Shown here: in pieces, positions 1 through 64,000 of the stretch | How the letters are laid out: each line of letters starts with the position of its first letter | Numbering within the stretch: the first letter of the stretch is position 1 | NCBI GenBank assembly: GCA_905178155.1 | Contig: CAJINV010000002.1 | Location: 2,636,226 to 2,700,225 of the forward strand | Direction of reading: 5' to 3' | Source: Amoebophrya sp. A120 | Taxonomy: Eukaryota > Protista > Dinoflagellata | Length of the DNA: 64,000 nucleotides | Made by a program: the position numbers and the translations under genes | The notes under the pieces: model-generated | Told to the model about the DNA's origin: nothing | The model's database searches: none | What the model saw: only the letters and a program-made list of their open reading frames with translations

Positions 1-1134
1 GGGCAAGCCGATCGCGGATTTGGAGCCGTTTTTGGTAGAGGACATGGGCGGAAAACCGGATTTGCTCAACGCCGCTGATTATCAAATGCAAAAATGTCTG
101 GGTCTGGAAGAATGCAACTTGTAATGCGTATTTCAGAACACCATGCATACGTAGCAAAAGCTCCCACTTTTTGTCAGAAAAATAGGGGACTTGTCATGCG
201 GATTCGGCATTGCGGAAGGTTCTCCAAACCTGTGATGCTAGAGCTTCCATGCCAGCCCTTCTGGGTAATGCAAAAACAGCATGACTCTTCCAGACCCAGA
301 CATTTTTACATTTGATACTGATCAGAAGAACGGGAACCGGGCCGTGCACATCGCCGCGCAGAATGGGCATGAGGAGATCACGAAGTGGCTGATTGGCACG
401 CTGAGTGCGGATGCGAACGCGCAGAATCGGAAGGGGCAGACGCCGTTGCACATGTATAAAATTGTGTTGAATGAACGTGCTTCACCTTTTTATGCATGAC
501 AAACCACGGTTCTGAATGGTACACTCTGCATCACAAATCTATATGGCAAATCAGGTCTATCGAGTACGACTTTTACTTTCAAAACGTTTTTCTCCTGACG
601 TCCGGCGCGGACCAAACCTTAACCAACGCGGACGGGCACCCGGCGATGTTGGGCATCGACGGGAAATATGCATTGCAAATATGTCTGGGTCTGGAAAGTT
701 GGAACTTGTAATGCTGGTCTTGCATTCCTGTCAGATCTGTATTGCATGACTCACAAAAGTCGCAGCCTCTACTGTCATACAAAAACGCAGTTTCTCATGC
801 GGAGCGCGTATGAGGAAGCGTTTTGCAAACGTGTAATGCGTTCCTGCATGAGGGAGCGTTTTCGTCATGCACATTTCAGCATCACAAATTTCCAGACCCA
901 GACATATTTGCATTTGATAGGAAAAAATCCGGGGTGGAGGCCTGGGATCACGCCATGCAGAAGCTGAAGGCCGTCCGGGATGAAGCGAGTATGGAAGACG
1001 CGTTTGCGGCACTGGAAGCGTGCACGGATGAACTGGACAAGGGCATGCTGGGCATGACGGGGATGAAGAAAAAGAAGCAATACAAGGAGTGGTGGGATGT
1101 GAAACGGTTCACGGAAATCATGTCGAAGTTTTGA
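1..1134 (+). CDS. Ankyrin-repeat protein, paralog 1 (5' end outside window; 3 introns)
   Basis: Removing 80-317 and 667-919 (each plus one TSD copy) and GT-AG intron 454-554 gives GKPIADLEPFL...DQKNGNRAVHIAAQNGHEEITKWL...NAQNRKGQTPLHMSIEYDFY...FTEIMSKF*. Has ankyrin TPLH/AA-GH motifs and is colinear with the gene at 2330. Confidence 0.9.
80..317. mobile_element. Introner family A
   Basis: TIR tatcaaatgcaaaaatgtctgggtctggaa; TSD CTGAT. Confidence 0.95.
454..554 (+). other. Canonical GT-AG intron with introner-like internal motifs
   Basis: CAC AT|gtataa...aatcag|G TCT restores HMSIEY; contains gcatgacaaa (494) and gcatcacaaa (528). Confidence 0.85.
667..919. mobile_element. Introner family A
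   Basis: Family A TIRs; TSD GGAAA; restores DGKKSGVE. Confidence 0.95.
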
Positions 1135-2329
1135 TGATAAAGTAAAAACCAAATGGAATGGATCGATAAACGACATATGAAACCGTTTGAGTTTTGACAA
1201 GACATCTACAGGAGCCTGTAGTTCTGCTGGGGGTTACTATTTATGAATTGTAAAAAATGCACCATCTAGTATAGCACGTGCTGTAGTTACAACACATTAG
1301 TCGCGCGCAGCCACGAAGATCCGATTTCTGACCAATCATCCGCCGGCCGAAAACTTTATCTGGGGCAAGTAGCTTGCTTCTCAACAGGAAAAGGCATAGA
1401 CCTTAAAAGTACTAAGTAGTACTCTAGAAAGTAGTTATTTCGCGACCATTTATGATACCTATGATTTTAGGAAGTAGAAGATACTCATTCTCGCCGATCT
1501 ACTACGTCTACCCACGAAGGAACTTGAGAATACAACTTTTTACGCCTGCACATTGCTTGAGCTTCACGCCTGTACAATATTTTGAGCAACGACTCTAAGT
1601 GCATAATTCCAAGGTATGTCCGCATCATGTATCGTCCATTTTGGGAGCGGCAAAGCGCAGGTTTGGTTTTCAATGCTTTGAAAAAGTAGAATCTGCGGTG
1701 TTCAACAAGTACAGCACACGTAATATATTCGACTGCTTAGTCGCGATGTGCAGGGACGAGTCAAAATCATGCATTGTGCAAAAACATTGAATAATCGGTC
1801 TAGAAGAGGTTCATTGCTTGGGCATGTGCTGCATAAATGTCGGTTTTTTTTTTCACCCTTTCCCTGCGTCTACTCGGTGAAGGTGCACACGACCAGAATT
1901 GAGGTCCATGAAAGGACGCACTGGTAGCTCCACATGCGTAAACACGATTCGGTTTCTTTTGTTTTTGTGCATACACTACATCATGATTTCTGTACAAGTA
2001 GTGCAACTGCTGCTTGACACGGTTGTAGTTTATACGGCCCCATGCTTGAAGATATCCCATTCTACTCAACTGGAATCCAAATGTCAATAAATCACAGTTC
2101 TCCCTGGTTGAGAACTCTTTCCCTCAAAAATACGCATCAAACCCCAGTAAGTTTAAGTACAACGTAAGCGTTTAGAATCTGTTTGTTAGTTTCTCCCGCA
2201 CAATTTTTCACTACTTTTGTTGGAAACGCCATCGATCCGTCTTGCAGAGATCAATTTTTTTCCCCCCGGCTGAGTCTGCTTATTTGCAAAAGCAACGAAG
2301 TCAAAAACCCAATCCCAAAACGAGCAATT

Positions 2330-3494
2330 ATGCCAGCGGAAGAAGCGATTCAAAAGTTCCACAGCGCATTGCGCTGGGGAAAGCCGTCGGCCGAGATCGA
2401 ACCGTTCCTCAACGAAGACCCCGCACTGATTGACGCCGAAGACCCGAAGAATGGGAACCACGCACTGCATATGAATTGCAAATATGTCTGGGTCTGGAAG
2501 GTGGTAACTTGTCATGGTAAATCTGAAGCATACAAAAGTCTGTGTTGCATGAGTTCCAGAAGCTGTCCACTTTCGACCAAGTTGGGAGGAAGTTTCTCAT
2601 GCAGGATAGGCATGGCAGAGACCTCATGGGTCATGGAAAATCTGCATGACAAGTTTAGACTCTTCCAGACCCAGACACTTTTGCACTTGATACTCCACAT
2701 CACGGCGCAAAACGGGCACGAGGAGTTGACGAAGTTTTTGGTCGGGAAGGGCGCAAACATCAACGCACAAAACAAGAAGGGCCAGACCGCGTTACACATG
2801 TCAGTCGAGTACGATTTTTACTACCAGAATTTGTTTCTGCTCGAGAACGGCGCAGACAAGACCTTGAAGAACGGGGACGGACATGCCGCCATTCTCGGGA
2901 TCGACGGGGGGAAGTCGGGGGTGGAAGCGTTTGATGGGCCCATGATCAAGTTGAAAGCGATCCGGGATCAGAAGGGAATGGAGGAAGCGTATTTTGATAT
3001 GATTTTGACAATGCATAATTTCATTCAAGTACCCTTCAACTATGGAATTCGATTTGGCATGCAAAATCGAAAACCACATCAAAAAACAGTTTCACCGCCC
3101 TGGAAAACGCCGCTCCAGAACTGGTGGACAAGGCACAACTCGCCCAAGTGGGCATGAAGAAGAAGAAGGAATTTAAAGATTGGTGGGACATGAAACGGTT
3201 TGCGGGGATATCAAATGTAAAAATGTCTGGGTCTGGAAGATTACCAGGTTTGTCATGCACATTTTGCATGACTCCTGATGTCTGTGATGCATGCCCTAGC
3301 ATCACAGATTTTGTGAGGGCTTCCTGATGCCTATACCGCATGACAAATGCTCTTTCCGTGTAGCAAAACTTGGACTCTCTTTGCTGCTCATGCAATACAG
3401 ATTTTTTTAGAATCCAAAATCAGCATGACAAGTTGGATTCTTCCAGACATCCAGGGATTTTTACAGTTGATAGGGGATTATGGGCAAGTTCTAG
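2330..3494 (+). CDS. Ankyrin-repeat protein, paralog 2 (3 introns)
   Basis: MPAEEAIQKFHSALRWGKP...NGNHALHITAQNGHEE...KGQTALHMSVEYDFY...FAGIMGKF* after removing 2470-2692, 2989-3089 and 3209-3472. Confidence 0.92.
2470..2692. mobile_element. Introner family A
   Basis: Family A TIRs; TSD CTGCA/CTCCA (synonymous mismatch). Confidence 0.93.
2989..3089 (+). other. Canonical GT-AG intron with imperfect terminal inverted repeats
   Basis: GC|gtattttgatatgattttg...gaaaaccacatcaaaaaacag|T restores EEAFTALE. Confidence 0.85.
3209..3472. mobile_element. Introner family A
   Basis: Family A TIRs; TSD GGGGA. Confidence 0.93.
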
Positions 3495-4946
3495 GTTTGA
3501 AGAGGTTGAGATAAACAGGAAAGCACATCACCTCTTGGTATATAAAATTTGAAACAAGATCAATCATGTACAGTACAATAAGCTCTAGCTCTTTGACGTT
3601 GACGTCGAGACAGCTCGTTCTAGAAAACCGTACACTGCATCTACTTGTTGGCAGCACGCAAGGGCTTCCTGCTTGTGGTTAAGGTCTCAGCGATTTTTGA
3701 TCTCAGCAGACGCTCGGCCTGCTCAGGGACGATGTTGTGTGGCGAGCTGAATCTTCTCCGGTTTTTGTTTTGTAAATAAATAAGGTTAAATCTTCGTAAA
3801 AAATACCAGTCCAACAGGAACAGCTACAGCACAGCAAGTAGCACCTTCACGACGCACAGCAGAGAGGCACCACATAACCACACCGATTCGCGACATGATC
3901 ATATGCAAGATTTTTTGTAAAGATGGCATAGCAGACACAGACTGGCACTATCAGCGTTAAGAAAATATTAAGCGAGTACAAGAGGATTTTTTTACCATTG
4001 TTGCACAATAATTGGAAAGGGGGTGGACGGATTCGGTTCTGTCTCACAACCTGATTCTGAGAAATGTAAATTTTCGATAGCCTGTAGTACTTGTTGAACA
4101 TGGTGGTTTCCTCGCGATGAACGGATAATGAATGTTTTCATGAATGTTTTCCAAAACCCACAGTTTTTCACCGATTTCGCCTTCACAACTGTACTGCTCT
4201 ATAGAACCCAAGTCCTGAATCATCTTCATCTGAAATCCGTGCGTTCCTTCCAACGCAGTGGCGGCAAAAATGCGAGCGGTGTTAAGTGGTCTTTAATGTT
4301 CACCTGCGTGGTCCCCAGTCTGAACATCTTCTGTGAAAAAAAGAAAAACGGTTCAACAGCCAGCTATGCTTCCTCTCTCGATGGCAGGGCGAATAGAGCC
4401 TAAAAACGTTTGATTGCAGCAACTTTCGGTCTATTTTTTCAACAACAAGAAGAATCTGTGTCGAACGAGCAAAACAGAAAGGAAAGTCTCTCTCCACAGA
4501 TCGGCACCGAGATTTATTTGAAGGATTTCTGTCCGCTTAGAAGTACACGCAGTATGAACTACGAAAATGATGTAAGTTGCTACATGGTTGCGTCGCTAGT
4601 CCTACTCCATCTCGCAACATCATCGCTTGCTTCATCCGCAACAGCCTCACTGTACCCATATTGTATGTAACATGTACCCATTCTCCTGTAATATGCGCAC
4701 TTCTTTAAGTACCCCAGTTTTTATGATCACAGTTCAACATAATTCTCGACATTCGCATTACGATTACGCGCGCGCTGACATAATTCCCATCGTGGATCAT
4801 GGTTTAGTTCTCCAGGATCACCGCTCCCTGGTGGAGCGCAAGGTTTGTGCTACCTAGAGGGTACTTGCCCTCTTGTTCCATGGTAGGTGAAATTCCAAGA
4901 ATTTTTCACTGGTAGAGTACAGTAAGTTTACGCGCAACATCAAAGT

Positions 4947-7900
4947 ATGAACAAAGAAGACGCAGACGCTATTTCCCCCAACATGGTAGAAGGCAGAGAC
5001 AGATCCCCAAGCAACAGCCCTGGCAACGCAGTGTGTAGTACAACTTCCGAAAACAACACAGCCACAAACGGTGTTGTTCCGCAGGAATCTTCTTTACCGC
5101 CGCAAGAGGACCAGCTGCAACAGGTTGACAGCAATCTCCCCGCGGGAGGCCGGATAGTAAACTCCAACCGGCACCACAAGCCACGAAGAAGATCGGACCG
5201 CAATGACAAGAAGCTCCACCAACACTTATTGCAGACTAGTAAGGACAAAGCTAGTTCTAGAGCGGGACAACATCAAGCAGTTATTTCACCGACGTCGAAT
5301 AACGGACACCAGCTGCAGCTGCACCACCCCCAGCAGGCCCAGCACACGGCGAACAGTGTTGCGGATCTGTCTGCGCTCGAGCAGGAGGAAGAGGACCAGG
5401 CTTACTTTTCGGAGCCGGAGGAATTGCAGCGAGGGCGGAAAAGCACCAGCTTGTTTTCCGACGTACTGTCCACAAACACGGAAAATGTGCTGCTGCAGCA
5501 GCACAATTCCTCCTCCGGAGGTGCGGTGGGTGGCGGTAGAAATAATCGAACTGTTAATAACCAGAACGGAATGATTGTGACCACAACAACTCCAAGAAAA
5601 GGGCCACCGGTAGAGCAGCTACCGGTCGGGCAGCAACTCCGAGGTGATCTCTTGCAAAAGCCGATAATGGGTGGAGAAATCATACACAACTCTGGTCTCG
5701 TTGTTCCTGTTGCAGTATTAAATCTTCATGACCTGTCCCAAGATTTAGAGCACACAGAAGAACACGAGCCTTCTACCAACACGCTGCCTGAACAATCAAC
5801 CTCTTCCGCTTCTTCGGCAATTATTATGGGGGATGAAGACGATGGTGATCATGTGGCACTCACAGAACAAGCATCACATGCCAACTTTGCTGGTGAGGTT
5901 CCCGATGCACAGACAGATGCTCACCTCCAGGCACAACAGCAGTTCCTGCACAACGGAGTTCTTCCACAGCAACAGCCGCAGCAGCAAGAAGATACCTTTT
6001 CCAACTCTTCTTCAGCCGATGACATGTTTGGCACCGGACGGTGGCTGGACTCTGCGGAGGATAACCCCAACGCGTTCCTCTCGTCTTTCCCGAATATGGA
6101 TGACGTTGTGGATAGACTGAGGAACAGCGATAATAATCATCATCGTGGTAACGACCAAAACACAGCGGCGTCCGTTGTTGGAAGCAGTAGAGGTGGGAGC
6201 AGGGAGATCGACAATTTGTCAGGCATAATACCTCCGACGCACAACGATAACTCCAGTTCCGCAGTGACTTCTGCTACAGTGTCAAAGGAGATTTTGATGA
6301 ACGGAAGCGGGCAACCACATCTGCAACACGAGCAGCCGCTGTTTGGCAGGAACATTTCCACATCAGAAGACACGGGAACTACGACCTTACGACACGAAGG
6401 ACATCAACCGGTATTAAGCAGTAACATCACCATAGCGACGAGCCAGCACGACATCAAATCCCGACGGTCTTCGACTTCCCACGTCTCGACGCAAAGGTCA
6501 CGAGCTGCGTCAAATCGCCGGTTCAGTGTGAACTCCATGGACGGCGTGGTTTCGACGAGTAATAATTCGGTCACACAGGAGCAGGATCAGCAATACCCAT
6601 TATATCCAGATTCTACTTCGCATCAAGTAGATCATAATGCCTTCGAGGATCAGCATGCGATCATGAACAACGCCGATAACAATTACGCCTACGACCCCGT
6701 TCTTGACCCGGATGTAGAGGATCAACTTCCCCCCATAGCGACCAAAACACCGCTCCCGCCGGACAAATCTTTCTACATCTCCGGTGACCAACAGCAACTC
6801 CGGTCCACGCCGATCTCGCCGCCGACAGATTCGCTTTACAACCAACGAAGCTATTTCACAGCTGTGTTAGGGGAGAAACCTTTGAAACGGAATAACTCCG
6901 ACGCGAATCCGAGCAGTCTGGCAGGGACGATCGGAATTGCACCGACGGGCGATCTAGACGACACGGACGCTGCCCCCTTACCGAGAACGCTGGTATTGGA
7001 TTCCCTGACGGAGGAAATGCCGGGGGACTTGTCGAAAAGTTCTAGTCATTCCCAGCAGGGAATGATGCAGGTAGTGTTTTCAAATTCAACACCTGGCGGG
7101 GGAGTGAATACGAATAGCGATGAACAACATCATCAGCTCATAGACAGCATTGATGGGGCTCCCGCTCCTTCTCCCGCTGGTATAGAACCTTTGTTCCCGC
7201 CATTGCAAACCAGCATGCAGCTAGCCGAGCACGAACAACGGAGCGAAATGCAGCTGGTGATAGGGGGCGGGGCCGGCGTCGTCCCTACAGAGGAACGAAT
7301 ACGCTCTTTGGAGCATTCGGGATTGATTGTCCAACAACAGTCCTCTGGATCTGCTAGTGCAACTTCTATACCACCAGCGGGAGGACAACTGGTACATCAA
7401 AACCAGCACTTTTACCACACGGCAGGAGTGGTAGACCCGAGGATCTCCACGCGTACCAACAATTCGGTGCAGAGTCACTACTCCACCGCAACAACAGTGG
7501 ATCCGAGTGGAATTATGAGAACGGCGCAGCAGCGAGATGAAAACGAAAACCAAAGTCCTGTTTTCCATCAACATCCTCCTACTGGGACCACGACGCTGCT
7601 GATGACCAAAAACCGGGCCACTTCCAGAAGCGGCATATTGCAGGAGGAGGAGGACGTCGAGGAGGTGTTAGTAGGTGGCACGAAGCAGAGTTCTACAACT
7701 TCTGGGTTCTATAATCCTGGACCGTCTGGGCCTGGGGGTCCACCGCCAAGCAGCTACGGAACTTCTTCTGTGCCGGGCGCAGTAGTAATAGATCCGCGGC
7801 TGAGTCAGCAGTCGATCTATGGAAGTACGAAAGTCGAGATGAACATTTATTCGGGTAATCATCAACACAAGAGCGCCGGGGTGGTGACCAGTCGGGATCA

Positions 7901-10900
7901 ACATCCTTCTGGGTTTCAACTACAGCCAGGAACATCAGGAACGACAGCTGCAGCAGTTCTTGGAGGACCTCAATCCTCTCACATGAGCACCACCAACAAC
8001 CGCATCATACCAGTTCCCTCGCCAGCCATTCAGTACGCGACCTTGACATTGAACGACGAGCAGCACTACCTGATTCCGGTGGAAAAAATGAGCGAGTTTT
8101 CGTATCGAGCGACTGTAGAAGCAGGACTACAGGGAAGACTTGGCCCGGCAGGTAATAGTGTTTCTCCTGCTGCGGCTGCGCAACAGGAACAAATGCAACT
8201 GCAGAATCAGACTGCAAAGCGTCCTTCCAGCAGAATAACGCACCGCCCGTCTCCGATTCTAACCGCTATTGCTAGTAACAACAATCCACCCACATCAGCG
8301 ACGTCGTTTTCCAGCCCACCCATGCAACATCCCTTGACGGCGCCGCATGCCGGGCGAGTTGTAGATACGCAACATCAACAAGTGCTTTACCAGCAGCCAA
8401 ATATGAAAGGCGTCTTGCCGGCAGCATCAGGTGGCGCAAGTGCTTCGAGTCAGTTCGAACCTAGTCCGAGTTTGCAGCCACAGAAACAACTGCAGCACGA
8501 ACAGCTGTCCTCGGGTGCAGCGTCAAGTTCCGTGGCGCCGCAAGTCCTCCTCGAGCAGCAGCCGTATCATCCTCACCACCTTCCGCAGGTGTCCTTTTTC
8601 CACTGGCTCGGCCGGGAAGTGACCGGGGAATCGGATGCTCCCTCGCCCTACTACAAGTACAGCCGGGCGCTGCACTTGGAGGATTTGATGCGCACCCCGT
8701 GGCGGTTGGAGAAGACGCTGCTCTTCGGGATGTTTCTCTGCCTCGACGCGCTTTTGCACGAACTGACGTTTATGCCGATAAACGTGTTGCGGAGCGTACT
8801 GTTTGGGTCAACAAGCTCGCCGTCAACAGAGGCGACGAGCGCTGGTATTAAGAGCAAAAGTAAACAATCGTCGACAGGAACGGCGAATAGTAACCCTACC
8901 CAGAGCAAGAAAAGTGGAAGCAAGCAGGAGATTGGTGGGGGAACAAGTACTGCAGTTTCAAGTGTCAAGGACGGCGGTGCAACAGCAGGCGGGGTTACAA
9001 GTGGGGCTAGTACACCAGGTGAAAGCAGTGCTCCGACCGGAGACAACCTCGTGCACGGGACAACCCATACTGGGACGACGAGTACAGCAACAAATAACCC
9101 CGCCTCGTCATCAACATCCCTTGTGGTCGTGCCCAGTAACAACAAAGCAACTTCTTCGGTAACAGCAGCAGGAGGAGGAGGCAACACAACTACAACTAGC
9201 TCCACAACTTCCAGCATAGAGAAGTCCGAGACTTTCCGGCTCACTTTGCTCCTGCTCAACTCGCTGCTGGTGCTCTACTTGATTGATTTCTCCTTTCTCT
9301 ACCACTACATTCGGTCGCAGTCGTTCATGAAATTGTACGTCTTCTTCAACATGTTGGAGATCATCGAGCGGTTGTTGCGGTTATGCATTGCAAATATGTC
9401 TGGGTCTGGAAGGTTGCAACTTGTAATGCTAACTCTGGATCATCCAAAAATCTTTGTTGCATGAATGCCAAAACTTGTCCACTTTTGACGAAGTTGAGAG
9501 GAAGTTTCTCATGCAGAATAGGCATGATAGGGCTCTCACAGAATCTGTCATGCTAGGTGCTGCATTCCAGACGACATGGATCATGGAAAATCTGCATGAC
9601 AAGTCTCGGAATCTTCCAGACCCAGATATATTTGCAATTGATAGCGGTCGCTCGGCAACGATTTTTTCGACGTCTTGCTCGAACCAACCGGCGGGGCAGA
9701 TAGTTCTTCAAGTGGAGCAGGTACTACTACTTCTGGAGGCGCGGTGCAGAGGGAGAAGTCTGGAGAAATGGCCGGTCGGGATTCGCATATGCATTCGCAA
9801 ATATGTCTGGGTCTGGAAGAATGCAACTTGTGACGCAAATTTGAGATAACACAAAGATCTGTCATGCCTAGACAGCAAATGCGGCTCAGAACTTGGCACT
9901 AAAAGCGGGGGTTTGTCATGCGGATTAGGTATTGAGACACCTTCTCAAGACGTGTGATGCTAGGGCTTGCATGCCAGACCTCCTGGGTCATGCAAGAGCA
10001 GCATGAGAAACATCTACACTCATCTAGACCCAGACACATTTGCACTGGATATCGCAACTGAGACGGCAACTAAGCCAAGGCGGAGCAGGGGCTCAACACG
10101 GAACAACGTCGTGTATGAGATTGCACAACTCCCCCTTCCCCTCATTTGTAATGCAAAATACCAAATCCACCCTGTGGCTCTTGGCACTTTTTGCATGACA
10201 AGTTCTGGCAGCCCAAATAGCACTACATTTCTGTGCAAATTTGTCATGCAAAACCTGCGTTCTTGTTGACACTTGTATTGCTGTTCATGCTATACAAATG
10301 AGGGGGAGGGGGAGTTGTGCACTGTTATATCGTCAAGAGGTAGGCTATTGACCTCCGGAACCCTTACCGCGCAAAGCCCAAAACAGGGCGGCCGGAGCTC
10401 GCCAAAACAGAGTGTGGTCTCCACGTCGAGCGGCGCTGGGTTTCTTGGGATGCAAAATGTTACAGCTATATCTAGTCATGATCACCAACAGTTTCAGCCG
10501 CGGGTTTCGCAGAGAAGTAGTGGAAATCCTTCTTCAACAACACGATCGCCACTGAAGCAGCAGGGAACAACAAACAACAATTTCACAGCTTTAGCGCAGC
10601 ACCAGTCCACCTCTTCACAGGAGCACCAGGCAGGCAGTAGTACAAATTCAAACTTCGCTTTGAACCAGCAAAGAATCAGCACGATATCCACTTCGTCGTA
10701 CGAGTCGACTGGTGTTGGTCAGCAGCAGATGCAGGTCAACGCCGCGGCTCACACTTCTCAACAGCGCCCGAACCACGGCAGCAGTTACTTGAGTCAGTCG
10801 GCCGGCGCGAACGTATTACAGAAGGAGATCCAGCTGGTGAATTTGCAATTGGGCAGCGTAAGCGCCGGTGGGCATCAGCTCACGCAAGACCGAAGTAAAC

Positions 10901-12796
10901 TCACCGCGAGCTCTTCCAATGCGCCGACGTCTCCGATTTCGAGTCCGATCTCCAGCCAGAGCAGCAAATCGGTGCCGGCGTCTCCAGTGGGGAGCAAGGG
11001 GACGACAGGTATGTTTGAACTGTCGGAGATGAGTGGTCATCAGTTTAATAACATGTTGCCAGGAGAACAACACCAGCTGGTAGGCAGTAGTAGTACCAGT
11101 GGTCTTCGAAGGCTCTCGAAGCACAGCTCAGCCAGCAAGACGTCCGGAACGTCGACCGCTAGGGAATTACAACAGCAAAACCGGGCAACGGAGATGAAAA
11201 TGAGCGGCAATAGCAGTAGTGGTGGAACACCAACTTCTTCCTCCTCGAATCAGTTACACCAGCCGCAACTTCTGTCATCTACTTCTGGCATCAATTACAA
11301 CAACAGCTCGAACAAAACATCAAGTCACTACCAACCCGCGGCGATTTTCGCGCCACTCTACTATTTCCTCCTTTCGAGTGACTACTTTTCCGTCATTCGA
11401 CTACTCTTCACGGTGTTGTACTGTGCTGTGCACACGATAATGCACATCGTCCGCATTTTGCTACTCAACATTGCGCTCAATTCCCCGGGAGACTCCTCCG
11501 CGATGTTTTTGCTCATCGTCACCAACAACTTTGGGGAATTGAAATCCACCGTGTTCAAGCGGTACGACGGGAAGGGTTTGTTCGTCATCATGGCCAGCGA
11601 CATGGTGGAGCGGACCTACCTGCTGGTGGATATTCTGTTGGTGCTGGCGCGACTCTACTTCTCGCCGCGAAACAATTTCACCAACGTGAGCTCCTCCACC
11701 GTCGCGTCCCAGGGCAGCAGCGAGATCGCGTTCTGGCTGAGTCTCATGATCGTCATGGAGATTGGGGTGGATATGGAACTGTCAGGATTGAAATGGACAA
11801 AGTTGAAAAATTTGTGATGCATAGAACCGATACCACTTGGAAGCCCAATTTCCAAGCGGCGCATGACAAATTTCGACGTCATCATAATCCAGTTTGTGAT
11901 GCTGTTTAGCGAAAGAAGGCGTCCTTTGTCATGCTACTTCAGCAGCTCTATCCCAAACCCGAAACAGGCTCACAAGCGGCCTCACATGCAATCCCTGCAA
12001 GACAGTCACCTCGTGCCTTGCATTTTATGCATCGCAGATTATTTCAACTCTGTCGATTTCAATCCTGACGCTTCCATAGTGGACTGGTTTAAGTTGTCCT
12101 TTATCACCAAAGCGAACTCGTTACCCGTCTCCACGTTCGACTACTACAAGGACGTGTTGGTGATGGACGTGCTCGGTAGCCGCAGCACCTCGAGCAGCAG
12201 TGGCGGTGGCACCAGTGCGGGCAACAGCAACTCGCAGATCGAATCGCCGTTTCGGGGCGTGTATCAAATGCAAATATGTCTGGGTCTGGAAGATTCCGAG
12301 ACTTGTCATGCAGATTTTCCATACCCCATGCTGTCTAGAATGCAGGACCTAGCATGAGAGATTCTGTGAGCAGATCCCTATCATGCCCATCTTGCATGAG
12401 AAACTTTCTCTCATTCAACTTGGTCAAAAGTGGCCAACTTTTGGTATTCATGCAACACAGATTTTTGCACGATCCAGAATTAGCATTACAAGTTGCAGCG
12501 TTCCAGAGGACCCAGACATATTTGCATTTGATAGTGTGTACGGGTACGCCCACATCCCCGTGCGGCGGATCGGGTTTGTGGCCCTGCCGTTGACGAGCAT
12601 GGTCGTGTGTCACCTGCCGATCTTGCTCAAGTGGTACCCGAACGTGCGCACGCGGCTGTTGCTGCTGGCGCTGTGGTGGGTCAACGCGGTTTTGCTGAAG
12701 ATCCTCAGCAGCATCCTCCTGTCCGGCTACAGTGTAAGGCGGGCGGTGAATCTCGGGAAACTGCCGGAAACCTTCTACCACATCAAGGCGCTGTGA
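4947..12796 (+). CDS. TAPT1: TAPT1/Emp65-family multipass membrane protein with long Q/S-rich low-complexity extensions (5 introner introns)
   Basis: Motifs PWRLEKTLLFGMFLCLDALL, YHYIRSQSFMKLYVFFNMLEI, TNNFGELKSTVFKRYD, ASDMVER, EIGVDWFKLSFITK, RRIGFVALPL; frame continuous after element removal. Confidence 0.85.
9382..9643. mobile_element. Introner family A
   Basis: TIRs; TSD GCGGT; restores LRSLGNDFFD. Confidence 0.95.
9788..10051. mobile_element. Introner family A
   Basis: TIRs; TSD TCGCA. Confidence 0.93.
10114..10329. mobile_element. Introner family B
   Basis: TIR tatgagattgcacaactccccc / gggggagttgtgcactgttata; TSD TCGTG/TCGTC. Confidence 0.88.
11772..12078. mobile_element. Introner family C
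   Basis: TIR tatggaactgtcaggattgaaat; TSD GTGGA; restores GVDWFK. Confidence 0.95.
12262..12533. mobile_element. Introner family A (reverse orientation relative to 9382)
   Basis: TIRs; TSD GCGTG/GTGTG. Confidence 0.93.
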
Positions 12797-13735
12797 TAAT
12801 TCCAGATATGAAAGCTTTTGTTTTCACAAATTGCATTTTCACAGTTTATCAGATTGAAAGCACACCAGCGCCACCGCCATCTGCGATCTCCGTTGTAAAG
12901 TACTTGGCGAATACTACAGGAACAACTCGAAACTGTTACTCCACGCAAAAACAAGTATCGAAAAACGTGAAAACAAGAAGAAAATACGCTCAAATAGTTA
13001 GTACAGGAACCGGCGAACGAAAACGATACAGAATTATCGTGAATAAAAGGAGTAGATGAAGCCCAAACGTACAGGCGCACTTATTTGCCGCTTGTCGCTG
13101 CCTTGTTCTCGTCTTCGTCTTATCGTTCTTACCGATGGCGTGTATCACAATTCTACGCAGGACAGATTTATTTCGATTTATTGAGCCGCATACTAACTAC
13201 GTTCGTCCGAGAAAAAAAAAAACGCGAACAGCTTCTGTCCTACTTGTTCAAATGTCGTGACTTGTTTTCTCTTGCTTCGTTCAACACTTAGGGCTTGTCA
13301 CTGTTTCTGTGCCCGAGCTCGGTTTTCTTCGTCAAACCCGTTCAATACTTCGTGCGCCCCCGCCCTCGTTCACTCGTCCGATACAGGAAAATACCGCTCG
13401 TCCTCCGATGCGAATAAACAAGAGACAATTTTTATGCCGGAGAGTGCATTTTGTTTGAGCACTGCACCCATTACGGACCGTCGTTATGTTTTTGCCCTGT
13501 TTAGAACAAGTCGAAGTTCTGAATCAGCTTCCATACGACCAACATCATTCGTGGACTAAATCTAAACCAAACAGGTGAATCAACTAATCGAGCAACTACA
13601 ATTGCCACCCCGCATTGCACTTGCAAGATTTGAATCACGAAACCTACTTCGGTAATAATTTTCGTATCAGCATTAGCTACCGCTCGCTTTCTTCCTTTTT
13701 TCAAATTTCAATATCGGAGATACTATCAAATAAAC

Positions 13736-16700
13736 ATGGTGCGAAATAACAAGCGAGGAGCTGTGGTTCTTCATTCGTCCCCCAGCCGCGCGGTCGTTTT
13801 GCCGACCGTCTCTGTGGGGGGTCGTCGCACCGCCGGCAAGATTTCCTCCGTGGGGATGTTGCAGAAAGTGATTTTCGCCCCGGTCATTCTACATATCAAA
13901 TGCAAAAATGTCTGGGTCTGGAAACTTGTAATGCTGCGTTGGGAATAGTGAATGCTCTGTAATGCTGCATAAGCAAGCATGAGAAATATCTGCGCTTCCT
14001 TGTGTTGCGTTTTTCGCATGACAAACTGCGTTTCTGCATGACAGGCAAAAGGGTCTCTTCTTGGACACGCATCACAAACTTTTTGGTCATGCCAGACAAG
14101 CATGACAAGTCTCGCAATCTTCCAGACCCAGACATTTTTGCATTTGATACTACAACACCTGACACAATTCTCTGCCGCGATCACGGTGACCGAGGTGAAA
14201 AAACGGTCTCGGACCGCGAGCCAGCTCGCGGTGAAGAAAAAGCGGGCCGCTGGGTCCACCTTTCGTGCGGCCGATCATCCTCCGGAGTCCCAGCCTCCGC
14301 AGCTGTTGTTCCGCTCGAATAGCAAGCAGAAGAGTTCTCACATGCAAGAAAAGGAAGGAGTCGGCAAGACAACGACGACCTTGTCAGCGGACGACAACTT
14401 GAAATGGGAAAAGTTGGGGCTCAACACCTTTGCCTACACCTATGGTCCGGGGCATGTCAAACCTGCTCGCTGTTTTCCTGCGTACCCGCACTTTCGGTTC
14501 GCGAACCGGAAGGAGAAGCTACCGCACACCGCCCTCTTGCATGTTGTGTCCTCCGATGGGAATGGAGGCGAAGCGACTCTGTCGTATGAGATCGTCAAAA
14601 AAGCGCCGGCTTACGAGGGAAGTTTCAAGACCCTAGGGGACTTCCCCAATGACTCCTCACCCGGCACTATGCAGAGCATCGTCACGGGGAACCTGTTTCA
14701 CTTCCCCACGGTTACGTGGGAGGACTGCCGGAACCTGTGTTCGGGTATGTGCGAGTTCGAAGTTAGCGCTGATCGGACGGAAAACTGTGCCGCTTACGAA
14801 GCGGAAGAGGGTCTGGACGCCTCCGGAGCGCGGCAAGTGAAGTGTTACCTGTTTACGTACAAGGACCTTCAGCATTGGACCGACACCGCAAGCACCGAAG
14901 GGTGGGGCTGGCAACCTTTCCAGGACCTTTTTCCAACGAAAGACGGGCTCGCCCAGAACCAAAACGACATCCTTCAAGGTATCGTTCCGGAAGCGCAGAC
15001 GCCCTTGTACACCTGGGAGGAGGGTGGAGAGCGCAACGGGGTCACGGCTGTAGGGTTTTGTGCTTTCACCGACTCGTCACCCGAAATACTGGATACCATG
15101 TCTATATGGAGTGTCACGGACGGGAACGTGACCACAAGAAAAATGGAGCAAATGTATCCAGCTGTGTGAAAACGCGCGCACGAAGTAGACCCGAGTCTTG
15201 TCATGCAAATTTCGCACGTCAAAGTGAAACTGAATGTGGAGGAAGACAGAGAGACGCAGTGTGTGAGCAATGCGCCTCACCATGAGACGATTCTTCCGTT
15301 GGTGATTGGAAATCTGATGTAAGTGAGTGGCATCAGTAGTGCTTGTTCAGGGGTACACACATTATTACCTATCCTTAGAAAACGAGAAAATACAACTTTT
15401 TGTTTTCGCTTTCTAGGTGCTTGGTGCTCCTGCTCCGTATATATTCTTTCAACTCTTTGTTTCTCCTATCAGGATCAGCAATAAGTTACTGCTCTGTGAT
15501 GCTGTAGCCACAGTGGGTAACGACCACCAGGCTACATTACCAGGCCCAGATTTTGCTGCGCAGCTCTCAGAGGCAGGGGTAGGGCTTCTTGATTTGTATG
15601 TACAGCAGAAACGAGTGCCATAGTATGCTGCGTGTGGGCTCTGTTTTTACACCGCATATGAGACGGCCCGGGCAATACATCAACCTTACGTCCTCGAGTG
15701 CCAGCGCCACCGCCATGCCTTCAGACCACCTGCCCTGTGACTGGCGGCAAACAAGTCTGCAGGGGCACGGTTTTAATGGTGAGGATCATGACGCTTTCGA
15801 GACGGTAACTTTTGACCGGAAAAAAATTTCCAGATGGACCTCCGCGTCTGTAGGGGCATACGGAATTCAAGAGGACTGCCCGTTTTTTAGTCCGTGGAGC
15901 TCCTGCGAACTGAAATCGCGGGAAACGCCGAAGCAGGCCGGCGTTGACGCGGGATCCGGTGGCGTTGAAGGCTATGAGCTCCTGGGAGAAAACTTCTGCT
16001 CCTGCGGTGGGGAGGGTCGAATGGGTTGCAATGGGCAGAATGGCAACCCGAGTATGATGCACATGGAGCGCAATGTAGCGGACCCCAAGACCATTTACCC
16101 AGACTACAAAGATGAGAAGACCGCCAGCAAATGCGGGAAAAAGTGCGACGCGCTCGGGGCCGCCTGCGCAGGCTTCCTGTTTAGCGCCACGGACGAGGTA
16201 CGGCAGAACCAAACCTTGTCGTCGCAGTGCGCCCTTTATCTTGGCGGGGGCCATCTGGATACTGACCTCGGTCCTGGACAGAATGAGAATATCCCGGGTC
16301 TTTCGTGCTACCGGAAAATCGATGGAACGGGGCGGGGGGAAGAGGTGAGCCGAATTTTCAACAAGGTGGAAAACGACTGCAGAACCGCTTGCCAGTGCAG
16401 GTCGGAGCCAAACAAGCAAGACTTTGAGCCTCGTCTGAATCTTCCAGAGCACGGCCGGCAGTGCCTGGACCCCATTCCGGGTGCGCGCCCGGTGTTCGGC
16501 GGCTCAGAGCCGACAACAACGGACCGCCGCTCGCCCGCTGCAGGCACACAAGCGCAATGCCAGAGCACGTGTCTTGACAACGAAAACTGTGTGGCCTGGC
16601 AGCACGACGGGGCTGATGGGGGCGGCGTGTGCAAACTGTGGTTTATCAAATTGAAACGCGCTCTTTTTCTCAAAAAGTTGTTCGCGGGTGAAGCAGTGTT

Positions 16701-18729
16701 TTCCCCGCGAAGCGTTTTTTTCTTGCTGAAAAGGCGAGGAACTGCCTCGCACGTTGTACCAGCAGGCCGAACGCTAGATACAGGGGAGCGCATATTTCCT
16801 CGAGTTTTGTTAGCAAAGGGCGACATCCTCATGCGCATTGTACATACTTAGCTACATCACTTGCAGCTCTTCCAGCCCGCTGGCAAAGAAGACGGCGTCT
16901 GTGAGACCGTTCTGACTTTACGCATTAGAGCTATGTAGCGCTGCTAGTGCCGCACCACGCGTCACGGTTCCGACAAAATTTTTCACACGACGACCAAGAT
17001 ACTGTAGCTGTGCTTACTAAGATAAAAAGTCTTCATTTCTTCAAGATCGCATTTCCAAAAACTCCGGGATGGGAGCGCTGTTCATTTCGATATGGTTGCG
17101 AAAGGGCGCGGGAGGCGAGCTGTGCGATCAGGGAGAGTGGAACGAGGCTGACTGCGGACAGCTCCTGATCTCCACGGAAACCTCAGCACCCGAGTCGTCC
17201 ATGGGCTTCTGCGTCGGTAACTTTCGAACGGCGCTTATGGAAGCGTCAGGTTTGAAATCGTCAAAGTTGAAATAATTTGTAATGCAGAAAATGCATGACG
17301 CCAGGCACGTGTGTTGCAGAGCAGGCAAGTGAGGCCGATTGTAAGCCTGTTTGAGGTTAGAACTCGAGCCGCTACAGTAGCATGAGAAAATCAGTCTTCT
17401 TTGCCTAAACAGCATGACATACTGGATTTAAGGACCGCCAAAATTTGTCATGCGCCACTTGGAAACTTGGTTCCAACTGGCATCCATTTTATGCATGACA
17501 ACTTTGTCGATTTCAATCCTGACACATCCATAGCGCTGACCCGGGGCGTCGGCGCCGGCACGAGTGTCGAGAAACCGTATCCTGTGCAAAAGTATCGTAC
17601 TCGTATTGCAATCATGCATTACAAATCCCTTTCTTGAGCTAAATCTGCATTACAAATTTTATTTCTCATGCTGCAGAAATTTGTATTGCATCTATACGAA
17701 TACGATACTTTTGCAATGCATAAACCGTGGGCCGCGGCGATGAGCAGCTGTGTCGCGCAGTGCCAACAAGGCAACGACAGCTCCATGTGCGAGGGGGAGG
17801 AGTGGCGATGCCCGGATGACGCTGCGCTCACCTTGCCCTGCGATTACCGCTTTACGCGCGACGCGCTTCAGCAAAAGTACGAAACAAATCCGAACCGACA
17901 GCAGCTCGATATCGTGTACAATTTCGATGGGGAATACAAAACCACGTGCTACGCGTTTGACCACCAGCGAAGCTGCCGGACGCCACTGGCAGCGGCACAG
18001 CACGACGGCTCGTTTCTGCCCGATTGGCTGGTTCCCGAGGTTGCGACGGTGAACATGATGGCCCTTCGCGGATTCGTTGTGCCGAGTCATTGGCACCAGA
18101 AACTGGGAACCTCGAGCTGCGCAGAGCAGTGTCACTGTGTTATCAATGTGCGAAGTTCATCATCCCCCGCAGCTAGATACTGTGCCAGTTTGGCATGATG
18201 ACAAGAGGCGGCTGTCATATCCAAAGAAACGAAGGACATGACAAATTGCTTGCAAGGTCAACTGCACCCTCAAAGCCAATCACACATCTTCCTGCAGTAA
18301 GTACTTATCTACACTAAACCCCATCGACAACGGCGGGGGTTTTTTCTGTATTGACTCAGTATGTATCGGACGGGGGGGCTTTTCATAATGATGTTTGTCA
18401 TTGAAACTGGAGAGAAATACGAAGACGAAAAACACGGCGAAAAGCAAGACGAAAAACAGGACGAGAAGCAGGACGAAAAGCAAGAGGAAAAGCTGCAAGA
18501 CGAATCTCAAAACGGGGGACAGGGCCACGCGCTTGTCGAGAACGTGGTGAACGCCACGCCCGTTCTGTTGGACCCACTATTGAAGGGAGCTTCCCCCTTT
18601 CTCCACCAGCCCACATGGAATAAAGAGCTTGGCATTTTTACGTCGCTGGCCGCTCCATGCACATTTGTTTCGCGTCATTGCGCCGAGCGAGCTTTTAGAG
18701 GCAGATGTTACGCCTGGGCAAATTGGTAA
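13736..18729 (+). CDS. Cys-rich protein with PAN/apple-like modules (3' exon junction near 18140-18360 unresolved)
   Basis: ORFs 13736, 14102, 15589, 17069 and 17668 join in frame after element removal; C-x3-C...C-x-(G/A)(F/W)...C-x-L motifs such as CGKKCDALGAACAGF and CQSTCLDNENCVAW...CKLW. Confidence 0.6.
13894..14149. mobile_element. Introner family A
   Basis: TIRs; TSD CTACA. Confidence 0.95.
15155..15658. mobile_element. Degenerate, enlarged introner (family E-like)
   Basis: Starts tatccagctgtgtgaaaacg, ends gtttttacaccgcata; removal joins MEQM to RRPGQY in frame; TSD eroded. Confidence 0.55.
16644..17092. mobile_element. Introner family F
   Basis: TIR tatcaaattgaaacgcgctc / gagcgctgttcatttcgata; TSD TGGTT; restores KLWLRKG. 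Confidence 0.85.
17236..17532. mobile_element. Introner family C (reverse orientation relative to 11772 and 60108)
   Basis: TIRs; TSD GCGCT. Confidence 0.93.
17578..17722. mobile_element. Introner family D
   Basis: TIR tatcctgtgcaaaagtatcgta; TSD AACCG. Confidence 0.93.
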
Positions 18730-20221
18730 TAGTCGAGCTGATAGGCCGCACGCAGGACGGCTGTTTCAACGGTCAAAGAGGAGCGCCAGAGATAGCAGAA
18801 GGCTGCTCTTCTCGCGTTGCCTTCTAGCAATCCAACACTGAACTCAAACTGCTTACTTGAATGTAGTGCTTTGTCGTGTACTTGAACTTACGGCACAAGG
18901 ATATAATCGCATCAGACGTGTTTTAGTTTTCCTGTGTTTGGGGACGAGATGGGGGAGCTTTCCCTTTCCATACGTTCCAGCGGCCAATTGCTGCTGACGG
19001 GTCAAGTCTTCAAATGGAGAACCGGCTGCGTTACGGAAGAGTTGAAAAAGGAGATATCAACAGCATGTCTATTCGGGGTTTGGAGGATTGAGTGGTACTG
19101 TGGTGACACCATGCCCGGCTAGCATGACGCTAAGAGAACGCGTCATGTACGTCGTCCGAAAGGTTTTTTTTTTTTGCCAGGCGAAAAAACAGCTTTTGAT
19201 GCATGTTCTTGTTCTTGTTCTGGGCTTGTGTTACGGTGAGAACGGCACCCACCCGTTGTGCTTACTAATGCGCTCGGGGGGGTCGCTCAGAAACATCTCA
19301 TGCTTGACTGCGCATCGCAGTTTGTGCCTGAATCAATGTAATTTTTCACAAATTGACGTGATAACGACCTCCCCGACCCCGACATGTCTGCAGTTGATAA
19401 ACATCAATCTGGAGAAGTTCTCTATCCATTCGCAGCGTTCTAGTTCCGTCTCTTCGACCTTTTTCTTTTGTTTCCTCGGTCTGCACATCAAGCGTCGCGC
19501 TCATCGGCGTGTCGCATCGATTTTTGCTTTACGAGTGAAATAGTATTTTTTTTATAGAAGTCCGTAGGGACTTCTTGTTTTTGCGCTCTGTCTTTTTGAA
19601 CTGTTTTTGAATGCCATTTCTTACTTTCGGAAACCGAGCTTGAAGTTCATCTCCGTACTAGAACTTTTTTTATACGTATCATTGTCCGCTTCACATGAAA
19701 TTTCATCGTCTGCGCACGTTTCACACACATGAGTTTTGAATTTATAACATAAGATTTTATCACTATCACAAGTATTTCACACGGTTGATGATCGCGAAGA
19801 GGACAAACAATATTTAAGAAATTTGCCTTCACCCAAACGTAGTACATCATTTTGTCCCATTATTCTTGCAAACATCGTATCACATTTATCATCTTCCCTG
19901 TCGACTGTTACAATAAAAATTCTTCGTTTCACACATTTGACACACTACAATTCCGTCAGGATCACGTGACCGCTATGACCGCAGCGACACTCCCCCCCGG
20001 TGTTGTCGTGTGCGACTCGTTCTTGTGATGTAGAAGTTTGTTCCTGTGCGCGCAGTAGTACCAGTTGTCGTTGTCCCCCCATGTGTAAAATGGAAAAATT
20101 GCAGTCATATACCGCATCATAAGGCCCAAAAAGAAAATAAGATCCCCACTTCCCCAACTTCTCAAAGAAAACTATAGTCCATTTACTACTCCCAAAGACG
20201 TCCTCCACCTCGGGCTGAAAA

Positions 20222-20356
20222 CCAGAACCACTCCGTTGCAGCGAGAAGGATAGATAACGTTTGCCGTCCATGCAACACAGGTTTTTGCACCATTCAAATT
20301 TTGCCTCACAAGTTGCATCCTTCCAGAACCGCTCCGCTGCAGCGAGAAGGATAGAT
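20222..20356. repeat. 34-bp direct repeat enclosing an internal fragment of a family A introner
   Basis: ccagaacc(a/g)ctccg(t/c)tgcagcgagaaggatagat at 20222-20255 and 20323-20356; spacer catgcaacacagg...cacaagttgcatccttccaga matches the sub-terminal region of family A. Confidence 0.8.
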
Positions 20357-21579
20357 GGCACAGCGGTAATAAACAACGCCCCGAGGAACGATAGTTTTCG
20401 CCTTTGGAGGAACTACATTCTACGGCTGTATTGTTGCCTAAATACTAGCAGCAGAGTAGGACGCAAGGAGTATAATATCGGAGGAAGGTAACACTTCTAC
20501 TTCTACACCAACCCGCTACGTCGATTCGTCGTGTTGGCGTGTTCCATTCGTGTCTTTTCGTTTTTGTTCAACATCCGAGCATGTTGAGTGGTGGTCCCCG
20601 CACTCAGCGAGAAGTTTTCTCGTCAAGAACAATTCGGTCAACGCGGCGTGCTTCTAAAGATACGTCGGGAAGAAGTGCAGAAGTGCTAGATATCTTCGAG
20701 CAGGCATCAAATTTGTTGCACTTCTTTCTAGAACTACTACCGGAGTAGTAGGTCGTGTAGGACCACAAGGAAGAAGTTGTACCAGAGGAAACTACATCAA
20801 CACTCGTCGTGAACTCGTATAGTAGCACTACAACAGGCGAAAAAGTATATCTTCATCTTGTGGCTCGTGAAAGAAAATTCTATGTTTTCTCGTGAAATAT
20901 GAGAGATGATTCGGTTTCTTAATCCTCTGTGCGTAGATTGAATTCATTTGTCGGTCCTCCTCGCTGCTTCCACCACTCGGTTTTCGATTCTTCTATTCGT
21001 TCAAACCTTCCATTCCGTCGGCGAACTAAAATCGTTTCGTGCGCTCAATCGAGAAGATTTTCGTACAAGTACAAATGCAACGAAGAGCGTATCTATTTCT
21101 TGCTTCCACACCGTTGCTCTTACTTTACTTTTCATCCGTGATGAATAAATGTCGGTCGTGTGGTCGCGTGGAACGATCGTCCGGAAGGTTTTCTTTGCAT
21201 CGTAGAGCATGGCACCTTTCTGAAGATTCTCCTAACACATAATTACACAGCGACAGTGTGCTTTTCCCCTTTCTCTTGCCATCCCGGCTCACCAGCTTTC
21301 CAGCACAAGTAAAAACGTTTTAATTCTACAATCATCTTCTACGATCATCTTGTTCCAAAGCACAATATCATTGTGCTAACAATTCTCAAATCACCTGGAA
21401 GAGAAGAACCAACTTTGACTATCCACAGCTGCAGAGGCCTCGTTGTTCCTGCAGCAGTTTCTTGTTTTAAGTAAGTAAAAACCAACGCATTTCGTTCTTC
21501 TTTTTTGTCGTCCCCCGACAGTTGTAAGTACGAAGAACTCCATTTCACAGCGCGGACCGTAAACATTCGCACCAAGAAC

Positions 21580-22484
21580 ATGGCGGTAGTCGGCAAGCTG
21601 CTTGTAGTCCTGCGCAACGTGCTATCAAATGTAAAAATGTCTGGGTCTGGAAGAGTCATGCTGTTTCTGCATGACACAGAAGGTCTGGCATGGAAGCTCT
21701 AGCATCACAGGTTTCGAGAAGCTTCCGCAATGCCGAATCCGCATGACAAATCCGCCATTTTGGTGACAGAAAGTGAGCAGCTTTTGCTGCCTATGCATCA
21801 GAGATTTTTGTGTGTTCTGAAATGCGCATCACAAGTTACATCCTTCCAGACCCAGACATTCTTACATTTGATACGTGCTGGGCTTCGTTGCGTGGGCCTT
21901 GATCATCCATCCCCTGAGCTACCTGGTCGGCCGCTTCTATCAAAGGGAAAAAAAGCCTCCGTGATCGTCCCCTATGCAAAAGGAAAGCTCTGTTCATGCT
22001 GGAGCTGGATTTGTGCACACAAAGAAATGTCTATGTCATGTCAGAACGCAATAGATGTGGAGCGGTCTGACTCTGGCGGGTGATTTAACAAATCCCAGTT
22101 TTTCAAATACAGGACGTACGGATCATTTTTCCTCACCATAGCGTCGATGTTTGGCTCAAAGACAAAGTGAAGGACTATGAGGACAGCGACGTGGGGAGCG
22201 GTTTCGAAGATGCCGAGGAGGAGGAGCAAGTGGGGCGAGAGACTCAGAAGGAGGACCATGGAGGGCACGAAGAACAAACCAGCGGTGCGGCGGGCTCAAC
22301 TCGTGGCACAGGAACTCCTTTTTGTTCGGTCTGTGTGCCGCGACGTTCCTGTTGCCGGGATCCTCCGGAACAAGCAGCAGATCCGGACGAGGACAACGCA
22401 GCCCGCCGCTGGCCGAAAAGAAAGGGCTTCCACATCTCCGAGCAGGACCAAGTATCGAAGGAAGAAAGTGCTGTTGTAGTGTAG
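21580..22484 (+). CDS. Small hypothetical protein, N-terminal hydrophobic segment and acidic tail (2 introners)
   Basis: MAVVGKLLVVLRNVLGFVAWALIIHPLSYLVGR.DVWLKDKVKDYEDSD... in frame after removing 21623-21873 and 21938-22140. Confidence 0.75.
21623..21873. mobile_element. Introner family A (reverse orientation relative to 80-317)
   Basis: TIRs; TSD CGTGC. Confidence 0.95.
21938..22140. mobile_element. Degenerate introner (family G-like)
   Basis: tatcaaagggaaaaa...tttttcctcaccata; TSD GCTTC/GCGTC; frame restored. Confidence 0.7.
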
Positions 22485-25400
22485 TTAATGACATCTGCGT
22501 GTTGAACTTCTTACATCAGTAGCAAGCTTATTTATTTGCCGATGCAGTGGTAGAGCTAGAGGGAGGAGTAGGGTGTCTGTCATGCATTAATTTGGAAATG
22601 TCTCTGTCTTCTTTCTCCTCATTTAAACATTTTGTACAACTTCGGCAAAGGTGGAATAACGGAGGAAACTTGTCATGCATAGCGACCAGCAAAAACGTGT
22701 ATTACAGTGTAGAAGAACTTCTACGCGACCGCATAACATAATATGAAAATTTGCCAACCATCAACTACGGCGTACTTCAGTGGTCGAGCAACAAGCTGGT
22801 GCTCTGTTGCGTCTGCTACAGAACAAACCTACACTAAAAGCACTTTATTTTTCCCGCCATAGCACCCCCCTACGGCGGTTGGTGCTGGCTTCGATGACCG
22901 CGTGAAAGCCCAAGCAGACGCAGAGCTCCAGAAATCTGGTCAGAAGTATGAACGGGCTCTTTCTTGTTCAGGGGGACTTTTCAAAATGGCGTTGGTTTGT
23001 CATGGCACAGGGCATGAAGTTGAAGATCACAGAAGAGGCCGCTGTGGCAATCTGGTTTTCCAGTAGCACATGCATGGAAGCAAATATCTATCGGTGGTGA
23101 ATATTTTAGCCCGGGCCCGGGGCCATGAACTCGTGCAAATTTTGGGTCTTTGGTTATTCGTATTCTGCAGCGGTGGCACACAAAATGCATTTCAGTATAT
23201 TTACCACCTCTCATTCTACAACCGCCACTTTGGAAAATTCCCACGACCTGTTGGCGCTTGCATAAGGAGACGAGGAAGAAAAAGAAGGCGCAAGAAAAAC
23301 TATTCGCGTGAAACGATGTGCCGCCTCTGGCGTCCAGGGAGAAAGAAAAACTGTATAAATGATGTAGCTCTTCGTGCTGGCAGTAGTTGTATGGTAGTCG
23401 TAAAAATTTGCAGGTGCAGTACAACTGCCGCCCGGATCACACCATTTCATCGACGTTTGTTTACACAGCTCTGAAGAGTACTAGATCATCGCGTTAAGTA
23501 TTTCCTTTCTTCAGCCTGGACGCCGGACAAATGCATTTTCCAGAACGATAAGAAGCCACGCGCGCTGGATTGGGCCAGGAGGGATCTTCCGTCGCAGTTG
23601 TTTATGTGCCACAGCCGGAGAAGGATCCGAAAGACGACCCGGACGGACCCCATGCGTCCCCGCCCCTGCTGCCACCTGTGCGCGCAAGCAGACGGCTGTA
23701 CGAGTACGGGGCAGCTGCTTCCTCGCCCCCGGCAAGTGAAACAAAAGCCAAGAAACCGAAAGTGACAAGGTGCGGCAGTTTGTACCAGAAAACCCCACTG
23801 TGCTTCGTCCTCGGGGTTGTGGCTGTCGTGGTGTTGTGTGCGGTTGTGTATCGCAGGAAAAAACTGCTTCACTGCCCTCGCCTTGTGCTACGTACAAAAG
23901 AATGCAGAACAAGAAGCGCGTTTTTTGCTAGAAGAAAGGGCGGCAAATAATGAGTGCTGGCCATAATTTTGATTTTCCTCACTGTGCCTATTCGTCTCTT
24001 TCCGTATTTTTTCCATGGAAGCTGCACGCATGGAGAGAAATTTTTTTTTCGCATGTGCAAAGAAATTGCTGTGACAATGAGACGGCAGAAAAAACGGTCA
24101 GCGCGGATGAAGTGAAGCACTTTTTCCGCACGACATTGCACTGGGGTGTTCCGTGGTTTACCTGAGCGACTTTCGCGACCTGTTCCCATCGGAGGGAAGT
24201 GCACGTGGAGAGCTTGCTACGGATTGCGGGGGACGCTTGCCAAGCCAAAACGTCGACCCCCAATGGGGCCCGGGTGGATCGAAGGACGGGGAATATATGG
24301 GAAACGCAGAAAGTAGGAGCGCGCCTTTTTCGCTCGACGCGGCGGTAGATTGATTCTTTTGCATGCTAGAGATTTCCAGATTTCACGTATAGGAAAGCGC
24401 TTTTGGCAATTGGCACCATATTGATTCGGCCTAGAGTTTGGGACGCATCTTCGTTCCCCCGGCTGCTCTTTGGTTTCACCTATTTGACCTGCGCTTTGCG
24501 AGTGGAAACGAAGAGCGCAGCGGCAGCTTTGATCGTGGGTTTTTACGCTAGTTTGATGAAGCCTTGACTGCAGCTGCGAGACCCGGAAATCCGGTTTTCT
24601 GGCTCTCTTTTCGTAAATCATGTTGCCACACGATGTTCGGCTTCGGGGTCGTGCGCCGCTGTGTTGCGGAGTGACTTTGTACGTATTTATAATAACATAT
24701 CAAACGGGACCTCCACAACATCACAGGGCGCCGGCAGTGGCTCGGCCACGGATCATCCCTGTACTCCGGTAACGTCAGGGTCAGAGCCAACGGAGGTTAT
24801 TACATGCAAAGAGGCTAGCGTGTCATGGCATATATCTCGGATAGAGTTTGAGTTGAATGTCAGACAGCATCGCGGACGAGATAGATTCTTGCGTGAGCAT
24901 TTTAACAGACTTCTTCTTGCATTTCGATTTTTACACAATGTGGCATGCTAGTCGCTTTCTTGTTCATCGCAGAAGCTTCACAGCTGCAGCTCGGCGCTGT
25001 CTCCGTCAAGGGCGATCCCGCACGGGTTAGAGGTCCTCCGATGTTGGCAACACAGCGGCAGCCGATGCAGACTACAGCTACTACAATAACGCAGGGCACG
25101 ATGGGAGGACGGTTACAACCGGCTGTTCGAAGGCCCCTGGTCCCGGAATCGCCTGAGTGGTGCAAGAGTCGCGAAACTGCAAAAGCAGCGATGGATGGTC
25201 TAAAGGCGGATATTAAGAGAGAGAACAATGGGGCGCAAAGGGCAATGCACCTACTGCAAAAGCAATCCTTCGAGTTACGCAATTATTGGACGCTGCACCA
25301 CGAATGGCAGCAGAAGCACCTCCAGCGCAGTGACCCCAACGCCGGCGGCTGTGGATCAGATGCCTTCATCTCCTGTGACGAACCTCCTAAGCCGCCGCTA

Positions 25401-28400
25401 CCTGTCCTCGAAGGCGAGAATTCCGTATGGTCAATTCACTTGCTGAGCTGCAATATAGAGGCCAGCGCGCCACCAGAAGATCATTTTGCTGATTCGATGT
25501 TTCCCAAGCTCATGTCTTTCGTGAGTTCCGTTGCAGTATGGGTTACCAACCAAACCGGCGTCGTTGAGCACTGGTTTGTCGTATTTGTATCTCATTCCCT
25601 GTTTACGGACGAGTTGATCGATATCGGAAACGGCCAATTATATGTAGTGAGGTCACCGAACGGTTCTAACCGGGGAGTTTTCTTGCCACCTCCCGCCCAC
25701 AATGGACGGCAGTTTTCAAGCGGCCGGAAGTGTTGTTTGACATAAAAAGTTTCCACTTGTCAAGCGGCTGGGGCTTTGCCGTCAACCAAGCCCGACGCTA
25801 TTCTATCGATTGCGGCTTGATAAAGCGACGCAAGAGAGCCGGCAAAAGGGGCGTTCTTCTGACGCGCCCACCGCCTTGGTTTCTGGCGGTTTGGGGCGCG
25901 CTAGAGACGAGCGCCCCCCAAAAAAAAACGCGCCCAAGATCAGAACAGCGAAACACCATGGCGCGGCCGCGGTTTCGGAGCCTTTTGGCCGGCCGCGAAG
26001 GCGGCTGCCTTTTCGCCGGCCCCAGAGCCTGGGAAGCTTTGCAAAAAACGCCGGCGTGAAAAAATAAAATGCAAAAAAGAAAAAGCGCGCCAGGCGCGCG
26101 AAGCCAGTCCGTATGAGTCAAGCTTTTTCTTCGCCAACGAATCAAGCCAAGACGCCAAGAGCCAAGCTTTTTCTCCGCTTTTTGGGCGCCCCTCCCAGCG
26201 CCCGGATCGGCCTCATAGCGTTGGGGCTGGGTTTCGGAAAGGAATTTCGGAAATTTGCTAAAATTTGCGACGTTCATCAGGCGGCCGCCATACCATGCGG
26301 CCTAAAGCTACCCACGCCGGCTTTGGCGATCCCAGCATAAGCAAAGTCACGGCCAAGGCGGCGGTCGGCAAGAAAACGCCCGCGACCTCACTACCCCCGC
26401 CCCGGCGGCTATATGTGCTCTGTTCAGAAGGAAACGCCGCTCCAGGTCGTTGTGGCGGAGTTCGACGACCGCGGGATCAGTGTGCGTCGGGTTCGTCCCG
26501 ACCTTTGGACGAATAGGGGGACTCCAACTTCCCGCGAGGGATTATCAGCGACGTGTGGTCAACAACGAACATGACATGGGTTTGGAACGGAGAAGGAACC
26601 TCACGCAAATGATCCGAGCGGGAAGTACAGATTGGAAGCTAGCGACTTAACTTTCACTCGGATCTATGATATCGTCCACAAGATGAAATGGTATCAATTT
26701 ATAACACAAAGTTACGAATCCAATCCCGAAGACCCAAATCGGTTCCAAGTAGTCTGGCGGAGTAGGGATTACAAAGCCGGCACTTTAGATTGCCAGATGT
26801 TTGTGAACGACTTGATAAACCAGTTTGTGTCAACGTCTGATGTGGAATTGGATGTGCACGCACTTTCAGAGAACAATGTAATAAATGGATTGGCGAATCG
26901 TGTGAAACAAACTCAGCATCTGGTGTGCCCCTTTTCACCGTCGACGCCGTGCTGTCTGCAGTGGGAATTCTGCTAAAGCAAGAGACATAGCTTTACTCGC
27001 ACTCTCTGGCACTTAGTTCCGGCTGCTCCTCGTCTTTACGACAGCGGAGAAGTGTCGGTGCAAATGACGTCAGAAGTGCGAGTTGGCTCGTCAAAGAGGT
27101 AAGTAGTGGCCACTCTGCGCTGATAGAGAGGACGAACAGGAGGAGATCTTTCTGTGACATGACCGCACCACCCAAATTGTATGAAAATTTGATTGTGACC
27201 ACTCCAGTATCTCGAACCCCGAGTCTTTGTTGTTTCCTTACACTTACATAAATCGTCAATGTTTCGATCGTAAATGCCAGTTTTTCCATGTTCCAAATCT
27301 TCATTTCTAGTCTTTCAAATGCAGCAGAAAAAAGATATAAACAAGATCTTCATACAAAAATAAAAAAGCAAGAACCTTTTTCAGTTTTTAGTGTCTACTC
27401 GGTTTTACGTTTACCCCCTTCTACTTTGCTTCGCAGTTCCTTTTAGACTTTCGAGTGCCCTCTTCTGAGAGACTTGACAAGGAGACGCTGTGGACAAAGT
27501 CGCGCCAGAACCTGCTATGTATTGGCCGTTTTTTGCGGTGTCTCACCATCAGAAGTGCGAGCTACGAAGAACGGGGCGCACCACCTAAAGTTCACAAAAA
27601 AAAGCTCTAGATTCGAACGGGAGATAAATAGGTACTACGATCTTTTATTCTTTATGTTTTACTGTGAATGTGAAAGAACTGCAAGCGCAAGAAATTGTAA
27701 CCACGAGCACTGGAGGAAACCCAACTGTGGTCGTCGTCTTGTAGGTTCTGCGATCTTGATGATCGCGGAAAGAGCCATGCTGTAGTGGATGGCAAGCGAG
27801 AGTTCATCGTTGCAGCTGTGGCGGCCTTGCTGATGCTGATTTCGAGATCCATATAGCTTTCGTGAGCTCATGATACACGACGTTTCGGACACCTGCAGCC
27901 TCGAAGATCCCCCGTTAGGTGAAGATATTGTTCTGTAGTTCTGGTGTTGTCGGCCAGTCGTTGACGATGCAGAAGATGCACCACCTCGTTAGTACTAGAA
28001 CTTTGCTCTTACTTAATTACTTTCACTTGATCACACTACAAGCTCCGACGGTTGCTGAAGAAGGATGTTGATGAAAGCACCAACGACCAAGATCGCGCGC
28101 TTCGACATGCTTTCTCCGGAAGTACAGCGGGAAGGCTTCTGCCCTCGCCATTCCCATTTCCACTTATAGTGCGCCTTGCAGCCACCTTTCCGCGAGGAGT
28201 GCTTTGACTGTTGTTGTAGTTACAAGTTGATCATCGTGGCTTTATTTTTATTTCGCGTGCTTTTTGCAGCAAGTAAACACCAGCTTTTCGGAACTACAAC
28301 GAACATTCCCTTGACGGGTAATTGGAATGCCTGTTTTGGTACTAAGCAATCTAGCATACGAAATTCGTAGTCGAACAGCCCGAGAAATTGAAAAGGTTCC

Positions 28401-28570
28401 ATCTTTGCTCCTTCTCTATCGCGAGGTATTGCTGGAAAACAACGACTACTTACGAGAAGTAAAACGCAAAAGAACAAGTAAGACTGGACGATCTACATGT
28501 GCACTCGTTAAAGATCATTTAGATTTACCAGAGCCACGCCCAGTATTTTTCGCACCAGCATTAGATCAAA

Positions 28571-31500
28571 ATGGGCACGGACCACGACGGAGAGAACAAG
28601 GACATCACCCTCCGGGATGTGCTTCGCGACATGAACCGCGTGTCGATGAAGGACAAGCTGCGCCAGAAGCTCCGAGAGCACGAGGGAGAAAAGGACGAGG
28701 CCGGGGCTTTGATCATCCCGAAGCGGCTCGGCACGCAGTGGGTGTGGGAAGCGGGCACGGATATCAACCCGCTGAAAAAGATGGTCGTGGAGTGGTTCCC
28801 GAAGGACGATGGCCCGGCGGCGAAAAAGCAGATCGATGACGATATGCATTTCAAATATGTCTGGGTCCGGAAGGATGCAACTTGTGATGCACATTTCACA
28901 CAACACAAAGATCTGTCACGCATGAACAGCGAACGCGCACGCGGCCCAAAACTTGGCACCAAAAAAGGGGATTTGTCATGCGGATTAGGCATTGAGTTTG
29001 AGACACGCACACGTTCTCAGGACCTGTCATGCTAGGGCTTACGTGCCAGACCTTCTGGGTCACGCAAAACCTGCATGACAAACTTCTGCATTCGTCCAGA
29101 CCCAGACATATTTGCATTTGATACACGAGAATTTGGAGCAGGACGCTGGGGGCTATTCCGCTGGCCGCGGCGGCAAGGGCAGTGTTGAGCAGCAGGCTGA
29201 CAAAGGTGCGGCGAGTAGTATGAAGAGCGTCAAGAAAACGAAAAATAACACTCCCGCTGCGGGCGCAGCCTCGGTCTTGAAGGCGGAGAAGAAGGGAAAG
29301 AAGGAGAAAAACCAGAAGCAGACCAGCAAGTCTACTTCCACCGGCGGTGCTGCTAGTGTGAAGATATTAAATGCAAAAATGTCTGGGTCTGGAAGATTGC
29401 AACTTGTCATGCTGTTTTTGGACTCGAAAGAAATTTGCATTGCATGATCAGCAAGGGAGTCTAATTTGTGCTACGCTGGGAGGGCATTTGTCATGCGGAG
29501 TATGCATCAGGAAGCCCTCTAAAAATCTGTGATTCTAGGTCGTGCATTACAGACATTCTGGGTCAGGCAAAATATGCATGACAAACCCGGCAACATTCCA
29601 GACCCAGACATTTTTGCATTTGATAGAAGAAGAAGATGAGCAAGAAAAATAACAAGGCCACCGCCTCCTCCTCGTCCTCCGCGATCGGGAAGATGAAAAA
29701 GAACAAATCCTCGCTCGCAACAGCCGCTGGCGTAGCGAAGTCGAAAGGTGCTGGAAATTCCGCGAGCAGTTCGTCGAAAGCCGGCGCCGCAGCGGTTGTG
29801 GGGGATATTTTCAACGACACGACGAAAAATAAATCGCGAGCTTCGACGGGTAGGGGCACTACTTCCAACAAGCGCAAGCAAAATTTGTTGGAGGACGATG
29901 AGGGGACGTCTTCCGAGGAAGAAGAGCTGGAGGACAGCGAACAGATGATATGCGATGGGCAAGTATCGGGATCATAAGTACAACTATATAAGTTGCATAG
30001 CGTGACAAATTTTGATTTATTTTTTCCCGATGAGGAAATTTCAATTTGTAATGCAATTTTGCAGCGATTATAGCAAAGATTAGGTCGTGATACTTTTGTG
30101 ATGCATAGATCACCAGTGACGACGAGGTTGAGTTGGATGTTATCCTGTGTAAAAAAATCAAACGCTCTCAGCCACGCACTATGTTTGTCATGCTGATCAT
30201 GCGCCGTCACGACGCACAGTAGAACTACAACTACGTCATTCAGTTATTTCTTGTCGAGCTATTTCTTTCGTGATTTTCATGTACTAGAGGTGGAGGTGCC
30301 CAAATATTGTGGCACGTGCTGATTCTGAGCATAGTAGGTGAGCAGCGTCGTTGTTTAATATTTTACACAGGATAGTACATGAGATGAATGTGGGAGGCGA
30401 ATATGACCCGAACAACTCGGAGCACTCGGTTATGGTGTGTAGCGACTGTTTTACCTTTCTCCTCTGCACTTGCAGAAGCGCAGTAGAGACTACAGTTGTC
30501 GTGACTTGGCTGTAAATGCATCTCGGCTACCACTTCTGAATTATGGAAAACCGTTTTATCAGGCTCGTCAAGCTCAAGACTTGACAAGGCTCATAACACG
30601 GTTTCCCATCATTGATTCTACTTTTTGATTTTTTGCATCTTGAGCAAGATGTGAAGTGGTAAAATGGAGTTGTCCAGCACAATCTCACTGACACTGACGC
30701 CGACCCCCTCTGAGACGCCTGCGAAGTATCCGGGCGATGATGACAAAGAAAAGGCGAAGCTGTTTTTGAAGCGGCAGATTGTACTATTTTATAGACATTA
30801 TTTGTTTTTCATCTAGATGCTGATAGCTGCTCCTGCTTTTACTTTCCTCCCGAGTCGTTTTATTCTCAACCACGACGTGCATGCAATTAATAGAACCATA
30901 GTGTACAAGCATAAATATGGGCATGCCTCACAAAAATACCCCACAGGAAAACATCGAGGACGACTGTAAAATCATGCTAAAATCTCGCGTATCAAGCGAA
31001 AAATGAAAATCAATCCCCCTAGCCCTAACCCGTAGCAGCTCTCCTCCTGTTCCATCTGATGTCAGTCGCTGTTCCTGGTGTCGATCTGACGACAACCTTT
31101 CGGCAGGAAAGCAACGCCTTTAAAAACAATAGGTAAACGAGTTGTAGTCGTTCTTCCTAGTTACAATATCAGCCCATACGCACACGTATGATATTTAGCA
31201 TTTTTGAAAGAGGGGAAAGCTGGGGTATTTTTCGCACTTTGATACGTGAAAATGATGAAGCGGCACATCCTGAGCAAGAGGCGGAAGATTGAACGCCACA
31301 AAGCGATATCAAATGAAAATTTGTCTGGGTGGTCGGGAAAGTTGTCATGCGAATTTGCTGTGGATGATGAGTGGACATACACACAGCGACGAGTATTTTT
31401 ACGGACGCGCGCATGAGAAGTTTTTGAGCGAGTATAATGTCTTCGTGCAGCGTAGAGCGCATGACAAATGCAAATCGCGTTTTTACTCTTACTCGACCTC

Positions 31501-32321
31501 CCAGACATGCTTTTTTGAAGTGCATACAGGCAGCTCCGCAAACTGGAAAGTGGCGACGAAGACGATATGCTGTGTAAAAACTTTGTAGAAAAAATGATCG
31601 CCCCCATGCTTCTCTCTATACAGTTCAGTGAGTTCAATACTCTTACCAATAGGATTTGCGTTCTTGCTGCAATCTTGCATAGCCACTTGTTCGTGAATCG
31701 TGCCCGGAGTGCATTGAGCGCACGACTTCCACCGCGTTTGCACAATTATGGGAATGCAAGTTTCTAATCCTGACTATACTTACACACCACGGCAACTACG
31801 TCATCACGACAGATTTGCATGACAAGCATGGAGAGGGTCATAGTTCGGTTTTTCCACAGGATACGAGACTTGAACCAGAACCACAGCGGAAGCCGGGTGG
31901 GTGATGGCGCCGCTAGCGAGGAGGTATCCTGTGCAAAAGTATCGCATTCGTATAAATGCAGGTTTTGCATTACAAATCTTTATCTTGAGGGAAATCCGCA
32001 TTACAAATTCTCTCTCTCATGCTGAGGAAATTTGTATATGCATTTATACGGGCACGATACTTTTGCAGTTCATAGGAGGGGTTGAGCGGCGATGATGAAG
32101 ATGACGAGGACCTGGGTCCTGATGAAGAGGAATCGCAAAAATCTGCGGATGAAGATGAGAAAAATTTGGACCAGGACGCGGAGGATCAGGTTGGCTCTGT
32201 GAAAGCAGAGCCCCAACTACAACAACCGACGAAAAACCAGTCTGGAGGTGCCGCACCGGGGTCTTCCTCTTCTTCTACTGGGGCTGCAGCTGTCGCGGCG
32301 GCTCCGGCGGCCGGGGCGTGA
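28571..32321 (+). CDS. Hypothetical K/E/D-rich protein, many introns (exons in 30430-31250 only partly resolved)
   Basis: MGTDHDGENK... joined in frame across elements 28843, 29365, 29949, 30141, 31307, 31566 and 31925 to ...AAPAAGA*. Confidence 0.65.
28843..29123. mobile_element. Introner family A
   Basis: TIRs; TSD GACGA/CACGA. Confidence 0.92.
29365..29625. mobile_element. Introner family A
   Basis: TIRs; TSD GAAGA. Confidence 0.95.
29949..30107. mobile_element. Degenerate introner family D
   Basis: tatgcgatgggcaagtatc...gatacttttgtgatgcata; TSD GATGA/GATCA. Confidence 0.75.
30141..30374. mobile_element. Introner (E-like) with truncated downstream TSD
   Basis: Perfect 14-bp TIR tatcctgtgtaaaa; upstream GATGT, downstream only GT; restores LDVHEMNVG. 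Confidence 0.75.
31307..31526. mobile_element. Degenerate introner family A
   Basis: tatcaaatgaaaatttgtctggg...cccagacatgc...gcata; TSD eroded. Confidence 0.7.
31566..31863. mobile_element. Degenerate introner (E-like)
   Basis: tatgctgtgtaaaaac / gtttttccacaggata; flanks GACGA/CGAGA; restores EDDLNQNH. Confidence 0.7.
31925..32074. mobile_element. Introner family D
   Basis: TIRs; TSD GGAGG; 31924-32078 reads GT...AG. Confidence 0.93.
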
Positions 32322-34321
32322 GGAAATTCGTTTGTAGTTCCACGGTCGTTTCGTAGCTGGCGGTAGGAAAAAGGAGAACGAGGGGAAAAATGGTACTATC
32401 GTGAATTTCAATTTAGTACTTGATGTCATCGTAGTAAACAGCAACAAGCACGCGAGCTTGTGGTGAAGTGCTTGTTTCTTTTGTGTGATCATCTTATCAT
32501 GCGAAATGGAAATTCAGTACAAATCCAAAAAATGTGCACACCATGCTTGTAACATTTACTATCAGGTGGTCGACGTGCGCAATCCGTAAATCTTCTACAA
32601 GACCGGGGTGGAAGATGCGTTTTTCGGAAGAACGACATGACTACCGAGGAAAATTTATATCGATCACAAATATTAAACACAACGATAATACGATTGAGTA
32701 GTGTAGCTGCTACGTAGTTTTTCACGACCTTCACGTAGAAGTGGGTACCTACTATGTATGTTAGTAGGACTGAAACTCAGAAGAAGCTTTTTCTCTGCTC
32801 GTGACAAGCAAACTATACTAAACTTAAAGATCCACCATGCTCATCCTATTGAACTCTTTTTGAAGGACGGAACGAAGACATCTCGATGTGCAGCAGACTT
32901 GTTCCAAAAAAACAAGAGCCACGGTATAGGGTTCTCGGAAAACAAATTCATCTCTAGGACTGTACGAAAACGACTTCCCCTACGCGAAATATTACACTCA
33001 TTACTGAGACCGGCTCAGATCAGTTCCACAATAAAAAAAGAAGTACAACGCCACCTATTCTTGATCAACTTTTTTTTCGCTACTAGTAGAGTCAGTGCGC
33101 GACCTGATTCTAGGTCGTGGCGCTCTCCTCGTGCAAAAGGAAGTAGAAGGTGGAGCAATTGATGAACTTGAACGCAAAAATAAAAATCTCATTCGACCTC
33201 GCTAGATCGCCGTACCGTACATCATACCTGTCATGCCTGTGGTATGAAGGATCAACAAGAACAGCGTTGATACCTGCACAGAAAGAATCTTCCCAGTGTA
33301 GCGGCTGTGGCAAGTAAAATTTTTGCTGTTCACAAGAAGTAGTGCGCTGCGATGGTTCTGGTCCGAAAAAACTGCTGCACCGGAAGCGACGTTCTTGTAC
33401 TTACTTAGACTACAAGGTGCGCGAGGAATCCTGTATGCTAAGCCTAAAAGTTGACAAACACGTAGCGATCATTCCGATTGCACAAGAAGAGACACGCGAT
33501 CACCGTCCAGTTGCAATCCAATTTTTTCTCAGCATAGCAAATGTAGAAATAGTCCTGGTTCATTTTTTGACACATATTTTGCTGCCGCCGGTGCTGCTTT
33601 CACCTTGGCTTACGCACCAGATGATCCAAGCTCACTGCCTCTAAAAACCACATATACTGTGGTCTTATCGCTGCATCCACCTACCATTTTCTTGGGTCCT
33701 GCGTTGCGCTTTTAGCGAAAACTGTACGCCAGTCTCAGATTTTTACGACAACGAAAGGTATGGTGTCGAAAAGTAGTAAAGTAGTGACATATTTGTGATG
33801 CGTTCGCGTTCCAATTCACTGTTCTTGACTTTCCTGATCCACATCCGCTGTTTTTTCAGCTGCAACGCCAGGTCTTATTTTCTCCGATTTCATTTTGAAA
33901 ATTGAAATTCACAATTGCAAAAATTTCAGGAACAGACCAACGAACAGCAAAGGCTGAATCAGGCTGAGAAGATTAATGTGATTGATAAAGTATTTTTTCC
34001 ACCCAAGTAGATTTAGATGTAGATTCCTATGAAGCGATTGCGAATAGCGATAGTAGAAGTACCTCTAGGACTGAAAGTTAGTAGTAGAAAACAGACCTCA
34101 AACCATCAAGGAGTCTCTTCCAACCACAACCCTAAGTCACATCATTTTCATCACTCCCCTTTAACGTACTAGTTCGAACGAAGTAGACAAAAAACAGCAA
34201 GTGGCTCGATTTTGGAAAAAATATCTCATCGTCAACATAAATGGGAAAACATTCAGCATAATTTCAAATCCATGTTCGATTTTTCCGTGGCACCCCATCA
34301 GATAGAAACTAAATTTCGAAG

Positions 34322-37300
34322 ATGAAAGAACCCGACCCGGAACAATTATTTGAACGTACCTCGTCCGCGATGGTAGTAATGAGGAGAGACCAGCAAGAAC
34401 TACCACCGGAGACGCAATTGGTCACGGTGCAAGAACAGGAGCAGCAGGAGGTGGAGGACTTCCGAAATGCACATGTTGACAACCAAGTTGTAAGACACGA
34501 CCAGGAAGGAACAGGAGGTGTAGGAGCGCAGTCGCACGTGACGACGGTCGCGGCATCTGCGGCGAGCGGATTTACAGCCGGAGTACCACCTCCACGAGAA
34601 GGTGAGGACATGCACGCTCTTTCCGCGGCTACTTCTAGCAGTAGTAGTAGTGCGGCACCAGCTTCTTCCTCTTCGGCAAATGAAAATTTGACCACTACAG
34701 CGGCTGCCTCTAGTAGTAGTGCGGACGTCAACTACATTCATAGTAGTGCTACCATCTTCCAAGAAGTAGAAGGAAAACGAAAAGGATCAAGACCTGCCCC
34801 TCTCTTGCGACCCGGAGATGAGAATCAAGCGATGTTGAGAGAAGAGGGACAGGCCGCTGCTCCGGCGGAACAGCCACTTCCAGTAGACCACTCGGAGCCG
34901 GTGTTGCAGTCACCTCCAGTGGCAGCTACAGCAGTTGAACATTTGGATAAAGCGCCAGCAGAAGGAGAAGCAGCAGCACCTTCTGTCGTCAAAAACATGA
35001 TGAGCAAGCAGGGAAATAACTCCTACAGCAGTTCCTCTGTCATCAGCAAAGTGGAGGAAGTGGAACAGGTATCTTCTGTACTCTCAGCTCCTTCGTCATT
35101 TTTACAACAACAACCACAGAGCTCCACGATTAGCGGCACCGAAGCTGCACCAGCCACTGCAGCTTCTCCATCAGCCGATGAGGAACACCAGCTCGACGAC
35201 GATTCTGATGACCAAACCGAGGTGAGTAAACTGTTGAGAACCATCGGGCTCGAGCTGAAAAAGCCGATGGACAAATTCGCGGCGGTTTTGGCGGAAAATT
35301 GGATCGAAACATTGGAGGATTTACAAGAAGTTCCGGACGAACAACTGAAGGAGTGGAAATTCCCTTTTAAACTAGTGCAGAAAATCAAACAAGGATTGAA
35401 GAAAGGCGCAGGTGCTGGTGCACGACCCGGTAGTAGTTGTACAACGACCACAGGTGCAACTTCTGCCGAGACAACTGTAGTTGCAGCTCTTCTTGGGCCG
35501 TCGACAGCAGCACTTCAGTCATCTGGGATGACCACTAGCAATGCCTCAGCTCCTCTCCAGCAAAACATTCACCAGCAGGAACTTGCAGCGCAACAAACCA
35601 TTGTTCTAAACGACAAGCAGCAAGAAGAAATGCAAGTCGCGTTGCTGAAACGGGAATTGCAACACCGCGAGTTGTTGGCATTCGAGCAGCAAGGTGTTGC
35701 GAGCATGCATGACAAAGATTCATCCTTCTCCTGTCAGCAACTTAATAACCAGACCGCAGAATTCTCCACCATGTCGATTTCTTCCGGCCCGTTGACGGCC
35801 TGTTCGGAGCCAACTACGAGCGGAACAGGGAATATGATTCAACAGCAGATGATAAACAATATGGCAACTACAACATCAAAACCGAATCATCTTCGCGACC
35901 TACACAGCACCAACCTCCGGTTACCCGGCGAGAATACTTCTACGCGGACAACGTCTTCGGATGTGGTGATTCAACCAACTACATCGGAAAGTAAACTAGA
36001 CTCCATTGGCCTTTCAAATAACTCCAATTCGGCCGGTCCACCGTCACATTTTCTCCAGCCCACCGCAACGGCCCACGAGCAGCAGGAACCTTTAGTCGAA
36101 ACGGGCCCTCACTACCCGCACTTCGCGCACGAGATTGAGTCCTGTTTCCCGGAACTGCAGGGGAGCAACCGGGCTGCGAACATAGTGCCGAGTATCATCG
36201 AGGATTTGTCCCGGTTTATCACCGAGGAGGTGCAGCACGAGCTCGCGGATCACCCGTTAATTACTACGGGGCCGGACGGAACCACGACATCAACCGCGCA
36301 AGATGTGCAGTTGGAGTTCGAAATCAACCCGATGGGGGACGACCGGGTGGTCACCATTGAGAGCCACATTGAGCAGACGCCGCGCACTTCCATTCTGGAT
36401 AAGCCGTACTCTGGGAATAGGGAAAAAATCATCCCGGAAGCAGACGATGTCTGTCTGTTGCCGGACGAGTTTGGTAGTTGTACCGCTCGTGATCAACATC
36501 TACTTCCAGGAAGTAGTTGTACTAACACTAGCAGCAATTATTCTTGCGACGCGCAGCACCAGCTGCGGTTGCCAACCTCAACCTCGTCCGCGGTGTTTGT
36601 AAATCCCGCGGCGCACCAGCAAATGCATGGTTTTTCATCTACTTCTCATGGAACAACAACTGCAAGAGGGAGAACAGCCGCGGGTGGCGCTGCAAATGGT
36701 ACTACAACCTCTAGTACAAGTGGTGTTCACCTTCCCCTGCAAATCCAGAACCTGCTGAACAATCCAATTCATCATCATCAAAATGGTGGTCCTCCTCTTC
36801 GCAGCTGCAATGGTGGGGGTATGAACACAAACAGCTCTTCCAAACGAGGACAGCACCCCAGTTCTTCGAAACACGGTAAGAACAATTATGCGGTCCTTCC
36901 CGGGTCGTTGTATAATCAGCAACAAGGCGCCGTACGCGTCGCAAGCGCTTCCAACAGCGGCAGAAACACACACAAGTCCTCCGCTGCGGGCAGCACGGGG
37001 AACAACAGCCGGAAAAACTCCGCACAGTCACATGCAGTGGTGTTTGGCGCTGGTGGGAATGGTGCAGCAGCTGCAGCGCATGGTACTAGTTTTATTCCGG
37101 CTGCTGGTGCTGGTGCTGCTGGTGCTGCCCATGGCGGCGGGTTTATGCCTGCCAATGCGGCTGGCTACAACATGTTGGGAGGTGGAAATAACAACTACCC
37201 GCCCGCCGGCTCGTTCCACCGTCCGACGGGGGAGCAGCTGCGTAACCAGGCTCGGCAGGAGCAATTGCGTGCTTTCGAACGGTTGGAGAAGGAAAAGGAA

Positions 37301-40300
37301 CTGCGGGAAAAGGAGCAGGCTGCGGAACGGGAGAGGCAGGCGAGTTGCGCTCTTGCAGCTGATATCAAATGCAAAAATGTCTTGTTCTGGAAGATTCCGA
37401 AACTTGTCATGCTAGTCTGGCATGACTCTGAACTCTGTATTGCATGGCCGCGAAGAGCTCCTACTTCCTGTTATGCAAAAACGCAGTTTCTCATGCGGAG
37501 TACGCAACTCAGAACCATGAAAAAAAAATTGTCATGCCTGGCAGCGCATTACAGTGAGCTCACTACTGCCTTCCTTGCATCACAAGTTTCCAGACCCAGA
37601 CATATTTGCATTTGATAGCTGAGAAAGAACATCAACAGCACCAATCTGGAGCAACGCGTGCTGTTGGTTTAGCCCACAGTAACCGACACGCTGATCTTCA
37701 CGCTCCCCAGGGCAGCGGGAACAAGAAGACGAACAAAAGCAGTCTGAAGCAGAAGAAGTCAACCACCCCCGGAGGAGCCGCGGGGCAAGCTCAACCTGCG
37801 GCAACTACAACTCGGACTTCTCTGGGCGAAAAGGCGAAAAACGCACGGAAAGTGGCCCAGAACATAAGAGGCAGGAGAAGTGCGCAGGACATTGCAGCCG
37901 GTCGTGGTGGTGTGCAGAATGTCAATAAACAGCAGGGTGTAGCCACTGGTTTGTCTAGCAGTAAGAACAAGAAAGCAGGAAGTACTGGTCTATCTTCAGG
38001 AGGTCTATCGGCTCCTCCACCAGCCGGGGGACAAAGTGCGAAAAGCAAGAAGTCCCCCGCTGCGGCCTTCGTTGGTAATACTACTACTACATCTGAGCAG
38101 GCTGACCGGCTGGCCAGTAAAAAACACATGACCACGACCGGCGACAAGGCTGCGGCCCAGGGCGAAAATAAACCTGCGGCAGGACCTCCTTCAATGGGCG
38201 AAAAAGAGAAACAAAAAGCACAGCAGATGCAGACCCACGACAAACCGGACTCGCCCTCGTTAGAATCGCAGTGCTCCATGACCAAAGCGTCGACCTCGAA
38301 GTCGAGCGAAGGAAGCAGTTACAAACCGCCGGAGGAAAATAATTCGTCCTGTGTGGACGAAACCAGTTCGGCAAGCAGTAGTTCGTGTGCGATGGAAAGC
38401 ACGTCGGATGTAGTACAACCGCGACAGAACACAAACACTGCCGGGCTGTTTACTCACGAGGGGAATCTCCGGCAGGACCAACAGGTTCAAGATGGTTCGA
38501 TCGCAGCACAATTTCCTCCGGGCAAGAAGAAGAAACTACCGGCCGCAGCTTTCGCGGCGAACCACCAGGAGGCACTACAGGAACGTTCAGGAAGACATGA
38601 TGGAGACGAGGAAGCCAGTACGGCGCACAAACAAGCAGGACAAAATCAAAATAGCCAGGAAATTATACCAGCGAGTAATAAAGTAGAAGAAGGCGGTAAA
38701 AACAGGCCGTTTTTGCAGGAGCGCGCTTCTAGAGAGGAGAAGCACGACGTCGATGATTGTAAGCAGCATGACAAACGGAAGAACAGTAGATTACGCGGTG
38801 ATTCAGCAGAAAGTGGTTCTTCCTCCAGCTCCTCAAATTCTAAAAACTCCTCTTCAAGTAGCAGCGACAGTGAAAGTGCCCTTATCAAAAACAAAACGAG
38901 AACAAGGCAGAAGCAGAATAAAAGCAAAAGAACAGCTGGTGCAACGGGAAAGAACAAGCGTGGGCGCAGCCGGAGCCCAAAGCAGTTACAGCTCGCGACC
39001 GCGAGCAATAAAACGGCCGCAGACCTGCAGCAGAACAACAAAAAGAAACTGAAGTCGGAAGCGAAAACAGGGATATCAAACAAAGAAGCAAACAGTAGTA
39101 AAAGCAACCAGAATCATGTTAATTCTTGCAACAAATCCGTCTCTAGCCGGAAAGAATCCAACGCTTCCTCCAAAGTGGTCCAGCTTCGCGATGCGAAAAA
39201 CGCCAGCCGCTTGATCAGCGGTAGCCATGACAACATTCGACCCAGGTCTAGTAGACAGTCCTCTGCGAATAGCAGCAAGCCCTTCTGCAACAGCAGCCGG
39301 CGGGGGAACAACGCGAATTCCGATAACGAATTAGACGGAACGAGAGACAATTCCTCCGAACAGAACAACAATTTACGAAATAAGCAGCAACTCCGTCGCA
39401 CGCGCGGGCAAGTGCAGGAGCTGAAACTGTTGAAAAGGCGCCTCTTTCTCTTTCACTACGAGCATTTTATCTACCACGAGACCAAACGGTTCGAGCAACT
39501 GGTCGGCGGGGAGATTTTAACGTTTTTGAAGGAGAAACAAATGTCTGATGTGGTGTTCGTCAATCGAACCGCACCGCCGCATATGGATTGCAAAAATGTC
39601 TGGGTCTGGAAGATCGCAACTTGTGATGCTGTCTCTGCATTCTAAAAAAATCTGTATTGCGTGACCATCAAGAGGGGTCCAGTTTGTGCTACATGGAGGG
39701 GGCATTTCTCATGCGGGATAGGCATCAGAAAGCCCGCTAAAAATCTGTGATGCCAGGTTCTGCATTACAGACGTCATGGGTCATGTAAAATCTGCATGAC
39801 AAGTGTGGCACTCTTCCAGACCCAGACATTTTTGCATTTGATGCCGCAGCTATCCACGACCTCGAGCAGTACAACAACTTCCCGCTCGTTGCGCAGCAAT
39901 GGAGGGGCATCAAGTTCGGGCGGAGCCGCCGCCTACGGGACGGCTTCCTTCCAACAGGCGCAGATGACCTGCGCGATGGTGCGTTCGGTTTCCTTGCGAA
40001 CGGTGATGGAGTCCGCGCACGCGGCCCCGTGGGCGGAGGTGGAGTCGTTGTGGGGAAAAGATGACATTGTGCGGGTGGTGTACAAAAACATGCAGGAAAT
40101 CTCGGGGCATAAAGGATACGTCGAGTTCTATTTTCCGGACTTGCACGAGTTGCAAAAACCACTGGACCACAGCGTCAAGGAAGCGGACCTGATGCGATGC
40201 AAGTACTTACCGAATTATCAGGGGTTTTTTCGATTTCTTTTATGAAAGTGAAGAGTTGTGCGTGGTGCAGCTCTTCCCGACTCCATCTGAAGTTCTGTGT

Positions 40301-49902: not shown

Positions 49903-52724
49903 ATGCCGAAATCCTCTACTTCCCCCACCTCTTCCTCTTCCTCCCCGAAGAACGCGAAAGCCAACGCTGTATCAATTGCAAATATGTCTGGGTCTGGAAA
50001 TGAAGTGGAACTTGTATTGCGTGTCCAGGATTCCAGAAAAATCTGTATTGCATAAAAGCACCAAGAGCGCCGCGTTTTCATCGTGAGAAAGCGCAGTTTG
50101 TAATGCGCAATAAGCATGAGAAAGTGTCTGAAAAATTTGTCATGCTCCACTGCTCTTACAGGCGCAGTCACTCATGGCCATTCAGCATTACAGGTTTGCA
50201 GACCCAGACATATTTGCAATGCATACGCTTCCACCAAACCCCACGCAGTGAACGACGACGGCCGGAGACCGTTGCCGAAAAATGGCGAGAAAAAGGAACC
50301 CGGGGTTGTGTACGAGGATGGGTCCTACATTCCCATCGTGGACAAGGAGCTCATCGGCTTCATGCGGTACGCCGGGGATGTTTACGACGACGGGGATAAG
50401 GCCGCGGACACAGACCCGTCGGACTTGGATTCTGCGGATGATGACCAATTGAATCGGGATTCCGATTCCCTCGTTTCCTTCGACGAGGACAAGGAGAAAG
50501 CGAAATTGGACGAGGAGAAAGAACTCTTATCCGAGAACGAGTTTGACAAAAGGACCAAGGAAATCGAGGATCGAAGAGAAAAGTTCGAGCATAAGGAGAT
50601 CAAGCGCGTTCCGATTCGGACCGTTTTGGATGAGAAATTTGGCTTCACGGAGGATTTTCAGCGCCACGCCGCTGGGTATCTGACAAGACACCCCGCGAGC
50701 AAGTTCTACAAGAAGATCAAGGACGAGCCGATCCGGGCGCATAAACGGTTCGACCAAGCTATCATTTGTAACAACGTCCCCACCCCAGAGTTGTAATGCA
50801 AATCATCTGCATGCTGAAAGTGTTTCTCATGCGGAGACCCATGCGAAGCAGTCTGTAGTCGTCTTTTGGTATTTGTGATGCTAGAATCAGCATGATATAG
50901 ATATGCTAGATCTGTGATGCTTCTGAACAAGCTAAACAGGAGTACACTACGAGGCCATACTTGTCATGCGCAGCAGCAAAAGCTGACAGATTTGTCTAGC
51001 AGATTTCCCACTTTGACTCTGGTGTGGGGACGTTTTTACTAAGGATACAAGCGGATCTGCGGATTACGAAAAATAAACACGGGCCCTGCAAAGGGCAAGA
51101 TTGGAGCTGGCAGGAGTTGAACACGTTTGTGAAGGGGGAAATCAGAAGAAAAAATCACAAGCCGAAACTGAAGCCGAAAAGGCTGGTTTCCTCCGACTGG
51201 TTGGAAGAGATGATGGTGGATGAAGTTTTGCAAGATGCAGCCGATGTGACGATATGCAGTGCAAAAGCATCGTACTCGTATAAATGCATTACAAATTTCC
51301 CCAGCGTGAGAAATAATAATTTGTAATGCGGATTTACCTCAAGAAAAAGATTTGTAATGCATGGCTGCAATACGACTGCCTACGATACTTTTGCACAGGA
51401 TAGACGAGAAAAGCGAATGAATCGGACGATGAGAGATCCAAAGACCATATCATACCAAAAAGTGTTAACGTTAACGGAATTTGGCATGCAGGAATGCACG
51501 AGAAATGATGCCCCAAGTTGTATTGCATAGCATGCATGATAGCGAAAATTTGTCATGCATGCCTGCAACGCCCCAAAACCGCTATACGTATAGCACTTTT
51601 TTCGTTGATAGACCAGCACGCGGCCTTGTGGGCGGAGAAAAATCCGAAGAAGAAGATGCACATGAAAATGCCGCTGGAGGACTCGTATTTGAAGAACAAG
51701 GAGGACACGAAGGAGGAAGCATTACGCGTGAAACTGGAAGAAAGAGCGGAATATCCAGTGCAAAAATGTCTGGGTCCCCTGTGCGGGATTTGTCATGCTA
51801 GTCGGGCATGACACTGAGCTCTGTATTGCGTGGCCAGCAAGAGGAGCTCCTCTTATCTGTCATGCAAAAACGCTGTTTGTCATGCGGATTACGCAAGAAC
51901 ACGGACACGGAGCCAAGATGAATAAATCTGTCATGCCTGGCGCTGCATTACAGTGTGCTTTCTTTTCACTGACATGCATCACAAGTATCCAGACTCAGAC
52001 GTATTTGCAATGGATACGGAATTCGCCCGGATGCTAAAGGAGGGGTACACGCAGGACATCACCAATGAGGAGAAATATCCTGTGCAAAAGTATCGTAGTC
52101 GTACTAATCGCATTCATGCATTACAAATGTCTTTCTCAAGGCAGATCCGCATTACAAATTTTATTTCTCGTGCTGAGGGAATTTGTCATGCATTTATACG
52201 AGTACGATACTTTTGCACAGGATAAGAAACAGGCGCTGATGATATCCAAAGTGAAAACGTCCCCACGTCGACCCCAGCAGAGTCAAGATGGGGACTTTGC
52301 AACACAAACCTAGAAGTTTTGGAATTTACGCATGACAAGTTGCAGTCCGTAAGGTAGGGCAAGTTAGCAAGGACAGCAGCTGCATTACAAATCCATCTGC
52401 TTATCCTGTTTACAGCAACACAAAGTTAGTTGTCCCAAACACGATAATTGAAAATGCCTGTCATGCGGATGCGGATCACAAAAGATTCCTGTCACTGCAA
52501 AGCTGCATGACAACGCTGGGTTTTGGGGACGTTCCTACACGGGATACATGACGAAAGCGAGGTTCGCGATCCAGGATAAATACGCGGAGAGGGGTTACGA
52601 AGAAATCAAAGCGGAAGAGGATAAGAAAGCGAAGGCGCGGGCGGAACATGTGGAAACGAAAGTTTACAGTCGGATGGAATTGAGAGCGAAGGAAAAGGCG
52701 AAAAAATCCGCGCTGTTTGGGTGA
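49903..52724 (+). CDS. Hypothetical charged (K/E/D-rich) protein with 7 introners from 4 families
   Basis: MPKSSTSP...EPGVVYEDGSYIPIVDKELIGFMRYAGD...AKKSALFG* continuous after removing all 7 elements. Confidence 0.85.
49970..50225. mobile_element. Introner family A
   Basis: TIRs; TSD CGCTG/CGCTT. Confidence 0.92.
50760..51047. mobile_element. Introner family E
   Basis: TIRs (aacgtccccac); TSD CAAGC. Confidence 0.92.
51253..51402. mobile_element. Introner family D (reverse orientation relative to 52076)
   Basis: TIRs; TSD GACGA. Confidence 0.93.
51448..51610. mobile_element. Introner family H
   Basis: tatcataccaaaaagtgtta / tagcacttttttcgttgata; TSD GACCA. Confidence 0.85.
51752..52016. 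mobile_element. Introner family A
   Basis: TIRs; TSD CGGAA. Confidence 0.92.
52076..52224. mobile_element. Introner family D
   Basis: Perfect TIR tatcctgtgcaaaagtatcgta; TSD AGAAA. Confidence 0.95.
52243..52546. mobile_element. Introner family E
   Basis: TIRs; TSD GATGA/CATGA. Confidence 0.88.
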
Positions 52725-53518
52725 TAGGAGCAGGAGTTAGTTGCGGTGTGCCGCTTACTTATACCTTTATCCCCACGCTGTTCTGGTCGAAAGGTTCTTG
52801 TCACGATTGCATTTTCTTGTGTGTAGAGAGAACTAGAATCAACATAGTTGAATGAACCACAGAAGGAGACTGTCATGCTGGATGCACGTTGGCCTCCGTC
52901 GTCCCTCGTCGTTTTCATTCCTATGTAGATGTCTTCTCTGGAGGGATGTCAAGTACTAATACTCGTGTGTTCTCATGTTCATCGGCCTGAAAATCAATGT
53001 CGTGTTGTTTCGTCGCACTTCGCGTTCCCTCTTTTCATGGGATCGTTTAGTAAGTACTTTTTACTCGTTTTCAGAAAAGCCAAAACCTTCAGCATTCGGC
53101 AGTTGAGGAACAGAAAATTGTCGTGGAAAGGTGTCCCCTTGACACAAGTCCTACGTTCGTGAAATACTTCCATGCTGATCTGGGTCGTCCTTCTCGCTTG
53201 CATTCTTATGCAGCACGAGCAAAAGATAAATATAGCACTTTCATTTTCATCGTCTCGTTGATGTTTTCCAATTGCTATTTCGTCGATCGACGATAATTTT
53301 CAACACGACTAGCTACGTCAATCATTCAGCAAAACAGGACTTGTGTTTTTTCCCGGGACAAAATATCTACTTCACAAACTTCGCCTTAGCTCGTGCCTTA
53401 GATAGTGTACTACGGAAAGCAGCGCCACTTGTAAGTAATTACAGCCAGAGTTTTTTCGGAAAGTCTTTACGACTAGTTTTCCTTCTTGTTTACCTGTCGT
53501 CAAACCCACAACGGAACC

Positions 53519-53911
53519 ATGGTAAAAATCGCGAAGATCGGAGCGGCCAGCGCTGTCATTCTCCCTCTGATGGGGGGGGGGGTTCTCGCGGCCCAGAAGA
53601 AGAAGCTGGCGACTCATTTTTGGGCCGGAAGCGAATCCGAGCCGACTGGGCTGATGGAAGTAGACCGCGTCGACAAGAAGCAGTCGACGAAAGAGCAGGA
53701 ACCGCTTGCGAAGAAAACGCTCGGCTCTTCGCAAGAAGTAGAAGATGCAGAAAATAAATATCGGCAGCGTTGCCAATCTGTCTGCACGGCCATCCACGGC
53801 TACGAATCATCTCTTGAGGACCCGAAGGATCCAAGAGGTGTACGGAATCGGTGCGTCTGTTCGATCGATGTCAACAAACTGCCAGAATCGGTACTGGCAT
53901 TTCCACAATGA
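53519..53911 (+). CDS. Small putative secreted protein with C-terminal 4-Cys motif
   Basis: MVKIAKIGAASAVILPLMGGGVLAA signal-like N-terminus; CQSVC...RCVC; GC-rich codon usage against AT-rich flanks. Confidence 0.6.
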   Translation: MVKIAKIGAASAVILPLMGGGVLAAQKKKLATHFWAGSESEPTGLMEVDRVDKKQSTKEQEPLAKKTLGSSQEVEDAENKYRQRCQSVCTAIHGYESSLEDPKDPRGVRNRCVCSIDVNKLPESVLAFPQ

Positions 53912-55526
53912 ATTTGAGGAAACCCGCTTATGAAAGCCACTTAAGAAACCTACTCGTGAATCCGCTACAACTGTATGATGAATGTCGAGTTGAACAATAA
54001 ATACTTAAATGGGACCAGCATGACTTACTCTTGCTCGACCTCAACAACTGGAAAAATGCTTTCCAAAGTATCTATACGTATTCAGACAAGAGGTGTGCCA
54101 CTTTCTCGCGTATCTACAAACAATCAAGCACACTACACTTTCTACACAGACAGCATTGGATTTATTATTATTTTGTATACAGACAACATTATTTTTATTT
54201 CGTACACAGACATACACTTTGTACACAGAGGATATGCACGCAAGACCAGGAGCTGCTAGTGCAGAAGGCGCACACGCAAGCTAAGTACAATTGATGCCCC
54301 TGCCCCCCCCTCTGGTTGGCTTTTGTCGACGATCGACGCGTGTGCATTAAGTACGATCCTCCTTCAACAATTACACAACTCACACTCAGGTAGAAAAAAG
54401 TTCAGTAATTCCAAAACTTCGACATGTATTTTTAGGATACCAGAAAAGTAGCAAATCGCGCTCATTTCAATGCTTCATCATAGTAAGTATTTCAGTATAG
54501 TAGCACAACTTTCCCAAGCCCATTCCCATTGGCATTGTTAAACGCCTACCCTTTTCATTTTAATTTTTGCGACATGGAAAAAAATGTTCTCCGATTCACT
54601 CTCAACCCCACTCAGACAAAAGTTTCGAATTTCGCTAATGAAGAGCAGTGTGCTCCTTTTTTTTTCTTTCCTTCTTTGTTGGTGAGTCGCAGAATCTTGA
54701 GTGGTGCAGCTGGAACTCAAGACCAAAGTAAGGGCTCGTGAAGAATATTGCGGTGAAGTACTATATTGCGTATGCGTTTGCGTTTCGCTATCTTTCGTAG
54801 AGCTTTCAGCGCAGTATTTTTTTGATTCGAATTTAGCAAGAAATAGAAACCGCGAAAGGAAAGAAAATGGAGAGCATGGCCACAACAACTAGAGCAAGGC
54901 ACTCTCGTCCTTCTGGCATTCTTGCCAAATCAAATACGACGTTGCGATGGACCACGCGATTTTTCTGAACTTTTTGTCGAGCTACGAATTGGAGTCAACA
55001 TCAGAAAGAACTTGCTTCCTTGTGGAAGTACGCCTGCTGCAGCTTTTGCGGTGGTTTTAGAAGATGTGGGCAGGACGGAATGTCGCACATTTATTACCGT
55101 GTTCTCATACATGTACTACTTAAAAGTGTTTGTCTTTGTTTCTTCTTGTATCCGTATGGAACGAATGATTAAGGGCGAAGGAAAAAGCAAAGAAATCCGC
55201 GCTGTTTATTGGCTGATTTTAAAATAGGAGTTTGTCGTGGCTCGTTTTTCTTCTTGGCATGACCATATCTGTTCCTGTTGTTGCACGTTGAAGAGAACAA
55301 CGAATTATTTTTCATCAGGTCCACCTCCTCTTCTGCGTGAGCACAGAAAGGAAGGACACAACAAGAGATGATGAAATCGGTCCGTTTATTTCTGCTTAAT
55401 ATTCCACGACGTAAGTACGTATCGTGATAGTAGTACGGGAGAGAGCTGACGAGAGAAACGTACAGAAAAAACAGCACCGCGAAATAAAATCGGTCGTGTT
55501 TTCATGTCTTCGTCCACTGACGGTAC

Positions 55527-55618
55527 AATTTGTCATCCTGCACTCCACTAAAGGGCACAGTCCATCATGGCCATTCAGCATTACAGGTTTCCAGACCCAG
55601 ACAGTTTTGCAATGCATA
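55527..55618. mobile_element. Right half of a family A introner (5'-truncated)
   Basis: ...ttccagacccagacagttttgcaatgcata with no left TIR. Confidence 0.85.
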
Positions 55619-55779
55619 GAACCCGGGGTTGTTTACGAGGATGGGTCCTACATTCCCATCGTGGACAAGGAGCTGATTGGCTTCATGCGGTACGCCGGGG
55701 ATGTTTACGACGACGGGGATAAGGCCGCAGACACAGACCCGTCGGATTTGGACTCGGCGGATGATGACCAATTGAATCG

Positions 55780-56080
55780 TATCCTGAGTAGAAACGTACG
55801 TCCCCACCCCAGAGTCAAGATGGCGAGGTTGCTACACAAGTCAGCAAGTTTTTGCTGTTTCGCATGACAAGTTTATTGGACTCGTCGAGCAGTGCTGTTT
55901 CAGGTAGTGCAGATGCATCACCAATTGCCTACCCTATCCTGATTTCAGCATCACAAACTTCCACGATAACATTAGAAGATGGTCCTCAAGTTGTAGGGGC
56001 CTGCGCATGAGAAACATTTTAGGTCGTGTGCCACTTTGCATGACAACTTCTCTGGCGTGGGGGCATTTTTACTTAGGATA
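55780..56080. mobile_element. Introner family E
   Basis: TIRs; TSD AATCG/CATCG; empty site AATCG at 50452-50456. Confidence 0.9.
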
Positions 56081-56144
56081 CATCGTGACTCCGATTCCCT
56101 AGTGTCCTTCGACGAGGACAAGGAGAAAGCGAAATTGGACGAGG

Positions 56145-56458
56145 TATCACAAGGAAAAATGCCCCCGCCCCATAACAAAACGGAAATCTGTGATGCAGAT
56201 TTGTGGCCACAAATCAGCTTTGTCATGCCAGAAGGGAAAAGATGCGGACTGTAGTGCTGGGCTGCGTGGGAAAGCCTTGCATCTTCAGCATGAGAGGAGG
56301 CAGCTGGAAGTGAAAAACAGCATGACAAATTGCCTGCAAACGAGGCCACAACTGCGGCTCTTGGCCTTCTAGCAAGACAAGGCGACTTGTCTACTCAAAT
56401 GCAGCATCACGACAAACGTCGTCTTCGATTTGGGGAGCGGGGATTTTTCCTTTTGATA
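56145..56458. mobile_element. Introner family G
   Basis: tatcacaaggaaaaat / atttttccttttgata; TSD CGAGG; site empty in the paralog. Confidence 0.9.
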
Positions 56459-56590
56459 CGAGGAGAAAGAACTCTTATCCGAAAACGAATTTGACAAAAG
56501 GACCAAGGAAATCGAGGATAGAAGAAATAAGTTCGAGCATAAAGTTCGAGCATAAGGTCGTCTTTTCGTGTCTTCGTCCACTGACGGTAC

Positions 56591-57733
56591 GTAGAGGAAA
56601 AAACAAAAAGGCAGCGGGCGGCAGTAGTCGTCCCAGCGAGGCTGAGGACATACGACGACAAAGAAGTTGCAACCTCTGGAAGCTTCAAGTACCTGGGAAC
56701 AACAGTAGCGAACAACGCAAGCACGACAAAAGAAGTGGAAAGGCGCACAGGGATAGCAAAAGCAACGGCGGAGCAACTGCGAAGAGTGTGGAGAGACAAA
56801 GCGACCCCGGAAGAACTAAAGGCGGAGCTTTTTTCGGCGTTGTGCAGCTCCGTGGCGCTGTACAATTCCGAAACGTGGACCCTGCGCGAGCAGGACATGA
56901 AGCTTCTGAAACAGTACCAGCACCAGACGCTGAGAACGCTCACGGGGGAGTGGAGGGCCTGGCAGAAGGAGGCAGAGAAGGGGCAGGAAGAAGAAGAGCT
57001 GCAGGAGCTAGACGACGCAGCGGAATACGCAAGTCGGATGGACCTCTGCCGGAAGGCAGGGGTCTTGGACATAGAAACGATGCTGCGGGAGAAACGGGTG
57101 GCCTGGATCGCGCATGCAGCGCGAGACAGGTCAGAGAATTCTTTTATGTGGATCGCCACCGAGATACGCAGAAAGAGTATTTGGGGAAAGCAGGCGGCGC
57201 TCGATCTCGAGCGCTATGGATTCACGCTAGAAGCACTCACGCAGCAGCCACCAGACGCAGAAACAGTGCGCAACACACTAAAAGAAAAAAGAGCATACCA
57301 GACCGGGAGAGGGGAGAAGCCGAGGCAAAAACGACAGAAAACAGAGCGCACAGAGCAGATGCGAGAGGAGCAGCGGCAGAGAATAGCGCAGCAAAAAGCG
57401 GAACAAGAAGAGGAACGGCGGCAATTTGTCCAGAAAATCGACGGCAAACGCTGGGTGAGATTACCCGGCCGACGGGATGCCTGGCACCCAGAAGACGACG
57501 CCCAGGTGCTGTTCACCGCGACGGACGATTTTTGTGAAAATACGGGAAGAGAAATCCTGTATGTTGCCGGCTTGACCTTCTACCGAAACCCGGAGGACCA
57601 CACGTGGAGCACAGAATGACCGGGGGATGCTAAAAGACAGTGTTTGTGTGCACGTCCAGTCAAGAAAAAGACAAGAAAATAGATACGAGGCTATTTATTT
57701 CGGACAAGCACAAGAATGATGATGATGATGATG
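56591..57733 (+). mobile_element. 5'-truncated non-LTR retrotransposon (RTE-like LINE)
   Basis: Open frame 56591-57619 with RT C-terminal FKYLG and EVERR..IA...LYNSETWTL thumb motifs; 3' (GAT)n tail; 12-bp TSD cactgacggtac (56579-56590, 57734-57745). Confidence 0.88.
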
Positions 57734-58208
57734 CACTGACGGTACATCTCGCCAACCTTTTATTTCGGAACCGCTTTACTTTTTGTGAAAAATCCAGGGT
57801 CCCGGTTTGTCCCACCTTTTTGTCGATATTGCGCTCAACCGAAAGGCTGAGCTGTATATTTTTTTTCGTTTTTTATTTCCTCTTCCAGTAAGTTCACGTT
57901 GTTGTACTTACGTAGAATTGCAGGTAGTTGATTTTGAGATTTCATTTTCTACCTCTTCTACTGACAGCACATCTTCGAGCCGCTTACTGGAGTCTTTAGA
58001 AATTCTTGTAGCAGTCACTGATTTACCCGTCGATTTTTTTCTGAGCAAGAAAAAATCGACCGGGCCCGTTTTTCTTTCTACCCATTTTTATCATTTTATT
58101 CCGTAAAGCTCAAGCTACTGTGAATCTCAGTTTCTAGCTCGTTATCTCGCGATCTATCCCTACCCCAGCGAATACTTTTTCCTGAAAAAAATAAACTACT
58201 ACAGAAAT

Positions 58209-61200
58209 ATGAGTAGAAAAATGGCACGCAAGACGATTCAAGCCTTTCTCGCCGCTGCCGCAACGGCGTTGTCCTTATCGCCGCTGTTCACAGGAACTGT
58301 AGTCACCGCGCAGATCTCTTCCCCGAGCGGGCAGGCGAATAGCCAATGCGGGGTCAGCCCGAATGGGAAAGTTTTGGACACAAGCAATATCCGGCAGTTG
58401 GAGTCAAAGTTGAATACCATGGTAAATCAGGATCGAACTGAGGATAAAAACGATGAAGAACGACCTTCAGAAGAAGTAGATTTGTTCCAGCCCCGTTCTC
58501 TCCTCGTCGGCGGTCAGGATTCCGACCCCTGCGAGTGGGCCTGGCATGTGGCGTTAGTCCAGATTGAGCGCACGGTCAGGACCGTAACAAATGTGGACGG
58601 TTCTTCCACAACCACGAAGTCCCTTCGGTGGCGGTATCGGTGTGGCGGATCTCTGCTGTCCGAAACCCACGTCTTGACCGCGGCGCACTGTGTGGACGAC
58701 TTGACCAGCGCGGACTCGTTGCACGTGCTCGTCGGGCTTCACTCCTTACTGGATTTGCAGAGGATGTCGGAACACGAGCTTGAAAAGCACGTCGTCGCGG
58801 TGCAAGTGGTCCACATCCACCCCGGGTATTACAACAACAATCAAAGACGGAAGAACCGGAACAAGAACAACGTGAAAGCGGAGGGGTCTAGCGGAAATCT
58901 CTTGTACGACTACGCGGTCCTCGGCCTGGTCGCGCCGCCGAACGGGGCCGGAACATCATCAAATGGACCCAATCAGCAGGACAAATCGACATCCGACAAC
59001 GACTTCATCGACGACATTGCAGATTTCATTTTCGACGGAGATCCGGTTCTGTCGGACGAATCCTTCAGCAATATGCATTGCTAATATGTCTGGGTCTGGA
59101 AGGATGCGAACTTGTGATGCATGTTGCGAATCATGCAAAAATCTGTGTTGCATGACTTGCAAAAGCTGTCCATTTCTGGCCATGCTGAGAGAGCATTTGC
59201 ATTTCTCATGCACAATAGGCATCACCAAGGGGCTGCAAAACGTGTGACGCCATGCGGCCCTGCATTACAGACTTGGCGGAGCTTGGAAAAACTGCATGAC
59301 AAGTCTCGGAATCTTACAGACCCAGACATATTTGCATTGCATAAGCAACTTCGCCTTACAATCCAACACCGACGCGCACTCTAATACAAATCTGAACGCA
59401 AACTTCGTCCCGGAGCTGATGCGGAGCAAAAAATGCCTAGTCAACGGCGAACCGCGGATCAATTTCGTCTGCCTCCCAAACGCGCCCTTAGACTCCGAGG
59501 CGATAAAACGCAAGTACGAGGGGGAGAAGGGAGTGATCGGCGATTTGACGGTCTATGCCGATAACGTCGGGTCCACAGGAAGTTTTTCCGGCAACGGCCC
59601 TAACCACTTGGAGGATTACATCTGCGTGACCACCGGTTGGGGCCAGTCCGAGCAGTCTTCTTCCGCTACGTCTGATTTGATCCCCAATGTTCTCCAAGAA
59701 ACGGAGATTGAATTAAACCAACACTGCTCTGTGTACGCATCAGCAACTTCATCCGGAGGTTCTAGTAACTCCGACTCCTCCTCTGCGATTGAGCAATTTT
59801 TCCAGAACATCCGGGGAGACAACTACCCGTCGATCTTTATCCTGTGTAAAAACGCCCCCACATCAGAGAGTCTGTCATGCGATAATCAGGATCACAGACT
59901 GGATCTGTGATGCGTTTGGACCACTAGCTAGGCACGACTATATTACACTGCGCAGCCAAAGAACTTGTCATGCGTGAGTCCCAAACATGCCCGATTTGTC
60001 TTGCCAAGATCCCAACTTGCCTCTGGGCTGCTGGGGACGTCTTTATTACACAGGATAATCTTGTGCGGTTCCGGCCTGAACCTCGCTTCCAACCCGCAGC
60101 ACACGGGTATGGAAGTGTCAGAATCGAAATCGACAAAATCGAAATGATTTGTCATGCATGAAATGGATTCCAGTTCGAACCCAGTTTCTAAGTGGCGCAT
60201 CACAAATTCTGGTGGTGCCTAAATCCAGTTTGTAATGCTGTTTAGGCAAAGAAGCCCGATTCTCTCATGCTGCTTTAGCAGCTCGAGGTATAGCCCCAAA
60301 CAGGCTTGCAATCGGCCTCACATGCCTGCTCTGCAACACACGTATTTCGCGTTATGCATTTTATGCATCACAAATTTTTCGATTTTGTCAATTTCGATCC
60401 TGACAGTTCCATAACGGGGTCCGGGTCCTGCGCCGGGGATTCCGGGGGCCCGCTGGTTTGCAAACACAAGAATTCCGACCAGTGGGTGCAATACGGGATC
60501 GTTTCGCAGGGGAGATCGCTGTCGGGCGAGGTCTTGCAGGATTGCGACGTTTCGAACGAAGATCATGACTTGGAAACCTGGTTTGCCGATACCTTCTACG
60601 CAAGGAGCTGGATCTACGAAAAGGCAAGCCTTATGAAATGCAAAAATGTCTGGGTCCGGAACAATGCAAACTTGTGATGCTGTGTTTGGATGCTATAAAA
60701 AATTTGTATTGCGTGACCAGCAAGAGGAGTCCATTTTGTTTTTGTGCTCCGTGGAGAGGGTATTTCTCATGCGGAACAGGCATCAGGAAGCTCTCTAAAA
60801 ATCTGTGATGCTAGACCACGCATTACAGGCGTCAGGGGTTATGCAAAATATGCATCACAAGCCTGGCAATCTTCCAGACCCAGACACTTTTGCATTCCAT
60901 AAGCCTCTCCACCCAACCATTGGAATACGAGCAGCCGAAACGAGCGGTCGCCAGGATTTTCGTGTATCAAATGCAAAAATGTATGGGTCTGGAAGATTGT
61001 CATGCTAGTCCGGTAAGACTCTGCACTCTGTATTGCGCGGCCACCAAGAGGTCCTCTTGCATGTCATGCAAAAGCGCAGCTTCTCATGCGAAATACGCAT
61101 CACAGAAGCACGAAAAAACTTGTCATGCTTGGCGGCGCAGTACAGAGCGCTTATTGTTCACGGACTTGCATCACAAGTTTCCAGACCCAGACATTTTTGC

Positions 61201-62996
61201 AATCCATATCGTGATCGCGTGCTTGATTTTGATCGGCGTCGCGGTGATCTACGAAATCTACCGCTGCGGAAAGGACGGGATGACGGTCTATTGCTACCGG
61301 CGGTGCTGCTGCGGCTGTTGCGATTGCCTCTGGCGGATGTGCGGGCTGAAGGGGAAAAAGTATTTTCCAAAACTAACTACAACTTTAACTTTTGTGTTTT
61401 CCTTTTCATCAAAATTCGTTATCCGTGTAGAAGAGCGTCAGCTTTGCTTCGTCTTTTTCCAGCAAGCGCAATACAAAACTCAAAAAACCTATACTTATAC
61501 CATATCAGGCCCGCCCCCGTGACTTCCCCTACGGCGACCCGGAACAACAACGCCGCGCGCGGCCTCCCCTCCGCTATCCGCCGGAACAGCAACTCTTCTT
61601 ACCAGGAATTGGTGGAAGCGCAACGCTATGCACTGCAAATATGTCTGGGTCGGGAAGAATGCAACTTGTGATGCAAATTTCAGACAACGCAAAGATCTGT
61701 CATGCATGAACAGCAAATGCGGCCCAAAAATTGGCACCGCAATAGGGGATTTGTCATGCGGATTAGGCAACATCGGGACACCTTCTCAAGACGTGTAATG
61801 CTACGATTTGCATGACAGACCTCCTTGGTCATGCAAGAGCAGCATGACAAACATCTGCACTCACCTAGACCCAGACATATTTGCATTTGATAAACGCCGA
61901 TTCGATTCCGGGATGATGGTACCAAATGTAAAAATGTCTGGGTCTGGAAGGTTGGAACTTGTGATGCTAACTTTGGACTCTAAAAAAATCTGTATTGCAT
62001 GACCAGCAATAGGAGCCCAGTTTGTGCTACGCGGGGAGGGCGTTTGTCATGCGGGATAGGCATCAGGAAGGCCTCTAAAAATATGTGATGCCAGATCATG
62101 CATTACAGACATCCTGAGTCATGGAAGATATGCATGACAAACCTGGCAACCTTCCAGACCCAGACATTTTTACAGTTGATAGATGGGCCAAGTCCCTCCG
62201 GCCTTTCTCGTTGGCCGGAACCGGGGTACTGCAGCTCATACGGCCCCGAACGTCATTCCTGTTGTACAACCGGGAGCAAATGGTGCTGCAGGTGGTCCCC
62301 CAGGGGGGATGTACTTGATGCAAGCCCCGATTCCGGTCCAGATTAACCCGAACACCGGGAGCTTGCGGTACAATCAAAATGCTAATTTGAATTCCCGGGG
62401 ACCAGCACCTGGACCACACAACCATAACAACAACCAGCAGCGACTAGGCCGTCCCCACTCCGCTCCCATGGTGACGATTATGGAGCAGTCGCAGCCGATC
62501 GGGAACACCAACAATGCGATGAATCCTCAACCACAATCCGCTATCAAATGCAAAAATGTCTGGGTCTGGAAGAATGCAAGATTTGTCATGCATATTTCTC
62601 ATGACACATGATGCCTGTAACTAATGCTTGACCTAGCATCGTAGACTTTTGGAGGACTTCCTGATGCACCTTCCGCATGAGAAATGCCCTGTTGTTCGTG
62701 TAGCAAAAACTGCACTACCCCTCTTGCTGGTCATGCAATATAATTTTTTTTACACTCCAAAAACAGCATGACAAGTTGCAATCTTCCAGACCCAGACATT
62801 TTTGCAGTTGATATCCGCTGCGGTGCAGCAAGTCCAGATTGATTTGCAGAAAGACAGTGAACTGATCATCGCCGAGGCGATCGAGTTGGCGCGGAAACAA
62901 AAGCAAAATTTGATCGTCATCACGGGGGAAGACACGCGGGTGGAAGTGGCGCCGGCAGACGCGGAAGAAGTTTTACCTGCGCTGCGGGCGGCGTGA
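58209..62996 (+). CDS. Trypsin-like (S1) serine protease with signal peptide, C-terminal TM helix and Cys-rich cytoplasmic tail (9 introns)
   Basis: CGGSLLSETHVLTAAHC, YDYAVL, TGWG, SCAGDSGGPLVC, QYGIVSQG; TM IFVIACLILIGVAVIY; CYRRCCCGCCDC. Confidence 0.92.
59072..59343. mobile_element. Introner family A
   Basis: TIRs; TSD AGCAA. Confidence 0.95.
59838..60057. mobile_element. Introner family E
   Basis: tatcctgtgtaa / ttacacaggata; TSD ATCTT. Confidence 0.92.
60108..60413. mobile_element. Introner family C
   Basis: TIRs; TSD ACGGG; lies just upstream of catalytic GDSGG. Confidence 0.95.
60632..60901. mobile_element. Introner family A
   Basis: TIRs; TSD AGCCT. Confidence 0.95.
60965..61208. 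mobile_element. Introner family A
   Basis: TIRs; TSD TCGTG. Confidence 0.95.
61360..61508 (+). other. Canonical GT-AG intron with introner geometry (G-TAT...ATA-TCAG)
   Basis: AA|gtattt...ccatatcag|G CCC restores GKKPAPVT. Confidence 0.8.
61627..61892. mobile_element. Introner family A
   Basis: TIRs; TSD AACGC. Confidence 0.95.
61920..62181. mobile_element. Introner family A (left end TAC)
   Basis: TIRs; TSD GATGG. Confidence 0.93.
62542..62813. mobile_element. Introner family A
   Basis: TIRs; TSD TCCGC. Confidence 0.95.
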
Positions 62997-63640
62997 AAAG
63001 AGGGGGTTTAGTACAATGCCTCGCCATTGGCATTGCCCAACATGAATGGTTCCTGTCGAAGGCGAAAGTACAAAAAGGGATTGACTTCTTGTTGTTTTCA
63101 GAAAGTGTAGAAGAACACTGAGTGTCTGTAGTTACCATCGAATCCATCTACCTGAAACGTTTCTATGTTTACGTTTTCATCCCAGCTTTCTTTTTCATTT
63201 TCATTGCATGTGCACATGCTTTTAAGTACTTAGTCTCTCTCTCTCTCTTCGTAGTTCAGGCTACAGCACATAGACTGCTCTATTTCTACCCGGCGCCGCA
63301 AAGGTGCTTGGTCATTTTTTTAATTCTAGAAAGACATAGAAGGTAGTATTCGCAAAGACATCAAGATCAAAGTGACCAATTCTTCGACTACTCAGTACAA
63401 GGAACAATGCGGACTTTGTTGTCTTGAGATGCTCGAGTCCTATCATGAGAACCGCTTTTGATCAGATGCGGAATAATACTACAGGACGGTGTCATGAGCG
63501 ATGAATTCACTGCATAAAAAAGTAGAAAAAACCTCTCTGTTTCTTTTTTTCTGGGTTTGCGTCGGAAATAAAAACCCTGCGTCGTGGTCGTGTTCTTCAA
63601 TGTGCACATCTGGTTCACCAGTGTGTAAGAGCGGAGGGCG

Positions 63641-63714
63641 CAAAGTAACTTTCCAGCTGGCGGCTGCCCCTGCATCCAACCAAAGCAACTTTCCAGCTGG
63701 CGGCTGCTCCTGCA
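63641..63714. repeat. Two-copy tandem repeat, period 40
   Basis: caaag(t/c)aactttccagctggcggctgc(c/t)cctgca at 63641 and 63681. Confidence 0.8.
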
Positions 63715-64000
63715 GCCCCGTTGGAGTTCAGCGCACTGGTGCCCCCTGTGGCTACCCGCGAGCGCCAACACGAATAGCCGACGGATGAAGAAAGGCGCAT
63801 CCTTCCGAAAACGCTGGCCCGCACAGTAATCCCCTCCCGCATTGTCCAAGCGCGCTACGAAATGGGGAAAGGCAACGGGAAAAAAAGGCAAGCGAGCCGG
63901 CCCCGCGTCGCCATCTGCTCGGCAATGTGGACGCGGCCGGCCTCTGGCGCCTTTTTGTCCCTGCTTTCGGTGTGGCCATTTCGGGCAGCTTTGGCGCGGC

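Follow-up and report, generated by a model that had tools for sequence, protein, structure and literature searches.

Excision register, birth-state splice dinucleotides and a shared internal motif of introners in a 64-kb region of Amoebophrya sp. A120

The window analyzed here is a 64-kb stretch of Amoebophrya sp. A120 DNA that carries both GT-AG introns and repeated elements, the main examples of which are collected in Table 1. The window's second ankyrin gene has an exon with 100% identity to an Amoebophrya sp. A120 protein, and the elements are the published introners of this organism, with ends that read TAT, seven variable bases and AAA in the end profile. Farhat et al. (2021, PMC7789003) describe A120 introner elements as having a terminal inverted repeat (TIR) that starts with TAT and continues with seven variable bases and at least three A, direct repeats of 3-5 nt and non-canonical ends, and the window copies resemble them in the TAT/7/AAA TIR, the direct repeats and the non-canonical ends. 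The copies are repeated (median best-hit similarity between copies 0.86) and are bordered by an exact 5-bp target-site duplication (TSD) in 383 of the 517 that were detected, a detection that made no use of the TSD. As published, repeated copies are removed from RNA without GT-AG, here in joints of element + 5 nt.

A pattern scan of one metagenome assembly provided a second sample of 141 loci (785 kb) with the same introner families. Window copies and copies in these loci have a median similarity of 0.88 and a maximum of 0.99, and the assembly is assumed here to represent the same or a sister strain of A120. Since no locus is common to both, the metagenome loci represent a gain in sample size and not orthologs. 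Copy ends were set by the end profile, as the elements have an inner TAT at +13. Of the detected copies 455 were oriented and 62 left out, the 455 thus combining the window with loci from a near-identical genome. Detection was TIR-based and consequently misses the oldest copies; a loose TIR plus TSD scan was discarded as a detector when its output proved mostly noise. Junctions come from transcript-like contigs of runs X1 and X4, which are RNA by guess and from which every listed intron is absent. They cover positions 1-20000 of the window with 15 of 37 joints listed, and such contigs drop rare variants, for example minor use of an alternative AG. Raw RNA reads (82 partial reads in X8 and 0 in X10) do not cover the window. 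The coordinates given in the preliminary description were correct.

Table 1. Introners and canonical introns of the window discussed in the text
Feature	Position	Strand	Basis
GTAT..CAG intron, two introner-type internal motifs	454..554	+	joint 453->555 in X1, X4
Introner, TSD mismatch at position 3, upstream base kept in RNA	2469..2696	+	joint 2467->2696
GTAT..CAG intron, T-run/A-run terminal hairpin, no exact motif	2989..3089	+	joint 2988->3090, unambiguous, X1, X4
Introner GT..TC, derived +1 G, downstream C kept in RNA	10113..10333	+	joint 10108->10330
Introner GT..GT, in-frame AG 3 nt upstream of cut unused in listed joint	12261..12537	+	skip of 277 = element + 5
Decayed 504-nt introner, G-TAT..ATA-TGAG, GT-AG at exact introner spacing	15154..15662	+	X1 record 4 pieces, TIR p=0.0025
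Introner, intact TIR, predicted TT..AC	30140..30378	+	frame model
Decayed introner, predicted AT..AG	31565..31867	+	sole frame keeping ORF
Introner, perfect TSD GGAGG, GT..AG at birth	31924..32078	+	sequence
Predicted GTAC..CAG intron, no motif	40203..40436	+	frame
Introner, near-perfect TIR, predicted GT..CT	49969..50229	+	sequence, frame
Introner, perfect TSD CGAGG, GT..AG at birth	56144..56462	+	sequence
Predicted intron G-TAT..ATA-TCAG, one motif 41 nt from 3' end	61360..61508	+	frame, motif

All nine introner joints listed for the X1/X4 contigs (positions 1-20000) skip the element plus 5 nt. Mismatches within the TSD bound the cut, which falls after TSD position 3 or later at 2467 and after position 4 or earlier at 10113, and coding likelihood favors the upstream base at TSD positions 2 (14/20) and 3 (15/17), with no significant preference at positions 1, 4 and 5. 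The preliminary description had assumed a register of -1/+4, a value that is read from a single unambiguous junction, 15153->15663, where one nucleotide separates the 5' cut from TAT and four separate ATA from the 3' cut. X1 record 4 stops and restarts at these two positions while remaining contiguous in its own numbering. This junction agrees with the assumed register, whereas coding likelihood at TSD position 4 (upstream base in 6/18, p=0.09) leans against it. T at +2 in all nine predominant non-canonical A120 donors of Table S4 in PMC7789003 is what a -1/+4 register predicts. The five copies in which ATA is followed by G (667, 3209, 9382, 11772, 12262) all skip element + 5, and in the listed joint the 12261 introner does so even though it offers both a GT donor and an AG in frame. 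Neither the introner ends nor the internal motif shows strand-specific conservation in oriented copies. Element ends, rather than terminal dinucleotides, would appear to set the cut. The sections of PMC7789003 consulted treat the site of splicing with respect to the hairpin as variable or unknown and contain no age test, whereas the register is bounded here; its Fig. 3, S21 and S23, which give repeat positions, may already show the register.

A visible gradient from young introners to GT-AG introns had been proposed for this DNA. Across the 455 oriented copies, neither +1 G nor terminal AG becomes more frequent as TSDs or TIRs decay or as copies diverge. Nor do young copies lack GT-AG as had been stated: 6 of the 34 perfect-TSD copies in the window start with GT, and those at 31924 and 56144 are GT-AG. 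Among all 339 perfect-TSD copies, 104 start with GT (31%), 30 end with AG and 12 do both (3.5%), while 16 have GT-AG in some equivalent register. These frequencies are near the flank background, which is 0.29 for +1 G (p=0.51) and 0.067 for AG (p=0.13). For copies with 5, 4, 3 and 2 or fewer TSD matches, GT is present in 104/339, 25/72, 6/21 and 4/23 and AG in 30/339, 3/72, 0/21 and 4/23, the last class including mis-pairings. When TIR score, best-hit similarity and TSD are combined into a composite age, the quartiles from oldest to youngest (113-114 copies each) contain 33, 36, 34 and 36 GT copies and 9, 12, 8 and 8 AG copies; the Spearman coefficients of age with +1 G and with terminal AG over the 455 copies are 0.015 and -0.026. 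By best-hit similarity alone, AG occurs in 14/150 of the old, 17/155 of the middle and 6/150 of the young third (rank test p=0.22), and neither GT nor AG rises with age in the alternative register. Additionally, in 93 TSD-mismatched copies the canonical base was intronic versus not in 6 versus 4 cases for +1 G, 4 versus 7 for -2 A and 3 versus 10 for -1 G.

Individual copies that had been cited for the gradient fared unevenly. The gain of +1 G at 10113 is confirmed, the G being intronic in RNA and derived because an in-frame TGA arises if it is kept; it is one of 6 such cases among 14 mismatches of this kind, which is about chance. A terminal AG at 31566 is likewise borne out as a prediction, the other frames losing the ORF. 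The AG said to have been gained at 30141 is a misreading, for the G that follows ATA occupies the first TSD position and matches the upstream copy. The 49969 copy had been described as having a decayed TIR and a gained G; its TIR score is 20/24, at the 91st percentile, and its +1 G, which does not match the TSD base downstream, cannot be polarized. Other old window copies are non-canonical by frame (29963 GT..TC, 30989 GT..TG, 31306 AT..GG, 21937 CT..GT, 22452 GT..AC). Among low-TIR copies, G is the first base in 5 of 8 picked by hand from the window and in 1 of 9 from the loci. The element at 15154-15662, which the preliminary description did not list, is the best case for conversion; on an alternative reading with weak support, it had a 2-bp duplication and was born GT-AG. 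Duplications of 2 or 8 bp were considered as a general source of "decayed" TSDs and found weak support, the downstream flank beginning with the last two upstream bases in 6 of 40 low-TSD copies versus 2.6 expected (p=0.037, uncorrected).

Canonical introns were predicted with a gene parser, which made 126 GTA..HAG calls in 70 sequences (715 kb). Removal of 25 calls clearly similar to introners, of calls longer than 350 nt, of those ending in ATAG and of 3 doubtful ones in the window left 85, and removal of a further 5 with introner-like end scores, two of which were the opposite strands of one region, gave a strict set of 80, of which 78 are ab initio predictions and two (454 and 2989) are RNA-supported. 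Since 25 of the 126 raw calls were mis-parsed introners, older introners could remain in this set. GTAT is the commonest donor (39/85). The expected excess of ATA at -7..-5 is absent from these predicted introns (1/85 and 0/80 versus 1.5 at other offsets), and TSD positions 1-2 leave no relic in them (21 versus 21.7 and 20 versus 23.1). TIR relics had also been claimed. The local inverted-repeat score is weakly elevated (7.26 versus 6.74, p=0.018), with 8/80 introns at p<=0.05, but the polarity is wrong: canonical intron ends are T-rich at 5' and A-rich at 3', which is the reverse of introner ends. Pairing of the ends at the introner register averages 4.34 versus 4.11 of 14 (p=0.08).

Four canonical introns of the window had been singled out as keeping introner relics. 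The intron at 454-554 does carry two motifs, GCATGACAA and GCATCACAA, within 101 nt, at least two matches being reached in 0.045% of shuffles. For 2989-3089, the terminal complementarity of 15/19 is present, but at offset 0/2 instead of the introner 1/4; this is the best of 40 offsets and is reached by 0.06% of 6320 mismatched intron pairs and 1% of own-composition shuffles, with 14/19 at offset 1/3. Because the polarity of its T-run and A-run is opposite to that of the introner TIR, this hairpin is not the family TIR. Paralog alignment shows that the 454 and 2989 introns are each missing from a 66%-identical tandem paralog. The sub-terminal inverted repeat reported in 40203-40436 is at chance level, being equaled in 7% of permuted pairs and in 23% of shuffles of the intron itself. 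The 61360-61508 intron has TAT and ATA at introner spacing and restores the frame, as described, whereas its inverted repeat does not exceed chance; it is a plausible introner relic judged by its sequence.

The internal motif is found in canonical introns as had been anticipated. Motifs of the GCATGACAA type have 18 matches in 16 of the 80 predicted introns, compared to a mean of 2.0 and a maximum of 7 in 300 shuffles, and the core 9-mer alone has 12 matches versus 0.6. Motif density is 1.16/kb in canonical introns versus 0.14/kb in window intergenic DNA and 0.24/kb in long ORFs, and in the loci it reaches 0.45/kb where long stretches are non-coding. GTAT introns contain the motif more often than others (11/34 versus 5/46, p=0.024), and introns with the motif tend to be shorter than those lacking it (166 versus 196 nt, p=0.04). 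Sequences flanking the motif in canonical introns resemble introner flanks (p=7e-6 versus random positions). Its orientation in canonical introns is 14 antisense versus 4 sense (p=0.03), whereas introners, which have about 3 motif copies per element on both strands, show no preference (652 versus 681). C or G at +5 is present in 2 of 11 motif-bearing GTAT introns versus 439 of 455 introners, so intact element ends do not serve as donors in these introns. The idea that canonical introns retain the 5' half of the element was considered as well and dropped, the motif positions not being confined to a 5' half.

Our favored explanation, held with somewhat better than even confidence, is that an element and 5 nt are excised in a fixed register, that GT and AG are acquired at birth and that a minority of ordinary introns likely come from GT-born copies. 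The introner would be removed together with one 5-nt target duplication, with the register probably fixed at -1/+4 by the element ends. Given such a register, the presence of GT or AG in a copy depends on the host bases that were duplicated, and the birth rates of GT and GT-AG do match exon base composition and are unchanged with age. The element TAT would supply +2..+4 of GTAT, the host's commonest donor, and the terminal hairpin would define the 3' cut. Subsequently, a GT-born copy could become shorter, lose its TIRs and acquire an A/C-rich CAG acceptor, so that nothing but fragments such as the internal motif would survive. Such a path would constitute a birth-state filter followed by a jump rather than a gradual gain of GT-AG. 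That a minority of canonical introns descend from introners is likely. The preliminary claim that many do so stands insofar as some predicted introns carry introner sequence, but "many" is capped because ~55% of A120 canonical introns are at positions shared with A25, by our own arithmetic from the 19.4% and 35% given in PMC7789003. There, position-conserved introns (19.4% of all) are 98.6% canonical, A120-specific positions are 24.8% canonical, and DR/IR organization was already reported in 15% of canonical introns.

Chief among the rivals is a reading of the motif as a host splicing signal, with introners carrying motif and TAT so as to be spliced in either orientation and no descent needed. 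We consider this unlikely, though it would account for the antisense bias, for the typical canonical 3' ends and introner-unlike +5 of motif-bearing introns, and for the lack of ATA and of any TIR or TSD excess in them. It also has an independent explanation for GTAT: snRNP27 is undetected in A120 (Table S6 of PMC7789003), and loss of SNRNP27K/METTL16 accompanies +4 U (PMC10581693). The GTAT preference may itself reflect U6 pairing in a lineage without detected snRNP27. Against a host signal stand the 64 of 80 canonical introns with no exact motif, the introner-like motif flanks and the indifference of introners to motif strand. A related and equally doubtful reading is that introners are splice-signal mimics in which TAT copies donor positions +2..+4, symmetric GCATGACAA repeats copy or became a host signal, and the hairpin sets the -1/+4 cut. 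It invokes a spliceosome without detected U1 and a cut that holds even where a GT-AG pair is available; under it, the sharing of the motif by about one fifth of predicted canonical introns would mean that transposons and the host splicing code exchanged a signal.

Less probable still is that the motifs are scraps of insertions into existing introns, or that old non-canonical introns were forced onto GT/AG by the parser. The parser mis-calls are real, and some dropped calls have introner similarity in their interior only, but motif-bearing introns are shorter and not longer, intergenic DNA has no motif excess and the RNA-confirmed 454-554 intron packs two motifs into its short length. The model of the preliminary description, in which ageing introners are selected to gain +1 G and a terminal AG without a shift of register and many canonical introns are converts, is also improbable and already largely refuted for recognizable copies, for the derived G at 10113, the exact spacing of 15154-15662, the predicted AG end at 31565, the TAT, ATA and motif of 61360 and the G-starting low-TIR window copies are outweighed by the absent trend in 455 copies, the absent bias in TSD-mismatched copies, the scarcity of ATA and the reading of 15154 as born GT-AG.

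The elements are known and so is the idea of conversion; the gradient fails its own tests, and the motif is the one surviving signal. Added here to the published account are the bounded register, the measured born-canonical fraction and the internal motif in predicted canonical introns, no earlier age-gradient or motif test for A120 canonical introns having been found in the literature searched, the coverage of which was incomplete. The fate of non-canonical transposon introns bears on the origin of spliceosomal introns, and the A120 data argue for sorting by birth state and against slow splice-site repair, with converts at most a minority. The register and shared motif bear additionally on how a spliceosome without detected U1 finds introners. 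According to Milanowski et al. (2016, PMC4770533), a hairpin joins the ends of euglenid nonconventional introns, as in A120 introners; the euglenid introns pair +4..+6 with -8..-6 and prefer a purine at +1, whereas A120 pairing positions differ and there is no +1 preference. Euglenid "intermediate" introns with one canonical border were judged there to be for the most part unrelated to conventional introns, although one of them may be a conversion. In fungi, Collemare et al. (2013, PMC3609843) report that introner-like elements (ILEs) degenerate into regular spliceosomal introns, the repeated introns losing length and structure until indistinguishable from ordinary ones. Fungal ILEs are described as being spliceosomal introns from the start, whereas A120 copies are mostly non-canonical (12/339 perfect copies are GT-AG), so an ILE-type route is open to the GT-born subset only. 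Decay of the ILE type may have taken place in A120, where the motif occurs in 16/80 predicted canonical introns and the motif-bearing ones are the shorter.

The tandem ankyrin paralogs carry three introns apiece and share no intron position. The partial gene duplicate contains two introners, 55780 and 56145, that are absent from the first copy of the gene. Among introner copies that lack a flush 5-bp TSD, offsets of 3 nt are frequent, as far as weak statistics permit, and they take the form of a 2-bp duplication, an 8-bp duplication or 3 extra bases. With the same statistical reservation, these offsets match the expectation from a fixed cut combined with selection for reading frame.

Features of the window and of three metagenome loci (L003, L031, L056) that hold the same introner families
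Feature	Position	Strand	Remark
Ankyrin paralogs in tandem	1-1134 and 2330-3490		113/171 aligned residues identical
3-nt-offset introner copies	L056:10097, L003:2123, L031:9475; window 15154, 30140, 30989
Decayed TIR element	18139-18410		borders approximate
Decayed TIR element	19058-19399		borders approximate
SRP RNA gene	43074-43221	+	adjoins U6 gene
U6 snRNA gene	43620-43725	+	ACAGAGA box intact
Partial gene duplicate	55500-56540		of gene 49903-52724
Open frame	56597-57619		340 codons

The public A120 protein P0001 reads through the intron at 2989-3089 and has a different C-terminus. This is likely an annotation error, because splicing of the intron is backed by both transcript contigs and the homologs P0002 and P0003.

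The open frame has no Pfam match; judged by eye, it resembles the terminal part of a reverse transcriptase of the LINE type. It sits between repeats of a sequence of ~30 nt found near 55495, 56557 and 57730. Two GC-rich stretches (25700-26400 and 63640-64000) also resemble each other by eye, in inverse orientation, and are possibly the ends of another repeat. The more downstream of the decayed TIR elements may lie outside coding sequence. A near-identical element occurs upstream of both the SRP RNA and U6 snRNA genes (~43020 and ~43570).

What the first reader, a model, noticed from the sequence alone, without database searches (positions are those of the whole stretch)
80..60413. The same element works as an intron in both orientations
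All host genes are on +, yet sister copies are reverse complements: 80-317 vs 21623-21873; 9382-9643 vs 12262-12533; family C 11772/60108 vs 17236; family D 52076 vs 51253. A conventional intron has polar signals (donor, branch point, pyrimidine tract, AG). Here the information must be symmetric, lying in the TIR stem and/or motifs present on both strands. This points to structure-guided splicing, or else DNA-level excision.
Basis: seen in the sequence. Interest (0 to 1): 0.8.

Follow-up and report, generated by a model that had tools for sequence, protein, structure and literature searches.

The report
Orientation-blind transposon introns in Amoebophrya
Short jumping-DNA elements already described in the plankton parasite Amoebophrya A120 sit inside genes facing either way and are removed, most likely from the RNA, probably because their two ends read the same when flipped, with the cut likely placed at a fixed distance from those ends rather than at the usual GT-AG letters.

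Summary
The window is Amoebophrya sp. A120 (a database protein of that name matches a window gene at 100%), and the elements are its published TAT...ATA introner elements (Farhat 2021). I count 46, with terminal inverted repeats (TIRs) and 5-bp target duplications (TSDs). All named sister pairs are reverse complements, and orientation is unbiased against the host strand (nearest sister 85 same, 104 opposite). Removing element plus 5 nt restores long reading frames, with no gap against an A25 orthologue at opposite-facing sisters in one gene. Contigs of a probable RNA run skip both orientations, while a DNA run keeps them, so DNA excision is unlikely. Two-way introners are known (Polarella, Aureococcus), but those use G[TCA]-AG; here only 25 of 211 could. 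Four informative junctions agree on one cut, 1 nt before TAT and 4 nt after ATA. This suggests a ruler rule like Euglena's, probably read by a relaxed spliceosome. That rule rests on few cases. Both orientations fold strong hairpins, but I found no sign of RNA-level selection on the stem, so 'structure-guided' is possible but not shown. Known system; I did not find these two properties in the papers searched.

The parts
80..317 (.). Element, family A1, orientation a (signs are arbitrary within a family); perfect 5-bp TSD; in ankyrin gene 1
   Evidence: removal with 5 nt gives a frame that lines up with the paralogue; no RNA contig shown
454..554 (+). Predicted GT-AG intron made from a decayed element: donor G-TAT, acceptor 11 nt after ATA
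   Evidence: restores the paralogue's motif; not RNA-checked
667..919 (.). Element, family A2, orientation a
2470..2692 (.). Element, A1 orientation a; TSD differs at position 3; RNA keeps the left base (cut register 3-5)
   Evidence: joint 2467>2696 (228 = 223+5)
2989..3089 (+). GT-AG intron, itself a decayed TIR element with donor G-TAT
   Evidence: joint 2988>3090
3209..3472 (.). Element, A1 orientation b; skipped in the same RNA contig as 2470
   Evidence: joint 3203>3473 (269 = 264+5)
4926..12793 (+). Host frame, 2174 codons after removal of five elements; DUF747 (TAPT1-like) protein
9382..9643 (.). Element, A1 orientation a (named pair)
9788..10051 (.). Element, A1 orientation a
10114..10329 (.). 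Element, small family; TSD differs at position 5; RNA keeps the right base, the left base would make a stop (register 0-4)
11772..12078 (.). Element, family C orientation b (named)
12262..12533 (.). Element, A1 orientation b, sister of 9382 in the same gene (named)
   Evidence: orthologue identical across the junction; depth arithmetic 25.7 expected, 25.7 seen
13634..18195 (+). Host frame, 962 codons after removal of five elements; PAN-domain protein
   Evidence: orthologous DNA in L080
13894..14149 (.). Element, A2 orientation b
   Evidence: RNA piece starts at 14150
15155..15658 (.). Old element with a fully diverged TSD; intron 15154-15662 is GT-AG at exactly register 4
   Evidence: pieces end at 15153 and resume at 15663 at adjacent contig positions
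16644..17092 (.). Element shared with the relative's locus L080
   Evidence: RNA piece ends at 16638
17236..17532 (.). Element, family C orientation a (named); empty site with one 5-mer in L080
   Evidence: RNA support only indirect and inexact
17578..17722 (.). Element, family D orientation b; empty site in L080
21623..21873 (.). Element, A1 orientation b, sister of 80 (named); host only a predicted 42-codon + frame
28843..29123 (.). Element, A1 orientation a; TSD differs at position 1
29365..29625 (.). Element, A1 orientation a
30141..30374 (.). Decayed element, host not assigned
31308..31526 (.). Decayed element, host not assigned
31566..31863 (.). Decayed element, host not assigned
31925..32074 (.). 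Element, family D orientation b
37363..37617 (.). Element, A2 orientation a, in an 1801-codon frame
39582..39843 (.). Element, A1 orientation a; last base changed
40976..41240 (.). Element, A1 orientation b, in a 742-codon frame
44521..44771 (.). Element, A2 orientation b, in a 941-codon frame
44902..45107 (.). Element, small family
45191..45443 (.). Element, A2 orientation b (sister of 667, opposite)
47385..47646 (.). Element, A1 orientation b
47683..47961 (.). Element, family E orientation a
49855..52721 (+). Host frame with seven elements; from its first Met identical to the 403-aa A120 protein P0001
49970..50225 (.). Element, A type; TSD differs at position 5; the annotated protein has the right-copy residue (register 0-4)
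50760..51047 (.). Element, family E orientation b
51253..51402 (.). Element, family D orientation a (named)
51448..51610 (.). Element, no close sister
51752..52016 (.). Element, A2 orientation a
52076..52224 (.). Element, family D orientation b, sister of 51253 in the same gene (named)
52243..52546 (.). Element, family E orientation a; TSD differs at position 1
55780..56080 (.). Element, family E orientation a, in a partial paralogue; the paralogue's empty site matches the left TSD copy
56145..56458 (.). Element; empty site in the paralogue
58107..61519 (+). Host frame, 692 codons after removal of five elements; trypsin-family protein
59072..59343 (.). Element, A1 orientation a
59838..60057 (.). 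Element, E-like
60108..60413 (.). Element, family C orientation b (named), just before the trypsin catalytic-serine motif (motif recalled)
60632..60901 (.). Element, A1 orientation a
60965..61208 (.). Element, A2 orientation a
61627..61892 (.). Element, A1 orientation a
61920..62181 (.). Element, A1 orientation a; begins TAC, preceded by G
62542..62813 (.). Element, A1 orientation b

Best explanation
These are the known TAT...ATA introner elements of Amoebophrya A120, MITE-like elements that duplicate 5 bp on insertion and lie in either orientation without bias, and they are likely spliced out of the pre-mRNA by a relaxed U2-type spliceosome that probably cuts at a fixed distance from the element ends. 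Shown: TIRs, 5-bp duplications, empty sites, unbiased orientation, and exact removal of element plus 5 nt in both orientations. Inferred: because the two TIRs are reverse complements, either orientation gives the same RNA ends, N-UAU(C/G) at the start and (G/C)AUA-NNNN at the end. The donor cut falls 1 nt before TAT, so TAT stands at +2 to +4 of a GUAU-like donor whose first G is no longer needed. The acceptor cut falls 4 nt after ATA, set by distance rather than by AG. One TSD's worth of bases is removed, so the original coding sequence returns. The long terminal hairpin may help bring the ends together, but it need not be the signal.
For: Identity: P0001 is named Amoebophrya sp. A120 and matches 100%; the published A120 IR motif is TAT, seven loose bases, then an A run, as seen. 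Transposon anatomy: 5-bp duplication in 229 of 295 elements found without regard to the TSD (1 of 295 at 4 bp, 0 at 6 bp); empty sites in L080 and in a paralogue. Orientation: families split 41:30, 15:12, 14:11, 8:5, 6:5, with no inconsistent edge. Removal: 37 of 46 junctions fall in + frames of 250 codons or more with +5 nt, against 16-19 for frame-shifting amounts; no gap against the A25 orthologue at 9382, 11772 and 12262; RNA-like contigs skip 2470 and 3209, of opposite orientation, in one contig. Register: 2470 gives 3-5; 10114 gives 0-4 (RNA, and a stop at 5); 15155 gives exactly 4; 49970 gives 0-4 (annotated protein); predicted stops exclude 0 and 1 in two loci of the relative. Spliceosome: elements that have become GT-AG introns keep the donor at G-TAT (15154 and 2989 by RNA, 454 predicted); 15% of canonical A120 introns carry IR and DR; 5 of 7 copies whose 5' TAT became TAC have G in front (p 0.02, post hoc).
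Against: The register rests on four junctions. The only one that fixes it at 4 is an old GT-AG copy; without it the range is 3-4. DNA-only tests were null or weak: G before TAT 14 of 34 against a mirror control of 12 of 34; codon plausibility 29 of 46, p 0.05; end asymmetry p 0.07; the TAC result is 5 of 8 in a second set (p 0.04). In decayed GT-AG copies the acceptor lies about 3 or 11 nt past the end, not 4. The source paper calls the borders variable or unknown and found no U1 snRNA. No lariat, branch point or spliceosome dependence was tested. The RNA status of run X3 is the tool's guess, and its tables were cut.
Confidence: 0.55

Rival explanations
1. Structure-guided, spliceosome-independent removal, as proposed for Euglena nonconventional introns: the TIR stem is recognised as a hairpin, cut at fixed offsets outside it and religated, releasing a circle or a linear piece.
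For: Both orientations fold far better than shuffles (z -9.3 and -6.2). No dinucleotide signal in any register. U1 not found. Euglena uses a spacer rule around an inverted motif.
Against: No excess of G-U over A-C in the sense-strand stem (122:139, p 0.32); sense more stable in 22 of 46; the pair next to TAT/ATA is mismatched in 84 elements. GT-AG hybrids of the same elements occur here, whereas hybrids are rare in Euglena. TIR quality is already explained by transposition.
Confidence: 0.22
2. Same RNA-level removal, but with no fixed register: donor and acceptor slide together within the 5-nt repeat, copy by copy, and the mRNA comes out the same.
For: 35 of 46 window TSDs are perfect, so the cut cannot be placed. 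The source paper describes variable borders. DNA-only tests for a register were weak.
Against: All four informative junctions and two predicted stop cases are compatible with one register. The paper's spread of 1-5 nt is also what ambiguous mapping inside a 5-nt repeat would give (inference).
Confidence: 0.2
3. DNA-level excision (IES-like) at some life stage, leaving an element-free template.
For: TIR and TSD anatomy would allow precise excision; only one deep DNA run was laid, and its life stage is unknown.
Against: DNA run X1 (depth about 28) has contigs that run from the flanks into the elements and span 2989-3089, 15155 and 16644 intact, with depth 0 at the three displayed X3 joints. X3 contigs stop at gene ends, differ in depth by gene (509, 64, 23) and skip GT-AG introns too. 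Caveats: X1 may be the window's own source, contigs drop rare variants, and some X1 joints were not counted.
Confidence: 0.03

Closest known systems
Amoebophrya A120 introner elements (Farhat et al. 2021, PMC7789003; abstract, sections 10-12, 16, 25, 32, passages and supplement legends read, figures not seen)
   Same: Same organism and same elements: TAT-start inverted repeats, 3-5 nt direct repeats (5 bp in the Fig. S19 legend), hairpins, repeated families, RNA-supported non-canonical introns.
   Different: The text I searched does not mention element orientation against the host gene, and leaves the border position variable or unknown. Here: unbiased orientation, a strict 5-bp TSD and a candidate fixed register.
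Two-way introners of Polarella glacialis and Aureococcus anophagefferens (Roy et al., bioRxiv 10.1101/2020.10.14.339549, parts 1-2 of 4 read; Aureococcus only as cited there)
   Same: TIR elements with TSDs create introns in either orientation.
   Different: They recruit G[TCA] donors and AG acceptors from the TSD or element, and classes 6, 8 and 10 are described as biased to one orientation. Here only 25 of 211 have such ends in any register, and there is no bias.
Euglena nonconventional introns (Nomura et al. 2025, PMC12501133; abstract, sections 7, 8, 12 and passages read)
   Same: MITE-like origin, inverted motif near the ends, no GT-AG, cut set by spacer length (rigid at the donor, looser at the acceptor).
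   Different: The motif is CDG...CHG with spacers 3 and 5-6 and a purine at the exon start; here TAT...ATA with inferred spacers 1 and 4 and no purine bias. Hybrids with GT-AG are rare there and present here.
Fritillaria borealis MITE-derived non-canonical introns (seen only in passages of the review PMC11282704 and in search listings)
   Same: TIR/TSD-derived introns removed by a modified spliceosome.
   Different: Preferred ends AG-AC and AG-AT; here the terminal dinucleotides are free.
IS3EU/GingerRoot and Ginger2 DNA transposons (passages of PMC10045372)
   Same: TA..TA termini (IS3EU/GingerRoot); 4-5 bp TSD (Ginger2).
   Different: IS3EU/GingerRoot make 6-bp TSDs, seen in 0 of 295 here; no transposase was examined, so the superfamily is open.

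Membership tests
Amoebophrya A120 introner elements | Found in A120 | tested here: met
   P0001, named A120, equals the window frame after removal of seven elements
Amoebophrya A120 introner elements | Inverted repeat starting TAT, loose middle, run of As | tested here: met
   profile (TAT required there); with one change allowed over the two ends, TAT at 235 and ATA at 233 of 245
Amoebophrya A120 introner elements | Direct repeat of 3-5 nt at the borders | tested here: met
   5 bp in 229 of 295; 35 of 46 in the window
Amoebophrya A120 introner elements | Repeated in families and removed from transcripts | tested here: met
   15 families; of 14 elements in 1-20000, 3 exact joints, 5 more by exact length arithmetic, 2 one edge only, 2 inexact, 2 not shown
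MITE (non-autonomous TIR DNA transposon) | TIRs, constant TSD, empty sites with one target copy | tested here: met
MITE (non-autonomous TIR DNA transposon) | Autonomous partner with the same ends | not tested
   no whole genome held; the paper found no transposase in A120
IS3EU/GingerRoot superfamily | TA..TA termini with 6-bp TSD | tested here: not met
   termini fit, but 6-bp TSD in 0 of 295
Canonical U2-type intron | GT/GC donor and AG acceptor | tested here: not met
   GY-AG in at most 8 of 211 per register; G[TCA]-AG in 25 of 211 over all registers
Canonical U2-type intron | Lariat with a branch adenosine; dependence on U2/U6 | not testable with these tools
   no usable raw RNA reads (X9 gave 9 reads)
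Two-way introners (Polarella, Aureococcus type) | Intron formed in either orientation | tested here: met
Two-way introners (Polarella, Aureococcus type) | Splice dinucleotides supplied by TSD or element | tested here: not met
Euglena-type nonconventional intron | CDG...CHG motif and purine at the next exon's start | tested here: not met
   motif is TAT...ATA; purine at TSD position 5 in 123 of 211, like other positions
Euglena-type nonconventional intron | Cut set by fixed spacers from an inverted motif | tested here: inconclusive
   four junctions agree on 1 and 4 nt; DNA-only tests weak
Euglena-type nonconventional intron | Released as a circle, not a lariat | not testable with these tools
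   needs raw RNA reads or bench work
IES-like DNA elimination | Element-free joints in genomic DNA | tested here: not met
   DNA run X1 keeps the elements; one deep run, contigs only

The most novel reading that the evidence does not exclude
Amoebophrya A120 has a splicing code with no terminal dinucleotides: N-UAU...AUA-NNNN, read as a ruler from the transposon ends and matched to the transposase's 5-bp cut. Any insertion, at any site and in either orientation, is then a perfect intron at birth. This would be a second, independent origin of a Euglena-like code, possibly run by a U1-less spliceosome or a separate enzyme, with old copies drifting into GT-AG introns at the same donor position.
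Probability: 0.45. Interest if true: 0.75.

Novelty: already known. Interest (0 to 1): 0.47.

Why it matters
How Amoebophrya removes tens of thousands of introns without GT-AG, and apparently without U1, has been open since 2021. Orientation-blindness confines the signal to the symmetric ends. Copies whose two TSDs differ give a direct way to place the cut with existing RNA-seq. If the 1-and-4 rule holds, it defines the splice code, corrects A120 intron borders, explains why these transposons can fill coding exons at little cost, and sets up a comparison with Euglena. Orientation-blindness by itself would not surprise a specialist in TIR-derived introners.

Tried and rejected
No whole genome is held. 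No holder was on record as RNA; the raw RNA run X9 gave 9 partial reads and X6 behaved as shallow DNA, so neither informs splicing. RNA evidence covers only 1-20000; the middle of the window, with four more informative TSDs, stays unchecked. Rfam found nothing in 1-28000. No protein longer than 572 aa matched the PAN gene exon, and the A120 copy of the DUF747 protein was not listed; both blanks are weak. Canonical splice sites hidden in the TSD: rejected. Orientation bias: none. RNA-level selection on the stem: none seen. G gain before TAT or AG gain after ATA in diverged TSDs: none against the mirror control (its two-or-more-mismatch class holds wrongly delimited elements). Frame alone cannot tell +5 from +2 nt (37 of 46 each); the RNA joints, empty sites and orthologue decide for 5. 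Depth arithmetic for 17236 and 17578 did not fit exactly (13.5 expected, 10.8 seen; 2.9 or 8.2 if either were kept). Rows dropped: 69 of 280 elements without a host strand; 22 of 211 without a sister at 70 bits in the nearest-sister count; 44 of 289 without a strand. A branch point at the first A of ATA is a guess from the recalled YUNAY consensus, untested. Earlier scan findings: none returned.

Full report
What is there. The window holds 46 elements of 145-504 nt with inverted ends, nearly all TAT...ATA. An exon search returned one protein, labelled Amoebophrya sp. A120, at 100% identity. It equals the frame 49855-52721 from its first Met once seven elements, each with 5 extra bases, are removed. 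Farhat et al. 2021 (PMC7789003) describe exactly these elements: A120 inverted repeats starting TAT, short direct repeats, hairpins, more than 60% non-canonical introns, no U1 snRNA found.

The observation. All named pairs align only as reverse complements once the TIRs are cut away, far above 200 shuffles. Forty-two of 46 elements sit in + frames, none was called on -, and four are unassigned, among them 21623, whose host is only a predicted 42-codon frame. The codon model was trained on this window, so Pfam hits and orthologues are the independent support. Two named pairs share one gene each: 9382/12262 in a 2174-codon DUF747 frame and 51253/52076 in the P0001 gene.

A wider sample. A scan with the family A end gave 136 loci (about 411 kb); the 80 listed all come from one other assembly, and one locus aligns to the window at 77-95%. 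A search blind to the TSD found 295 elements there; 229 have a perfect 5-bp duplication, 1 a 4-bp and none a 6-bp one. L080 lacks 17236 and 17578 and has one copy of each 5-mer; a partial paralogue pair in the window shows two more empty sites. Host strand could be called for 211 of 280 elements. Against that strand the five largest families split 41:30, 15:12, 14:11, 8:5 and 6:5, with no inconsistent edge, and the nearest sister is in the same orientation for 85 and opposite for 104 of 189 (p 0.19).

Both orientations are removed. With element plus 5 nt removed, 37 of 46 junctions lie in + frames of 250 codons or more, against 16-19 for frame-shifting amounts and 5 on the - strand. The A25 orthologue aligns without a gap across 9382, 11772 and 12262, so this host is no pseudogene. 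In one search (bases 1-20000, 14 elements), contigs of run X3, which the tool guesses to be RNA, skip 2470 and 3209, of opposite orientation, in one contig, each by its length plus 5. A second contig leaves exactly 196 nt where removal of 9382, 9788 and 10114 predicts 196. Its remaining length and the bin depth (25.7 expected and seen) fit removal of 11772 and 12262. A third joins 15153 to 15663. The fit for 17236 and 17578 is inexact, and nothing is shown for 80 and 667. The joint and piece tables were cut (742 and 44,487 rows not shown). DNA run X1 keeps the elements. It may be the window's own source and contigs hide rare variants, but DNA excision has no support.

Where the signal lies. 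TSD bases look like coding sequence. GY-AG occurs in at most 8 of 211 in any one register, and G[TCA]-AG in 25 of 211 over all registers. The 5' and 3' TIR profiles are mirror images, and an inner motif occurs in 201 of 211 elements, 243 times sense and 217 antisense. But this follows from TIR anatomy and does not separate sequence reading from structure reading. Both sisters fold strong hairpins (z -9.3 and -6.2). Yet G-U does not exceed A-C in the sense stem (122:139), the pair next to TAT/ATA is broken in 84 elements, and the sense strand is the more stable in 22 of 46.

Where the cut falls. Copies with unequal TSDs place it. At 2470 the RNA keeps the left base at position 3. At 10114 it keeps the right base at position 5, and the left base would give a stop. 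At 49970 the annotated protein has the right-copy residue; A120 gene models were built from transcripts. At 15155, an old copy, the joint is unambiguous: 1 nt before TAT and 4 nt after ATA, which there reads GT-AG. The only register that fits all four is 4; without 15155 it is 3 or 4. Two other decayed copies also use G-TAT as donor (2989 by RNA, 454 predicted), though their acceptors lie about 3 and 11 nt past the end. Five of 7 copies with 5' TAC have G in front (p 0.02, post hoc; 5 of 8 in another set). Against this, G before TAT is not enriched in diverged TSDs (14 of 34, mirror 12 of 34), codon plausibility is borderline (29 of 46) and end asymmetry is p 0.07.

Mechanism. I commit to a relaxed U2-type spliceosome that reads N-UAU(C/G) as a donor without its first G and places the acceptor by distance from the 3' TIR, with the hairpin as a possible aid (0.55). 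The reason to prefer the spliceosome is that the same elements grade into GT-AG introns at the same donor position, whereas Euglena, where a separate machine is proposed, has few hybrids. This step is inference; no lariat or dependence was tested. Rivals are a Euglena-like hairpin cutter (0.22), a sliding register (0.20) and DNA excision (0.03).

What is known. Two-way introners are reported in Polarella and Aureococcus, with G[TCA]-AG sites. Gozashti 2022 allowed opposite-orientation copies in its screen (passages); the 2025 paper lists A120 introners and asked for like-end matches (passages). Euglena has a tested spacer code. Another Amoebophrya genome uses mostly GT-AG (passages of PMC12005148). 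I found no statement on element orientation or a fixed cut for Amoebophrya in searches, or in text look-ups. Subscription journals, figures and the Gozashti datasets were not seen.

Verdict. A real feature of a known system. Orientation-blindness is confirmed and quantified but is expected for TIR elements. The candidate ruler rule is the part worth following, and existing RNA-seq could settle it. Interest 0.47; 0.75 if the rule holds genome-wide.

Noticed in passing
window 454-554, 2989-3089, 15154-15662: All three GT-AG introns that I looked at are decayed TIR elements with the donor at G-TAT; many 'canonical' A120 introns may be old elements.
   Followed up: partly
window 1-1131 and 2168-4223: Two tandem ankyrin paralogues carry elements at different sites, so insertion followed duplication.
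   Followed up: partly
window 55518-56620: Partial duplicate of the 49855-52721 gene, starting with the 3' half of an A-type element and carrying two elements that the other copy lacks.
   Followed up: partly
window 56585-57616: 344-codon + frame that resembles, from recall, the C-terminal part of a non-LTR retrotransposon protein; no Pfam hit at E 0.01.
   Followed up: partly
window 20229-20357: A 72-nt inner fragment of a family A element without its ends, flanked by a direct repeat of about 27 nt, as after repair-type capture.
   Followed up: no
all families: An inner motif TTGT(A/C/G)ATGC is shared by families with different TIRs and points inward from both ends (149 of 162 related matches lie inside elements; positions); a candidate transposase or splicing-factor site.
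   Followed up: partly
window 4926-9380, 34313-37362 and the intergenic stretches: Elements cluster in some coding stretches and are absent from long low-complexity exons and from most spacers; not tested against a null.
   Followed up: no
window 19055-19399: Possible decayed element with matching ends but no TSD; L080 has a family A element near the matching place.
   Followed up: no
L080 4289-4695: Matches to window 20952-21111 and 13555-13800 are adjacent, which suggests a tandem copy or rearrangement in the relative.
   Followed up: no
L003 (558-nt element) and L013 (358-nt element): Long elements with 7-9 inner motifs and unmatched TSDs may be one element nested in another.
   Followed up: no
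window 21580-21960: Predicted 42-codon hydrophobic + frame that hosts element 21623; no homology test was possible.
   Followed up: partly
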